From assembly GCF_030028105.1 (NCBI RefSeq), contig NC_092398.1, forward strand, positions 28,552,424-28,616,423: a stretch of DNA of 64,000 nt. The letters run 5' to 3'. Positions 1-64,000 of this stretch are shown here, in pieces. The translations under genes were made by a program, and so were the position numbers. This DNA is from Mobula birostris (lineage: Eukaryota). Position 1 is the stretch's first letter, and every line of letters starts with the position of its first letter. The notes beneath the pieces are model-generated. The model was not told where the DNA came from. It searched no databases and saw nothing but the letters and a program-made list of their open reading frames with translations.

Positions 1-1884
1 GTTAGTCATTCAGGGACCAACAGACATACATTTGGACCAGAATCTGGCCATTCAGCCCATTGAGTCTGCTTTGCCATTCCATTGTGGCTGACTTATTATA
101 TGTCTCAATCCCATTCTCCGGCCTTCTCCTCGTAACCTTTGACACCCTTGCTAATCAGGCCCCTGGTTTAAATATACTCAATGACTTGGTGTCCACAGCC
201 CCATCTGCGGCAATGGATTCCACAGATTCATCACCCTCTGGATAAAGAAATTCCTTTCAATATCCAATAGGTTTCAGTGAGATCTCTCGAACCCGCCCCC
301 CTGCCCCGCGGCTCCTAATTCTTCTAAACTCCAGCGAGAACAGGCCTAGAGCCATCAAATGTGCCTCGCACACTAATCCGTTCATTCCCAGGATAATTCC
401 TGTGAAGTTCCCCTGGATCCTCTCCAATGCCGGCACATCACTTCTTCGAGAAAAGGCCCAAGACAGTTCCATTTTCCCAGGCCAGACTTGCCTAATGCAA
501 GGGAGCATAACGTTAAAGTGACTGGAGATGTTAGGGTCAAAAACAGATGGTGTGTCCTAGCTATCGTTATACGCAAGCCAGGGCAGTACGATATGGGGAG
601 CAAGCTGTTACCCATGTAACAGGCTTCCCCTCTCTACGCAGCTGATGAATCCAAAGGAACGGCAGACGCCGATACCGTCAGGCATCAGCAGCACCGCAGG
701 CGTTGCCAGTCAGTGCTGAAATCAACGTCGGACTGTCTTACGGACTCCAGCTCTGGATTTTCCCCTTGGGGTTTACTCCCCATGAGTGGGTATAGCCCCA
801 AGGCATCAGAGGTTTGAGATCAGAGTTTTCCTTCTCCTATACCAGCTTCCAATGTCGGCCGATGAACCCCATCTGCCTGATGCAGAGGTAGTTTTTTAAA
901 CACAGACTATGTGGGTATGTGGAACACCCTGCCAGGGGCAATGGGAGAGGAAAATTCCTTAAAGACATTTAAGGAACTCAGATGGATGATAGAAAAATGG
1001 AGGGTTACATTGGAGAGAAGAGTTAGATTGATCTTAGAGTAGGTTAAAACCTTGCCACAACATTGAAGGTCGAAGGACCTGTTCTGTTCTAAGTTCCATT
1101 TTCTATGTAAAGATGCTCACGATACTCCAGTTGTGGTCTGACCAATGCAGATTCAGGTATTGGTCAGATGACACTTGGAGTATCCAGGGAGCCTGAGTTC
1201 GATCCGGACCTGGGGTGCTACCTATGTGGAGTTTGCAAGCTCCCCCTGTGAACACGTGGGCTTCTGCAGGATTCTCCAGAGTCATCTCCATGTCCCCAAG
1301 CTGTGTTCGGAGATTAACGAGCCAATGTAGGGTCAAGGATCAATATTATTCACCATAGGAATCCGTTAGTCTCGTGAGACCATGGATTTGCGCCTTGGAA
1401 GGTCTCCAGGGTGCAGGCCTGGGCAAGGTTGTATGGAAGACTGGCAGTTGCCCATGCTGCAAGTCTCCCCTCTCCACACCACCGATGTTGTCCAAGGGAA
1501 GGACAAGGGCTGATACAGCTTGGCACCAGTGTCGTCGCAGAGCAATGTGTGGTTAAGTGCCTTGCTCAGGGACACAACATAAATACATAAATATCAGCAT
1601 GCATTTACAGTGTAAACAGCATTATAAAATTGGTTTGAAGTGTTTACCGGGCGATGATGAAGTAATAGATAGAGGGGGTGGGGGAGGTAACTAGAATGGT
1701 CGATCAGATTAACTGCCTGGGGGAAGAAACTTTTAAGATGGTGTGAACGCTTTGTTTTAATAACCCTAGAGCGCTTTCCACAAGAATAAATTAGTGTTTT
1801 ATTTCTATTCTGACATGTTCCAGCACCTGTCCAATGAACTTCGCTAATTCCCATGATATTAATCTTTAAACAGGAGGAAATCTG

Positions 1885-2025
1885 CAGATGCTGGAATTTT
1901 GAGCAACACACATAAAAGTTGCCGGTGAACGCAGCAGGCCAGGCAGCATCTATTGGAAGAGGTACAGTCGATGTTTCGGGCCGAGACCCTTCGTCAGGAC
2001 CCTTCGTTAGTCCTGACTTCGTTAG
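1885..2025 (-). mobile_element. Penelope-like element end with hammerhead motif
   Basis: Same block as the copies at 19.6, 26.2, 46.2, 62.3 and 62.8 kb. Minus strand has CTGACGA-AGGGTCTCGGCCC-GAAAC. Confidence 0.8.
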
Positions 2026-2048
2026 TCTATCAATTGCAAAAAGACAGA

Positions 2049-2715
2049 ATGTATGGTGATATCCAAAAAGAAGGAGAACTCTGTCTGCAGACTGAGAATA
2101 AACGGGGAGGACATAAAACAAGTAAAGAACTTTTGCTACTTAGGAAGCTGGGTGACATCAGATGGCAGGTGCGACATGGACATCAAAAGAAGAATAGGGA
2201 TGGCAAAAGACACCTTTACGAGAATGAAGAGTATACTGACCAACACTAAACTAGGCATGACAACCGGCTTCAGAGCACTGAAATGTTACGTTTATCCAGT
2301 TACGTTATGTGACTCAGAATGTTGGACAATATCTAGTAACATGAAGAAATGAATTGTAGCAGAAGAGATGTGGTTTTTGAGGAGGATGCAAAGAATATCA
2401 TGGACAAAATGGATATCTAACGAGATGTCATGAACAGAGCAAACACAAAAAGAGGAATAATGTATGTGATCATGAAAAGGCAAGGTGCCTTCATTGTACA
2501 TGTGATTAGGAAAGAGGAGTTAGAATGCATGGTAATTATGGGAAAGATTGAAGAGAAGAAAGCAAGAGGAAGGCAAAGACAAATGATGATGGAGACAGCA
2601 GCCAGAGAGCTGGAAATGAATACCAATGAATTGATCCACTTGACCCGAAACAGGAGCGTGTGGGGCCATGGCAGTCAAAGCTCAAACTGGGCATGGCACC
2701 TGATGATGATGATGA
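2049..2715 (+). mobile_element. RTE-clade LINE, 5'-truncated 3' end
   Basis: FCYLGSWVTSDGRCDMDIKRRIGMAK RT C-terminal region and a (GAT)n tail at ~2701; near-identical to 58610-59285. Confidence 0.85.
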
Positions 2716-5450
2716 GAGCGCTTTCCAGAGGGGAGGGTCCGCGAGGATTTTTCCTGCACACTTCTTTGTCCTGGACACACACAAGTCCTGCAGTGATGGT
2801 AAACTGCAGCCAATGCAGGGCACTGCCCTCACAGTTCGCTGTAGTTGTTCTTTACTGTGCGAGGATACAGTGAGATGATTGCTGGTTTCTTAGGAGGTTA
2901 AGAAAACTCTGCTTGTCACTGACCATCCTAACTTCTGTCGAGAGTGTCCTGGCTGGTTACATCACGGCTTCCATGCGCAAGAATAGAAGGAGCTGCAGAG
3001 ATTAGTGGACTCAAGCCAATGCATCACAGGCCCACCCCTTCTCACCATCAGTAGTGTTTGCCTCAGGAAAGCAACATCAAAGATTGCTGACCACTCAGGG
3101 CCACACCATCACTGCGCAGCTCCCATCGGTACTGGAGCCTGAAGTCCCACCCCACCAGGTTCAGAAACAACGACTTCCCTTCAACCATTCGGTTCTGCAA
3201 CTGACTGGCACAACTCTGATCACCACCTCGGTACAGTAACTGACCTTGATTACCGCTGGATCATGGTGTAGAAATATCTCTATTTTTCCCTTTCAGGGTT
3301 CTTTTGAAGACGCTGACCCGAAGTTACACGCTGACTTCGGTTCTTTGCGGGAATGGAACCCGCTCCCGGGGTCTCACGACTGGCCGCTATTCGATATGCC
3401 AAGGACGCGGCCTAGAAGACTCGCGAGCCTTCAGGGTTCCGGGATTTCATGGCTCTGCAGGCGGGCGGACTCGAGGTCAGTGCCTCAGCGGGAAATTGGT
3501 GTGTCATAGGAGCACACAGAAGATCGAAAGCAGAGAGCTGGCTGCTGGCTGTGTGCCCAGAGACCCGAGCTCTTTGGGCACAGAGCTCGGAAAAAGCGAC
3601 GCAACAGACTTTTAACACCATAAATCAGCGAGTGGCTTTGTTATGTCTCCCCTCTCGCTGTGAAACGGGGACATCTCTTTTTCCCTTATTAGGGAGAGAG
3701 AGAGAGCCTGTGGTATGTTGAATACCGGGTGAAGGAGTAGTCTTTGGGCTACTACAAGTCTGTCTCTTTATTGATGCTTTGCTGCTGCTTGTGCGTAGGA
3801 GGGGGAGCTGGGGGGGGCGGCTTTGGGGTTCCTCTGTTATCGTGGATGTTTGTGAAGAAAAAGGATTTCAGGATGTATATTGTATACATTTCTCTGCCAT
3901 TAAATGTATATTTGAGAATTGCTACCTTTCTTGTATTTCCCTTGTAGTTTAACATTCTTGAGCTTGCCTTTTACATAATCACCTGATCAGTGATTTTTCC
4001 AGCAATTACGGTATAGTGTTTCTCTATTTTTCTGGAAGCTTCCTATTTTGTCATGCCACTTGAATCCAGCTATTTATAGGTTGTTATCTCCAGACTGAGT
4101 ATGTCCTTTGTTCTATGGAATGCTGAAAGGCCTCGACAGAGTGGGTGTGGAGAGGGTGTTTCCAATGGTGGGGAGAGTCTAAGACCAGAGCACACAGTTT
4201 CAGATTGGAGGGGCGTCCTTTTTGAACGGAGATGTGGAGCAATTTCTTTAGCCAGAGAGTGGTGAGTCTGTGGAATTTTTTGCCACAGATGGCTGTGGAG
4301 ACAAAGTCATCGGGTGTGTTTAAGGCAGAGGTTGATAGGTTCTTGATTAGTCAGGGCATGAAGACAGGAGACTGGGGCTGAGAGGGAAATGGATCGGCCA
4401 TGGGGAAATGGCGGAGCAGACTCGATGGGCCAAATGGCCTAATTCTGCTCCAATATCTTATGGTCTTTATTAAGTACACCCGCTTGATAATATAAATATC
4501 TAATCAGCCAATCACGTGGCAGCAGCTCACTGCATTAAAAAGTATTTTTCGTAAAAGAGTTTCAACACACTGACTGCTTTTCAAGATACTTTTTCGAACG
4601 AGCTAGTGTAAGTTTCCTTCTGTCCCGTTACACTGAAGGACTTTGAGTCAAGGCAAACTATTTATTTGACTTTACCAGGGGTGACAAAAGGGTGTTGCAG
4701 GGTTGCCAGGGCTCCCTAGTTGTAAAGGAGAAAAGCTCAGATTGGATTATTTTCAGATGAAAAGCAAGGGTGTAATGTTCAAGCTTTAGAAGGCATTGGT
4801 CAGACCACACTTGGAGCATTGTGAACAGTTTTAGGTCCCTTATGTGTTGGCATTAGAGAAGGTCGAGAGGAGAATGGTCCTGGGAATGAAAGGGTTAATA
4901 GATGAGGAGCATTTGATAGCTCAGGCATGTACTTGCTGGTGGTTAGGAGAATGATGGGGGATTCTCAGTAAACCTATTGAATATTGAAAGGCTGAGATAA
5001 TGGATATAAAGAAGGTGTTTCCAATGGTGCGGGAGTCTAGAACCAGAGAGCATATAAGAAAAGGGACACTTTAGAACAGAGATGGATAGAATTTCTTTAG
5101 GCAGAGGACGATGAATCTGCAGAATTCATTGCCACAGATGACCGTGGAGGCTGAGTCACTGGGTAGATTTAAAGTGGAGGTTGTTGTTTAGTAATGGCAT
5201 TAAAGGTTAGGAGGAGGAGGCAGGAGAATGGGGTTGAGAGAGTAATAAAAAGACCAATCGAATGGCAGAGAAAATCCGATGGGCTGAATGGCCAATTAGT
5301 GTTAAATCAGCCATCTTTGTATGGAGACTCAATGGGCCCAATTCTGCTCCTCTGTCTTACAGTCTTATTGCCACCACTAAGCCAACTATGTAAAGCAAGT
5401 CCCTTCAACATCAATAAGTTCCAAGTTACCCCCACTGACAAAGCACTCAC

Positions 5451-5511
5451 CAATTTCCTCTCCCGTTGCCATGGGCAATAGCAGGGCCATTAAGAAGCCG
5501 AATAGGTCCAT
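5451..5511 (-). CDS. Leader (signal peptide) exon of a divergently oriented gene; candidate MHC W-category alpha chain (WA) exon 1
   Basis: Minus strand reads ATG GAC CTA TTC GGC TTC TTA ATG GCC CTG CTA TTG CCC ATG GCA ACG GGA GAG GAA ATT G|gtgagt = MDLFGFLMALLLPMATG-EEI. It has a hydrophobic core, an A-x-G cleavage-type motif, a consensus donor and phase 1, and sits in non-repeat DNA. WA identity is inferred only from its head-to-head position. Confidence 0.6.
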
Positions 5512-5929
5512 GTCTGCGGATGGCTCCTCTCTCCAGGAGCAATAAAAAGATGTGAACTGGGACTGTCCTGTTTATGAACGGGGCTTAGATTTTTGCTGGC
5601 TACATAATTCAACTCCGCTGCTAGCGTGTCGATTTCATGAGTAACATTAACTTGACAGCTACAGTAACAATCCTCAACTGGCAGCGGTTAAGTTCTCAAA
5701 CCGGTTCTTCAGGAAGTAGCACGTTTAAACATGCTTTCAGGAAATTTTAGAGAACACAGATCAGAGCAGTTATTGAAAGTGGGGATTTTGGCAAGTTAAA
5801 GTGTTTTGTGAAGTCTGCCCGCAGTTGTGTTTGGATTTACTTCACAGGATGGCTGATCTTGTCACGGAATTAAATCATGCCACATTCCAATTGACTTATC
5901 ACGTGTGCATTGAAACATTACTCAATGGC

Positions 5930-6290
5930 TACTTTATTAGATACCTGCTAAAGTGTTTGTTTGTGGTCTTCTGCTGATGTTGCCCACCCTCTTCAAGGTT
6001 TGACATGTTGTGCGTTTAGAGATGCTCTTCAGCACACCACTGTTGTAACGCGTGGTTATTTGAGTTGCTGTCGCCTTCCTGTCAGCTTGAACCAGTCTGG
6101 CCATTCTCCTCTGACCTCTCTCATTAACGAGGCGCTTTCGCCCACCGAGCTGCCGCTCTATGGATTTCGTTTTGTTTATCACACCGTTCTCTGTTAACTC
6201 TAGAGACAGTTGTGCATGAAAATCCCAGGAGATCAGCAGTCTTTGAGATACCCAAATCGTAACCATCTGGCACCAACGGTCATTCCACAG
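5930..6290 (-). mobile_element. Tc1-like transposon fragment
   Basis: RMARLVQADRKATATQITTRYNSG is a Tc1 HTH region; homologous copy at ~24370-24690. Confidence 0.75.
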
Positions 6291-7555
6291 TCAAGTAGTA
6301 ATTTAGATTACATGTATTTCGAGATCGGCCCTTCCTGCCCTTTCGAGCCGCACCACCCAGCAACCCCCGATTTAACTCTGGCCTAATCGCAGGATAATTT
6401 ACAATGGCCAATTAACCTACTGACCAGTAGGTCTTCTGACTGTGGGAGGTAACCAGAGCATTGGGAGGAAGCCCACATGGTCACGGCGAGAATGTACCTT
6501 ACCAGCAGCGGCGGAAATTGAACCTGGGTCGCTGGTACCGTAAAGTGTTGTGGAGGCAGACTTCTTCCTCTGAGTTTGGGCGAGACTAGAATTAGATATC
6601 GTGAGCTGCAGGTTGAAACGTTTAAGTGGAACGAGGGGCGGATCCTCTTCACTCAGAGGGTGGTGAAAGTGTGGAACGATCTGCCAGCAGGAGTGGTGGG
6701 CGTGGGTTTGGTTGCAACACTTGGGAAATTTGGGTGGGTACATGGACGGCAGGAGTAATGGAGGGCCAAGGTCCAGGTGCAGGTTGATTGGGCTAGGCAG
6801 AATAACAGCTCGGCTTGGACTAGATGGGCCAAAGGGCCTATTTCTGTACTGGATGACCACCCGTCATCCAGAACATCCTCAAGAGGTGGTGCCTCAAGAA
6901 GTTGGCATCTGTTGCCACTCTCTGGGACGTGCCCTTTTCTTGTTCATACCATTGGGGAGGAGATACAGGAGCTGACAACACACACTCAATGATTCACAAA
7001 CTTCTTCCCCTCTGTCACTGGAGTTCTGAATGGACATTGAACCCGTGAGCAGCACCTCATTATTCCCTTGTCTGGTTTTTGCACCAGGGACGGTGGTAGA
7101 GTCAGATACATGAGGAACCTTTAACACAAAGACACATGGATAAAAGAAACATGGAGGGGCGCGTGGGAGGAAAGGGTTAGATTGATCTTGGAGGGTTTGT
7201 GAGGTCAACCCAACAATGTTCACAGTACATTTATTATCAAAGTATCTATACTTTATACAACCTTGAGATTCGTCTCCTTATATGCAACCACAAAACAAAG
7301 AGACCCAAAAAAACAAATTTAGAGCAAAAGACCGACAAACACCCAATGTGGTGAGAGAATAAAAATAACAAATTATGCAAACAACAAAAGTAAGTAAATA
7401 GCATTTAGGATGAAAGCGAGTTCTCAGAGACGACGCCCAGCCATTTAGCCCATCGAGTCTACTTTGTCAGTCAATCCTAGCTAATTTAGCACGCCTCTCA
7501 ACCCCGTTCCCCTGCCTTCTTTAATGCCCTTATCGATTGAGAACTTATCCAACTC

Positions 7556-7735
7556 GGCACGGTAGTGTAGCGGTTAGCGTGACACTTTACAGAACCAGCG
7601 ACCTGGGTTCAATTCGCACTACTGTCTGTAAGGAGTTTGTACGTTCTCCCCGTGACTGCGTGGGTTTCCTCTGGGTGCTCTGGTTACCTCCCACCATCCA
7701 AAGATGCACCGGTTGGTAGCTTGGTTGGTCATTGG
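7556..7735 (+). mobile_element. tRNA-derived V-SINE (HE1-like)
   Basis: tRNA-like head followed by the V-domain-type core GTTCTCCCCGTGACTGCGTGGGTTTCCTCTGGGTGCTC. Related copies at ~1170-1330, 6400-6540(-), 8350-8540(-), 14470-14690 and 35470-35650(-). Confidence 0.75.
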
Positions 7736-8638
7736 GCTAGGATTAAGTCATGGGGCTACAGGATGGAGTGGCTTGAGGGCCAGAAAAGCCTGTTCCACTC
7801 TGAATTTCAACCTCCGATTAAAAATTACATATCAGCCTCCGCTTTAAATGACTGTATGTGGCAACAAATTCCACAGATTTACCACCCTCCAGCTAAACCA
7901 AATCCTCCTCAACTCTGTTCTAAAGGGGTGTCCTTCTATTCTGTGAACCTAGACTTCCCTCCCCCACCCCGACATTGGAAACATGCTCTCCACGTCCACT
8001 CTGTCTAGGCCTTTTAATATTTGGTAGGTTTCAATGAGACCCCCCTCATTCTTCTAAACTCCAGCAAGTGCAGGCCCAAAGCCATCGAGCGCTCCTCGTG
8101 GTTAACCCTTGCAATCCCAGGATCATTCTCGTGAACGTCCTCTGGACCCTCTCCAAGGCCAGCACATCCTTCCTTAAATAAGGGACCCAAAACTGCAAGT
8201 TCGGTCTGACCAGTGCCTGGTAAAGCGTCAGCATTACATTCTTCCTTTAATATTCTAGTCCTCTCGAAATGAATGAATGAACTATTATTATTGAGATACA
8301 GTGTGGAATATACTGCTCATGAACCCCCATATTTCATCCTACCCTAATCACAGGACAATCTACAAAGACCAATTAACCTACCAACTGGAAAGCCTTTGCA
8401 ACGTGGCAAGGAATTGGAGCATCCAGAGGAAAATCACACGGTCTCGGGTAGAATGCACGAACGCCTTACTGGCAACAACGGGAATCGAACCTGGGTCACC
8501 TATACTGTAAAGTGTTTTGCTAACCACTACGCTACCAGGCTGTGTATGTAACACACATTTTCCTTCCTCACCCTGCAAGTTAACGTTTAGGGAACATCTA
8601 ATTTCTGAATTTGCTCTCACCGTTTAGAAAATAGTCTA

Positions 8639-9143
8639 CGAAGCGTGATTGATAAGTTCGTGGCTAGAAGGAGAAAATTTTAGAAAACTTAGCACATTCA
8701 TTTTTCCTACACTTACACACTTAGTCCAGCGGCCGTGGAGCATACGGATCCCTTCTTTGTAGAAGTCGGCGTCTTGGACCTCCAGAAAGTGGTCCACAGC
8801 AGGGATCATTGATAAGTTCATGGCCTAAGGTAGAAGGAGATGAGTTATTAACTTCAAACTTTCTGCATAATCACTCAAAGAGTTGAGCTGCACATGCATG
8901 TAACGAGAGCTGTATAACTCATCTCCTTCTACCCCAGGCCGCAAACTTATCAATCACCCCTGCTGTGGACCATTTTCTGGAGGTTCGAGACGCCGATTTC
9001 TACAAAGAAGGGATCCGTATGCTCCACGACCGCTGGACTAAGTGTGTACGTGTAGAAGGGGACTATGTTGAAAGATAAATGTGCTAGGTTTTCTAAAATT
9101 GACTCCTTCTACCTTAGGCCACAGACTTATCAATCCCTCCTCG
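8639..9143 (+). mobile_element. Non-autonomous mariner element
   Basis: TA-flanked inverted ends CGAAGCGTGATTGATAAGTT / ACTTATCAATCCCTCCTCG. Internal remnant FYKEGIRMLHDRWTKCVRVEGDYVEK is the mariner transposase C-terminus. Confidence 0.85.
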
Positions 9144-9485
9144 TATGTCTTTATTCCTTCTGCCAAAGTGCAGGACCATACACTTCACTAGGCTATATTT
9201 CAGCTGCCTCTTCTTTGCAACCTCCACTTTATATATACCCGATCCTGGAACATTTTAGGCACAGAACGCCAGATAGAAGTATACAAAGGAAAGGAAATAA
9301 ACACTTGAAGTCATTAGGAGACAAGCAGGAGGCTGGTACAGCCTGCTCCCGGGGGGTGGAGTCAGGTGAAGTCCAAGGAATCCAGAACAGGTTTGCTCAG
9401 TACAATTGCTCAGCTGGTCCACCTCACTTCAAATACTCACCTGTTTCACTCAGACGCATCAGAGAGCCCACTATTGCCTCCAAAG

Positions 9486-9558
9486 ATGAGTGTTTGCTGC
9501 AGGTTGGCCTTCGCGGCTCTCCTAGCTGAAGTGGTCTCTGTCGCGGCCATCCAGAGCG
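9486..9558 (+). CDS. MHC beta-type chain (candidate W-category WB), exon 1: leader
   Basis: caaagATG start, MSVCCRLAFAALLAEVVSVAAIQS, then G|gtaagt donor; 73 nt, phase 1, joins in frame to 11370. Confidence 0.85.
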
Positions 9559-10339
9559 GTAAGTTGGCTCAAGTCCTCTGGCACGCCACCGGACTGTCTG
9601 CCCGTAGGTCTGCACCTCGGACCGTCTCCTAGCACAGGCTGCGAGGAGAATTGGGGAGCTCTGAGCCACACCAGATTGGAGGCGGGGGGCAGGGGATTGG
9701 TTAGAAGCTGTTCAAAGTTAGGAGAGACTTTGATAATGTTCATGGTGGGAAGCTGTTCTCACAACCCGGTGATTCAGTCAGAAAGAAACAGGGAAAGGTA
9801 AACTAGAAACTGGTAAAGAAAAAAAAACATGATTCTATATTGTCTCTCTTTTAAACCAGATTTCTGGAGACAGATAGACAGGAAGGGTAACACACACAAA
9901 GAACTCAGATGATTAAGATGGCGCAGGCGGCAATTCGCGGGCGGCTCAGAAAACTTCTAGATATACAGTGTTTCTTCTGAAGTGTTATCGCTGCAGTCTG
10001 CAGCCTGTAATTTCTTTTTTAGGTTGTTAGTTGTTTTGTTTTGCATTTGCAGTTTACCTTCTTTGCCTGTCTTTAGCTTGTGTATAGTTTTTCATTGATT
10101 CCTTTGTGTTTGACTGTGAATGCCCGCAAGGAAATGAATCTCAGGGTGGTACGACATAGATGTACTTTGATAAATAACTTACTTTGACGTCTGGTGGAGA
10201 GAAATAACCTGTTGATGTATCAGGCTGTGACGATGACAACAGTGAGTGAGTGTGTGTGTGTGTGTGTGTGTACAGGGTCTGCATTTCCAGTACCTACAGG
10301 GTCTCGTGTCAGGAAGGGTCCTCACAAAGATCTCACTCT

Positions 10340-11330
10340 GGGTATAATGGTGCCCGTGGCCTGTACAGGCCCACCCTCTGGGTAAAATGATCTCCGTGGT
10401 GTGTACAGACGCACCCCCTGGGTAAGACGATCCCCATGGGGTGCAGACATCCCACCCTGCATAAACTGATTTCAGAGAGGTAGCATCATCAATTTGCGGG
10501 AGACTCCCGGGAGAGGTGGGATGTCTGCAATAGAGTAGCTCCTTAGCAGCCAGCCAGCTAGTTTAAATAACGTTAGCTATGCTAATGAACGAATGACACC
10601 TGTTAAACTCACCTCAACATGTCTTTTACGGTCTTAACCCACCATGGGCAATAGAAAAGTCACTGTTGCAAACAGTGCAGCGAGCAACACTGTCATTATT
10701 TTTGACCCCTATTAGGCAGGGGTACACTTTAGTGTAGTCTGGGGTGACGTACGTTTTATATTTTCTTTTCTTTGGAATACTCTGCCATGGCGCGCTCTCG
10801 CTCTCTCCCGCCCTCGCTCGTGCGCTCTCACTTGCTTTCTCTCGTGCGCTCTCTCTCTCGCTCACTCTCAAAAAAATTGATTTCTGTGATATTGTATATA
10901 ATTTGCGGGCATCAGGGAGCCATTATTCATATGCGGGAGACTCCCGGAACTTCCGGGAGAGGTGGGATGTCTGGGTGTGTACAGACCCACCCTCTAGGTA
11001 AAACTATACCCGTGAAATATACAGGCCCACCCTCCGGGTAAAACGATCCCTGTGGTGTGTACAGGCCCATCCTCTGGGTAAAACGATCCCTGTGGTGTGT
11101 ACAGGCCCATCCTCTGGGTAAAACGATCCCTGTGGTGTGTACAGACACACCCTCTGGGTAAAACGATACCCATGAAATATACAGGTCCACCCTCTGGGTA
11201 AAATGATACCCGTGAAATATACAGGCCCATCCTCTGGATAAAACGATCCCTGTGGTGTGTACAGGCCCACCCTCTGGGTAAGACGATACCCATGAAATAT
11301 ACAGGCCCACCCTCTGGGTAAAACGATGAT
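10340..11330. repeat. 40-bp minisatellite in intron 1, interrupted by a MITE
   Basis: Unit cctctgggtaaaacgatccctgtggtgtgtacaggcccat, with an alternative catgaaatat/cgtgaaatat variant. Confidence 0.95.
10444..10973. mobile_element. MITE-like DNA transposon inside the minisatellite
   Basis: 13-bp TIR CAGACATCCCACC (10444) / GGTGGGATGTCTG (10961-10973), plus an extra internal right-end copy at ~10516. TSD not clearly resolved. Confidence 0.7.
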
Positions 11331-11369
11331 GCGAAGTGTCTAACAATGGGTTGTTATCACTTCTTTTAG

Positions 11370-11642
11370 ATATGCACCTCTTTCACGTCCAGTGTGAGTG
11401 TCTCTTCCGTGGCCTTGAAGTGGACGACATACGCTTACGTTACGCCTATGATGGTGTTACTATCATGTACTACAACATGGAAATTAAGAGGTATGTTGCA
11501 GCCCAGCCCATGGCGCAGGCTGAGGTAGACAGGCGGAACTCGGAGCACGACTATGTTACATTGGTGCCTCACCGAATTGAGAGCATCTGCAATGAGATCA
11601 AACAGGCGGTCAGATCAAGCAACATCACCCTGGAAAACATGG
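11370..11642 (+). CDS. Candidate WB exon 2: membrane-distal beta1 (class I alpha2-like) domain
   Basis: ttcttttag acceptor, G|gtaaga donor, 273 nt, phase 1/1. DMHLFHVQCEC...RYAYDG...YVAAQPMAQAEVDRRNS...ICNEIK...NIT. Cys pair at domain positions 11 and 74, as in MHC beta1/alpha2 domains. Confidence 0.92.
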
Positions 11643-12129
11643 GTAAGATAGTTTAAAATTTACGATCATGTGTACGTCAAAACACCTCGTGTGCATTAAC
11701 CACCAATACACCCCAGTGCGTGCTGGGGGTAGCCCGCCAGGTTCGCCACACAATCCGCTGCCAAGATAGCACGCCTACAATACTCCAGCGGACCCGGACA
11801 CCATCGGGCTTTGACCTCTCCAATGGACTCACAGATTTGGCTCCTGCGGACAGGCCTTGATTTTCGAACCCCGACCCTCGACCCTGGGACTCGCTGATCA
11901 CCGAACACCTGGCCTTGAAATCCAGACTCGCCAATGATGGGACCTCGAACTCCGCACCACGTCTGCGTCGCTGGTCTTCGAGCTTCACATCAGTAGATAG
12001 ATCAAACACAGCACCATTGACCCAACTTCTCCCCACCCATCAAAGGGCCAAAATCAATGCAGACCCCCTTGGTGGCCTTTGGTCCCTATCCCTGGAAAGC
12101 TTTCCTAGCTAAACTTAGCTGTTCATTCA

Positions 12130-12825
12130 GGGCCTCGAGCAGTCCCTGCAGGTGAGGCAACACCTCACCTGCAAATCTTCTGGGGTCATTCCGCTGTGTC
12201 TGGGCCTCCTTGATGTTGGTGAGACCCGCCATAAATTGTGGGGTCAGCTTCATCGAGTACCTCCGCACCATCCGCCACCAGTGGGATTTCCCGGTGGCTA
12301 AACGTTATAATCCCGATTCCCGTTCTGACGCGTCTGTCCGTGGCCTCCTCTTAGCAGGGTGAGGTCACCCTCAGGGCGGAGGAACACCACCTTATATTCC
12401 ATCAGGGTAGCCTCTAACCTGATGGCATAAATACCGATTTCCCCTTCTGGTGAACAAATTTCTACCCTTCCCCTTCTCTATTCCCCACTGACCTCTCACT
12501 TCTTCTGACCTGCCTATTAATTCCCCCATTTCCCCTCCTCCTTCCTTTTCTCCAATTGTTCACTCACCTCTCCTATTCGATTCTTTCTCCAGCCCTTTCC
12601 CACTCACCTGGCTTCACCTATCACCTTCCAGCTAGCCTCTTATCCCATTCCCCCCCCCAACATTTTTATTCTGGCATCTTCCCCCTTCCTTCTCAGACCT
12701 GGTGAAGGGTCTCAGCCTGAAACGTCGACTGTTTAGTCTTTTCCATCGTTGCTGCCTGATTTGCTGAGTTCCTCAGTTTTGTGTGTGTGTTGCTTTGGAT
12801 TTCTAGCATCTGCAGACTTTGATGC
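12130..12825 (+). mobile_element. Penelope-like element 3' fragment (GIY-YIG remnant and end)
   Basis: Degenerate GIY-YIG region (TGCAAATC...GTTGGTGAGACC...TTCATCGAGTACCTCCG) and a decayed hammerhead block at 12695-12730. Confidence 0.7.
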
Positions 12826-15781
12826 GTTAGCTTACTTACTGTCCGTTACTCCGCTGGCATCTGGGGCAGCAATGACGGTCCTCCACCTCTGGAGTTCAAG
12901 CCTTCCCTTCATCGTGTCAGTAGCTCCCTCTCGGTTTTCACTGCTGTCACTGTCACGCAAGTCCTGGGCGTTGACACAGGAACACCGCCGGACTCAGATG
13001 CAGAAACATTCTTCATTGCTGTTTCCTTAACGATTTTGTTTAACCAGTCAACCCTGAGCTGAACCCCCCCGAACCCGGAGGGCCAGTGGACCAGTCTTGG
13101 TCTGGGCTCTACCCTTTGACCTTACCAAATGTCACGGTGGTCGGATATGGCCCAAGTGCGGAGAGCGAGAGATACTGAAGCGAGTCCACAGAACCATAAA
13201 TCATAGGAGCAGAATTAGGCCATTTGGCCCATTGAATCAGCTCCACCATTCAATCATGGCTGGTCCTTTCTTTTTAATCTCCCCCTCAACCCCAGTTCCC
13301 AGCCTTCTCCCCATAACCTTTGATGCTATGTCTAATCAAGAACCGATCAATCTCTGGCCAATGACTTGGCCTCCACAGCTGCCTGTGGCAACAAATTCCA
13401 CAAATTCACCACCCTCTGCCTAAAGAAATTTCTCCCCATCTGTGTTTCGAAAGGGCGCCCCTCTTTCCTGAGGCTGTGCCCTCTTGTCCTAGATTCTCCT
13501 ACCACGAGAAACATCCTTTCCACATCTACTTCGTCAAGGTCTTTCAACATTCGAAAGGTTTCAATGAGATTCCCCCTTCATCCTTCTGAATTCCAGCGAG
13601 TACAGACCCAGAGCCACCAAACGTTCCTCATAGATAACTCTTTCATTCCTGGAATCATCCTTGTGAAACTCATCTGGACCCTCTCCGAAGATGAGGGGCC
13701 CTAAGATGAGGCAGCCAAACGTTGCTGTGCTTTGCTCAAGTCTCGATATGCGCTACGAACAAAAGGATACTGTCACAATGAAATAATAATTAGCTGACAC
13801 GTGCACATTCGCAGGGCAATTGCCGAATCCGCTGCGCTGCCGATTCAGTGGTTGTGACACCAAGAGCCAAAGCACAAAGCCCTGACGCCAGCCAGCCATT
13901 GCTCTCTGGGTCATGGAGGCATAGCCCCCAAACCCAAAGGCAAGGCTGTGGACCTCTTGCAGGTTTGCACTGATCCAAACTTCTTTTGAATCTCCGGTTA
14001 GTACTTTAGTAATAAAATGACTTTGAACATTGTTATTGTACCTGCCTCAGGCACATACGTGCTCTGCACACAGAAGTTGAATGATAGCACCTTGTAAATT
14101 TTCAAGTCTTCCCTTAAAGCCTCTACCCTCCGGATTCAAGTTCCCAAAGATGGTGTGTGTTCAGCCCATCTTCGATCCTCATGATTTTCTAGTGTACATC
14201 TATAAATTCATTCCTCTAACTTCTGCGTTTCATAGAAACATAGAAATCTACGGCCCACAATGTCGAGCCGACCATATGACCCACTCTAGAAGCTGCCTAG
14301 AATTTCCCTACCGCACAGCCCTCTATTTTTCCAAGCTCCATGTACCTAACTACCTTTTCAGGGTGGAAAGTTTTGGCCCACCCAGCCTGTCCTCAAGTCC
14401 TGGCAGCATTCTCACATTTCTTCCCCTCGCTCCTTCCGGTTTAATTGCGTCTTCCCTAGGGCGCGTCAGCGAAGTAACCGGGAGGCACGTTAGCGCAGCC
14501 GTTTTAGAGCGCCAGCAATCGCCGATCGGGGTTCGATTCCCACCGCCGTCTGTAAGGAGTTTGTACGCTCCCCGATGACCACGTGGGTTTCCTACGGGTG
14601 CTCCGGTTTGCCCAACGTTCCAACGGTGTGCGGGTTACGGGCGTGTTACTTAGGCACCGGCAACGTGGCGTCCCCAGCAGGCTTCTCACCAATTTGATGC
14701 AAAAATGCGTGATAATCTATTTAATTAAAAAAAACTTCAGCTCCGTACAACACAGTGTGGCAAAGCGAGTCAGGGGAAAATGAGGTTTGAGGTTCGCATG
14801 GAGAAATTGTAAAACAAGTTTTGGAAGAAATCTCCTTTAGAGTCCTACAGCACAGAAACTGGCCTTATGGCTCAGATTTATTATATGCTCACCGGAACAG
14901 AATGAGGCCATTCGGCCCGTCGAGTCTGCTCCACCACCCCACCATGGCTGATTTATTATCCCTCTCAACCCTGTTCTAGAGTGATGTCCTCCTATTCTGA
15001 GGCTGTGCCCTCTATCCCGAGACAGTCTGACTATTGGAAACATCCTCCCCCACGCCCTCTCTATCTGGACCTTTCAACGTCTTTGATAGACGGCAGGCCC
15101 AGGGGCCGCCAAACGCTCCTCATCCATTAACCCTTTCATTGCCGGGATCCCGAGACCGTTTCGGGGCGGTAGTACAGTTCAATACGTAAAGTGCGGTGTA
15201 GTTATCTCCTTTGGCTGTATTCATGTTTGTGTTTGAACGGCTTTAAACAGTAGTATTAAAGAAGGGAGCAAAATCGGGATAGTTGAGACGTCTCAACTGT
15301 GTACAGACTTTATATACAATTTTAATATTGTCCCATTCAGCTCTAAATATTTAATCTCTGTGGGGGATTTCTTACTCCTGTAATGTATGGATCTATTTCT
15401 TTTAGAGCAATGATTCCCTCCCTCCCCCGCGCTGCAACGTGAATACACTAGTTCAAGTCATCTCCCTCGGACGTGCTTTTGTTTGATATGTAGTCGTGCA
15501 CAGACACGAGTAGAATCTGAATGTCAGAGAATATCGCGAACTGGACTAACAGTTACGGGACGAAACAGCGCAAGAAGTCCGTCACAGACACTAACAAACG
15601 CGTGACAGTGAAGGACGCGCTGAGTTTAAAGTGAAAATAACGTGACGATGGCTTCAGCCGGGAGAATTGATGAATTTGATCTCGCTAATGAGGCCGGGGG
15701 TCGTATATCGAGAGGGCTGAAACGCGAACAGCGTGGAGGAGCAAAAGAAAGCCCCTGCGCTTCTTTCTTAATGGGCCCAAG

Positions 15782-18700
15782 CAGGGGTGCAGTGCTAATT
15801 TTTTAGGTGCCGGAGCTGGCAAAATGCTTGCCTTTTCCTACATCCTCTCTCTGTATATGTCACACCCAATTTGTGTACCTGCTCATTTCATGTACTGGGC
15901 AACTTCCTGACCCCATTCATGTAATGAGCAGGTACACAAATTGGGTGTGACATATATATATGAATGGGGCTTCTTATAATGTCAAGCACTAAACCAAGAT
16001 GAAAGAAATAAATGATTTCCAGAGCTCCACAGAAATATAGTGATAGTTAAGACATTAACAAGATTATAGCCTATCATTACATTTCAGTGTACAACTGGTA
16101 CAAGAAAGCATATAATCCTTAATTTAATAATATGACAAAGTACTGCATGGTTGCACTCACTAATTATCATAAAATATAATTATCAAGCAAGTAAAGAAAA
16201 AGATGGTAATCATGTGTTTTACCAATTTAAAAGTAATTACCTACTTACCAAATGCCACCAATGAGAAGTTTCACAATAATTTCCACAAAAGGTCAGGAGT
16301 AATATGTGGTTGGAGGTCTGAAACATCTCTTGTCCTGGTGTCATCTGCTGATCTGTGGTACCGCAGCCATGTTGTGACATACGGCTCAGGATTCCACTGA
16401 ACTAGAGGAGGTCCGTGTAGTTTAACAAACATAAGTGATGATACATGATTTATGAAAATTCTTGGGCGTGTTGTTATTATCAAGTTCATGTGACTGAATC
16501 CTCTCTCACACTCAGCCGTACTAATAGGAATAACTTGTGAACAGCTCAGTAATGGGCGTAAATCTTGGGGGATGTGGCATCCACGATCCTCCACATAATC
16601 TCTGAAGGCATTTATTACAGAGGAAGAAGAACGCTTAAACCTCTTACAGAGAGAAGATATTGCAGCTTCTCCATAATCAGGGTTCCAGCCCGAAACATTG
16701 ACTGACCTTTTCCACGGATGCTGCCCGACCTGCTGAGTTCCTCCAGCGTGTTGTGAGTGTTCCATAATCAAGTGGTATTTCAGCAGGCCAGTTATCTTTA
16801 TCAAGGACACACATTTCATTTATCAGGGATTTATACATACTTTGAGGTTTAGAAGTTTGAGAACCTTTCAAGGATGTTGCCGTGAACATACAGTGCTGCA
16901 AATTGTTTATAAGACTAGTAAGAAACTGTAGATAATTAATGGAGACAATTTTGTTGTTGCTTGTTAAGGGAATTTCTCCAAACTTCCCCTTTTCAACTGT
17001 CTCTTGAGCTTCTAGAGTTTTTGTACCAGGTTTCTCTTTCAGTCCATGCAGTGGTCTTATGCTCTGTTAGATCAATTTGTCTGCATAAACAATCATAGTA
17101 GTGCGTTTCTGTAAACACTCTGACAGTAAACCAAGTTCATACAATGTGTCATACATTAGAGCTAAGTCCAATAGAAACTGTCCTGAAGGGAGTCTTTTCA
17201 ACAGACCTTCATAAGTTTTTCTGTCTCTCCCAGATCTTGTTTCATCCTTCATTGCTTTTCCAAAATGAAAACACAGTGCTTCATAATTTTGCCACACTGC
17301 TGAAACTGTTCAAAATGAGCTAGCTACCCACCTGGTGCCCAGAACACGGCCTATTTTGCAAATTTGTTGTTGTAGTTGAGAGACACATTCAGATAGTTCC
17401 TTTTGATTTAGACGTGATCTCCTGTAAACAGAGTACAATTTGTCCGTAAATGATTGAAAATGATTTATTCCATGAACCTCTGTCACCGAATCACCTACTG
17501 CAAGTTCTAATCTGTGATTAAGACAGTGCCAAATTATCACATCAGGGTAATGTTCCCTGAGGATTGTAGCAACACCAGATTTGACGCCAAGCATTACACT
17601 TGCCCCATCACTAGCAAATGCTACAAGGTTCTGTTTCAAGTAAGAGTCATGAAACCCATGGTTATTGAGACAGTTCAATAGATGCTAATCAATAATTGCA
17701 GTTTTCTGATCAGGCAGTTCAATTAGATCTGAAAACATAAAATGGGGATCACCTTGCTTATCACTTTCACATTTCAAATAAATTATTAGGGCAGTCTTAA
17801 TGCTCAGGCTTGTTGATTCATCAATGAGAACAGAAAATTTGCCATTTATCTGCTTGATATGCTGGCAAATTTTCTTATTCATATTAATGGCTATGTGATT
17901 ATCTCTGTAGCACTATTGCGGTAATGCAGTCTAATTCCAATGTCAATACCATTTTTTTTTGAAATTCCAATAAGCCAAAGTGATCAGAGTATGGTCTGTC
18001 ATTCTGGGCTGAATGATATGCAGAACGAAAAATTGAACAAGTTGCCTTTAGAGTTTCATTGTACCTATGTATAATGACAATAAAGATCATTCAATTCAAT
18101 TCAATAGATGCGAAGCATTCATGGTGTCACATAATTTTCCAAGAGCATCTTCACTAGCTATATTTTCAACACTTAGAGCAGCAGTGTGAGCTTTTGATAG
18201 TTTGTCATCAACAATTTTTTTTCTGAGCGACTTCAAGCATGTACTTCAATCAGCCCCCATAATAGGATACTTGGTACATCTGCTGTTCATTTGACAGCCT
18301 CAAACTCTTAGAAGTGAAAAGTGTCTGATTGCGTTTGTTTGCACATAGTTTACACCCAAGTTTATCATCCCTGAAGTCTAACGAAGGATAAGTTTCCTTC
18401 TTTTTCTTCCACATTTCTTCAGTCCAAACATCTGAACGGGGATACAAGCCTGACTTCGAAGGACCATTACTTTCAGAACTACATTTGGACCCGGTTAGAA
18501 AATTCGAACTAGAAGCAGGCAAAACGCAGCTTTTGTCACTTTTACTTTTATCAGTCTCTTGTACGTTATTCTTGTTACACTCCTCAGCTTGTTTACGAAA
18601 GAAAGAAGTTAACGTTGTTTGCTTAGAAACCATAGGGTTGTTAATGAGAAAAATTTACTTTTGTATTAGCAAGTAATCCATGGACCACCACAGATGTAGC

Positions 18701-19917
18701 CTTACTAAGTATAAGTATTTTTTCACGCATAATTTTGCCATCAACAGGGATATGCTTCTGTGATGTGTCCTCTAGCCACACACTTAATGCTTTCTCATTC
18801 TTTGCAAGCACTTTATCACGAACCAGAGAGATCATTTTTGGCCTTGTAGGGGTAGCACTAACACTTCCACGAATTTCAGCTTCTTTCTGCTTTATTGTGC
18901 GAAAGCTCGATTCATTCTCACCGACCTTACTGCCCACTTCAGCAAACGACGTGCCACTTTTCAAAAGATCCAAGATTTTTATTTTCTCGGTGAACAATGC
19001 TCAAACAGTGAGTGTTGGACAGAGACTGAGGATCTGTGAAATGGCGGGAGGCTACAGCAGGGTATGCTAGGAGAACGGGTCGATGAGGAGGAATTTCACA
19101 AATACCTAAAGAAAAAACTGTCACAGCTCCAGGATTTCACCAAAAACGATCAAATAGGAACAACACCTTATATTCCATCTGGGTAGCCACCAACCTGATG
19201 GCATGAATATTGACTTCTCTAACTTCTGTTAATGCCCCTCCTCCCCTTCACCCGCCGTCCCTTATTTATCTATCTATCTATCTATTTATTTATTTATTTA
19301 TTTACTATTTTAAATATATTTTATTTTTTCCCCTTTTATTTTCTCTCTCTCTTTTTTCTCCCTCTCACTATAACTCCTTGCCTGCTCTCCACCCTACTGG
19401 CTCCCCTTCCCACTTTTCTTTCTCCCCAGGCTTCCTGTCCCATGACCCTCTCCCTTCTCCAGCCTGGTATCCCTTTTGCCAGTCAACTTTCCAGCTCTTA
19501 GATCCACCCCTCCCCTCCTGTCTTCTCCTATCATTTTGGATCTCCCCCTCCCCCTCCCACTTTCAAATTTCTTACTATCTCTTCTTTCCGTTAGTCCTGA
19601 CGAAGGGTCCCGGTCTGAAACGTCGATTGTACCTCTTCCTATAGATGCTGCCTGGCCCGCTTTGTTCCACCAGCATTTTGTGTGTGTTGCTTGAATTTCC
19701 AGCACCTGCAGATTTCCTCGTGTCTGCAAATATCCTAATGTTATTAGTGGTACTTTCCCCACCAGCCACCACCCCCTCTCCCCAACCCCCACTTCCGTAA
19801 AATTCCCTCTATTTAATATGTGGCTGCTGTTAAATTCCCCACTTGTTTATTTTGACTTTTTTTTTTCAGAGGTGCCAGAACAGTGCTCAGGTGAGCTCTG
19901 GCAGCACTGCACCCCTG
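15782..19917 (-). mobile_element. hAT transposon with decayed ZNF862-like transposase
   Basis: Perfect 15-bp TIR CAGGGGTGCAGTGCT / AGCACTGCACCCCTG and perfect 8-bp TSD GGCCCAAG (15774-15781, 19918-19925). Fragments include IDESTS, FASDGASVMLG, WHCLNHRLEL, TRWVAS and STAECERGFS. Confidence 0.92.
18640..19120 (-). mobile_element. Tigger/pogo transposase N-terminal fragment nested in the hAT
   Basis: EKIKILDLLKSGTSFAEVG...NESSFRTIK...EKALSVWLED...VDGKIMREK are CENP-B-type HTH motifs. Confidence 0.85.
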
Positions 19918-20365
19918 GGCCCAAGGGTGTACGGTCTGTTACACAGTTTACTAACTCCTGCAAAGCCAGCAAGCAAGACGTTTGACGAAATTACAATTTT
20001 ACAAAATCACTTGAGCCTTAAACCACTGGTAATAGCTGAGAGATTTAGATTTTACAAAAGGACCCAGTCAAAAGATGAAAGCCTTTCTGAATACATTGCA
20101 GAACTGCACAAACTTTCCCAGTACTGTGACTTTAGAGAGGGACTTTCTGATGCATCAAGGGTCAGGCTTGTATGTGGCAGGCATGGTCAAAGCACCCAAA
20201 TGGGGCTACTGGCAGAAATGGACCTACCCTCAGGACAGGTATTGACCATTGCGATACCTTTAGAGACCGCAGCAAAGGAGTTTAGAATGTAAAATGCTTA
20301 AAATGTCCTTGAAATGTGCAGAAAGCCAGAATTGTTATCAATGTGGCAAATCCTCCCATGATACA

Positions 20366-21700
20366 CACACAAAATGCTGGAGGAGCTCAGCAGCCCAGGC
20401 AGTAACTACAGAAAAGAATACAGTCGATGAGGCGTCAGAGGAAGAAAGTGGAGGGAGGGCAGGAAGACATACAAGGTGATAGGTGAAACTGGGCTGGTTG
20501 GGGTGGGGGGGAATGAAACAGAAGGTGATAGATGAAACCGGAAGTGAGGTGGGGTGGTGAAGTAAGGAGCTGGGAAGTTGGTTGGTGGAGGAGGTACAGG
20601 ACTGGAGAAAGGGAAATCTGACGGGAGAGGACAGAAGACCATGGAAGAAAGAAAAGAGGGAGGAGCACCAGAGGGAGGTGATAAGCAGGTAAGGAGGTGA
20701 GATGGGAAAGGGAAATGGGAATGGAAAATAGTGGTGAGGAAGTCTGAGAAATCGATATTCATGCCATCAGGTTGGAGGCTACCCAGATGGAATATAAGGT
20801 GTTCCCCCTCACTGTAACAGTAGAGGAGGCCATGGAATGACATGATGGACAGGGAAGTGGAGTTAAAAATGGGTGGCCACTGGGAAATCCTGGCTTTTTC
20901 TGGCAGAGGGAGGTGCTTGGCAAAGCGGTCTCCCAACCTGCGGCAGGTCTCACCAATGTAAAGGAGGCCACACCGGGAGAACTGCATACGGTAGATTGAC
21001 CCCAAAAGACAGAGGTGAAGTGTTGCCTCATCTGCAAGGACTGTTTGGGACCTTGGGTGGTAGGGAGGGAGGAGGTGTAGGGGCGGGTGTAGCACTCATT
21101 CCACTTGCAAGGATAAGTGCCAGGTGGGAGATCAGTGGGGAGGGGCAAATGGACAAAAGAGTTGCATAGGAAATGATCCCTGCGAAAGCAGAAAGTGGGT
21201 GGGGGGAGGGAAAGAGGTGCTTGTTGGTGGGATCCCGTTGGAGATGGCGGAAGTTATGGTGAATTACGTGCTGGATATGGAGGCTGGTGGGGTGGTAGGT
21301 GAGGACAAGAGGAACCTATCCCTGGTAGGGTGGGGTGAGGGCAGATGTGTGCAAAATGGTGGAGGAAAGGAAGCCCCTTATTTTGAAGAAGGAGGTCACC
21401 TTTGTTCTGGGATAAAAAGCTTCATCCCGAGAGCAGATGTGGCGGAGAAGAGGAACTGAGAGAAGGGGAAGGCATTTTTACAAGTAACAGGGTGGGAAGA
21501 GGGATTGTCCATGTAGCTGTCAAGAGTCAGGGGGTTTATAGTCGGTATCAGTAGATAAGCTGTCTTAAGAGATATGGACAGAGGGAAATGGATGAGGTAA
21601 ATTCGAGGGCAGGGTGGAAGTGGAGGCGAAGTTGATGAAGTCAATGACCTCAGCACAGGTGCAGGAAGCAGTACCAATGCAGTCATCGATGTAGTGTAGG
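20366..21700 (-). mobile_element. Penelope-like element (RT C-terminus, GIY-YIG endonuclease, end)
   Basis: CSRCGLLYIGETCRRLGDRFAKHL is a GIY-YIG motif; NAFPFSQFL is a PLE thumb-region motif. Confidence 0.85.
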
Positions 21701-21876
21701 AAAAGTTGGGGAGTAAAAGTTTCTCTTTGCATCATCTCTGTTGTAATAACGAGACTTTTGATTTGTGTTAGGGAGAATACGTCAAGAGGAGTGTCCTTTT
21801 TTGTAAATTTTTCTGGAACTTCTGAGAAAATTAAAGAAATTTGGCCTGTCCCCTAAAACCCTCACTAATCTTTATA

Positions 21877-22410
21877 GATGCACCGTAGAAAGCATTCTTC
21901 TAGGGTGCATCACAACCTGGTATGGAAGTTGTCCTGTCCAAGACCGAAAGAAGCTGCAGAAGATCGTGAACACGGCGCAGCACATCACGCAAACCAATCT
22001 TCCGTCCTTGGACTCACTTTACACCGCACGCTGTCGGAGCAGTGCTGCCAAGATAATCAAGGACACAACCCACCCAGCCAACAAACTTTTCATCCCTCTT
22101 CCCTCCGGGAGAAGGCTCAGGAGCTTGAAGACTCGTACGGCCAGATTTGGGAACAGCTTCTTTCTAACTGTGATAAGACTGCTGAACGGATCCTGACCCG
22201 GATCTGGGCCATACCCCCCAAATATCCGGACCCGCCTCTCGTTTTTTTTTGCACTACCTTACTTTCCATTTTTCTGTTTTCTATTTATGATTTATAATTT
22301 AAATTTTTGATATTTACTATCGATTTGTAATTCAGGGAGCGGGAAGCGCAGAATCAAATATCGCCGTGATGATTGTACGTTCTAGTATCAATTGTTTGGC
22401 GACAATAAAA
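21877..22410 (+). mobile_element. Rex1/Babar-type LINE 3' end
   Basis: Near-identical to 54280-54830 (ESILLGCITTWYGSC...RFGNSFF). Confidence 0.75.
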
Positions 22411-22419
22411 TATAAAGTA

Positions 22420-23898
22420 TACTTCCTTTTCCAAGGGTAAAGGGGACAATCCATGATTAGTCATCCTCTTGAATTCGATCTTGCAACTGTGTCCTCCAAG
22501 AAACAGGGCCCATCTCTGCATTTGTGCTGCTGCTGGTGGAACACCCTCGATGATCAGTAACCAGGGTAAACCCTCTCCCATACAAATGTTGAAATGTTTC
22601 ACACCTCAAAGCAGATTCAAGGCCCCTCTGTCAATCTGTGTGCAATTTTTCTCTGCACCTATACCAAAAGGCAAGGCACCACAGGCAAGATTCACTGGAC
22701 TACGTGGATTGTAATGTGTGACTACAGTGTCTGACGCTACCATTTCCTTTAGCTTTTTGAAAGCAACCAGACACTGTTTCCTGCAGGAATGAGTTGGAAG
22801 GGTGGAACACAATAGCCAGGTTTGGCAGGAACCAGTTACTGTAGTTGACGAATCCTGAAAGGACGGAAGCTGTGACACATCCTTTCACCTTGGGGCATTC
22901 TCCACTGCTTCAATTTTCTCAGCACACTTGTGCAATCTTAGAGTGTCAGTGCTTGACTGCAGTAAGTGATGCTTGGTTTAAAAAATTCGTGCTTGTCGCA
23001 CCGTGCTCTGAGCCCATAATCTTCTAATCTTTTTAACACTCTCTTCAGGATTTGGACATGTTCCTGTTATACTTACCGGTAACAATGATGTCATCCAGGT
23101 AACACCGAGTGCTTGGAAAACCTTGCAGTATCTGGTTCATAGCTCTCTGCCAGAGTGCAGCTGCAGATGGCACTCCAAAAATAAGCCTATTATAGTGATA
23201 AAGCCCTTTGTGAGAGTTTATGCTGAGAAAGACTTTGGAGTCATCTTCTATCTCTGTCTGCAGGTAGGCCTCAGCTAAGTCCACTTTGCTGAAGTGTTTT
23301 CCTCTAGAAGGGTTTGTAAAGATATCCTCCATCCTAGGCAGAGGGTATTGATCTACTTTCAGTTCTTGGTTGATGGTGACCTTAAAATCACCACAGATCC
23401 TGACAGACCCATTATTCTTGTCTACTCGGACCACTAGCGTTGCCATGGGCTCCACTCAACCTTGGAAGGAATTCCTTCAGCATCCATGTGATCCAGTTCA
23501 CTGGTGCTTCATCACGGATGGTAGAAGCAAGTGGACGGGCCTTGCAAAACTTGGGCGTGACATTTTCATTTAACACCATTTTACCCTTGATATGTTTGAG
23601 TTTTCCAATCCCATCCTTGTCACCAATGTTATGCTTTGTATCTTCAAAGCCTTAAACTAATTGAAAGAAAGACATGCGCGTCTAACTTCGAGTTTACTTC
23701 AATCAAGGCACGCGTGAACCATGTGGTAGCGTGATTGCGCATGCAGTTAGCGTATTTATACATGAAACAGTCTGGTTTCCTCAGTCTAAGCAAGACAATC
23801 TCCGGCCCCGTCAAATGTCTGCGACTGAGTCACGAGCCCACCCCGTAACTTCCTGTTCATGGGGGGGTGGATGCTGTGTAATTCATTACCCTGTCACA
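22420..23898 (-). mobile_element. Internally deleted Gypsy element: LTR, tRNA-Ser-type PBS, RT and RNase H remnants
   Basis: LTR TGTGACA...ATAACA (23898..23627) with TATAAA; PBS TGGTGACAAGGATGGGAT (23625..23608). Followed directly by PKFCKARP, RICGDFKVTIN, YPLPR, CYLDDII and RMQRWALFL. Confidence 0.85.
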
Positions 23899-26408
23899 AA
23901 TGAGAGCCACAAGATAACAGACAGTACAGAGTATACTTTATATAGACTGTGTATTTATCATATCATTCCTGCTTTTACTATATGTTAGTGTTATTTATTT
24001 TTGATTTTATGTGTTATTTGGTATGATTTGGTAGGTTATTTTTTGGGTCTGGGAACACTCAAAAGTTTTTCCCATATAAATTAATGGTAATTGCTTCTTC
24101 ACTTCACACCATTTTGGCACAGAAGGTTTCATAGGAACGCTCTACCTTAGCGGGGGAAATACGGGACAAGGGCGGTCCCATATGGGACAAACCAATTTAG
24201 CCCAATATACGAGATGTCCCGGTAAATACGGGATGGTATTTGACCCTATGTTCAGGTTCAACAGTGCGTGACAGGGAATGAGGAAAGGTGCAGCTGACTC
24301 ATATCGTTTCCTCATGGCCTGGTAGCACATGCTTTGTGGCCCGGTACTGGTCCGTGGCCCGGTGGTTGGGGACCGCTGCTATAGCCCATCCACTTCAAGG
24401 TTCAACATGTTGTGCGTTCAGAGATGCTCCTCTGCACACCACTGTTGTTACATGTGGTTATTTGAGTTACTGTTGCCTTCCTGTCAGCTTGAACCAGTCT
24501 GACCATTCTCCTCTGCCCTCTCTCACTAACAAGGCATCTTCACCAACAGAACTGCCGCTCTCTGGATGTTTTTTGTTTTTCACACCAATCTCTGTAGACC
24601 GTTGAACATGAAAATCCCAAGAGACCCAGCAGTTTCTGAGGTACTCAAGCCACCCCGTCTGGCACCAACAATCATTCCACGGTCAAAGTCACTTAAAGCA
24701 TTAACAGAATGCAGAATAAAGTGTTACAGTCACAAGGACACTGCCGAGCAGGGAAACAATAAGGTGCAAAGCCACAATGAGGTAGATTGTGAGGTCAAGA
24801 GTCCATCTTATCATACTAGGGATCTGGTCATTAGTCTTAGCGCAATGGGATAGAGTACCTGATGGGAGGGGAAGATTATGTTGGCTACTTCACCAAGGCA
24901 GTTTGAGTATCAAGTCTTCTGCCATTGGGGAGGAGCTGCAGGAGCTGAGGATATAAATGAATACCTCCAGATGTCACAGAGATACGATGAGTGGAAAACT
25001 TGCATTTAAAACAGAAAATTGTTGGGATTTTCATGGAAATAAAACTCACCGAACGTTCCCGAGATGTCGGAGTCCAGCTTTGCATTCTGTGAAGGAAGAA
25101 CGAATGAGATTAAATATTGAGATTACTGTGATTTAAAAAAAACATGAAGCATTTCACAATGTGTTTGGTGGAGAAGATGCTGAACAAGGATTCTCAGGTG
25201 CGGAGTGCCGATTAAAAGTTCACGGTCAAGGGAGGAATGTTGTCCAAGTTCCCTAGCAGATTCTGTTGTTACTCACAATGCTTTCAGGAATTTGGTTTCA
25301 AGCTGGTTTTTCATGTGAAAGATGATATCGGGAACCATAGAAAGCTCTCTCTCTTGAGAGAAAGTCTGTCAATTTAGTCCACATTCCATCAGTCTCAATC
25401 ACATTCCATCAGTTTCATCCATATTCCAGCAGTCTAATCGAAATTCTCTTAGCCTACTTCATGTTCTATCAATCTCGTCTAGTCTGCATATAGTCAGTCT
25501 GATCTAAATTCCATTAGCCTGGTCCACACTTCATGAGAATCAGATGAATCAGGTTTGTTATCACCGGCATGTGACGTGAAATTTGTTAACTTAGCAGCAG
25601 CAGTTTAATACAATACATAATCCAGCAGCGAGGGAGAAAAAATAATAATAAATAAAAATAAAACATAACAAACAAACAAGTATATCAATTATGTATATTG
25701 AATAGATTATTTAAAAAATGTGAAAAAACAGAAATACTGTGTATTAAAAAAAAGTGAGGTAGTGTCCAAAGCTTCAATGTCAATCTAGGAATTGGATGGC
25801 AGAGGGGAAGAAGCTGTTCCTGAATCACTGAGTGTGTGCCTTCAGGCTTCTGTCTCTCCTACCTGATAGTAACAGTGAGAAAAGCACATGCTCTGGGTGC
25901 TGGAGGTCTTTAATAATGGACGCTGCCTTTCTGAGACACAGCTTCCTAAAGATGTCCTGGATACCTTGTAGGCTAGTGCCCAAGATGGAGCTGACTAGAT
26001 TTACAACCTTCTGTAGCTTCTTTCAGTCCTGTGCAGTAGCCCCTCCATACCAGACAGTGATGCAGCCTGACAGAATGCTTTCTCTGGTACAACTGTAGAA
26101 GTTCTTGAGTGTATTTGTTGACATGCCAAATCACTTCAAACTCCAAATTCTATCAGTCTGGTCCACGTACCATCAAGCTAGAATATGTTCCATCAATCAG
26201 TCACCACTGATTAACAGAAACCCTTTCTCCAGTCCTGCCGAAGGGTTTCGGCCCGAAATGTCAACTGTACTTTTTTCCACAGATGCTGCCTGGCCTGCTG
26301 AGTTCCTCCAGCATTTCGTATGGGTTGCTCGTATTTCTAGCATCTGCAGATTTTCTCTTGTTTGTGATTCAATAACTTGCAGTCTTCTGCTCTCCAATTT
26401 CTTCACAG

Positions 26409-26678
26409 CTCCTACCCATACCAGAGCCTTCATGCAGAAGAAACGGGGTCAAATGTACCTGGTGTGCACGGCCAGGAACTTCTTCCCCCGGGACATTAAA
26501 GTGCGGTGGGTCAGAAACGGGGAAGTCACTGACAATGGATCAGACACGACCAACGTTGTCCCTCAAAGCAATGGAGCCTTTCAAGTTAGGAGCGTCCGCC
26601 CCCTGGATGGAGACAGCTGGGGGTACGTCTGTCAGGTGGAACACGAGGCAGTCGATGGGAAGTTGCAGATACCTCTTG
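26409..26678 (+). CDS. Candidate WB exon 3: C1-set Ig domain (beta2, class I alpha3-like)
   Basis: tttcttcacag acceptor, G|gtaaga donor, 270 nt, phase 1/1. LVCTARNFFPRDIKVRW...VVPQSNGAFQVRS...YVCQVEH are MHC C1-set motifs. Confidence 0.95.
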
Positions 26679-28044
26679 GTAAGAACAGCGAGTTGGGGAA
26701 ATGTCGTCTGATGCGATAAAAAACATTGATATCTACTTGATGACACAGAATCCCTCATCGTCCCTTTCTGTCCCCAAGTAAGTCCCAATAGCTTGAGACC
26801 TCTCTCATTGTCTATGCTGCTGGCGATTATTATAGTCAAGTCATACAGCTGAATACAAGGCCATTTAGCCCAACACATCCATACTAACTAACAATCACCC
26901 GTCCACACCGACTCTCCTCACTGAGGCTCATTGCCTTTTGTGGCGGAGGGTCTTGTGAGATCCTGAGATTCTGAGAGCGAGATGCCGGTGGGAGCTTGGC
27001 TCCTGGTAGGGTCACCCATTGTGGTGAAGGTGGGGGGAGATTCCAGATAAATGGCAGATGGAGTTTAACCCAGCTCGATGTGAGGTATTGCATCTTGGTA
27101 GGGCAAATGTAAAGTGACAGTACACCGTGTTGCTGAGCAGAGAGATCTTGGGATTCAAGTTCATAGGACTTTGAAAGTGACTACACAGGTGGTTAGGAAG
27201 GCTTATGGAATGCTTGCTTTTATTAGTCAAGACATTGAGTTCAAAGGTCAAGAGGTTATGTTGCATAAACTCTGGTTAGGCCACATCTGGACTACCGCAT
27301 ACAGATCTAATCATCAGGAAAGATGTTGAGGCTTTGGAGAGGGTGCAGAAGAGGTTTACCAAGATGCTGCCTGGTTTAGAGAGCATGTGCTATCATGGAA
27401 AGCTGGGCAAACTTGGGTTGTTTTCTCTGGAGTGGCAGAGGCTGAGGGGAGATCTGAGAGAGGTTTACAAGATTATGAGCAGCAGAGATGGAGTGGACAA
27501 GGGGGTGAGTACCTGTTTTCCAGGGTTGAAATGTCTAATTCCAGAGGGCATGCATTGTAGGTGAGAGGGGCTAGGTTCAAGGGGGATATGAGGGGTAGTG
27601 TTTTACTCAGAGTTGTGGACGCCTGGAATGCGCTGCCTGGTATGGGGGTAGAGACAAATACATTAGAGGCTTTTAAGAGATGTTTGGATAGGCACATGGA
27701 TGTAATGGAGATAGAAGGATATGGACATGGTATAGGTCAGAGGGATTAGTGTTTGATGTAATTTTTAGTTGGTTCAGCACAACATTGTGGGCCAAAGGGC
27801 CTGTTACTGTACTGTCCTATGTTCTAAAGAGCGTTTCAACTGAGATCTGAGTGGTGGAGCTGGCAGAAGATGATAACACATGGCAGCAGCAATGAAGGCA
27901 GGGGAAGGCTGCAGTGGTGAAGGATCCCCAGTCGTTTTGCATTCCAGGCCACGGGACCCTGACCCCGATCTGCCAAGGACCATGTGGTGGCTGCCAGTGC
28001 ATCAGCCTCCCCACACAGAGCCACTCCTAGATGATCTCCTTTAG

Positions 28045-29262
28045 ACCATAAGACAAAGGAGCAGAAGTCGGCTACTCGGCCCATCGAGTCTGCTCCGCCA
28101 TTTTATCATGAGCTGATCTATTCTCCTATTTAGTTCCACTCCCCCGCCTTCTCACTATAACCTTTGATGCCCTGGCTACTCAGATACCTATCAATCTCTG
28201 CCTTAAATACACCCAATGACTTGGCCTCCACTGCTGCCCGTGGCAACAAATTCCATAGATTCACCACCCTCTGACTAAAAAAATTTCTTTGCATTTCTGT
28301 TCTGAATGGGTGCCCTTCAATCCTTAAGTCATGCCCTCTCGTACTAGACTCCCCCATCATGGGAAACAACTTTACCACAACCACACTGTCCATGCCTTTT
28401 AACATTGGATATGTTTCTATGAGGTCTCCCCTCATTCTTCGAAACTCCAAGGAATACAGTCCAAGAGCAGACAAATGTTCCTCACATGTTAACCCTCTCA
28501 TTCCCGGAATCATTCTAGTGAATCTTCTCTGTACCCTCTCCAACGTCAGCACGTCCTTTCTTAAATAAGGAGACCAAAAATGCCCACAGTACTCCAAGTG
28601 AGGTCTCACCAGCGCCTTATAGAGCCTCAACATCACATCCCTGCTCCTATACTCTATTCCTCTAGAAATGAATGCTAACATTGCATTCGCCTTCTTCACT
28701 ACTGACTCAACCTGGAGATTAACCTTAGGGGTATCCTGCACGAGGACTCCCAGGTCCCGTTGCATCTCAGAACTTTGAATTCTCTCCCCATTTAAATAAT
28801 AGTCTGCCTGTTTATTTTTTCTGCCGAAGTGCATAACCATACACTTTCCAACATTGTACTTCATTTGCCACTTCTCTGCCCATTCTTCCAATCTATCCAA
28901 GTCTCTCTGCAGACTCTCCGTTTCCTCAGCACTACCGGCCCCTCCACTTATCTTCATATCATCAGCAAACTTAGCTACAAAGCCATCTATTCCATAATCC
29001 AAATCGTTGATGTACAATGTAAAAAGAAGCGGCCCCAACACGGACCCCTGTGGAACACCACTGGTAACCGGCAGCCAAACAGAATAGGATCCCTTTATTC
29101 CCATCCTCTGTTTCCTGCCAATCAGCCAACGCTCTATCCACGTATGTAACCTTCCCGTAATTCCATGGGCTCTTATCTTGTTAAGTAGCCTCATATGTGG
29201 CACCTTGTCAAAGGCCTTCTGAAAATCCAAATAGACAACATCCACTGCATCTCCCTTGTCTA
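28045..29262 (-). mobile_element. CR1 LINE 3' portion with an open 371-aa RT C-terminal reading frame
   Basis: [24 protein letters not shown] and KFADD motifs with no stops, suggesting a relatively young copy. Confidence 0.92.
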
Positions 29263-30737
29263 GCCTACTGGTAGAGAGAATAACTTTAAGAGAACAACCA
29301 CTTGAGGGAACATCTTACTTGACTCGAGTGATTACCCTTCTACCAATTCTCTTTACAGGGATTTGGATCGTAGCCTCCTATGTCTTGGCAACTCAGATGC
29401 AATCGGTACAATGTTATCGTCACTTGAATGAGCCAATCTCTCCTGCCTTGTGAAAAACACACGAGGGAAATTAAATTTTACAACAGTCTCATTGGAGACT
29501 GGATAATTTACCCATCCCCAAGTGGAAATGGACAATACTCCTGCTCTCCCCTCTCTAACTCAAACACGTCTACCACATCAACCATCTTGTCAGCAGAATA
29601 AGAACCTAGAACCTAGTGGGACTAGGTGAGAGTAAGAGTTCGGCACGGACTAGAAGGGCCGAGATGGCCTGTTTCCATGCTGTAATTGTTATATGGTTAA
29701 AATCAATCCAACCCTTCCCTTTCACAGAGCCCTCCATTTTTCTATCATCTATGTACCGATTTAAGACTCCTAAATGCTCCTAATGTATCTGCCTCTACTA
29801 CCACCCCATGCACAAACACTCTCTGTGTAAAAAGTCTCACCTCTGACACCCCTCTATACTTTTCTCCAATCACCTTCAAGTTGTGCCTCCTCATAGTAGC
29901 CAGTTCCACCTTGGCTACTCGATCTAGGCCTCTTATCACCATATACGCCTCTACACCTCTTCTCCTCCTTTGCTCCAAAGAGAAAACCCTGAGATTGCTC
30001 AGCCTATCCTCACAAGGTATGCTCTCTAATCTGGGCAGCATCCTGGTAAATCTCCTCTGCACCCTCTCTAAAGCTTCCACACCCCTTCAGTGTTCAGTGA
30101 CTGGAACCGAACACAATACTCCAAAATTAAGATTATTGTGCATCATATTGAACTGAGTCACAGTGTAATCCGCTTGTCTGTGCAATTGTTTGCATCTCCC
30201 TATGGTTCAACACCAAACTGCGCTAAGACAGATTAACAGAGTTTTATTGTACATACAGACACACCTAGGATGGTGGGGTGGATGTATGTCTCTGCCAAAG
30301 GAGGTGTGAGGCAGTCCTTCCCTCTGCTAGTCTGCAGGTCACCTTTGGGCAAATGTAGCATCTGCTTAGCCCCCGATCAGGGTCACGTGAAACCATGGGA
30401 GCAGGTGGTGGATGGTTGTATGAAAAGCCAGTGCAGATCACAAGCCCTGGTTATGCGACCACTGACACCAGGCAGACAATCTCTGAAGAGTACTGATAAT
30501 GGCTGGGGTCACTCGTCTTGTAAAGACAATAACAAACCGCTTCTGTAGAAATATTTGCCAAGAGCGATCGTGGTCACGAAAGGGCCATGATCGCCCACGT
30601 CATACGACACGGCACGTAACGAACAGACAGTCCCATCAGAATTATTTTGGCATTAGACGATACATTGGGGAACAGTGCTGCTAGATTTTCAGAAAAATTA
30701 CCCAGACATCGCAAAATCTCCAACGTTTTCTCCTCAG

Positions 30738-30851
30738 AACACAACGCACTGGTTGAGAATGAAGATTTGATCATTGTTGGAGTTGTTCTGGGGGCACTCG
30801 GGCTGTGCGCAATGGTGGTGACTGGAAGCTTGTACTGCTGCTCCTCAGAGG
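30738..30851 (+). CDS. Candidate WB exon 4: connecting peptide and transmembrane segment
   Basis: ttttctcctcag acceptor, G|gtaagt donor, 114 nt, phase 1/1. EHNALVENEDLIIVGVVLGALGLCAMVVTGSLYCCSSE. Confidence 0.9.
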
Positions 30852-31930
30852 GTAAGTGGCTGCGAGACTTACAGAGAGGCTCAGGGAACAGTCACCGGAC
30901 TGGTTTCTGCTAAAGTGCTTCAAGAAAGGATCAAACTTCTCTTTGATGAACCACTGGGGAGCCACTCCCATGGAGCACCTTCTCTGGGTCCATCACCAGA
31001 GGCAGGGTTTCCCAGTGGCCACCCATTTCAATCCCACTTCCCATTCGCACTCCCTCCCATCTAGAGCGGAGAGCTGACCAGCTGCGTCACGGCCTGGCGT
31101 GGAAACCCCAGTGCCCAGGAATGGAAAGGCCGACAGAACGAGGAGGATACAGCCCAGTGGTTCCTTAAGGTTGCCATAGCCGGGGTGGGCCAAGGTGGGG
31201 ATGAGCTCCCACTACCCATTAAGTGGCCTCAGTCATGGCGGAGACTAGGCCAGAAGCCACAGTGTCACCTGTTAGCAGCTGCCCAGGGGGAGTGTCCATG
31301 ATGGGGTGTCTATGCTTGAGTCAGGGCTGCCATTCCCCCCCCCTCCTCCCCCTTTCTCCACCCCTCCTGCACATCCCCAGTGATTTTTGGATAGAAGACA
31401 AGCCATACTGTACTCGACTGCAGACTGCTGCAATGTTCATGGACCCAGGGGCTTGGACTACCCTTTTTGGGTGATTGTATTTTACTGCTATCTTACAGTA
31501 CTGTGAAAAAGCCCTCGGCACATATAGGTGCGGAAGACGTTTGCACGGTGCGGTATTTGTCAATGTGGAGTGGACAGCGAGTTTGTAAATCTGGCGGGAG
31601 CAAAGGATGTTGGGAGTGGTGAGGGTGGCGTGTGGGACAGGTGGCAGAGAAGGAGTTGCCAGGGGAAAGAGAGGGGTGGCATGGATGCAGACACACCCAG
31701 CCCTGAGACACCAGGCAAGGTCATTTGATTCTAAACAATTGGTTTATTGATCATTACAGAATGACTCTCCTGTGCTTCCCGCTCCCTTCCCTCTCCCTTC
31801 CTCTTTCCCCAACCATGATTCCCCTCTCCCCGTCCCCTTCCCACTCTCACTCCACAATAGAGATCCACATCAGAATTATGAAATCATGTCATGAAATTAC
31901 ATTTTTTTGCAGCAATATATAAAACTACTA

Positions 31931-34076
31931 CAGTACTGTGCCAAATGTCTTAGGCACTCTAGCGATATATATGAGTGATTCTTCAATTAGCGGCCCTTTT
32001 GACTACTTGAAATTCTGAAAAATGAAATTTCTGGAAACTCTGTTTGCTTTATAATATAAACTTTATTTTAGGCTCTGGAATGAAGACCTGACCTTGGCAT
32101 TGATCAACCTTTAAGAGAACTTTTCTATTTTAAGGGTTTTTTGCAGAGTTTTCATGCATGCGTGTCATTAGCATCACACCCTCAAAATTCAAAACAAAAT
32201 GACAAACAGATTTCAAAGTCAATCCTGCACCTAAAAAACATGCTCTTTAATAAGTTTGTTTTAATTAATTGCTCAGTACATTCGGTATATACTTTTGAGA
32301 TATATTTTCCTAAGCGGGTCAATATTTTCCTTGACTGAACAACGAAATATTTGCTCACTAATTAGACTTTTGGAATTATAACAGAATGCTGACTTTGGCA
32401 TCAATGCACTTGACTGCAGCAAATAACTTCAGTTACTAAACAAAACTTTATTTCCATATCAAAATACGTTTTGTGATGGTAATGACAAAATACTTTTGAC
32501 ATTGATAAAGAATGGTTTTAGTTTAACATTATCTCTGACAAAACATCTGTCCAACGGGAATAAACAACACATAATTAAAACGACATCTGTACAGTCTGCA
32601 CTATTTAACAAAATTACATAAGAGATCAGTTTCTAAGGCAGACAGCTAGAGAAATTTGTTAAAAACACCCACATGAAAAATGAGCATAGGCAGTCCAGCT
32701 AATCTAGGAATTGTTAGGTGTTGTTTAAAAAAAAAACACAATAATACTTACAAAGCATCTGCTGAACTCTCCCCAACTCTGGAATAAGCAACAATTTGAG
32801 CTTCAAACAGATTATACAGATCATTATTTTTCAACAGGCCATATGAGAGAGCACTTTTTTTTAACATTGACAAAACATTTACTCAACCCTCTACGCACTC
32901 CTTTTTATCAATAAGACTTATGAAACATTCACAGAAATCTCAACAACTCTGAAAAAAACAACACTTGGAATTTAAAGGATCTTCTTATAGTCTCCATTAG
33001 TGCATAGGTGAAGCCTCAGGAAGACGGAGGTCATTTTGTTCTTGTTGCTGGCCTGCTGGAGATTTTGGCGGGGTATTCCCTGCTACAAAACTTTGTATTG
33101 CCTGTCTTTTCTCATCAGCAGCCCTTTTGAATCTTTGATTAACTCTCCACTGTCATCTCTTCAGTCTCTGCTTTGGTAATTGTGAGATGATCTTAAGTTT
33201 TGCTGTCTCCCTTTTTTTTGTACCTCTCTCCTTCTCTTTCAAGGCACTGCTGATATACCACTAGATCTTTAATTGTCTCTGTATTATTTTTTGATTGCTC
33301 TGCTGATGATTTTGAGGCCATCTTGAAAACTTCACCGCCAGTTGCGTGATGGTAATGACGGTTCTCACTTTCTAAAGAAAACGTTGACTGAGTCTCACAC
33401 TTGCTAACTCGGCTGGATAGATAGCTTGTAAACATAATTTAAATATGCAGAAATAAATGAAGCTTTTATTTCCCAGTTAAAACATTGAAATAGTAACTTG
33501 CTTGGTAATTACACATAATAAAAATACACTCAGATCAGGAGGTATAAATCTTTAAATTACTCATATTTCTGAACATCAAAATGTCTGACTTCTGCCATGA
33601 CCGTCACTTCTCATTTCCATGGCAGTTGTTTGAAAAAACTTGACTGGTCTCTAAAATGTATTGCGTGTTGGTAATGACAGAAGTGTTGGGGACAGTGGTC
33701 CTTTGTCATAAAAAATGTACAAATTGTATAAAAAATTAACCCACATGAATTTGACATCTGTTTTCAAAGTTCTGGTGAGAAAATACAAACTAAAAGTTTC
33801 ATGAATTTAATACTTATTATTACTTTATTTTGAAGACAAGGTTACAAAGTCTGGTAGGGGACATGTCCAAAATAGTGAAGTTCTGGCACATTCAAGTTTT
33901 TAAAAATTAAGAAAATATTGTTTATGAAGCATACTGAAAAAGTTTAGAATTACCGTCACCTAACTTTTAAAACCACAGCACTTTAACTATTTTTTTCTTG
34001 AAAATCTACCCCAGGGACAGAAAAGTTACTCTAATTAAGGAATCACCCACATACCTAAAACTTTTGCACAGTACTG
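31931..34076. mobile_element. Tc1/mariner-type MITE (TA-flanked) hosting a nested insertion
   Basis: TA|CAGTACTGTGCCAAATGTCTTAGG ... CCTAAAACTTTTGCACAGTACTG|TA. Confidence 0.8.
31973..34048. mobile_element. Nested DNA transposon with GRG-starting TIRs (Sola-like, non-autonomous)
   Basis: Imperfect TIR GAGTGATTCTTCAATTAG / CTAATTAAGGAATCACCC and a 4-bp flank ATAT / ACAT. The Sola assignment is inferred from terminus and TSD length only. Confidence 0.55.
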
Positions 34077-36166
34077 TATATGTGCTATATGTACCTTAGG
34101 CTGCGTATGACTGTTGGTGCTATGTTTTGCACCTTGGATCCAGGGTAACGCTGTTTTGTCTGGCTGTATTCACGTATGGTTGAATGACAATTCAACTTGC
34201 ACTTGAAATACGCCCAGTGGTGTGTGTCTGAAGTAGCCTCTGACATTCAGCTCCAGCTCCCGGCCTTCCTGTGTGGCTTAGCTACTAAGCCTAGTGGAAC
34301 CATTTTTACTGACAGGAGAAGGGGCAAAGGCGGGTTGTTGGCACCTGAAAACTGGTTGCTCTAGGCTTGTCAGCCATGGCTGGTAGCTCACCTAGGAGAA
34401 GGAAAACTCTGATCTTAAACCTCTGCTGTACCCACTCACCAGGAAGGAAGGCTTTGGGAGTAAACTCCCGAGGAAAAATCTGGAGCTGGATTCATCACGG
34501 CAGTCCTATGTTGAGTTCAATAATGACTGTGATATCACTGGTGCCCAAACATATCGGTCTCTACTGTTCCTTTGGATTCATCTGCTGCATGAGAGGGGAA
34601 GAGAGCCTACTGCACAGGCAACAACTTGCTCTCCATATTGTACTGCCCTGGGCTGTCCATCTAGGACACAAAGTCAATGGTCGATCCCAAACAAACGAGG
34701 GCCTCCCAAAGCCCAGTCCATCGCAGGATAAGCCCTCCTCAGCATTGAACACATTTACAAGGAGTGCTAGCACAAATAAGCAGCATCCATTATCAAGGAT
34801 CCCCACCATCCAGGCCATGTTCTCTTCTCGCTGCTGATATTGGGAATGAGCCTCAGGACCCACACCACCAGGTTCAGGGTCAGTTATTACCCCTCAGCCA
34901 TCAGGCTCCCGAACCAGTGTGGAAAATTTCATTCACCTCAGCGCTGAACTGATCACTGAACACGGATCTGTGGACTCACGCTCAAGGAGTCTACAGCTCA
35001 TGTTCTCAGTATTACTTATTTGTTTGTTGTGTGGCCCTGATTCTTTAATGCTATTGTGTGGTGCCTTTGGGATGAAACCATTTGTAGTGTGAACATTATC
35101 GGGACATGATGGAGTGGTGACAATGATTCCATGAGCCAACTGGCCTAATTCTGCTCCTATACCTTATGGTATAACTTCTCCACACAGAAAGGGTGGTGGC
35201 TATACGAAACGAGCTGCCAGGTGGTGCTGTAGAGGTGGGTACATTTGCAATGTCTAAAATGCATGGACAGGAAAGGTTTGGATCAACGTTGGCCAAACAC
35301 AGGCAAGTGGGACGAGCTTACATAGACAATTGGTTGGCATGGATGAGTTAGGCCAAAGGACCTGTTTCTATGGGATATAAATCTACGACTCGATCGATGT
35401 ATGGTTTATTTTTTTTTAGATGTAGAGATACAACATGGTAACAGGCCCGTGCTGCCCAAATGCACCAAGTGACCAATTAACCTGCTAACCTGTATCTGTT
35501 TGGGTTTTGGGAGGAAACCGAGTACCTGGAGGAAACCATGTGGTCACGGGGAGAAGGTACAAACTTCTTGCAGACAGTGGCGGGAATTGAACCCGGGTCA
35601 CTGGCGCTGTAATGGCATTACATTAACCATTATACCACTATGCCACTCCAGTGTAGCAAAGAGCTTCGTATTTTCAGTGCTAAAGGTAGGAAAATCTTTA
35701 AAAAAGCAATAATTTAGATGAAAGAAATTGACATTTTTGGTTGACGTATTGAACATAGAACAATGCAGGCCCTTACAGAAGTGATCGAAACAAGAGATAT
35801 CCAGACAGAGTGCAAAGTGGGAGGGTGTTCCCATTGTCAGCGGGGTTAAAGTTCAGAGGTCACATGGATACAACATAAGGAGAAGAGAATTCAGGAGAAA
35901 TTTTTCCGCATGGTGCGGTCAGAATCTCGAAGGCTCTGTCAGCAGGTGCGGTGGAGGTGAGCACCACTGTGGCTTTGGAGGGTGAATTGGCTAAGGACAT
36001 GTTAGAAAAATGTGCCGTGGGGAGATGGGGTGGAGATGGGGAAGTTCTCTGGCAGAGAGCGGTCAAAGACACGATGGGATGGCAAGCCCTGTTTTTCTGC
36101 TGGAACTACTCTGATTTTTCTTTTCAGGCTTGTTGTCAACCATCTGATCTCTTGTTTCTCCCACAG

Positions 36167-36196
36167 GGGCAAAAGTGCTGAACTCTCAGCAGACAG
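36167..36196 (+). CDS. Candidate WB exon 5: 30-nt cytoplasmic mini-exon (GAKVLNSQQT)
   Basis: Strong acceptor tctcttgtttctcccacag and donor CAG|gtgaga; symmetric phase 1, preserves the frame. Confidence 0.65.
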
Positions 36197-39021
36197 GTGA
36201 GAAAAATCAACGCTGGTGTCGGGACTGGGGGGGGGGGCGGAAGTCTTCAAAATGTCTATGTGGTGAAGGAACTTAGATCAATATTACATTAGATTATGAG
36301 GACACGCAGTCCTCTTTTATTGTCATTTAGTAATGCATGCATTAAGAAATGATACAATGTTCCTCCAGAATGATATCACAGAAACACAAGACAAACCAAG
36401 ACGGAAAAACCGACAAAAACCACATAATTATAATATATAGTTACAACAGTGCAAAGCAATATCGTAATTTGATAAGAACAGACCATGGGCACTGTAAAAA
36501 GAAGTCTCAAGGTCTCTAGAAAGTCCCATCATCTCACGCAGACGGTAGAAGGAAGAGAAACTCCCTTCCTGCCATGAGCTTCCAGCGCCGCAAACTTGCC
36601 GATGCAGCACCCTGGAAACACCAGACCACAGCCGACTCTTGAGTCCGTCGGAAAACTTCGAGCCTCCGACCAGCCCTCCAACATGGAGCACTGAGCACCA
36701 TCACTGCCGAGCGCTTCGACCCCGGCTCCAGCAACAGGCAACAGGCAATAGGCAAAGCCGAGGATTTGGGGCCTTCCCCTCCGGAGATTCTCAATTGCAC
36801 AGTAGCAGCGGCAGCGAAGCGGGCATTTCAGAAGTTTCTCCAGGTGTTCCTCCATGCTTCTCATATCCACCTCCATCAAATCAGGATTGTGCACAGTACC
36901 TACTTACAAATACGATATCATTTCGGAGCGGCCGCGCGCGCTGCGTCACGCCACCACCTTTTCCTCCCCTCCCCATATATTCGCTGGTATTCAGAAGAGT
37001 GAGAGGGAATCTTATAGAAACATGCATATAAAGTTATGAAAGGAGAAGATAAGGCAGAGGCATAAGACCATAAGACAACGGAGCAGAATTAGGACATTTG
37101 GCCCACTGAGAGTCTGCTCCACCATTCCGTCACGGCTGATTTATTATCGCTCTCAATCCTGTTCTCCTGCCTTTTCCCTGTAACCTTTGGTGCCATTACT
37201 AATCAAGAACCTGTTGACCTCCATATTAAATATATGCGTGACTTGCACACATGGTGATGAAAAGTTTATGTCCTTTGATGATAATAAATTTACTTTGAAC
37301 TGGCACGGAAGAGAGGAGAGGAGGTGTGGGGTAGATCAGCCATGACTGACAGGGCAGAATTGAGGGGCCGAGTGGCCTACCTGTGCTCTTTGTCTTGATG
37401 TAATTGCCATGGATGTCGGGGTGGAGATACGTCTCTACCAACGGTGGTGTAAGGTGCTCCTTCCCTCCGCTGGCCTGCAGGGCACCCTTGGGCAAGGTGT
37501 AGCACCTGCTTAGCCCCCGATCAGGGTCCTGTGAAGCCATGGGAGCAGGTGGTGGACGGTCGTATGAGCAACTGGTGCATATCACAAGTCTTGGTTGTGT
37601 GACCACTGATACCAGGCAGACAATCTCTAAAGAGTATTGGTGGGGCGGGGGGGTGGGGGTCACCCGTCTTGTAAGGACACTGCCCAGAAAGCGGCAATGG
37701 CAAAGCACGTCTGTAGAAAAATTTGCCAAGAGCAATCACGATCGTGGAAAGTTCCACCTCATCTGACACGGCACATAACGAATGAACGATTCACTTTGCA
37801 GGGCTCAGGAGGGCTTATTGCTAACCTGAGCCTTCTACTACAGCAGCGCGACCCTTCCAAGGGTCAAAGAGTTGTCACTGATAAAGTTAAACTTTGAACC
37901 AACATTTCTTGCTCAGCCTCTTGTAAACAAGGAACAGTGGAGTCCACGTTGGCCTAGTGATTGAAGAATAGGAATTTATTTAATCTGTGGGACTCATTGC
38001 TACTGATGGCTGTGGAGACCGAACTTTGTGCATATTTAAAGTGGAGGTTTGATAGGTTGGGCACGTGGCCCAGTCGTTAAGGCATTTGTCTAGTGATCTG
38101 AAGGTTGCTAGTTCGAGCCTCAGCTGTGGCAGCATGTTTGTGTCCTTGAGCAAGGCACTTAACCACACATTGTTCTAGTGTCTGTGCGAGGAGTGGCACC
38201 CCACACAGACTTTCAATCTGCACCTCGAAAGGCATGAAAATGCCCGACACAGGCCTCTCATGGTCTGAGTTGACGTTCCCTCCCTCCCTCCCCCCCTTTG
38301 ATAGGTTCTTGATTAGTAAGGGTGTCAAGACTGCAGCTAGCGGGGCAATATCTACGCCACCCCGAGCTACCTGCCAGCCTAGTCATCATATGGGAGCCCA
38401 AGCACGGGAGGATGAACCCTGGGCGCCCTCCCAAGACTATGGTCAACACGCTCCTAGAAGAGAGCGGCGCGGCTAATGTAGATGAACTGAACACACTGAT
38501 GAGGGAGAGGGAGAAGTGGAGAGTTTGTCATCGTGCCTGATGCCGGCCCCTTAGGCCTGAGTTGACGTGGTGGTAGTAGTAAGGGTGTCAAAGGTCACGG
38601 GGAGAATGGGGTCCAGAAGGATGAAAATCAGCCAGTTGGTCTGAAATCCTCTGTCTTATGGTCGTATGGTTTTATGGCAGGGTGTTGTTCGATTTCATGC
38701 CCTATGGTGCATCGGGTGGCATTTTTGGCGTTTCCGTAGCATTTGACTATTTTTTTGCGAGGCAGAGTTGGCGGCTTGACACAGAAAGTGTGCAAAGTGC
38801 TGGCCGGATTTGAACTCAGGACCATTCGCCTCGAAGTCCAGTGCTGATGCCAGTACACCATGGGCCAGCTTTTATGGCAGGATGATACAAGCCTAGGACA
38901 AGAAGGATCTTGGGGATACTTACCTCAGATAGGGCTTAAAGTTTTGACTTAAGTTTGGAGCTTAACAGCACTCAATATCACTGCATCCTACAAGATGTCC
39001 GTTCTTTCTCTCTCTGTGCAG

Positions 39022-39120
39022 CAAAGTTCAATAACCAGGGGGGACTGTGCCGGTTGAACACGTGCAGTGCGAGCGTTCGGTCCAGTGACTCTGGCGTCTC
39101 CAATTCCAGTGCCAGCTCAG
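39022..39120 (+). CDS. Candidate WB exon 6: Ser-rich cytoplasmic exon
   Basis: ctttctctctctgtgcag acceptor, CAG|gtaccg donor, 99 nt, phase 1/1. AKFNNQGGLCRLNTCSASVRSSDSGVSNSSASS. Confidence 0.75.
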
Positions 39121-39199
39121 GTACCGGTGTGCTTGTAAACCAGCCTACTCAGCGACCGGCTCCTCCATTTCAGCCAAACCACCATCACTGGCACTCACC

Positions 39200-40010
39200 C
39201 TCTCCAGCCTGCTCCCGAGATGGGCATGGAGGTTGACGGAGTGGGGGGGGAAGTAGGGGTTGCGGATGAGGGGGAAGGAAGAGGAACTGGTTTCTACCTC
39301 AGTTTGTGGCAGCTGAGGGCTGGGGTGGGTAGGGTGCGAAGTGGACGGGGAGGGGTCAAGGAGGTGAAGGAGGAGGAGCTGGATTCCATGCTCAGGTAAT
39401 GGTGTCTGGATGGTTGGGGGCGAGGAGGGGGAGGAATGGAGATTGATGGTGGAGGAGCTCATTCCCTACCTCAGGTAGTGGCGGCTGGGAGGGAAGGTAG
39501 AGGAGGCGATGGCTGGGGGGGAGAAGGAGCTCGTTCCCTCTCTCAGGTAGTGGTGGTTTGGTGGATGGAGGTGGAAGGGAGGGAGACAGAGGGGGTGAGG
39601 CGGTGGTTGGGGGCTGGCTGAGCAGGTAGTGGCAGCTGGAGGGGTGGGGTAAAGGGCAGAGGGGGAAGAGGTGGACAGGAGGGGGAGGTTAGCGGGGAGG
39701 GGTGGGAGTTTCTTCCCTCCTTCAGGTAATGGCAACTGGGGGGAGACAGGGGAGAGGGACAGGTGGAGGGAGGGAGAGGTGGAGGGGAAGTTTGATTCCT
39801 ACCTCTGTGTTGCTGGCTGGTTGGGGGAAGGAAGGGGGTGGTTAGAGAAGGGGGGAGAGGCTGGTTTCCTACCTCAAGAATTGGAAGCTGGGTGGGCAGG
39901 GAGGGGGAGAGGTGGAGGAAGAGGACAAGCGGCTCTCTTCCTCAGATAATGGCTGATTGGGAGGACTGAGTGGGGGGGGGGTGGGTGATGGAGGTTACGA
40001 CAAGGGGTTT
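39200..40010 (+). repeat. G/purine-rich low-complexity tract in intron 6
   Basis: Dense G3-G7 runs, with the degenerate motif ctacctcag/aggtagtgg recurring. Confidence 0.8.
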
Positions 40011-40458
40011 GGGGATTTAGATCGGACCGCAATCTCCACCCACCCCACCAGCTTGTAGTCACGGTCAGGGGCCAGAGGCAGATGACGCTCCCGCTCTCCC
40101 TCCCCCCCGCCCCCGGTGCGGTCCAGCGGCCAAGGCACACTGCGCCAACGTCCAGAGGAAAGGGAGAGCTGGGGCAAGAGGGAGGCCTTAATGCCTGCAG
40201 ACCCCGGAGTCTGGAGCAACAAACAATCTGCTGGAGAAGCAGGACAGCATCCGAGGGAGGAAAGAGGTTCCTTGAAGTTTCGGGTCTCGGCTCAAAGCGC
40301 CAAGAATTCCTTTCCTTCCACAGATGCTGCTCAGCCGGTTGTGATCTTCCAGCACATTGTCTGTGGCTGAGGGAACAAGACTTCAACGACTCTTTGTATC
40401 TTGCCCGTCTGTCGCGAGAGTTTCTGATCCACCGGCCATTGTATGTTCTTCTTTTCAG

Positions 40459-40487
40459 GTGACGGACTGACGAAACCTTCCTCTTAA
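40459..40487 (+). CDS. Candidate WB exon 7: C-terminus GDGLTKPSS and stop
   Basis: ttcttcttttcag acceptor, phase 1, TAA at 40485-40487. Summed CDS 73+273+270+114+30+99+29 = 888 nt (295 aa plus stop). Confidence 0.65.
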
Positions 40488-42168
40488 GGTAAAAAAATCT
40501 GCGAATTGTATCTAGTATTTCAGCTCTGATGTTTATATTAGAGAGAGAAAAAAAATCCCAAGTTTGGCCAGAAGGTGAACAAACTGGCGGAAATGGGTCT
40601 CACTAAAAGTTAGCTCAGAATTTTCCAAACAATTTTGTGCCGATTTTTAGTCTGCTCCACGATTAATCTAACACTTCCTTCCTGCCTAGCCTTCAACTTT
40701 TTTAAAATCCAGCTGCCTATTTATACCTCTATCAGCTTCAAGTTTGTTCACTCCCAAAGCAATTTTCAGAATCAGAATCAGGTTTATTATCACTGGCATG
40801 AAATTTGTTAATTTAGCAGCAGCAGTTCAATGCAGTACATAATATAGAAGAAAATAATAATAATAATAAATAAACCAATTACAGGATATCTATACTGAAC
40901 AGATTAAAAATCGTGAAAAGCAGAAATAATATTTAAAAAAAGTGAGGTAGTCTTCACGGGTTCAATGTCCGTTTATGAATCGGGGAAGAAGCTGTTCCTG
41001 AATCGCTGTGTGTGTGCCTTCAGGCTTCTGTCTCTCCTACCTGATGGTAACGATGAGAAGAGGGCATGCCTGCGTGGTGGGGGTCCTTAATAATGGACGC
41101 TGCCTTTCTGAGACAAGGCTCTTTGAAGATGTCCTGGGTACTTCGTAGGCTCATACCCAAGATGGAGCTGACTAAATTTACAACCCTCTGCAGCTTCTTT
41201 CGGACCTGTGCAGTAGCGCCCCCCCCCCACACCCCCCAGATGCAGCCTGTCAGAATATTCTCCACTGTACATCTATAGCAGTTTTTGAGTGTATTTGTTG
41301 ACATACCAAATCTCTTCAAACTCCAAATGAAGTATAGTCACTGTCTTGCCTTATTCATAGCTGCATTGATATGTCGGGACCAGGTTAGGTCCTCAGAGTT
41401 GGTTTAAAAGTAAGCCACATCTTCCCTGTAAAGCTGTGGCTGCCACCATTCAAACCATGCTCTCGTCTCACCCCTACCATTGGGCAGGGGGTATAGGAGC
41501 CCTGAGTCCCTCACTACCAGGTTCAAGAACAGTTATTACACTTCAACCAGTGTGGATAACTTCACTCTCCTCAACACGGAACTGACTCCACAACGTACAC
41601 ACTCATCTTCCAGGTCTCTGGAACTCATGTCCTCAGTACTCTTCATTCATTTCCATTTGCACAATAGTTGTTTATGTGTAGTTTTTCATAAATTCTACTA
41701 TTTCCCTATTTTCCCTTATATGTCTGTAGGAAGGGTCTTTCCTGTGCTGTACTGTTCTATGTTCCATGTGTTTGGGTGCCTTTGATTGGCTTTTTACCAA
41801 GTTTGGCGCATCATTGTGGCCAAACCCTGTGCAGTACTGTTCTACAAAAATGAATGTCAGTGCAGTTTATGGTGAGATATATAGACCTCAACAATGAACA
41901 TACTTTGAGCTCAGAGGAATATAAACTCCACTCTTATCGACTCTTGTCTTGTGGACTCCTGACCTGATCCTATACATGGAAAATCAGCTTGAAACCAAAC
42001 TTTTTTGTCCAGTTACTCTTTAAATACCTCACAGCAACTTGGACAACGTTCTTGCATTGACCGTGAACTCTTAAACAACACCTTCGTCTGAGAATTGTGA
42101 AGCATTTCATGTTTTTTTTAACATCAGAGTTATCTCAGTACTTAATCTCATCTGCTCTTCCTTCACAG

Positions 42169-43228
42169 AATGCGAAGCTGGACTCCAACATCTTGGGAAC
42201 GTTCGATGAGTTTTATTTCCATGAAAAGACCAATTTCCTGTTTTGAACTGGTCTAAGGGGGAGTTTTCTCCTCGTTGTATCTCTGTGACATCTCCCCCTC
42301 ACCACTCCCCCCCCCTTTGCGATTGAGATCAGTCACTAACATTGTGCTGTGGAATTATATCATTTCTGAGAAAGCTGCTGGTCCATTTTGAGCCAAACCT
42401 TATTATAAACAGACCTTTTGGGTTTGCCCAGAAATATCGACCAGGATTTTAGATATTTAACCCAGTTATGTAAAACTAAGAAAGAATGGGAGCTCATTAA
42501 TCCTAAAAGTTCTGGTTCCATCTCTCCCCATTTGTAACATGGTAACAGGTTCAAGGTTCCAGTGAGCGAACCAGACAACACAGATTGTGAGTGAATATGT
42601 TAACTATTTATAAATACATGAACAGTGAAACACTAAACCTGGCATCTAGCGAAACAAGTGCTTGTCTAAACTACCCTAAACTACAAAGGGCCACAATATG
42701 AAACATTCAGAAACTCTTTCAGCTTTTACTCCAATAAATCTCCCCAACCAAGCATGCTACAAATGAGTACTTAACTAAACAAAAATGTGGACCTGTCTCT
42801 GTCTGCAACACTCTTTCCCAATGGTCCTTCAGTGCTGGTCGTGACTTCAGCCTGAAGCGAGCCCCTGAAGACAGAGGAAAGGGAGCGAGTCTCTCGCACG
42901 TGCCATTCTTATACCCCTAAGCCTCCCGGAACCGGAAACTGGTGCCGGGGCGCACAAGGCAACCAATGGAAAAGAACTGCCTCATCCTTTGAATGAGCCA
43001 ATCAATGACTGGCATGGCAGAAGGAGCTTTTGACAGGTTAGTAAGCCAACTCCTCTCATGACACCAGTTCCTGAATACTCTGGCTTCTGTCCAAACGAAT
43101 TAATGTGCCTCGTTAAGATGTTGAGACAGCCTTCAACAATCAGAAGCATTACAAGTTAATACTACATATTTAAAACATAGAGACATAGAGATGCTTAAAG
43201 CAATTAAAATGTTTAAATTAATAATAAA
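42169..43228 (+). other. Probable terminal 3' UTR exon of the WB-like gene
   Basis: Strong acceptor tctgctcttccttcacag ending at 42168, which pairs with the donor G|gtaaaa just after the exon 7 stop. AATAAA at 42733 (inside the LTR) and 43223. The true 3' end is not determinable. Confidence 0.45.
42533..43166 (-). mobile_element. Probable solo LTR, antisense to the WB-like gene
   Basis: Minus strand TGTAGT...TGTTACA termini, flanks CATT/TATT (3 of 4 match), TATAAG near 42910 with two CCAAT boxes upstream of it. Confidence 0.5.
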
Positions 43229-45689
43229 ATATGTATATTCAGTAATTAAAAAAAAGATACTGAGACAGCTTTCTTTGACCGACCCATGACAACTGTTGAC
43301 TAATAATGTGAGGCCAATGTTCCTACTCTTGGACCGGTCTCTTTGTGAGCGACGGGGTGGGGGTCCTTAAACAGAGCTGGTTCAGTACATGGGTAGGACG
43401 GGTTCTGTGGGACATGTACCAAATGGCACTAACTTAGTGGGCACTATGGTTGGTACAGATATGTTGGGCCGAAGAGCCTATTTCTGTGCTGTATTAATCC
43501 ATGACCTCTATTAGTTCATTAGATCAATAAAAAGAAATGCATGAAAGCTTTCCGAGTATGAATTTCTCATCTTATATCATGGAACCATGGAACTTGATGG
43601 TCGAAGGGTAATACCTGTTCCTGAACCTGGTGGTGTGGGACTTAAGGCTCCTGCACCTCCTTCCCGAAGGTGGTAGTGAGAAGAGAGCATGGCCAAGATG
43701 GTAGGGGTCGCTGATGCTCGATGCTCACTGGGTGGTGAAGGTGGTGTTTGGCATGCTGACCTCTAGCAGTCAGAGAACTGTGTAGAGGAGCAGGGGTATG
43801 ACGTGCATTTGTCCAGTGATCACGACCAGGATTCGAACCCCACCACCGTCGGCAAGTTCACCCATGACCACGTGGGTTTCCTCCGAGCACTCCAGTTTCC
43901 TGCCACACTCCAAACACGCTGCAGACTTGGGTTCAAGAGCCACAGGGTGATGTTGCAGCTCTATTAAACCCTGGTTAGACCAAACTTGGAACAGTGTATT
44001 CAGCTGTGATCTCCTCATTACAGGAAGGATGTGGAAGCTTTAGAAGGGGTTCAGGTTAGATTTGCTGCCTGGATTAGACAGAGTGCCTTACTAGGATAGG
44101 ATGAGCGAACTAGGGCTATTTTCTTTAGAGTGAAGAAGAATTAGAGGTGGTGTTAAAGATGATAAGCAGTATTGATTGGACAGGAAAATAACCATATTCG
44201 ATGGATTTCATTAAGATTCCCCACCTCAGGCCGGCTGGTGGCGCAATGACATTAGCGCCAGACCTCAGAACGGAGGTTCCCGGATTTGAACCCAGTCCAA
44301 GCCGCTCCCCAGTACGCTTTCCATCCATGCTGGGTTGAGTGATGCTGGGATAGACAACTCCCTATCTCACCGAGGGTTTGAGACCCATCGGCTACCCTCA
44401 CCTGGTTTAGCCGTTGCCTGGGGTGTGGCTGCGGTCACCTGCAAACAGCTATGAGGAGCCACAGGTGAGAGCTGAGTGCCAGGTGGGGACCAAAGGTGGA
44501 CTAATGACCTTGAAAAGGACGCAACATGTTCCCCCACCAGAGGTGATACCCCTCCCTGACACCCCATACACTCCAAAAGCTGTATAAAGTCACTCTTAAG
44601 TTGAATTACTGTTTTCACATGCACCAAAGCACATAACAAACGTTCATGCAGATCACATGCAGATTGAGGTAGAACAAGGTAAAATAAAAAAAGAATTCAG
44701 AATAAAATGTCACAGCGACAGAGAATGTTTTGCGGGATAGGGAATAAGGTTGAGATGGACTACTCTCCAGGGATCTGAATAAAGGCGGCTGTAGAGATCG
44801 TGGAGACATTAATCATGATCTTTCAAGAATCACTAGATTTATGAATGGTTCTGGAGTACTGGAAAATTGCAAATGTCACTCCACTCTTCAAGAAGGGAGA
44901 GAGGCAAAAGAAAGGAAATGGTAGGCCAGTTAGTCTGAATGCAGTGGTTGGGAAAATGTTGGAGCTAATTGTCAAGGAAGAGATTTTGTGGTACTTGGAG
45001 GCCGTGATAAAATAAGCCATGGTTTCCTTAAGGAGATATCTTGCCTGACAAACCTGTTGGAATTCATTGAGGAAATAACAGGCAGGGTAGACAAAGGAGA
45101 GTCAGTGGGTTTTGTGTACTTCGATCTTCAGAAGGCCTTTGACAAGTTGCCGCACATAAAGCTGCTTAACAAGAGCCTGTGGTTTTACAGGAAAGATACT
45201 CATGTAACGCTCGGTTCGGCGAGCAGCTTACTGTACCGAAAGACACCTCCGGTCCGGCCCAAACTTGAGAAACCTTGTTTGTGTGGGTGCTGCATGGTGT
45301 TCCCCTGTTACAAATTAGTACCACAAAATAACAAACGGTACACAATATGCAATTAAACGATTGAGCTTCATAATTCTTAATTTGACTATGGGGTTAGTAA
45401 AGAAACAAAAATAAGAGAAAGGACCCATTCTCATGAACCAGTTTATTTTGCTGCATTGGAGCTCACGGTTTTCCTGTTGGTTCGTTCTCCCTTGATTTTC
45501 TCCCCGGGCGTTGACTCCCGACCCCAATCCAAGTCTATGACCTCCCCGTTCTGGCATCTTCTCTCTCCATCTTCCGCCGAACAAAAAAACCGCGAGTCCC
45601 TTCTCTCAGCCCCACAAGAAAGAAGCAACATGCCTCTCATTGATACAAAATACTCTGCAGATGCTGGGGTCAAAGCAACACTCACAACA

Positions 45690-46290
45690 CACTGGAGGAA
45701 CTCAGCAGGTTGGGCAGCTCCGCTCCGTCCGCCACAACAGACAGGATCTCCCAGTAGCCACCCACTCCAACTCTGCTTCCCATTCCCATTCAGATATGTC
45801 TGTACATGGCCTCCTCTACTGCCATGATGAGGCTAAACTCAGGTTGGAGGAGCAACACTTCATATACCGTCTAGGTAGTCTCCAGCCCCTTGGTATCAAC
45901 ATAGAATTCTCCAACTTCCGGTAATTCCCTCCCCCTCCCTTCCCCCATCTCAGTTTCACTCGGTCCCCTCCCCCAGCTGCCTATCACCGCCCTCATGGTT
46001 CCGCCTCCTTCTACTACCCGTTGTGTTTTCCCCTATTCCTTCTTCACCTTTCCTGCCTATCACCTCACTGCCTTCCCTCCCCCACCCCTTTGTCTTTTCC
46101 CTTACTGGTTTTTCACCTGGAAACTACCAGCATCCTCCTTCCCACCCTCCTCCCAACTTCTTTATCGGGCCTCTGCCCCTTCCCCCTACAGTCCTGATGA
46201 AGGGCTCCGGCCCGAAATGTCGACTCATCGTTTCCACGGATGCTGCTCGACCTGCTGAGTTCCTCCAGTGTGTTGTGAGTGATGCCTCTC
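45690..46290 (+). mobile_element. Penelope-like 3' end with hammerhead motif
   Basis: RLEEQHFIYRLGSLQPLGINIEFSNF is the PLE GIY-YIG C-terminus, followed by the hammerhead block at 46190-46225. Confidence 0.85.
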
Positions 46291-46859
46291 ATTGGATGGC
46301 ACACATTCCAAAGCCCCCGTTATCTCTAGTCATAACCCAGACATTGCTGCTACAGAAAAACCATTACCTTAGCAGTGAAACATTACAGAGAGACTGTTAC
46401 ATTAGCAGCGAAACCTTACAGCGCGTTACACTAGCATGGAGAAAGCAGTGGCTGATTGGCAGGTGGCAAAGAGTGGGAATTAAGGCAGCCTTTTCTGGTT
46501 GGCTGTCAGTGACTAGTGGTGTTCCACAGGGGACAGTGTTGGGACTGATTCTTTCTACTTCATATGTCACTGAGTTGGATGAAGGAATTGATAGCTTTTT
46601 TGCAAAGTTTGCAGAGGAGGGGCATGTAGCTTTCAAGAAGTAGAGAGGCTACAAAAGGACTTAGACAGATTAAGAGAGTGGACAAAGAAGTGTCAGATGG
46701 AACACGGTGTCAGGATACACTGGCCAAATTCAGGAAATTGGGAGATGCTGAGGGGGCACCCTGGTTTGCATGGTTTGGCTGGGCCGAAAGGCCTGTATCC
46801 ATACTGGATTGCTCTATGTCTCTCTGAAACCCTATGATATGAGGTAGAAGCTCATGAGG

Positions 46860-48670
46860 TTGAAAACCCCAAGGCATTCTACCAGTATGTGAAGAGCGAG
46901 AGGATAAGACATGAGTGAATAGGACCAATCAGGTGTGACAGTGGAAAAGTGTGTATGGAACTGGAGAAGATGGCAGAGGTACTTAATGAATACTTTGCTT
47001 CAGTATTCACTATGGAAAAGGATCTTGGTGTTTGTAGGGATGACTTGCAGCAGATTGAAAAGCTTGAGCATGTAGATATTAAGGAAGAGGATGTGTTAGG
47101 GCTTTTGGAAAGCATCAAGTTGGATAAGTCACCGGGACCAGACGAGATGTACCCCAAGTTACTGTGGGAAGCAAGGGAGGAGATTGTTGAGCCTCTGGTG
47201 ATAATCTTTGAATCATCAATGAGGACGGGAGAGGTTCTAGAGGATTGGAGGATTGCGGATTTTGTTCCCTTATTCAAGAAACTAAGTAGGGATAGCCCAT
47301 GAAATTAGAGGCCAGTGAGTCTTACTTCAGTGTTTGGTAAGTTGGTGGAGAAGATCCTGAGAGACAGAACTTATGAACATTTGGAGAGACATAATGTGAT
47401 TAGGAGTAGTCTGCATGGCTTTATGAAAGGCAGGTCATGCCTTACAAGTCTGATTGAATTTTTTGATGATGTGACTAGACACATTGATGAAGGTATAGCA
47501 GTAGATATAGTGTATATGGATTTCAGCAAGGCATTTGACAAGGTACCCCATGCAAGGCTTATTGAGAAAGTAAGGAGGCATGAGATCCAAGAGGACATTG
47601 CTTTGTGGATCCAGAACTGGCTTGTCCATAGAAGGCGAAGAGTGGTTGTAGAGGGGTCATATTCTGCATGGAGGCCGGTCACCAGCGGTGTGCCTCAGGG
47701 ATCTGTTCTGGGACCACTGCTCTTCGTGAGTTTTACAAATGACCTGGATGAAGAAGTGGAGGGAATGGGTTAGTAAATTTGCTAATGACACAAAGACTGG
47801 GGGTGTTGTGAATAGTGTGGAGGGCTGTCAGAGGTTACAGCGGGACATTGATAGAATGCAAAACTGGGCTGAGAAGTTGCAGATGGAGTTCAACCCAGAT
47901 AAGTGCGAGGTGGTTCATTTTGGTAGGTCAAATATAATGGCAGAATATAGTATTAATGGTAAGAGTCTTGGCAGTGTGGATGATCACAGGGATCTTGGAG
48001 ACACTCAAAGCTGCTGCACAGGTTGACTCTGTGGTTAAGAAAGCATACAGTGCATTGGCCTTCATCAATCATAGGACTGAGTTTAGGAGCCGAGAGGAAA
48101 TGTTGTAGCTATATACTGTAGGATCCTGGTCAGACTTGGAGTACTGTGCTCAGTTCTGGTCGCCTCACTGTAGGAAGGATGTGGAAACCATAGAACGGGT
48201 GCAGAAGAGATTTACAAGGATGTTACCTGGATTGGGGAGCATGCTTTATGAGAATAGGTTGAGTGAACTTGGCCTTTTCTCCTTGGAGTGACGGAGGATG
48301 AGAGGTGTCCTGATAGAGGTGTATGAGATGATGAGAGGCATTGATCGTGTGGATAGTCAGAGGCCTTTTCCCAGGGCTGGAATGGCTAGCATGAGAAGGC
48401 ACAGTTTTGCGGTGCTTGGAAGTACGTACAGAGGAGATGTCAGGGGTAAGTTTTTATGCAGAGAGTGGTGAGTGCGTGGAATGGGCTGCCGGCGACGGTG
48501 GTGGAGATGGATACAATAGGGTCTTTTAAGAGATTCCTGGATAGGTACATGGAGCTCAGAAAAATAGAGGGCTATGGATAACCCTAGGTAATTTTTAAGG
48601 TAAGGACATGTTCGGCACAGCTTTGTGGGCCGAAGGGCTTGTATTGTGCTGTAGGTTTCCTATGTTTCTA
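46860..48670 (+). mobile_element. CR1 LINE, degenerate RT region to 3' tail
   Basis: [39 protein letters not shown] and KFAND, with stops and frameshifts; tatgtttc tail. Confidence 0.9.
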
Positions 48671-50049
48671 TGTTTCTATTCTCCTTCACCTTGTCTACTA
48701 GGGCAACTTTATGCCTTCTTTTAGCCCTCCTGATTAATTTCTTAAGTGTTCTCTTGCTTTTCTGATACCCCATAAGCACCTCATTTGTCCCAACCTGCCT
48801 ATACCTGCCATGCACCTCCCTTTTCTCTTAACCAAAGCCTCATTAGCTCTTGAAAACTAAGCTTCCCTCTACCTGTTACCTTTATCTTTTATTCTGACAC
48901 ATTCTCAAAACCGTTTGTACTCTCAAAATTTCACTTGTGAAGGTCTTCCACTTACCAAGTGCACCTGGGCCAGAAAACAGTTTGTCCGAGTCCATTTCTG
49001 ATACTATCAAAATTGGTCCTTCACCAATTTAGAATCTCAACCCGCAGATCAGACCTATCATTTTGCATATTTACTTTCAAACTAATTGGATTGTGATCAC
49101 GAGATGCAAAGTGTTCACCTGCACCAGTGATTCCCAACGGGGAGGGGGATGTTATGTGATTTAAGAGGCCATTAGAGGAAATGGAAGTCGGCCGGGGGCG
49201 TTTAAGATTCTTGGGGGTGGAGGGAGGACAGTAAGTGGCACCCTAACTCGAGGCTCGAGACCTGACCAACCGTTAGTAGAGTAGGCACTTCCGAAAAAGA
49301 GGATGAGGCACTGGAACACAGGAAGAACCACAGCTCAGCAGGCGGTGAGCACTTGTCGTCACAACATGTCAGAAATTCGACAGTCTCATCCGACCTTACT
49401 AGCCAAGCAGACATTATTGGGGATGCATAATTTAGCAACCAGGGTGTCCAACAGTTGCCCTTGACTCGTGACATGGAACGAGTTCATGCAATTTAACGGT
49501 TGATAAGTCAAGTACACCCTCTCAACTCTCTCTACAGATCAATGGAAAACAGGTCGCGCAACGAAGCAGCGCTGGCCGGAACCAAATAATGAAATAGAGT
49601 CAATCAGTGAACCTGCCGACTCCCAGAATTCCTCTTGAGGTGTTCAAAGTGACCTCAGCTTCTTATGTGCGGTCAAGAATCATCTTTGGGGATTGTGAGA
49701 CCTTACTTGATTGATCAATCACTCCAGCTGGAATAGTATAAAGGTACCTTGCCGAACACCAGCTCTGCCCCAATCAACATTCGGATTCCAATCTGAATCC
49801 TTGTCAACGTAATTTCTGCTGTTGTGATCGTCTTCATCTTCGCCTGGCTGTTCCTTTGCATGCCACTACCGTTGTTCCATCCGTGTCAGCTCGCTGTTGC
49901 TGCTGTTGTTAACATCTGATAGGCATTCCCAGTTTGTGTAAACTTTTTATTTTAATTTAGCCCCATTTACGATGGATAAATATATACGGTGCTATCTCTA
50001 TGAGTCTGAAGGTAGTGAAGCCTTGAATTCTAATCCTGCAGAGAAACAG

Positions 50050-53000
50050 AAATGACAAAGGGTGTGTCAATACAAAGTTACATACCTGGAGTATGGTTTT
50101 ATTCCATCCCATCAGATCAGCGATGCCTCATGTCTCTTATTTATAATACTGTACTGTCTAATGAAGCATAAAACCATCAAGATTGCAAGAACATTTCAGT
50201 AAAAGACACCTGGAAAAAGCTACTTATGGTATTACTCAGTTCCAGAAGATGAAAGACGCATTGGAAAAAGCATTGCACACTTGAATCATTTGCCAAGAAA
50301 GCTAAAAATGACCATGCTCGTGGTCTCATTGCTTCTGATAACATTTCCAAAATGATAGAAAAGTGTGGAAAATCACATACAGTTTGTGAAAGATTAATAA
50401 TGCCTGCTGTATCAGAAGTGCTCACCACTGTTCTCAAAATGATGCCAGTATTTTAAAATCAATTCCTTTGAGTAATAACTCTCCAGCTCATCATAGTGAT
50501 GAAATGAGTGAAGACATTGAGTATCAGCTAGGCACAGAGCTACAAAAACATAATTTGGGATACAACTGGATTTGTGAACTGTGCGAGACAATGAGGCATT
50601 GCTAATAGCACATGTACAGTTTATCAAAAATGGAAAAGTTTATGATGAGATTCTCTTCTTTAAAAAGTTAAAAACAAATATCAATTGAGAATCAATCTAT
50701 GAAGAGCTCAAAATGTGTTTGAGGATAAAAATATCCTGATTAGGAATATGATTTCTTGTGCAAAAGGCGGAACACCATATTTGATGGGTTGCCATGCTGG
50801 GTCAGTGGCATTTATGTAAAAAAAATCCATGTCTGTTTACAATCCATTGTCTAAATTAATGGTCGCCAACCAGTCAATCACGATCGACCAGTCAATCTTT
50901 GAGACTTTCCCAGTGGATCCCAAACAAAAAAGAAAAATAAATACACAAATACTGTTGTAATGTGAGCATTATAAAAATAAGTAATACTAATTAGGATAAT
51001 GGTAATATAGCAATGCTCCCACTATGGAAAGCTGTTTGTAAAGAGAAGTTGTTTCTGGGGTTGTGGGGTTTTACTTCCGTTCTTTCTGCCTGGTGCGCAT
51101 TTCCGTTCGGTGTCTGAGTTGCAGCAAAATGCTGCGACCATTTGTTGGCTTGCTGCCTGAAATAAAGACTTTTCTGTCACCAAGAAACGAGGAGCACGAG
51201 GAACTGTCAGATGATGCATGGCTACTGGATTTAGGGTTTCTGACAGACCTAACGACTAAATTAAGTGCAGTTAACAACATTAAGACCAACACCTGCCCCA
51301 CACGGTAAGCGCAGTAAATGCGTTCAAGGCCAAGCTCGGTGTTTGTATTTCAAATTGAAAGAACGGGAGGCTGACACACTTTCCCAACTTGGAGAAAGTG
51401 TTATAGGCCATCAAGGAAAAAAATGCTTTTCGCCCTGAGCAGTACTGTGCTTACCTAGACAAACTGGGAATAGAGTTCGATTGGTGTTTTGGGGAGTTAA
51501 ACACCATGAAAGATATTGTTGCATTTATTTCAAACCTATTTCTGCCGATTGATATAGAACAGGTAGTAGCCAAATTCCAGCAAGTATCTGGTGTGCCAAA
51601 TGATATTGAAATGGAAATAATTGATTTGCAAAATGACATCAAGCTTAAAGCAAAATCAAGGGATGGTGACTTTTGGGGGCTTGTCAACAGGGAGAAGTTT
51701 CCTCATCTCACCACATGTGCACTAAAAGTCAGTGCCTACTTTGGGTCAATTTATCTGTGTGAATTTGCATTTTCACAGATGAAAATTATTAAATCTAAGT
51801 ACAGGAGCTGTCTTTCTGACAGACACTTCACAGACTGTCTCAGACTGGCTGTCTGTAGTTATGAGCCAAAATTCAGGGAACTAGCAGAAAGTATTCAGCC
51901 CCAGTCATCACACTGAGTGCAACAGTCAATTTTTATTCATTTATTTTTCGTGTTGAAATAAAATTAAATAATGAAACTTAGAATTAAAGGTATGAAGTAT
52001 TGTAATATTCTTAAAGAAAGACAGCTATGGCCTATTTGATATGCGAGTTACAGTGTTTTCTTGGTTGAAATAATTTGAAAGTTTGACAAAAACATTTTAT
52101 GTAATTCAAATACAATTAGCCCAAATAAAAGACCTCAAGTTGGAAGTACAATCTGAGCTGCTTTCTCTCTAAACGATTTAGTAGGTATATCTTACCTTTC
52201 ACTAAGGCCGAGGCAGGGGACCTTGGGCTTAAAAAGGTTGGCAACCACTAGTCTAAATCATCGTCAACATCTTGGAGCCAAAGACCTCAACCAGTGACTT
52301 TTTCAAGCATGACTCTTGTAATATCTGCTAGCAACAAAATTGAAGTTCATCTTTTAAATAGCAGAATATTTTGCCAGTTATGCCAAGATAATGACGAAAA
52401 ATTTAAATGCTTATTTCTTTACACTGAAGTGCATTGGTTGTCAAAGGTCTGTTACTTAAAATGTTTCTTTGATCTTTTTGCCAGTGTGGCTGAATTTTTG
52501 CTCAAAGTAGACAACAGCTTGGGGAACCTCTACATGGAGATTTGGCATACCTAGCCAATCTATATGGCGAAATGAACTATTCTAAATATAAATGAGAATT
52601 TCAATTTAATCCAGGCAAAAAGTGTAGTGTCCGCTTTTATCAGAAAGTTGGAAATATATGAGTAAAATATTAGGAGAAAAATGTTCTCATCGTTTCCCTG
52701 CATGGAAAGTATGGCACTCCCTTTCACAGATGATGATTTGCAAAAGTACTGCTTACACCTGCAGTCACTGAAGAAGGATTTTCTGAATGAATTTGAACGA
52801 TCTATAAATTCAGGACTGGGCGTTTAACCCATTTCTTTGCAAGGTGGAAGAACAGCAAGAGAGCTCGCAAGAAGAAATGATCAAAATTCAGTGTGATGAA
52901 AAAGCAAAAATGCTTTTCAAAACTGTCGGCTTTTGTGATATTTGGCTACACTGTCACAGAAAGTTTCATGGTCTTTGGAGAAGAGCCAAACTGCTCTTCA

Positions 53001-53150
53001 TTGTATTTCCATCCTCCTACCTTGTTGAAAGATGCTTCAGTGCAGTGAATCACAAATTCACAAAAACAGAACTGCTTGGTCATTGTTATATGTGGGGACT
53101 TAAGGCTTTTGCTGTCACAACTTGAATCAGATATTTCAACTCTTGCTAAA
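50050..53150 (+). mobile_element. hAT-Charlie (ZBED8/SCAND3-like) transposase remnant, host of a nested Charlie element
   Basis: KPSRLQEH, IHCL|NHRQHL split by the insertion, LLNSRIFCQLC, TEVHWLSK and FPSSYLVERCFS. Boundaries approximate. Confidence 0.8.
50857..52250 (+). mobile_element. hAT-Charlie (GTF2IRD2-like) non-autonomous element
   Basis: TIR TAATGGTCGCCAACC / GGTTGGCAACCACTA and perfect 8-bp TSD GTCTAAAT on both sides. C-terminal transposase remnant FGSIYLCEFAFSQMKIIKSKYRS. Confidence 0.92.
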
Positions 53151-53859
53151 AACCTTCGAGGTCAAGGCTCATATCGATATTGAAGCTGCTATGCAGTGTG
53201 TAGATACAGTGTAAGCGAGGTTTAAAGACAAACAAGAATTTAAAGCAGAATCAGTTTTCGCATGTTAGCATATGGTAGACATGTTTCTGTGCTATGGGGG
53301 TGCCGGAAAGTACATTGTGGTAAGTATGAAGGTGCTTTAGGAGGGCATTGGGCTAAAACCTGTTAGGAAACACTGACCTACACAAACTTCTGTCACCTGC
53401 CCTAACTTGACGAACTCTATCCCATCTCGTCCTTTTACAGCATGGGAGTCCCAGCCAACGTGCGTAAAGTTAAAATCACCTTCTATAACAACCTTATGTT
53501 TCTTGAAACTGTCTGTGATCTCTCTACAGATTTGTTCCCCTAAGTCCCTCAGACCGTTGGGTCGACTGTAATATAGTCCCATGAACATAGTCATACCTTT
53601 CTTTTTTCTCAGAGTGCCTCACTAGACGAGTTCCCCAGTCTGTCTCGATTGAGCACTGCTGTGACATTTTCCTTGACTAGTAATGCCACCCCTCCTGCTT
53701 TAAACCATCCTATTCTGTTGCATCTAAAACAGACCCTGGAATATTGAGCTGCCAGTCCTGCCCCTCCTACAACCAGGTCTCACCAATGGCTATAATATCA
53801 TAACTCCAAGTGTTAATCCATGCCCTAAGCTCATCCACCTTTCCTACGCTACCTCTTGC

Positions 53860-54830
53860 ATTGAAGTGTACACAAGTCACTGTACACCCATGATTGTGTA
53901 GCCAAGTTTCCATCGAACTCAATGTATAAGTTTGCTGATGACACAACAATTGTAGGCCGTATCTCGGGTAATGATGAGTTTGAGTACAGAGAGGAAATTA
54001 AGAACCTGGTGGCATGGTGCAAAGACAATAACCTATCCCTCAATGTCAGCAAGATGGAGGAATTGGTTGTTGACTTCAGAAGGAGTAGTGGACCGCACGA
54101 CCCTATTTACATCGGTGGTGCTCAAGTGGAACAGGTCAAAAGCTTTAAGTTCCTCGGGGTCAATATCACAAATGACTTGACTTGGTCCAACCAAGCAGAG
54201 TCCACTGCCAAGAAGGCCCACCAGTGCCTTTACTTCCTGAGAAAGCTAAAGAAATTTGGCCTGTCTGCTAAAACCCTCACTAATTTTTATAGGTGCACCG
54301 TGGAAAGCATTCTTCCAGGGTGCATCACAACCTGGTATGGAAGTTGTCCTGTCCATGACCAGAAGAAGCTACAGAAGATCGTGAACACAACTCAGCACAT
54401 CACACAAACCAATCTTCTGTCCTTGGACTCACTTTACACCGTACGCTGTTGGAGCCATGTTGCCAGCATAATCAAGGGCACGACCCACCCAGCCAACACA
54501 CTTTTCGTCCCTCTTCCCTCCAGGAGAAGGCTCAGGAGCTTGAAGACTCGTACAGCCGGATTTGGGAACAGCTTCTTTCCAACTGTGATAAGACTGCTGA
54601 ACGGATCCTGACCTGGATCTGGGCCGTACCCTCCAAATATCCGGACCTGCCTCTTGGTTTTTTTGCAGTACCTTAGTTTCCCTTCTCTATTTTCTATTTA
54701 TGATTTATAATTTAAGTTTTTAATATTTACTATCGATTTGTACTCCAGGGAGCGTGAAGCACAGAATTAAATATCGCTGTGATGATTGTATGCTTGAGTA
54801 TCAATTGTTTGTTGACAATAAAATACAGTG
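53860..54830 (+). mobile_element. Rex1/Babar-type LINE 3' part (open 229-aa RT C-terminus)
   Basis: KFADDTTIVGRIS...WCKDNNLSLNVSK...VVDFRR...FKFLGVNI. Related antisense copies at ~25550-26150, 40760-41400 and 60410-61030. Confidence 0.85.
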
Positions 54831-55239
54831 AGGTAATGTAAAGTTAAAGCTCAGGACACTCAACCTTTCGATTCCTGGCTCAGTCTGAGCTCTTACCAAC
54901 ATCTGTCTCAACAATCTCTTCGCTAGCTGTTCTGGCACTCTAGTTCCCATCCCCCCGCAACTCTAGTTTAAACCCCACCGTGAAGCACTAGCAAACCTTC
55001 CCACTAGGATATTAATCCCCTCCCCGTTCAGGTGTAAACCATCTCTACTGTACAGATCCCACCTTCCCATCTCTCCCATTTCAGCCACTAAAGCTTGTAA
55101 CTCCTCCAGAGCTGTCATAGATCTCTTAGTGTCCTCCCTCACTCGTCCCCTTCTTGCATAGTCATCCAAAATTCTTATGCGCTTCCTCCTACATCAACTC
55201 ATTAGCCACATGTAAAGCTGTATAAACTTCCTATTCACC

Positions 55240-56510
55240 CCTTTTAATATGACACACCAAATCATCACTGGTGCAGCCAATTAGTTTTAGAAAACAAGTC
55301 TGTTTTCGGAGACCTGTGTGCAGTCAGGGTGTTTCAATTGATAGCAGTAAAGATATACCTGTATCTGGAAGGCCCAACTGCTCGTGAGTCAGTGTCCAGG
55401 TAAAAACTACGCCATGAAACAAAAGAACTCTCCAAGCAACTCCGCCAAAAGCACAAGTCAGGAGATGGATACAAGAAAAATTTCAAGTTACTGAATATCC
55501 CTTGGAGTGCAGTTGTTGATCATCAAGAAATGGAGAGAATATGGCACAGCTGTAAATCTTCCCAGAGCAGGCCGTCCTCAAAAACTGAGTGACCGTGGAA
55601 GAAGGGGACCAGTGAGGGAGGCTGCCAAGAGATCTACGACAACTCTGGAGGGGTTACAAGCTTTAGTGGCTGAGATGGGAGAGACTGTGCATACAACGAC
55701 TGTTGCCCGGGTGCTTCACCAGTCACTGCTTTATGGGACAGCAGCAAAGAGAAATCCACTGTTGAAAAAAACTCACATGAAACCTTGGCTAGACCTTGCC
55801 AGAAGGCATGTGGGAGACTCTGAAGTCATCTGGAAAAAGGTTCTATGGTCTGATGAATCCAAAAGTGAGCTTTTTGGCCATCAGACTAAACACTATGTTT
55901 GGCATAAGCCAAACACTGAACATCCTCAAAAACACACCATCCCTCCTGTGAAACATGCTGTGGGGATGCTTCACAGCAGCAAGCCTTGGAAGGCTTGTGA
56001 AGGTAGAGGGTAAAATGAACGCAGCAAAATACAGGGAAATCGTGGAGGAAAACCTGATGCATTCTGCAAGAGAACTGCGATCTGGGAGAAGATTTGTTTT
56101 CCAGCAAGACAATGACTCCAAGCATAAAGCCGAAGCTACAGGGGAGTGGCTTGAGAACAACAAAGTTAATGTCCTGGAGTGGCCAAGTCAGAGTCCAGCC
56201 CTCAATCCAATTGAGAATTTGCGGCTGGGCTTGAAAAGAGCTGTGAGCAGTTTTGTAAAGAAGAATGAGGAAAATTTGCAGTATCCAGATGTGCAAAGCT
56301 GATAGAGACCTATCCACACAGACTCAAGGCTGTAATTGCTGCCAAAGGTGCATCTACTAAATACTGACTTGAAGGAGGTGAATACTTATGCAATCAAGTA
56401 TTTTGTGTTTTATATTTGTAATTAATTTGGATCACTTTGTTGAGAACCAAATTAAATCCACTGTGATTTAATAGAAATTGAAACTTCTGGGGTGGGGGGT
56501 GTGAATACTC
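55240..56510 (+). mobile_element. Tc1 transposon, frameshifted transposase
   Basis: PRAGRPQKLS, VLWSDESK, FQQDNDSKH and WPSQSPALNPIEN motifs; termini eroded. Confidence 0.92.
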
Positions 56511-56559
56511 TGTATCTATCAAGAATATCACTGGTAAAAAGCTCTTCTGTTCTTCAGGT

Positions 56560-59285
56560 GGATGTTTGAAAGCAAAGGACGGTACCATTATCATAGAAAA
56601 AGATGAGATTATGAACAAATGGACTGAGTAAATTCAGGAATTGTTTGAAAACAATAAGGAGAAATTAAGAAAAACATTGAAGGTCCAAGTATTTTAAAAT
56701 CTGAAGTTCGTAATGCAATAAATAAGATGAAGAAAGGAAAGGCAGCAGGTCCTGATGAATTAGTAATAGAACAAATTATTGCCCTTGAAGATTATGGAAT
56801 TGAAAATCTTACTGATTTAATCAATTACATTTATGAGACTGGAATAATACCAGGAGAGATGAAAAAATCAGTATTTATCACTCTTCCTAAGAGAATGTGA
56901 ATTACATAGGACTATAAGTTTAATGAGTCATATTACCAAGATACTTCGAAGAATTTTGATGACAAGAGCTAAAAATAAGATCCAAGCTGAAATAGGCAAA
57001 GAAAAATGTGGTTTTGTGAAAGACAAAGGTACAAGAAACGCAATATTGATGTTAAGGCTGCTATCTGTCATGGTCCGGTCTGTGAAGTCTGTATTCCGGT
57101 TCACGGTCCAGTCCATCAACCCTTGCTCCAGGTTTTCCTATCTACCCCGTTTCTGTTCTTGTTGAGCTAAGTGAGGCAGCTGATACTCATTGGGGCTGGA
57201 TTGTTCTTGTCCTTACTCATTGTATCCCTTCCTCTGCCTTCTGTTTCCTTGCCTGAAGCCCTGCCTTGTCTTGCCAGTAACTCTTGCCTCGCCTGAAGTT
57301 CTCTTCTTGCCCTGCTTTGCCAGTAGCCTTGCCTGGTCTTGCTGTTTGGTCCTGGAGCCATCCCGTACCTAGCTCCCTTCCTGTCCCTTGCCTCCGCCCA
57401 GGTAAGCCAGGCCATCTTGCCGTTACCTGGGGTTGGTTCTGTCCCTTCCTGTCCCTTGCCTCTGTCGGGTGGTGAACCGCGCCCTGCCCAGGAGCAGCCA
57501 AGCCTCACCTCAAGTCTCAAGTCTCCTGCCTCCTGCCAAGCCTCGCCTCAAGTCTCCTGCCTCCAGCCTTGTCTCAAGCCTCCATCCTCCAGCCTCCTGC
57601 CTCCAACCTCCTGCCTCCAGCCTCGCCTCACCTCCAGTCTCCAGCCTCCTGCCAAGCCTTGCCTCGTTTCTTGCCTAGCCTCGAGCCTGAAGACTCCAGC
57701 CTCTAGCCTCTTGTCAAGCGAAGTCTCTAGCCTCTTGCCAAGCCAAGCCAAGTCTCTAGCCTCTAGCCTCTTGCCAAGCCAAGCCAAGTCTCTAGCCTCT
57801 AGCTTCAAGCCTGAAGACTCCAGCCTCCTGCCTCCTGCCAAACCTTGCCTCTAATCTCTAGCCTCAAGCCTGAAGACTTCAGCCTCGTCCTGCCTGCCTG
57901 CCAAGCCTCGTCCTTGCCTAGTTCTGGGGACCGAGTCAGAGGCAAGACCCAGGTACTGGGTCTTTGTCCAGTCTCTGGCTCGGAGTCCAAGCCCGGGCTC
58001 CTAGTTCCCTTGTTCAGTCCTGTTCCAGGTTCCTGGTTTTCCTGTCCATGTCCTTGCCGTCGCCCTGTATCCTAGTCCTGTCCCTAGTACTTCAGTGTCT
58101 GTGTCTTGCCCTTGGGTCCGCTCCCAGCCACCCGCCTTATGACACTACCAGAACGAGCTATTCAAGTGCAAAAAGATATGTTTGTTTGTTTTATCGACTA
58201 CACAAAAGCATTTGATAACGTGAAGTACGATAAGTTACTTGAAATACTACAGAAAACTCTAGATCTAGATTTGAAAGACCTCCACCTAATCAGAAATCTG
58301 TACCGGGAACAAACTGCTGCTGTAAGAATAGATGGAGAAGTGAGTCAGTTTATGAAAATCAAGAGAGGCGTTAGACAAGAGTGTGTTTTCTCCCCTGATT
58401 TATTTAATGTGTACAGTGAAACAATATTACAAAAAATAAGAGACATCTTGGGAATCAAAGTTGGCGGTGAAAACATCAATAATTTCAGATATGCAGATGA
58501 CGCTGTGTTAATTTCAAGTACGGAGGAAGAACTACAAAACTTAATTGATATAGTTGTTGAAGAAAGTGCAAAAATGGGTCTATCTATCAATTGCAAAAAG
58601 ACATAATGTATGGTGATATCCAAAAAGAAGGACAATCCTATCTGCAGGCTGAGTTTAAATGGGGAAGACATAAAACAAGTAAAGGACTTTTGCTACTTAG
58701 GAAGCTGGGTGACATCAGATAGCAGGTGCGACATGGACATCAAAAGAAGAATAGGGATGGCAAAAGACACCTTTATGAGAACAAAGAGTATACTGACCAA
58801 TACTAAACTAGGCATGACAACCAGCCTCAGAGTACTGAAATGTTACGTTTATCCAGTTATACTTTATACTTTATGTTACATGGCTCAGAATGTTGGACAA
58901 TATCTAGTAACACGAGGAAATGAATTGTAGCAGCACAGATGTGGTTTTTGAGGAGGAATAAGGATATCATGGACAAAACGAATATCTAACGAGGATGTCA
59001 TGAACAGAGCAAACACAAAAAGAGAAATAATGTATGAGATCATGAAAAGGCAATGTGACTTCATTGGACATGTGATTAGGAAAGAGGAGTTAGAATGCAC
59101 GGTAATTATGGGAAAGATTGAAGGGAAGAAAGCAAGATGAAGACAAAGACAAATGATGATGGAGACAGCAGCCAGAGAATTGGAAGTGAATGCCAATGAA
59201 TTGATCCACTTGACCCGAAATGGGAGTGTGTGGGCCATGACAATCAAAGCTCATGCTGGGCATGGCACCTGATGATGATGATGAT
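56560..59285 (+). mobile_element. RTE-clade LINE interrupted at 57066-58144
   Basis: KAAGPD, FIDYTKAFD, GVRQECVFSP, RYADD and a (GAT)n tail. The reading frame LLS|ERAI is split by the insertion. Confidence 0.9.
57066..58144. mobile_element. TG...CA insertion (LTR-like) carrying an internal degenerate tandem array
   Basis: Termini TGTCA...TGACA and a 5-bp TSD CTATC/CTACC. Internal short repeats of (c)aagcc/tctag/ctcctg at ~57495-57915. Confidence 0.75.
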
Positions 59286-59532
59286 CTAACAATATTATGT
59301 ATCGCAATGTACTGCTGCTGCAAAACAACATTCATGACCTATGTCGGTGATACTAAACCTGATTCAGAAATAATAGTACTATCACTGGCTTGAATTTATA
59401 ATAAATGTATTTTTGTTAAAGAAAAAAGGGGATACTGCTCCCAGCACTTATAAAATTGGCTGCAGTCCAAGGTTAAAATAACTTCTTCTGTTCAATGTGA
59501 GCTTGTATTCAATCATCCAGTTAACCACTTAC

Positions 59533-59790
59533 AGTTCAGGGTCAGAACATTCTGGTAAACGCTCTCTGCAATGAAAGGGACGAAGGCTTGGTATGGTTGA
59601 CTTCAATGACAGCCCGGGGGTTGCTGTGGTTCAGGTCTCTGGTGAAAGCTTCCAAAAGTGAAACGCTGGCCCCAAATTTCCTTGCAGAGAAATCAAAGTA
59701 GGTGACATCTTTGCAGTCGTAACCAAATCACAAGTCCGTTTTCGAGAACCACGGAGCTGTGCTGGAGTAGATTGTCCAGCTGATGTACAT
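59533..59790 (-). pseudogene. Disrupted MHC membrane-distal domain exon (alpha1/beta1 fold) of a further paralog
   Basis: 258 nt between tttatctgag and |gtaagtg, phase 1/1. The middle frame reads FGYDCKDVTYFDFSARKFGASVSLLEAFTRDLN, matching the MHC YDG-x-D-x-x-Y-F-D strand motif. The terminal frame (DVH... and ...YQAFVPFIAESVYQNVLTLN) differs from the middle frame, so no single frame is open. Confidence 0.7.
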
Positions 59791-62239
59791 CTCAGATAAA
59801 CACTAATTAGAAGGATAGTTTGAGTCATCTCAAAGCCATTCTGAGTTGGGAATGAGTTACTTAAGACAAGGTGATTTCTATCTCCTGAGTTGCAGACTGC
59901 ATCTATCAGTTACAGTTTCAATCTCTTTCCTTTTATGTTAGACATCACAACATCAATGCCTCAACAAGCTCTATAGAACCATACAGCATAGAAACAGGCC
60001 TTTCAGCCCAACTGGTGCATGCTGGCCAAGATTCACATCCAAACCAATACTACTTGTCCATATTTGGCACACATCATTTACCCTGTTTGCACTCCCTGCC
60101 TTCCCCCCTTTTCCCTCTCCCCCACCTTGAAATCTTTCTTATCCATGTACTTTTCAAATGCTTCTCTTCCGCCTGCCTCAGTCAATTCCTCTCGTAGTTT
60201 GTCGTATATAGACACACATAGCTCTCCAACTGGGACAAGGCCTCTTCTCATTACAATCACTGGGATGAGGTTCAGGAGGCCGAAGAGCCAGCTTCTGCCA
60301 TCAGATTTCGGAACAGTTCATGAATCCACGAATACTACTTCGCTGTTCTTTTGCTTTTGCACTAATTTATGGTCTGTGCACTGTACTGCCGCTGTAAAAC
60401 TACAAATGAACAGAATCAGGTTTATTTTCACTGGCGTCTATTAGCAGCGGCAATAACTGACTTTGGAGAAAGAAAATTAAATAACCAAGTAAATCAATTA
60501 CAGTACATTGAATAGATTAAAAGATATATTAAAAAAGTGAGGTAGTGTTCATGTTTTCAAGGTCCATTTAGGAATCTTATGGCAGAGTGGAAGAAGCTGT
60601 TCCTAAATCGCTGAGTGTGTGCCTTCAGGCTTCTGTACCTCCTTCCTGGCGGTAACAATGAGAAAAGATCATGCCCTGGGTGATGGGGGTCCTTAATAAT
60701 GGACACTGCCTTTCTGAGGTACCGCTCCTTGAAGATGTCCTGGGTACTACGGAGGCTAGCACCCAAGATGGAGCCGACTAATTCTACAACTTTCTGTAGC
60801 TTCTTTTGGTCCTGTACCTGCCCCCTACCATACCTGACAGTGATGCAGCCTGTCAGAATGCTCTCCACAGTACATCTATAGAAGTTTTGAAGAGTTTTAG
60901 GTGACAAACCAAATCTCTTCAAAATCCTAATGAAATATCGCCACTGTGTCGGCTTTTTGATACCTGGATCAATATGTTGGAACCAGGTTAGGTCCTCAGA
61001 GATTTTGACACCCAGGACTTGAAATTGCTCACTCTCTCATTGTGTCCTAAACGAAACTTATAATTTAAACTGATTCTGATACTGACCACCCTCTGGGTGA
61101 AAGGGTTGCTCCTCAGGCTCATAGTAAATCTCTCTCCTCTCATTTTAAACCTACATTCTAGTTCTCGATTCCCCATCGCTGGGGAAAAGACTGCACATTC
61201 ACCCTAAATATGCTGTTAATGATTTTGGAAGGTGGAAATGAGGGGGATCAAACTGAGCAAGGTTAGGAAGGAGGAGGAGGAGGAGGGAGAAACAATCTCC
61301 ATAAATTCCCTCCATTTAAGTGACACCCAACACCATCCCCTCCCATTTATCCCTCCCACCCACCTTTCCCACTAATCCCCCAGGCAGTTCGATAACCATC
61401 TCCCATCATAAACCAATTCCTCCTTCCAGTTATTCCCTCTCTCCTCCTGCACCCACCTCCTGAGAATCAGTCTGCACTGCCTCCTCACACACACCCCTTC
61501 AGCACAAATCTCTGAAACCACCCCCTTAAACTCAACACCTCCCCTCATCACTCACTCCACATTTACCTGCTCACACTTTGCACAGACCTGGTTAGCTTCA
61601 ACCAGTCCTCCAACCCATCAATCCTCCCATCTGCAATCTCCTTCCAACCCCTGCATCACCCAGCCACACAACTCCCAGGCTCTGCATCTGTCTCATTCTT
61701 TCTACCCTCTGCACCATTCTTCACCCCACCCTCTGATCTACCTGGTCAACACCTAATGCACCCACCCTTGTCAGTCCACGCCCTCTCCCCCTTCCCTGCG
61801 CACTCACACATCACGCCCATTCTCTGTAGCCACCTTTCTGAATGCATCTGCTCCACACCCTATCCCTTCTCAGTCTAAACCGCGCAGATGTGCGGCCGCG
61901 CAGTTACTGAAATGCTCCCGCTCACATAGCCATCGTAGCTGTGCAGCTGGAATTTTCTTTAGTGCTGACGGCGAACGTGGATTCAGTTTTATGAATTAAA
62001 TCAAATGTAAATCCAGGAGCAGACTAGAAGTGGAACATGTAGATGATCTGATGAGGGCTCAGAAGTATCTTTCATCTGGATGTGAAATTAATCTGGATGA
62101 CGTTTACAGGCAAAAGATTTGTAATAAAGACAGACAAGAGAAAGTTTATGAAACTAGCAAGATTTCCTTTGTTGTGCTGTATTTAATTATGCCCTTCAAT
62201 TAATACATAAAATAAAATGTATGTGATTCTAAAAATGCA

Positions 62240-62855
62240 AACACGAGAAAATCTGCAGATGATGGAAATTCAAGCAACACACATCAAAGTTGCTGGTGAA
62301 CGCAGCAGGCCAGGCAGCATCTATAGGAAGAGGTACAGTTGACGTTTCGGGCCGAGACCCTTCATCAGGACTAACAGGAAAAAAAGAGATAGTAAGAGAT
62401 TTGAAAGTGGGAGGAGGAGGGGGAGGGGGAGATCCGAAATGATAGGAGAAGACAGGAGGGGGAGGGATGAAGCCTAGAGCTGGGAGGTTGATTGGCAAAA
62501 GGGATACAAGGCTGGAGAAGGGGGAGTATCATGGGACGGAAGCCCTTGAAAGAAAGCAGAAAAGGGAAGGGAGCACCAGAGGAAGATGAAGAACAAGCGC
62601 CTGTAGTCTCCCTTCTCTAGCCTTGTATCCCTTTTGCCAATCAACCTCCCAGCTCTTGGCTTCATCCCTCCCCCTCCTGTCTTCTCCTATCATTTCGGGT
62701 CTCCCCCTCCCCTCCCCCTCCCACTTTCAAATCTCTTACTACCTCTTTTTTCCGTTAGTCCTGAAGAACGGTCTCGACCCGAAACGTCGACTCTACCGCT
62801 TCCTATAGATGCTGCCTGGCCTGCTGTGTTCCACCAGCATTTTGTGTGTGTTAAA
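62240..62855. mobile_element. Inverted pair of Penelope ends, each with a hammerhead motif
   Basis: 62240-62590 is the reverse complement of 62600-62855. Hammerhead cores at 62337-62372(-) and 62757-62792(+). Confidence 0.85.
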
Positions 62856-63104
62856 TGTATGTGATTGTTCAGTTTTCATTCTAAATATTCATAGTATGTT
62901 ATTTACAAAAAAAAATTAAAGAGCTACGCAGTTTTCAGGACATGTAAAAATTTCCTGCTCAGAACAATGGTTGGTCCGTGCAGCTGTAAAAGATATTAGA
63001 GCGAGCTTTGCATCCAATTCACCCACCTGCCACCTCCATCCAGTGTACCTGAGTGCCCCCAATACCCTCTGCGGCCATCCAGCTGCCCACATCTCTGCAC
63101 CCAC

Positions 63105-64000
63105 CCAACCATCCCCATCTTCTGCAACTGTCTATCCCTCACCCCTCCCATCCTCTACAACTGTCTATCCCTCACCCCCATCCTCTACAACTGTCTATCC
63201 CTCACCCCCATCCTCTACAACTGTCTATCCCTCACCCCCATCCTCTACAACTGTCTATCCCTCATCCCTCCCATCCTCTACAACTGTCTATCCCTCACCC
63301 CTCCCATCCTCTACAACTGTCTATCCCTCACCCCTCCCATCCTCTACAACTGTCTATCCCTCACCCCTCCCATCCTCTACAACTGTCTATCCCTCACCCC
63401 TCCCATCCTCTACAACTGTCTATCCCTCACCCCTCCCATCCTCTACAACTGTCTATCCCTCACCCCTCCCATCCTCTACAACTGTCCATCCCTCACCCCC
63501 ATCCTCTACAACTGTCTATCCCTCACCCCTCCCATCCTCTACAACTGACTATCCCTCACCCCTCCCATCCTCTGCAACTTCCTATCCCTCACCCCTCCCA
63601 TCCTCTACAACTGACTATCCCTCACCCCTCCCATCCTCTACAACTGTCTATCCCTCACCCCCATCCTCTACAACTGTCTATCCCTCACCCCTCCCATCCT
63701 CTACAACTGTCTATCCCTCACCCCTCCCATCCTCTACAACTCTCTATCCCTCACCCCTCCCATCCTCTACAACTGTCTATCCCTCACCCCTCCCATCCTC
63801 TACAACTGTCTATCCCTCACCCCTCCCATCCTCTACAACTGTCCATCCCTCACCCCCATCCTCTACAACTGTCTATCCCTCACCCCTCCCATCCTCTACA
63901 ACTGTCTATCCCTCACCCCTCCCATCCTCTACAACTGACTATCCCTCACCCCTCCCATCCTCTACAACTGTCTATCCCTCACCCCTCCCATCCTCTACAA
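63105..64000. repeat. 33/30-bp C-rich minisatellite running off the window end
   Basis: Unit ccatcctctacaactgtctatccctcacccctc (33 nt), with a 30-nt variant lacking ctc. Confidence 0.97.

What the first reader, a model, noticed from the sequence alone, without database searches (positions are those of the whole stretch)
5451..9558. Second leader exon head-to-head with the WB-like gene: candidate WA partner sharing a ~4-kb divergent promoter region
Seen: a minus-strand exon too short for the ORF track encodes MDLFGFLMALLLPMATG-EEI and ends in phase 1 at a consensus gtgagt donor. Its ATG is 3975 bp from the WB ATG, in divergent orientation. The acidic mature start resembles class II alpha leader exons (e.g. 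DQA ...G-EDIV). From recollection of the literature, W-category alpha and beta genes are reported as head-to-head pairs. Inference: this is exon 1 of the partner alpha chain, with its alpha1/alpha2/TM exons left of position 1; I found none in 1-5450.
Basis: partly seen in the sequence, partly recalled or inferred. Interest (0 to 1): 0.8.

Follow-up and report, generated by a model that had tools for sequence, protein, structure and literature searches.

The report
First exon of manta WA gene
The short minus-strand exon is real: it is the signal-peptide exon of a W-category MHC alpha-chain gene (WA_DS5 lineage) of a manta ray, head-to-head with its WB partner, but the gene is already in the public annotation and the arrangement was described in 2021, so the finding is correct and ordinary.

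Summary
Observation confirmed. On the minus strand there is an ATG at 5511, then 20 codons (MDLFGFLMALLLPMATGEEI) plus one base, then gtgagt at 5450. This ATG lies 3975 bp from the WB ATG at 9486.

Interpretation supported.
- The 20 residues are identical to the N-terminus of the RefSeq protein XP_072102696.1 of Mobula birostris (255 aa). That protein is 61% identical over its full length to banded houndshark WA_DS5.
- Its Ig domain carries the beta2-microglobulin-type DW(T/S)F tryptophan.
- Orthologous exons 1 in a sawfish and a sevengill shark have the same one-base phase-1 end and the same donor. The sawfish leader also has 20 codons, the sevengill shark leader 21. About 300 bp upstream is conserved.
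- One contig of a probable RNA run matches 5451-5606 exactly. It leaves the genome precisely at the predicted donor, with 308 further letters.
- The other WA exons are not in the window.
- The head-to-head pairing with a WB_Nds5L-type gene recurs in five elasmobranch species.

The "shared 4-kb promoter" claim is only partly right. Conservation is limited to about 200-350 bp next to each gene, and the spacer between them is mostly interspersed repeats.

Everything here is already annotated or published (Okamura et al. 2021). Interest is low.

The parts
5451..5511 (-). Coding part of WA exon 1: ATG, 20 codons (signal peptide MDLFGFLMALLLPMATG plus EEI) and the first base of codon 21 (phase 1)
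   Evidence: sequence; 20/20 identity to P0008 residues 1-20. P0008 continues with V (G+TT) FKSVSERLYYSY; orthologous exons in Pristis and Heptranchias.
5445..5450 (-). Splice donor gtgagt of WA intron 1
   Evidence: The donor and the following bases (gtgagtgctttgtc) are conserved in Pristis and nearly so in Heptranchias. The X1 contig stops matching exactly at 5451.
5512..5606 (-). Minimum 5' UTR of WA exon 1 (the transcript contig reaches 5606; the true start may lie further upstream)
   Evidence: a 464-nt contig of run X1 lies on 5451-5606 with 0 mismatches, using contig positions 309-464. The contig ends at 5606.
5607..5800 (-). Conserved proximal promoter block of WA, including an invariant TTCCTGAA motif and TAAAAT at about 5744-5749
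   Evidence: Alignment A1: 73% mean column identity across Mobula, Pristis and Heptranchias. blastn 5396-5759 against L001 5981-6368, E 4e-52.
1..5444 (-). Part of WA intron 1, which continues off the left end of the window. Mostly interspersed repeats, with one block (4560-4741) colinear with Pristis intron 1
   Evidence: no further P0008 exons here; gene span 11,676 bp; 4560-4741 matches L001 5784-5960 at 69.5%; zero depth on unique stretches and high depth on repeats.
5801..9281 (.). Spacer between the two promoters: mostly transposon-derived repeats, including a reverse-transcriptase-like ORF at 8014-8234 and a repeat fragment at 6865-7069 shared with Pristis
   Evidence: most bins in 5973-9124 have word depth in the thousands from many short contigs at 90-95% likeness. 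LINE-type ORFs; non-colinear or inverted matches typical of repeats.
9282..9485 (+). Conserved proximal promoter / 5' UTR block of WB (invariant GGGTGGAGTCAGG at about 9350-9365)
   Evidence: Alignment A2. blastn 9282-9817 against L001 9797-10363, E 6e-38.
9486..9558 (+). WB exon 1 (leader MSVCCRLAFAALLAEVVSVAAIQS plus 1 base, phase 1, gtaagt donor)
   Evidence: matches the leaders of P0001 (M. hypostoma) and P0003 (Hemitrygon).
11370..11642 (+). WB beta1 exon (DMHLFHVQCEC...; WB_Nds5L-type signature)
   Evidence: acceptor tttag and donor gtaag, phase 1 at both ends; 97% identity to P0001 residues 23-113. Dataset S1 rows for WB_Nds5L.
26409..26678 (+). WB beta2 (C1-set) exon with P57 and G61 in place of the class II tryptophan (VVPQSNGAFQ)
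   Evidence: Pfam C1-set E 4e-15.
30738..30853 (+). WB connecting peptide / transmembrane exon (approximate ends). Cytoplasmic pieces follow near 36157-36222, 39018-39131 and 40455-40484
   Evidence: tblastn of P0001 and P0003.

Best explanation
Window 5606-5451 (minus strand) is exon 1 (5' UTR plus signal peptide) of the manta ray ortholog of the W-category MHC alpha-chain gene of the WA_DS5 lineage, RefSeq protein XP_072102696.1 (255 aa). The exon encodes a cleavable signal peptide. Cleavage is inferred after A-T-G17, from the small residues at -3 and -1. The exon splices in phase 1 across an intron of roughly 7 kb to the alpha1 exon, which lies beyond the left end of the window; alpha2 (beta2-microglobulin-like C1-set) and the CP/TM/CY exons follow. 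The gene is transcribed divergently from its WB_Nds5L-type partner, whose exon 1 starts 3975 bp away. By analogy with the tiger salamander WA/WB experiments of Okamura et al. 2021, the two chains are inferred to form a class II-style heterodimer. Each gene has its own conserved proximal promoter of about 200-350 bp, and the DNA between them is mostly transposon debris. Shown: the exon, its splice donor use, its identity with the annotated protein, its orthology, and the head-to-head synteny. Inferred: signal-peptide cleavage site, intron length, heterodimer formation, promoter function.
For: Sequence as described. 20/20 identity to the N-terminus of P0008 = XP_072102696.1 of Mobula birostris. 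P0008 is 61% identical over 253 aa to houndshark WA_DS5 BBJ00839.1; the TM segment of that protein matches the WA_DS5_n1_01 row of the paper's dataset. P0008 has a C1-set domain but no MHC_II_alpha Pfam hit. Its alpha2 aligns best, as a single domain, to beta2-microglobulin, with DWTF over DWSF. A 464-nt contig of run X1 matches 5451-5606 perfectly; its other 308 letters match nothing in 1-5450 or 4200-10100, so it leaves the genome at the predicted donor. Pristis exon 1 also has 20 codons plus 1 base, the same donor context and a conserved 5' UTR, followed 3.85 kb later by a WA_DS5-type alpha1 exon. The annotated gene span of 11,676 bp agrees with earlier scan notes that place the alpha-chain exons 1.7-6.5 kb left of the window. 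A head-to-head WB neighbour is present in Pristis (3899 bp), Hemitrygon (4170), Hypanus (4078) and Heptranchias (1787). The pairing WA_DS5L/WB_Nds5L is reported for great white shark (SI Fig. S11 legend), and the WB beta1 here carries the WB_Nds5L signature.
Against: The downstream WA exons are outside the window, so I could not read them in this assembly. The letters of the spliced contig beyond the donor were not displayed, so I did not see directly that it joins alpha1. Run X1 is only guessed to be RNA. Position 57 of alpha2 is V, not the F/Y given as typical of WA; houndshark WA_DS5 also has V there. No evidence here bears on protein expression or WA/WB pairing in manta.
Confidence: 0.93

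Rival explanations
1. The exon is a genuine WA leader, but the gene copy is non-functional (a decaying duplicate), like other WA copies the scan reported elsewhere in this genome.
For: Earlier scan notes describe broken or rearranged WA copies at other places in the same genome. The alpha exons of this copy are off-window and were not read here.
Against: RefSeq models an intact 255-aa protein from this exon, and its 11.7-kb span fits the neighbouring note of an 'apparently intact' alpha gene. A spliced contig exists. Exon 1 and the promoter are conserved across rays and a shark.
Confidence: 0.04
2. The 4-kb interval is one shared bidirectional promoter that co-regulates WA and WB (the title of the finding).
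For: The divergent orientation and a similar ATG-ATG spacing (3.9-4.2 kb) in four batoid species. Head-to-head pairs are typical of W-category genes.
Against: Conservation is confined to about 300 bp next to WA and about 200 bp next to WB. Most of 5973-9124 is high-copy repeat (ORFs). The only mid-spacer match to Pristis is a transposon-type fragment. In Heptranchias the interval is only 1787 bp. WB exon 1 had zero depth in the same runs that hold WA exon 1.
Confidence: 0.15
3. A chance ATG...GT open frame in repeat-rich spacer DNA, or the leader of a classical class II alpha (DQA-like) gene.
For: The exon is short (61 coding bases). Hydrophobic runs followed by GT occur by chance.
Against: Exact identity to an annotated protein, orthologous conservation and splice-exact contig evidence. 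The encoded protein has no MHC_II_alpha Pfam hit even at E<=1 and matches WA_DS5.
Confidence: 0.01

Closest known systems
WA_DS5 lineage of W-category MHC alpha chains (banded houndshark WA_DS5, BBJ00839.1; Okamura et al. 2021, PMC8713811)
   Same: Leader-only exon 1 ending in phase 1. A leader of the M-[D/E]-L-x-x-F-L type ending in ..EI. Protein 61% identical over its full length. Class II alpha architecture. Alpha2 with HIY, L55 and W61. Head-to-head with a WB_Nds5L-type gene.
   Different: Species (a mobulid ray; the paper covers sharks and little skate and does not mention manta or Mobula). Intron 1 is much longer (about 7 kb against 3.85 kb in Pristis). The intergenic spacer is about 4 kb and filled with repeats.
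RefSeq model XP_072102696.1, 'RLA class II histocompatibility antigen, DP alpha-1 chain-like' (Mobula birostris)
   Same: Identical first 20 residues. Gene span compatible with the window and with the neighbouring scan notes. This is the same gene.
   Different: The automatic name files it as classical class II DP alpha. The sequence features place it in the W category.
Classical MHC class II alpha genes (e.g. HLA-DQA1/DRA) paired with beta genes
   Same: Exon plan (leader / alpha1 / alpha2 / TM-CY, phase 1). Divergent or adjacent pairing with a beta gene. A short leader exon whose mature end is acidic.
   Different: No MHC_II_alpha Pfam match. Alpha2 carries the beta2-microglobulin-type tryptophan. 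No S-X-Y promoter consensus was found in the conserved upstream blocks; the paper's SI reports the same for the zebrafish WA/WB pair.

Membership tests
W-category alpha chain (WA), Okamura et al. 2021 | Class II alpha-type architecture: signal peptide, membrane-distal alpha1, C1-set alpha2, CP/TM/CY | tested here: met
   P0008 starts with this exon. It has C1-set at 116-196, aligns end to end with houndshark WA_DS5, and has the hydrophobic TM segment IIVCAVGV.... The domains other than the leader lie outside the window.
W-category alpha chain (WA), Okamura et al. 2021 | Alpha2 carries beta2-microglobulin-type interface residues: Y8, L55, F/Y57, W61 (paper numbering) | tested here: inconclusive
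   In the HMMER alignment to beta2-microglobulin, HIY is over QVY (Y8 met), the L of QLVV is over the L/M position (L55 met), and DWTF is over DWSF (W61 met). Position 57 is V, not F/Y; houndshark WA_DS5 also has V there. Three of four features are met.
W-category alpha chain (WA), Okamura et al. 2021 | Closest relatives are named WA sequences rather than classical class II alpha or DM alpha | tested here: met
   61% identity to BBJ00839.1 (Triakis scyllium WA_DS5). All seven hits of the alpha1 search are orthologs of this protein. No MHC_II_alpha Pfam hit at E<=1. No tree was built.
W-category alpha chain (WA), Okamura et al. 2021 | Gene lies head-to-head with a WB gene | tested here: met
   WA ATG at 5511 (-) and WB ATG at 9486 (+). 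The same arrangement is seen in Pristis, Hemitrygon, Hypanus and Heptranchias.
W-category alpha chain (WA), Okamura et al. 2021 | WA and WB products form a heterodimer | not tested
   Shown only for tiger salamander recombinant chains in the paper. No complex prediction or experiment was done here.
W-category beta chain (WB), WB_Nds5L lineage (the partner gene) | Beta2 lacks the class II W61 and has G61 and P57, as in class I alpha3. Beta1 has the WB_Nds5L signature | tested here: met
   The window beta2 reads VVPQSNGAFQ, with P four residues before G, and G where class II has W. Beta1 DMHLFHVQCEC...YAYDGVTIMYY matches the WB_Nds5L rows of Dataset S1. I placed P57 and G61 by eye against the paper's description.
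   Pfam scan of P0008 and P0013 at E<=1 returns C1-set (plus a sub-threshold Ig_3 hit for P0013) and no MHC_II_alpha.

The most novel reading that the evidence does not exclude
The WA_DS5/WB_Nds5L pair is driven by two compact promoter blocks that are conserved between rays and a hexanchiform shark (an old split) yet lack the S-X-Y module of classical class I and II genes. W-category genes would then sit outside the CIITA/NLRC5-RFX regulatory circuit, and the two partners may be transcribed unequally: WA exon 1 was detected while WB exon 1 was undetected in the same runs.
Probability: 0.3. Interest if true: 0.4.

Novelty: already known. Interest (0 to 1): 0.18.

Why it matters
The finding confirms that the first-stage reader can detect a 61-base leader exon and assign it correctly. 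It links the WA gene body noted on the neighbouring window to its first exon and to its WB partner. Biologically it adds a mobulid ray to the species that hold the WA_DS5/WB_Nds5L head-to-head pair. It also shows that the public names of the two genes ("DP alpha-1 chain-like"; "FcRn large subunit-like", a truncated model) hide their W-category nature. It does not change what is known about W-category MHC genes.

Tried and rejected
1. The OCR text of SI Fig. S1 of Okamura et al.. The leader rows were useful as a lead, but later blocks are visibly corrupted (identical rows), so I did not use them as evidence. I replaced them with database proteins P0007-P0013.

2. Seeing what the X1 contig joins to. 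The loose-end table was truncated and did not list place 5451, so the 308 letters beyond the donor were never read.

3. Fetching DNA for the Mobula, Hemitrygon and Hypanus loci. Only gene tables were obtained, so the left flank of this window could not be read.

4. The mid-spacer block 6865-7069, colinear with Pristis. I considered it as a shared enhancer. I rejected it as most likely a common transposon fragment: it has a repeat-type coding remnant, high word depth over most of it, and similar copies elsewhere.

5. A consensus scan for X1/RFX, X2/CRE, Y/CCAAT, ISRE and GAS in the 500 bp upstream of both genes in three species. No positionally conserved S-X-Y elements were found. This was a regex check, not a weight-matrix test.

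6. A resemblance of the WB upstream sequence to the DRA X2-Y boxes, seen by eye. I rejected it because it lies within about 45 bp upstream of the ATG and is not conserved.
Full report
**Observation.** Read on the minus strand, the window has an ATG at 5511-5509. It is followed by 20 codons (MDLFGFLMALLLPMATGEEI) and one further base at 5451, then gtgagt at 5450-5445. The plus-strand WB-like leader starts at ATG 9486 and ends in phase 1 at 9558 before gtaagt. The window contains no N.

**What the exon belongs to.** The beta2-containing open frame of the WB-like gene (26099-26716) retrieved annotated ray proteins: Mobula hypostoma, M. birostris, Hemitrygon akajei, Hypanus sabinus and Pristis pectinata.
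- The Pristis locus (L001) shows, 3899 bp upstream of the WB start codon and on the opposite strand, the start of a gene for a 254-aa C1-set protein.
- Its first exon reads MELVSFFMVLLLLTAAGAEI plus one base, followed by gtgagtgctttgtc. That is the same length, phase and donor context as the window exon, and the 5' UTR is clearly related.
- 3.85 kb further on lies an alpha1 exon of WA_DS5 type.
- Searching with that exon returned seven proteins. One is P0008, XP_072102696.1 of Mobula birostris (255 aa; name and accession). It begins MDLFGFLMALLLPMATGEEI and continues VFKSVSERLYYSY.
- tblastn places residues 1-20 of P0008 at 5511-5452 with 20/20 identity. It finds no other part of P0008 in the window except a weak Ig cross-match to the WB beta2 exon.

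The exon is therefore the annotated first coding exon of this gene, and the remaining exons are not in the window.

**Where the rest is.** The public gene table gives 11,676 bp from start to stop codon for P0008. That puts the stop about 6.2 kb left of the window start. This agrees with two unchecked first-stage notes on the neighbouring window. One reports an apparently intact W-type alpha gene ending 1707 letters before this window (s1-145237). The other reports a beta2-microglobulin-like alpha2 exon 3219 letters before it (s1-145766). Intron 1 is then roughly 7 kb; this is inferred, not read.

**Transcription and splicing.** Three runs of one study were laid on the region. They cover repeats heavily and leave unique stretches (for example 2851-3230, 3991-4180, 4561-4750) at zero depth. 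This is the behaviour of RNA rather than genomic DNA, although the runs are only guessed to be RNA. In run X1 a 464-letter contig (depth 9) matches 5451-5606 without a mismatch, using its positions 309-464. Its other 308 letters match nowhere in 1-5450 (at 99%) or in 4200-10100 (at 90%). The contig thus leaves the genome at exactly the base before gtgagt, which is what a spliced WA transcript would do. The 308 letters would be enough for the alpha1 exon plus the start of alpha2. The contig also shows that exon 1 extends at least 95 bases upstream of the ATG.

**Is it W-category?** P0008 is 61% identical over 253 residues to P0013 (BBJ00839.1, Triakis scyllium). The leader and transmembrane segment of P0013 match the banded houndshark WA_DS5 rows in the paper's supplement.
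- Pfam finds only a C1-set domain in both proteins and no MHC_II_alpha domain.
- Against solved structures, the best single-domain matches of the alpha2 region are beta2-microglobulin. HIY aligns over QVY and DWTF over DWSF. These correspond to Y8 and W61, the residues Okamura et al. give as class I-type marks of WA. L55 is also present. Position 57 is V rather than F/Y, as in houndshark WA_DS5.
- The partner gene has the WB marks. Its beta2 reads VVPQSNGAFQ: P57 is present, and G sits where class II has the invariant tryptophan.
- Its beta1 (exon 11370-11642) carries the DxHxFHVQCEC...YAYDGxTIM signature of the WB_Nds5L rows in Dataset S1.
- WA_DS5L/WB_Nds5L is one of the three head-to-head pairs described on the great white shark contig (legend of Fig. 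S11).

**Synteny.** The head-to-head pair recurs in five species.

| Species | ATG-ATG distance |
|---|---|
| Mobula (this window) | 3975 bp |
| Pristis | 3899 bp |
| Hemitrygon | 4170 bp |
| Hypanus | 4078 bp |
| Heptranchias (sevengill shark) | 1787 bp |

In M. hypostoma no neighbour is called upstream of WB. That is an annotation gap rather than evidence of absence.

**The "shared 4-kb promoter".** blastn of the window against the Pristis locus finds colinear conservation only in four places:
- 5396-5759, which is WA exon 1 plus about 250 bp upstream (E 4e-52);
- 9282-9817, which is the WB upstream block, exon 1 and the start of the intron (E 6e-38);
- 4560-4741, inside WA intron 1;
- 6865-7069.

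The last block looks like a common elasmobranch transposon fragment, and most of it has high repeat depth. Three-species alignments show an unusually well kept WA upstream block of about 300 bp, with an invariant TTCCTGAA and a TAAAAT about 140 bp upstream of the contig end. They also show a WB block with an invariant GGGTGGAGTCAGG. Most of 5973-9124 is covered by thousands-deep short repeat contigs and contains reverse-transcriptase-like open frames. A simple consensus scan found no positionally conserved X1/RFX, X2/CRE or Y/CCAAT elements upstream of either gene. The paper's SI reports the same absence for the 227-bp zebrafish WA/WB interval. The interval is therefore better described as two separate proximal promoters with transposon-filled spacer between them. 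Whether they share any regulatory input is untested.

**Novelty.** The exon is part of a public RefSeq model. The family, its exon plan and its head-to-head pairing in sharks and other fish were published in 2021 (PMC8713811). The increment here is small: the automatic names hide a WA_DS5/WB_Nds5L pair in manta, the M. birostris WB model (XP_072102616.1, 172 aa, starting in beta2) omits apparently intact leader and beta1 exons, and the promoters are deeply conserved without an S-X-Y consensus. The scan had already noted the WA gene body on the adjacent window and other, broken WA copies elsewhere in this genome.

**Verdict.** Observation confirmed. Interpretation supported (confidence about 0.93). 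Already known. Low interest.

Noticed in passing
window 9486-9558, 11370-11642 versus 26409-26678: The M. birostris RefSeq model of the WB partner (XP_072102616.1, 'IgG receptor FcRn large subunit p51-like', 172 aa) starts inside the beta2 exon. Yet the window holds apparently intact leader and beta1 exons that are 88-97% identical to the full-length M. hypostoma model. The public model looks truncated and misnamed.
   Followed up: partly
window 9322-9912 and 26415-26680: WB exon 1 and its surroundings had zero depth in runs X1-X3. The WB beta2 exon's words are held by the same study's runs (X4 0.96, X3 0.63, X1 0.59), and WA exon 1 is present in X1. This could reflect fragmentary assembly, a paralog's beta2, or WB transcripts that do not use this first exon. 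It is unexplained.
   Followed up: partly
window 5607-5800 (minus strand); L001 6103-6400; L002 9690-10000: The WA upstream block of about 300 bp is conserved between Mobula, Pristis and the sevengill shark (73% column identity including exon 1). It has an invariant TTCCTGAA motif. No S-X-Y consensus was found.
   Followed up: partly
window 4560-4741: A unique block (zero repeat depth) in WA intron 1 is colinear with, and 69.5% identical to, Pristis intron 1 (L001 5784-5960). It is a possible intronic regulatory element, displaced about 650 bp by a repeat insertion in Mobula.
   Followed up: no
window 59533-59790 (minus strand): The stretch flagged by another first-stage note as a disrupted MHC membrane-distal exon translates with three stops in the given frame. 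It gave no tblastn match (E<1) to the WA or WB proteins used here.
   Followed up: partly
L001 1553-1699 (Pristis, minus strand): In the Pristis assembly the open frame holding the start of the alpha2 exon (KKPTVHIYTEEHYAPQKSNALYCYA...) differs from the annotated protein P0007 (..[29 protein letters not shown]..) and stops early. It may be a second, decayed alpha2 copy between alpha1 and the used alpha2 exon.
   Followed up: no

Follow-up and report, generated by a model that had tools for sequence, protein, structure and literature searches.

The stretch of Mobula birostris DNA analysed here (64,000 nucleotides, hereafter the window) contains a complete MHC gene of seven exons on its plus strand, between positions 9486 and 40487, and the first coding exon of a divergently transcribed neighbor on the minus strand. 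Judged from sequence comparison, the complete gene is very probably the manta/devil-ray ortholog of WB_Nds5L, a W-category MHC beta-chain gene of elasmobranchs, and the neighbor is its head-to-head partner, WA_DS5L. The individual features are the following.

Positions 5451–5511, minus strand: leader exon of WA_DS5L (MDLFGFLMALLLPMATGEEIG), followed by the donor GTGAGT; the body of this gene extends before the start of the window.
Positions 5512–9485, between the two genes: intergenic region of ~4 kb separating the divergent start codons, composed partly of interspersed repeats.
Positions 9486–9558, plus strand: exon 1, 73 nt, start codon and signal peptide (MSVCCRLAFAALLAEVVSVAAIQS), followed by the donor GTAAGT.
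Positions 11370–11642, plus strand: exon 2, 273 nt, phase 1-1, membrane-distal (beta1) domain.
Positions 26409–26678, plus strand: exon 3, 270 nt, phase 1-1, C1-set Ig (beta2) domain with the motif P-Q-S-N-G-A-F-Q.
Positions 30738–30851, plus strand: exon 4, 114 nt, connecting peptide plus a GxxxG-bearing transmembrane segment (LIIVGVVLGALGLCAMVVTGSLY).
Positions 36167–36196, plus strand: exon 5, a cytoplasmic micro-exon of 30 nt (GAKVLNSQQT) with AG/GT borders.
Positions 39022–39120, plus strand: exon 6, 99 nt, cytoplasmic, with two conserved Cys residues and a Ser-rich stretch.
Positions 40459–40487, plus strand: exon 7, the final eight complete codons (DGLTKPSS) and the stop codon TAA.

The initial annotation of the window had proposed seven GT-AG exons, all in phase 1, that splice to an open 295-residue protein, and this model was upheld. 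In-silico splicing of the seven exons (AG/GT borders, every one in phase 1) yielded a coding sequence of 888 nt, which encodes 295 amino acids, contains zero internal stops and terminates in TAA; all 12 splice sites were canonical and the frame of the spliced sequence was open. The encoded domains occur in the order leader, one membrane-distal domain, C1-set Ig domain, transmembrane segment and long tail, and the gene spans 31 kb owing to introns filled with repeats. When the same seven exons were spliced in the colinear locus of Mobula hypostoma (L001), the product was exactly the NCBI protein P0024 (293 aa), the coding sequence of which starts in the ortholog of exon 1 (L001:10001-10067).

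Exons 2–4 and 6–7 were located independently by tblastn with elasmobranch homologues, while exon 5 was located by tblastn with P0024, using its peptide GAKVLNSQQT. The ortholog of this micro-exon (L001:38128-38157) is required to rebuild P0024, and the peptide is also present in the M. birostris protein P0031. When 448 short phase-1 candidates were scored against tail peptides from sharks and skate, the true exon 5 was not placed high, and only the Mobula protein led to it. Another candidate, an 'NPT' peptide at ~31030 that resembles a shark tail exon, was rejected for lack of a GT donor. Six-frame translation of the 64,000-nt window, searched with family HMMs, revealed no second Ig exon, no alpha1-like exon and no intact second distal exon. 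A broken distal-like exon is present elsewhere in the window.

Expression of the gene was apparent in assembled transcript contigs. Record 13 of X2 (2203 nt) and record 19 of X5 (2290 nt) join exon 1 (9557) directly to exon 2 (11369); their 5' starts lie at ~9422 and ~9441, respectively, and exon 1 is covered to 9557. These contigs derive from runs labelled only 'RNA?', whose coded organism is ~3% divergent from the window, and the junction between exons 1 and 2 was the sole one of the six to be checked in transcript contigs. The initial claim that no alpha1 exon intervenes between exons 1 and 2 is thus borne out, as contigs from two runs splice the leader straight to the distal exon. The gene is intact and transcribed, its splicing being seen in contigs of the ~3% divergent organism.

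The 1:1 ortholog in M. hypostoma, P0024, has the same exon structure within a colinear locus of 93–96% nucleotide identity, and is 96% identical in amino-acid sequence to the window protein over its full length, from which it differs by two fewer leader residues and 11 substituted positions. Comparison of the two species gave a dN/dS of 0.28 (binomial p 0.003–0.01), while the introns differ by ~4%. The gene is under purifying selection. An intact-looking but functionless relic, i.e., a recently silenced or decaying paralog, is highly improbable. The run nearest to the window (X1) indeed provided only one exon 2 contig of 165 nt and low depth, and the broken distal-like exon indicates that W exons do decay in this region. 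Against a relic stand the open frame with its canonical splice sites, the low dN/dS in the face of the intron divergence, tail motifs and cysteines that are invariant across sharks and rays, and the spliced contigs of ~2.2 kb, which were assembled at depths of 17–34 from a close relative.

The M. birostris protein P0031 (172 aa) coincides at 100% identity with residues 124–295 of the window protein; it begins within the Ig exon and lacks both leader and distal domain, and its NCBI name is 'IgG receptor FcRn large subunit p51-like'. The public M. birostris model is therefore truncated and misnamed as FcRn-like. P0024 is named 'SLA class II histocompatibility antigen, DQ haplotype C beta chain-like', and neither record carries a W-category label.

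Exon 2 encodes a His at position 3, a CxC pair, the sequence YAYDG and an N-I-T glycosylation site. The His and YAYDG had both been singled out initially as class I alpha2 features, and both are present: YAYDG lines up with the Y-A/G-F/Y-D-G stretch of class I alpha2 and provides Ala32 and Gly35, which are marks of the W-category and of class I. Taken alone, the distal exon exhibited weak matches to class I alpha2 in Pfam and the PDB, with no other sequence matches in either, and its nearest Atlas clusters were class I fragments. The family profile of the distal domain scored about as well on class II beta1 as on class I alpha2, and its best PDB match was a chicken class II beta chain (E 0.0015). 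Pfam MHC_II_beta was not listed for the window distal exon in the Pfam exon scan; it was listed for one of 14 family proteins, with an E-value (0.011) far from the Pfam cut-off.

The class I character of the distal domain raises the question of a class I-type heavy chain, whose alpha1 exon was missed, was lost from the assembly or resides in intron 1 or upstream. The single-sequence Pfam and PDB matches to class I alpha2 only, the class I-like Atlas features and the FcRn-like name of the public model all favor such a reading. Moreover, the alpha2-alpha3 portion of class I chains (HLA-A2, chicken YF1/BF2 and the turtle protein P0032) shares with the window protein the YAYDG-type motif, His3 and P-x-x-x-G-x-F/Y-Q, and its match to the predicted fold equals that of class II beta, since the E-values of the AF2 model were the same for HLA-DR beta as for class I alpha2-alpha3. 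In contrast to class I, however, the window gene has a single distal exon and no alpha1 domain or exon, and it adjoins a gene for a membrane-anchored alpha chain, whereas class I pairs with beta2-microglobulin. The contigs of two runs join the leader exon to the distal exon, the NCBI model of M. hypostoma has the same structure, the transmembrane segment bears a class II-type GxxxG motif, and all named family members, from at least 15 elasmobranch species, possess a single distal domain (258–333 aa in total length). The chance that a class I heavy chain is encoded here is very small.

In class I molecules, Gln96 and Asp122 bind Trp60 of beta2-microglobulin. The equivalent residues of the window protein, at distal-domain positions 6 and 37, are His and Thr, and the initial annotation had taken this change as a sign of a divergent or atypical WB lineage. 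That suggestion was not sustained: His6 and Thr37 are the usual residues of WB_Nds5L, present in the Dataset S1 rows for great white shark and bullhead shark and in most of the family alignment. Gln6 and Asp37 are characteristic of many molecules of the W-category and class I, yet are missing in the published WB_Nds5L rows (PMC8713811). His6/Thr37 is therefore a trait of the subgroup and gives no ground for exclusion from WB_Nds5L. Owing to the two replacements, no hydrogen bond between Trp61 and Asp37 can arise here as it does in class I and in other W molecules. Loss of this bond pattern applies across the whole published WB_Nds5L subgroup.

The Ig domain of exon 3 was recognized by Pfam as C1-set (E 7e-16). 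Its sequence V-P-Q-S-N-G-A-F-Q includes the family-invariant Pro57 and a Gly at position 61, where Trp61 is absent. According to the published rule for WB beta2 domains, Pro57 is present and Trp61 is lacking (mostly replaced by Gly61), as in class I alpha3, while Trp61 is reported to be invariant in conventional class II beta2 (PMC8713811). The initial reading of a class I-type P-x-x-x-G-x-F-Q motif, with no Trp at the site of the class II 'NGDW' sequence, was confirmed: in an alignment with a class I alpha3 domain from turtle, P-Q-S-N-G-A-F-Q lies opposite P-S-G-D-G-T-Y-Q. In terms of Atlas features, the Ig domain as a whole has class II beta fragments as its nearest neighbors; a search of the PDB with the Ig-domain profile provided no ranking of class I versus class II, as the matches were swamped by multi-domain antibody chains.

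The affinity of the Ig domain to class II beta bears on another interpretation, namely a non-classical class II beta chain that is highly diverged, comparable to DO or DM beta, and owes its class I-like residues to convergence or chance; a W-category label would then be superfluous. The window gene shares its exon and domain architecture and its phase-1 exons with conventional class II beta genes (HLA-DRB, chicken BLB2 and shark DAB), together with a GxxxG-bearing transmembrane segment and a divergently transcribed alpha-chain gene alongside, and the predicted fold of its product covers the whole DR beta chain. Many family members are named 'class II ... beta chain-like' by NCBI, and the chicken match of the distal profile points in the same direction. 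NCBI naming cuts both ways, however, since other members are called FcRn, HFE, ZAG, MR1 or RLA class I-like. Unlike conventional class II beta, the window protein is devoid of the beta2 Trp61, has no Pfam MHC_II_beta match, which is also nearly absent from its family, and combines the class I-type distal residues His3, Ala32 and Gly35 with Pro57 and Gly61, all of which are common to class I. Its tail occupies three exons and ~50 residues, versus a short tail in conventional class II beta, and the adjacent gene is WA_DS5L rather than a class II alpha gene. A divergent class II beta chain is consequently considered very unlikely.

The C-terminal portion of the protein also bears a family signature. 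In the transmembrane segment encoded by exon 4, the glycines of G-V-V-L-G-A-L-G are family-invariant, and a GxxxG motif has been described in the transmembrane domain of W-category beta chains (PMC13399432). The cytoplasmic tail is rich in Ser and Cys and is distributed over three small exons; F254, G259, C261, C266 and the serines of exon 6 are invariant in the family, as is the D-x-L-T-K ending encoded by exon 7.

These characteristics are those of WB_Nds5L ('next to DS5-like'), a subgroup of W-category beta chains that Okamura et al. (PNAS 2021, PMC8713811) described in sharks (great white shark, cloudy catshark and zebra bullhead shark) and in the little skate. WB_Nds5L is one of three W-category beta-chain genes in elasmobranchs. 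At E < 1e-8, only the elasmobranch WB_Nds5L family was detected by exhaustive HMMER searching from the distal exon, a search with the family profile returned almost solely members of this family, and an Ig-region search gave seven candidates. BLASTP against the proteins of Carcharodon (P0015) and Heterodontus (P0016) yielded E-values of 1e-91 to 1e-100. P0015, in its distal and Ig stretches, and P0004 match the WB_Nds5L strings given for great white shark and cloudy catshark, respectively, in the supporting information of Okamura et al., and P0016 is the Heterodontus homologue. Full-length identity to the window protein is 69% for Pristis, 61% for Heptranchias, 54% for Heterodontus and 49% for Carcharodon, while exon 2 is 97% identical to that of M. 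hypostoma and 50–54% identical to shark WB_Nds5L. A tree confined to family members, with a single turtle class I sequence as its root, tracks batoid phylogeny, with support of 100/98 for the window plus Mobula, 94/99 on addition of Hemitrygon and 82/94 on addition of Pristis.

The resemblance to published WB_Nds5L extends over the entire molecule, in which the same layout of leader, beta1, beta2, connecting peptide/transmembrane and cytoplasmic segments is found. The distal domain shares the H-x-F-H-V-Q-C-E-C start, the Y/F-D-G-x-T motif and the helix start A-E-V-D-R-R-N-S; the Ig domain shares F-F-P-R-D-I-K and V-P-Q...F-Q; and the C-terminal part shares the L-I-I-V-G-A-V-L-G transmembrane sequence, the Cys/Ser-rich tail and the D-x-L-T-K ending. 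Position 61 is a Gly in the window protein, versus Arg, Lys or Ser in several shark members. The WB identity inferred in the initial annotation is thereby corroborated by the class II beta layout, the P57/G61 and A32/G35 pairs, the 49–54% identity to P0015 and P0016 and the head-to-head WA_DS5L leader exon, the arrangement common to both the window and published loci. The gene is a new member of a published lineage and not a new gene type; it is a myliobatiform (Mobula) ortholog and is absent from Table S1 of Okamura et al. (PMC8713811).

The neighboring exon at 5451–5511 is orthologous to the first coding exon of a 254-residue C1-set neighbor in Hemitrygon (L003) and Pristis (L002), and the alpha1/alpha2 exons of these neighbors are 58–62% identical to WA_DS5L of the great white shark. 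The spacing of the two start codons is likewise conserved, at 3.9–4.2 kb in Pristis and Hemitrygon. The intergenic region presumably holds both promoters; within 340 bp upstream of the ATG, pattern searches for Y box, X2/CRE, RFX half-sites and ISRE revealed nothing convincing.

The product of the window gene would be a type I membrane glycoprotein of 295 residues, whose distal domain is modelled as four strands and a kinked helix. By analogy with published W-category work, it would most likely pair with the alpha chain of the divergent neighbor, WA_DS5L. The resulting heterodimer would have a class II shape, in which the interdomain contacts are presumably made by class I-type residues, and may constitute a surface-expressed non-classical MHC molecule with a putative ligand. 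Formation of a WA/WB heterodimer, and arrival of WB at the cell surface only in company with WA, have been shown for the tiger salamander only (PMC8713811).

WB_Nds5L might further represent a functionally distinct W branch, with an altered alpha/beta interface, a thiol-dependent link to a ligand or between chains, and a tail that controls trafficking or signalling by phosphorylation or palmitoylation. This proposal, tentative and rather doubtful at present, arises from three traits: the subgroup-wide exchange of Gln6 and Asp37, which hydrogen-bond the key Trp of beta2-microglobulin or WA alpha2, for His and Thr; an invariant extra Cys, located on a beta-sheet strand two residues N-terminal of the disulfide Cys; and the long three-exon tail with its two invariant Cys residues, periodic array of Ser and invariant D-x-L-T-K end.

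The W-category and WB_Nds5L, including a batoid member, were already published in 2021 (PMC8713811). The known picture of MHC evolution is unchanged by the locus, and the automatic names given to the WB_Nds5L family alternate between class I-like and class II-like labels. Because the W-category has been proposed to link MHC class II to class I as an intermediate, each well-resolved W locus helps to test the intermediate model. What the present locus contributes is a complete WB_Nds5L gene of a myliobatiform ray, supported by transcripts, and exon 1 of the partner WA_DS5L; it extends the WA_DS5L/WB_Nds5L pair, with its conserved spacing of ~4 kb, across the batoids Mobula, Hemitrygon and Pristis.

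In silico splicing of the gene at 9486-40487 (+) yielded seven exons totalling 888 nt and an open protein of 295 residues, exactly as the initial annotation had proposed. The AG/GT borders and phase 1 were read directly from the sequence in all four of exons 1-4.

Features of the window gene and its surroundings (position, strand, description and, for exons, means of location)
9486-9558, +, exon 1, start codon and signal peptide; sequence reading
11370-11642, +, exon 2, membrane-distal domain; sequence reading and tblastn with elasmobranch homologues
26409-26678, +, exon 3, Ig domain; sequence reading and tblastn with elasmobranch homologues
30738-30851, +, exon 4, connecting peptide and transmembrane segment; sequence reading and tblastn with elasmobranch homologues
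36167-36196, +, exon 5, 30-nt micro-exon; located only via the M. hypostoma peptide GAKVLNSQQT
39022-39120, +, exon 6, tail exon; tblastn with elasmobranch homologues
40459-40487, +, exon 7, tail exon with stop TAA; tblastn with elasmobranch homologues
28130-29245, 23045-23455, 16271-18997 and 29745-30080, -, long open frames within introns 2 and 3
5511-5451, -, start codon and signal-peptide exon with donor GTGAGT, 5' end of WA_DS5L

In Mobula hypostoma the locus aligns colinearly with the window, across introns as well as exons, at 93-96% nucleotide identity, and the seven exons, mapped to that locus and spliced, gave a protein identical to its NCBI entry (P0024, 293 aa). The public M. birostris protein P0031, named 'IgG receptor FcRn large subunit p51-like', has 172 aa, all of which match the C-terminal part of the window protein (residue 124 onward) at 100%, so that M. 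birostris or a species nearly identical to it is most likely the source; as a public model it is truncated, without the leader and distal domain.

Assembled contigs of four public runs were aligned to window 5800-11750. Contigs from two runs labelled 'RNA?' (X2, 2203 nt; X5, 2290 nt) match 9441-9557 and 9422-9557, respectively, continue unbroken into 11369-11642, and each run ~1.8 kb past the aligned stretch. At this junction, the one covered by the contig evidence, splicing therefore joins exon 1 straight to exon 2 and leaves no room for an alpha1 exon, in agreement with the class II beta layout originally read and against the refuting transcript form that the initial annotation had named. 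In both contigs ~3% of exon 2 positions depart from the window sequence, so their source is a close relative or else a divergent allele. In X1, the run closest to the window, the only contig was 165 nt long, identical and inside exon 2.

The 0.9-kb coding sequence is spread over 31 kb because of repeat insertions in the introns. The long minus-strand frames in introns 2 and 3 look like remnants of transposase genes and of reverse-transcriptase genes (with an FADD motif); adjoining stretches have contig depths in the thousands, which indicates high-copy repeats. A tandem array with a period of ~40 bp occupies 10927-11346 in intron 1, immediately 5' of exon 2; alignments of the M. hypostoma locus to this array fall at several offsets, spaced by 40 or 80 bp, and the M. 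hypostoma locus is about 285 bp longer at this place, so that the two Mobula genomes differ in copy number.

An exhaustive HMMER search with the distal exon against 1.8 billion representatives returned only 10 proteins, the strong matches being elasmobranch proteins of ~300 aa. Word-indexed searches named members in batoids (Mobula, Hemitrygon, Hypanus, Pristis, Amblyraja, Rhinoraja) and sharks (Heptranchias, Heterodontus, Carcharodon, Scyliorhinus, Mustelus, Hemiscyllium, Chiloscyllium, Stegostoma). Full-length identity to the window protein was 96% in M. hypostoma, 69% in Pristis, 61% in Heptranchias, 54% in Heterodontus and 49% in Carcharodon. WB_Nds5L sequences have been printed for great white, cloudy catshark and zebra bullhead shark (Okamura et al. 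2021 supplement, PMC8713811); the Carcharodon (P0015) and catshark (P0004) proteins match the printed strings, and the window protein aligns to both throughout, which bears out the earlier assignment to WB. In the within-family tree the window gene joins M. hypostoma (100/98), then Hemitrygon (94/99) and then Pristis (82/94), the order of the species phylogeny.

The domains are of hybrid class I/class II character. As a single sequence, the distal domain had no match to Pfam MHC_II_beta and weak class I alpha2 matches only (Pfam MHC_I, E 0.042; chicken YF1, E 0.03). Its family profile matched class II and class I about equally well, with E 0.0015 for chicken class II beta and E 0.006-0.013 for class I alpha2/ULBP. 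In Atlas language-model features, its nearest neighbours were class I fragments (0.92, versus 0.86 for class II beta), and those of the Ig domain were class II beta fragments (0.95). The Ig-domain motif P-Q-S-N-G-A-F-Q aligns to P-S-G-D-G-T-Y-Q of a class I alpha3 domain, and the Trp reported as invariant in conventional class II beta2 (PMC8713811) is absent, as previously noted. AlphaFold2 modelling of the 96%-identical ortholog (mean pLDDT 67, 70-88 in both domains) gave four strands and a kinked helix, with an Ig fold after them; the matches of this model to HLA-DR beta chains and to class I alpha2-alpha3 have equal E-values (~1e-13). The suggestion that the gene is atypical even for WB, made because Gln96 (Q6) is replaced by His and Asp122 (D37) by Thr, did not hold: great white and bullhead sharks have the same residues in their published WB_Nds5L rows, and Thr is the majority residue at D37 across the family alignment of the distal domain.

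In several sharks and little skate, WB_Nds5L lies next to WA_DS5L wherever linkage is known (Table S1, PMC8713811). In Pristis and Hemitrygon, the WB ortholog has an upstream, opposite-strand neighbour of 254 aa with a C1-set domain, and 3.9-4.2 kb separate its start from the start codon of WB. The alpha1 and alpha2 exons of this neighbour share 58-62% identity with great white shark WA_DS5L (datasets of PMC8713811). Its first coding exon is a clear ortholog of the 5511-5451 exon, Hemitrygon differing at three residues only. The 5' end of WA_DS5L therefore lies in the window, in head-to-head orientation to WB_Nds5L; in this genome WA_DS5L is known from this leader exon, the remainder lying before the window start.

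At 59545-59727 (-) lies a broken distal-domain-like piece (G-Y-D-C-K-D-V-T-Y-F-D-F-S-A-R-K-F...) that contains frame changes and stops and has a weak match (E 0.007) to the WB_Nds5L distal-domain profile at positions 26-57; no matching Ig exon was found anywhere in the window, and the piece is probably a decayed exon of another minus-strand WB gene. In Pristis pectinata, a 296-aa gene (L002:31824-36263, -) with a weak MHC_II_beta match and a C1-set match lies downstream of the WB_Nds5L ortholog, tail to tail, and is possibly the WB gene that comes next in the W cluster; in the window, the equivalent part at 41-64 kb contains no intact Ig exon.

The window gene has an intact frame, canonical splice sites and spliced contigs, and it is under purifying selection (dN/dS = 0.28 versus M. 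hypostoma; 10.5 synonymous and 10.5 non-synonymous changes; binomial p 0.003-0.01). Among the residues invariant throughout the family are the disulfide cysteines, the transmembrane glycines and, in exon 2 (V-Q-C-E-C), an extra Cys that precedes the conserved disulfide Cys by two residues. The cytoplasmic tail of the family, encoded by exons 5-7, is unusually long and strongly conserved: two Cys are invariant, Ser residues are spaced along it, and it has a D-x-L-T-K end.

The W-category (2021), its WB_Nds5L subgroup and one batoid member were already published, and NCBI lists the M. hypostoma gene with an automatically assigned class II name; our literature search for Mobula and MHC class II found no paper linking both. 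What this analysis newly adds is the assignment of the Mobula gene to the W-category, a full-length model in place of the truncated one, and the conservation of WA_DS5L/WB_Nds5L spacing across three batoid orders. Automatic NCBI names within the orthogroup alternate between class I-like (P0006, P0014, P0026, P0029, P0030, P0031; RLA class I, HFE homolog, H-2 class I, zinc-alpha-2-glycoprotein-like, MR1-like, FcRn-like) and class II beta-like (P0002, P0015-P0024), which reflects its hybrid sequence character; such inconsistency is a trap for surveys based on annotation. By analogy with the published W genes (PMC8713811), the Mobula chain would pair with WA_DS5L in a class II-shaped heterodimer with class I-type interfaces, which may serve a non-classical role.

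Follow-up and report, generated by a model that had tools for sequence, protein, structure and literature searches.

MHC clusters often contain fragments of pseudogenes. A 258-nt minus-strand segment in the genome of the giant manta ray (Mobula birostris) raises the question of whether it is one of them and, if so, to which gene it once belonged. The segment occupies positions 59533-59790 of the 64,000-nt stretch analysed here, which we refer to as the window. An initial annotation, made from the letters of the window and their open reading frames, had proposed that it was a pseudogenised membrane-distal exon of a WA or WB gene copy and that its presence implied a tandem cluster of W-category genes. 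The reading that we favour, at a probability of roughly 0.8, is that a dead W-category beta-chain gene of the MHC, in all likelihood a member of the WB_DS1 lineage, has left its beta1 exon here, and that this gene would have been one partner of a head-to-head pair.

Anatomy of the segment and its reading frames

Read on the minus strand, the segment runs from an AG acceptor (59792-59791) to a GTAAGTG donor (59526-59532) and has the 1/1 phase of the exon for which it was originally taken. The acceptor region (59791-59815) is a moderately pyrimidine-rich tract (67% pyrimidine); 21% of random positions have an equal or better acceptor no more than 12 nt away, and the acceptor, taken alone, is weak evidence. 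The donor has a position-weight score of 6.4 bits, and 6% of positions have one as good at that distance or less. The two strands of the window together contain 21 GTAAGT, with only two of these on the minus strand of the 41-64 kb region.

Three-frame translation resolves the segment into three pieces. The frame set by the acceptor begins (D)VHQLDNLLQHSSVVLENGLV and provides an N-terminal piece of 21 codons, (D)VH...GLV (59729-59790), which beyond its D-x-H start has little similarity to any lineage. A single stray base at 59728 separates this piece from the second frame and fits the loss of 2 nt from one codon; the traceback of the WB beta1 profile alignment described below puts this first frameshift at ~59725. 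The second frame contains a 61-codon open core starting FGYDCKDVTYFDFSARKF (59727-59545), preceded by a TGA at 59730-59728, and the stop-free portion assigned to the exon reaches from F23 to T68 (59590-59727). The second break consists of two stray bases at 59588-59589 and fits a loss of 1 nt, its position being uncertain within ~59585-59600; breaking the frame near 59589 yields a reading, FVPFIAESV..., which matches WB_DS1, whereas the traceback of the Nds5L profile prefers 59558. From 59587 to 59533 the exon frame is resumed, and the last 18 codons, AFVPFIAESVYQNVLTLN, are open and stop one base short of the donor, that base being the first of a split codon. The net frame change over both breaks is zero, which restores the 1/1 phase, and the segment comprises 87 codons when both broken codons are counted, with an X at each break.

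Thus the compensating breaks between the ends and the core, and the TGA in the core frame, are as the initial annotation had described them. It had placed the two indels near 59728 and 59595; the first position is retained, and the second is moved slightly, to ~59588-59589. Its statement that the segment lacks a canonical Cys pair also holds in the three-frame translation of 59533-59790. It had further remarked that TAC and TTC codons at roughly the expected positions are each one substitution from TGC. No such explanation is needed: a Cys pair is found in none of the WB_DS1 beta1 domains that have been published, so its absence is a trait of the lineage and not a product of decay.

Resemblance to MHC membrane-distal exons

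For comparison with W-category genes, profiles were drawn from the WB_Nds5L-type proteins of five rays and the WA_DS5 proteins of seven sharks and rays, to which genomic loci from sawfish and Heptranchias were added. When the 2127 stop-to-stop fragments of the window were searched (hmmsearch) with a four-sequence WB beta1 profile, the genuine beta1 exon was recovered at 1e-53, and the core of the segment ranked second, with 9.4 bits and a window-wide E of 0.16, its alignment falling where it should in the domain. This match is borderline and not significant, since the sawfish locus gives two matches at the same level, small profiles yield a top chance match of E ~0.16, and shuffled sequence does as well in local alignment. 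A local alignment of the window that tolerates frameshifts had p ~0.17-0.2, a score reached by about one shuffled window in five. For the core, hhalign returned P 0.002, with a probability of 13% in local mode and 1% in global mode.

Because the claim concerns an exon, a test anchored on exon boundaries was used. In the window and in the sawfish and Heptranchias loci, all in-phase AG..GT segments between 243 and 300 nt long were taken from both strands, and the WB beta1 profile was aligned to each of them globally, with frameshifts allowed. The 20,151 non-genuine segments had a mean of -28.9 bits (sd 7.1); the segment at 59533-59790 scored +5.1 (z 4.8) and ranked first. Genuine WA alpha1 exons fell below it, that of Heptranchias coming next at 1.9 and that of sawfish standing at -7.1. 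Since these genuine alpha1 exons rank high against a beta1 profile, the anchored test recognises true distant MHC homologues, and the segment sits among them. When only the 217 segments with good splice signals were considered, the three genuine WB beta1 exons came first, followed by the segment and then by a WA alpha1 exon, with the background beginning at -6.6 and extending downwards.

The result was stable under variation of the test. With six sets of gap and frameshift penalties the z score of the segment ranged from 3.6 to 4.9, and positive score was contributed by all four quarters of its alignment. Sub-profiles gave z 4.2 (Nds5L only) and z 3.7 (Hypanus type). None of 8000 dinucleotide shuffles of the segment reached its score or rose above -1.6. 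The estimated per-segment p of ~2e-5 corresponds to an expected ~0.2 segments of this quality among the 10,254 of the window, and to ~0.002 among the 124 that have good splice signals. Two other weak matches in the window were rejected, one on the minus strand at 16595-16864, which is a hAT transposase remnant, and one on the same strand at 45169-45393, which is due to chance.

The comparison with alpha1 exons was less favourable. Against the alpha1 profile of WA_DS5, the WA lineage that the machine test covered, the segment reached only z 2.5 in the anchored test, a score equalled or exceeded by 29 of 2996 null segments, and in a search with the same profile it was not among the top matches. 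Thus, of the proposal that this was an exon of a WA or WB copy, the WB half stands, with z 4.2-4.8 against WB profiles pointing to a relic of beta1 type, and the WA half does not. Global alignment at the DNA level gave z 1.8-2.5 for the segment against the WB beta1 and WA alpha1 exons, compared with z 1.6 for real alpha1 against beta1 exons. The resemblances of the core to DRA and to class I chains that the initial annotation had pointed out amount only to the generic strand motif common to all MHC distal domains. On the basis of the anchored test, together with the hand alignment given below, the resemblance of the segment to an MHC membrane-distal exon of WB beta1 type is above chance.

Generic database searches and the possibility of a chance match

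The initial annotation had looked to MHC family profiles to recognise the corrected peptide, and they did not. Pfam (MHC_II_beta, MHC_I) had zero matches in the three pieces, and phmmer against the PDB with the core found none at E up to 10. However, the intact WB beta1 exon of the window itself, used as a control, also fell below the Pfam cut-off, with E 0.06 (MHC_I), and reached only E 0.03 against class I chains in the PDB. Because an intact exon barely registers, the Pfam and PDB blanks carry little weight. When the core was searched with phmmer against 1.84 billion proteins, neither an MHC protein nor a transposon or other real protein was matched; a 61-residue query against 1.8 billion sequences detects only relatives above roughly 45% identity, and this search was run without the intact-exon control. 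It returned three matches, to a tandem-repeat zinc-finger protein, a short tandem-repeat peptide and a bacterial Ig-repeat protein, all of which were rejected as artefacts of internal repeats; BLASTP of the core against the best of the three gave zero alignment. A practical warning follows for other loci: Pfam, PDB and single-sequence searches miss even intact W-category distal domains, and a lineage-specific comparison is therefore needed.

These blanks, together with the window-wide E of only 0.16 (p ~0.2), the ease with which small profiles yield chance matches at that level, as in the two from sawfish, and surroundings full of LINE, Tc1 and hAT remnants, are what might be expected if the segment were a look-alike, that is, an open stretch in transposon-rich intergenic DNA in which a Y-D...Y-F-D-type motif happens to fall between an AG and a GT. 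We consider such an origin very unlikely. The Pfam and PDB blanks lose their force once the intact exon is seen to fare little better, and a look-alike would have to account for first rank among 20,151 segments, above real alpha1 exons, for a score that none of the shuffles attained, and for an expectation of ~0.002 among segments with good splice signals. It would also have to account for an alignment with WB_DS1 at equal length and with one indel (21 of 63 residues identical), and for a position and strand that agree with those of the sawfish WB_DS1 gene, both of which are described below.

Comparison with the neighbouring WB_Nds5L gene

The window itself contains an intact WB_Nds5L gene, which lies on the plus strand and has its leader at 9486-9558, its beta1 exon (exon 2) at 11370-11642 and its Ig exon at 26409-26678. 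Exon 2 and the segment are alike in the AG/AT context of the acceptor (AG followed by AT ATG CAC in exon 2), the D-x-H start with its split D codon, the 1/1 phase, the strand motif Y-D...Y-[YF]-[ND]...[KR]-[RK]-[YF]-x-A and an Asn six codons from the exon end. They differ in length (273 against 258 nt), their protein identity is ~20%, and the three conserved Cys of exon 2 are missing from the segment. Within the window, blastn found no DNA-level match of the segment to the WB_Nds5L exon, and global DNA alignment of the two gave z 2.5; the segment was therefore not copied from this exon in recent times.

Probable assignment to the WB_DS1 lineage

Representative sequences have been published for six elasmobranch lineages, WA_DS5, WA_DS10, WA_Nds3L, WB_DS1, WB_DS3 and WB_Nds5L (PMC8713811), and the comparison of the segment with WB_DS1 and WB_DS3 was a hand count on the sequences printed in the supplementary information of Okamura et al. 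2021 (PMC8713811). The WB_DS1 beta1 domain has 86-87 codons and no Cys pair, with no Cys in banded houndshark and great white shark and a single one in dogfish (PMC8713811). For spiny dogfish, the WB_DS1-like beta1 appears there three times in consistent form (PMC8713811) and has 87 residues.

The segment and dogfish WB_DS1, both of 87 positions, were aligned by hand. From F23 to N55 the alignment is ungapped; the two agree at 11 of 33 residues (F, Y, D, F, K, F, A, L, F, L, N), and many of the other pairs are conservative. After N55 the segment has one extra residue, following which its S-N-P faces the S-N-P of dogfish. The stretch FVPFIAESVYQNVLTLN then aligns with dogfish YAPFLAETILQATQTLT (7 of 17 identical, 6 conservative), and the two exon ends are at most one residue apart. 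From F23 to the exon end, 21 of 63 residues are identical (33%) with one indel, for which the binomial P is ~1e-8 at a background of 8%; by our estimate this P would remain small once the choice of sequence and register is allowed for.

With shark and skate WB_DS1 genes the segment has in common the motifs F-[AG]-Y-D, F-[ND]-[YF]-[ST], K-F-x-A, L-N-S-N-P and [FY]-[AV]-P-F-[LI]-A-E-[ST]-[IV], and the D-A-H at the start of the catshark WB_DS1 exon resembles its D-V-H. It differs from these genes in its two frame shifts, in a C for G in the Y-D-G motif and in its diverged first 22 residues, of which only H3 is common to WB_DS1 and which are slightly nearer to WB_DS3 (D-V-x-Q). The segment most likely belongs to the WB_DS1 lineage, an assignment that we infer from the hand alignment only and that is not certain.

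The segment might also be an MHC distal-domain relic of some other lineage, either one resembling WB_DS3, a divergent subtype of WB_Nds5L or a W lineage that has yet to be sampled. The D-V-x-Q start and the Y-F-D and L-N..P-[KR]-A-[LV] stretches match banded houndshark WB_DS3 as well (PMC8713811), and the WB_Nds5L and Hypanus-type profiles reach the z 4.2 and 3.7 reported above. Nevertheless, WB_DS3 beta1 is 91 residues long, carries two N-terminal Cys and requires several gaps for ~21% identity, whereas WB_DS1 accommodates the 87 codons, the missing Cys pair and a single indel, and 33% of the last 63 residues are identical to it. In sawfish the gene at the syntenic position is of WB_DS1 type, and the WA_DS5 alpha1 profile, at z 2.5, offers no better home. 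We therefore regard an origin outside WB_DS1 as very unlikely.

The missing remainder of the gene and its repeat setting

The initial annotation had found no Ig or membrane exon to accompany the segment on the minus strand, and motif, profile and exon-anchored scans bear this out and add the leader to the missing parts. A regular expression for the C1-set Ig motif, applied to the whole window, found no minus-strand exon, the WB_Nds5L Ig exon being the only C1-set exon present. WB and WA Ig and membrane profiles, in local and exon-anchored mode, gave nothing above background on the minus strand, where these scans together show no C1-set Ig exon, intact or decayed. The WA Ig profile works across lineages, as it scores the Ig exon of WB at 43 bits, and it would have revealed that of WB_DS1 had this been intact. 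The sawfish WB_DS1 membrane exon had zero tblastn matches in the window, and no signal-peptide (leader) exon was found in 59791-64000 at either of two thresholds. Compared with the WB_DS1 genes, then, the segment stands without leader, Ig, membrane and tail exons, all of which are gone.

The place of the missing exons is taken up by repeats, and remnants of transposons crowd the region between 51 and 61 kb. Plus-strand LINE reverse transcriptase sequence is found at 53922-54611, as a fragment, and at 58106-59284, ending ~250 nt from the donor of the relic. The portion 58583-59284 is 90% identical to another plus-strand LINE fragment at 2026-2715, which indicates that this LINE family was active fairly recently. 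Further plus-strand remnants are a Tc1/mariner transposase helix-turn-helix domain (55507-56013) and a hAT dimerisation domain (51506-51916); a hAT-like open frame lies on the minus strand inside the WB intron (16274-16819). A tandem array with a unit of ~120 nt, and ~71% identity between units, occupies 57497-57921.

A repeat family of ~600 nt, which starts GAATCAGGTTTATTATCAC and has a hairpin-like 5' end, has plus-strand copies at 25545-26148, 40772-41398 and 60411-61001 and an inverted copy at 59292-59368. The copies at 59292-59368 and 60411-61001 face outward and flank a 1-kb block that contains the relic. We considered whether this block, 59369-60410, was a transposon with inverted ends and rejected the idea: the flanking copies are outward-facing starts of the family, not terminal inverted repeats. 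Also, the segment is not itself a dispersed repeat within the window, where the check raised by the initial annotation found no second copy of the 258 nt.

The state of the surroundings bears on whether the segment could be a working exon of a live WB gene, with the frame changes introduced by errors of assembly. The breaks do compensate, the length is a multiple of 3, the best path is stop-free and the splice signals are kept; moreover, 33% identity over 63 residues is within the range that we estimated by eye between skate and shark WB_DS1. But a live gene would need C1-set Ig, membrane and leader exons, none of which is on the minus strand of the window, and the place expected for its downstream exons is occupied by the LINE and other repeats. 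In addition, neither break lies in a long homopolymer, and this, with the absence of the rest of the gene, makes an assembly error at both breaks unlikely. A live exon is accordingly very unlikely, and the breaks are probably genuine.

Gene order and the origin of the relic

In great white shark, W-category genes form head-to-head pairs, WA_Nds3L/WB_DS3L, WA_DS10L/WB_DS1L and WA_DS5L/WB_Nds5L (PMC8713811). In the sawfish Pristis pectinata, a gene for a 296-aa protein (locus L001, 31824-36263, minus strand) lies tail-to-tail with WB_Nds5L, 5.5 kb downstream of it. Its membrane exon, YGYVVGVIAGIIGILIALSGGIIKWK (YGYVVG...SGGIIKWK), is of WB_DS1 type, the dogfish counterpart being YGYVVGIILGIAGIVIAVSGGIIRWK (PMC8713811). 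The position and strand of this gene relative to WB_Nds5L are the same as those of the manta relic, and it is by position and strand that the two are likened. They differ in that the sawfish gene is annotated as complete and is apparently intact, whereas the manta counterpart is one broken exon.

Under the reading that we favour, a WB_DS1-type gene would once have stood beside WB_Nds5L on the minus strand of the manta genome, as in sawfish. What is left of it would be an exon in which the splice signals, the length and roughly one residue in three are preserved, interrupted by two small frame-breaking deletions (at 59728 and near 59589); with the leader, Ig-like and membrane exons lost, no protein would be made. 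The relic points away from an alpha-chain gene placed just beyond the end of the window, and thus outside the DNA read here. It would be what remains of the original head-to-head beta partner of that gene, in the manner of the shark WA_DS10L/WB_DS1L pair.

Taken by itself, the relic is an ordinary pseudogene fragment of a family described in 2021 and matters little. Its value is in the map, where it would mark the lost partner of the neighbouring alpha-chain gene and complete the cluster. The order would be WA_DS5, pointing left, back to back with WB_Nds5L, pointing right, followed by the dead WB_DS1, pointing left, back to back with the alpha gene, pointing right, an arrangement that matches the published shark head-to-head pairs. 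The evidence thus agrees with the tandem W-category cluster first proposed, narrowed to a probable WB_DS1 member, as opposed to a duplicate of the WB_Nds5L exon nearby. This order suggests that the tail-to-tail arrangement of alpha and beta genes in rays may be two adjacent head-to-head pairs, one of which is without its beta gene.

Loss of the WB_DS1 partner raises the question of which beta chain the alpha chain uses. One could go further and propose that, with its canonical beta partner dead, the alpha chain pairs with a beta chain encoded elsewhere, for example by its tail-to-tail neighbour, that manta W pairs have been re-partnered after repeated loss of WB_DS1, and that the tail-to-tail order of rays is what remains after the death of a head-to-head partner. 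We consider this extended scenario unlikely.

Partial W-category genes in sawfish

Sawfish has a second WB_Nds5L-type copy (P0005; locus L003, CM019897.1:2298128-2331568, at 14737-23441), with Ig, membrane and tail exons. No beta1 exon for it was found within 14.7 kb upstream, and this copy is probably a partial duplicate. Partial W genes therefore do occur in W clusters. The NCBI model of P0005 has an unrelated N-terminus.

Within the intron of the sawfish WB_Nds5L gene, two weak matches to the WB beta1 profile (E 0.15 each) were seen on the minus strand of L001, at 21749-21811 and 20566-20700. They are collinear and 1.1 kb apart, and one has H-A-R-C-E-C, which may be compared with the conserved H-x-Q-C-E-C. 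These matches may represent a second antisense beta1 relic, or chance.

W-category genes in public annotation

The public manta model for the WB gene of the window (P0002) starts only in the Ig exon and is 172 aa long, even though the DNA contains an intact leader exon and an intact beta1 exon. Public names for W-category genes are misleading, among them zinc-alpha-2-glycoprotein-like, FcRn large subunit-like and class II DQ/DR beta-like. Finally, Hypanus sabinus P0004 has a second beta1 subtype, like that of great white shark WB_Nds5L, joined to an Ig domain of Nds5L type.
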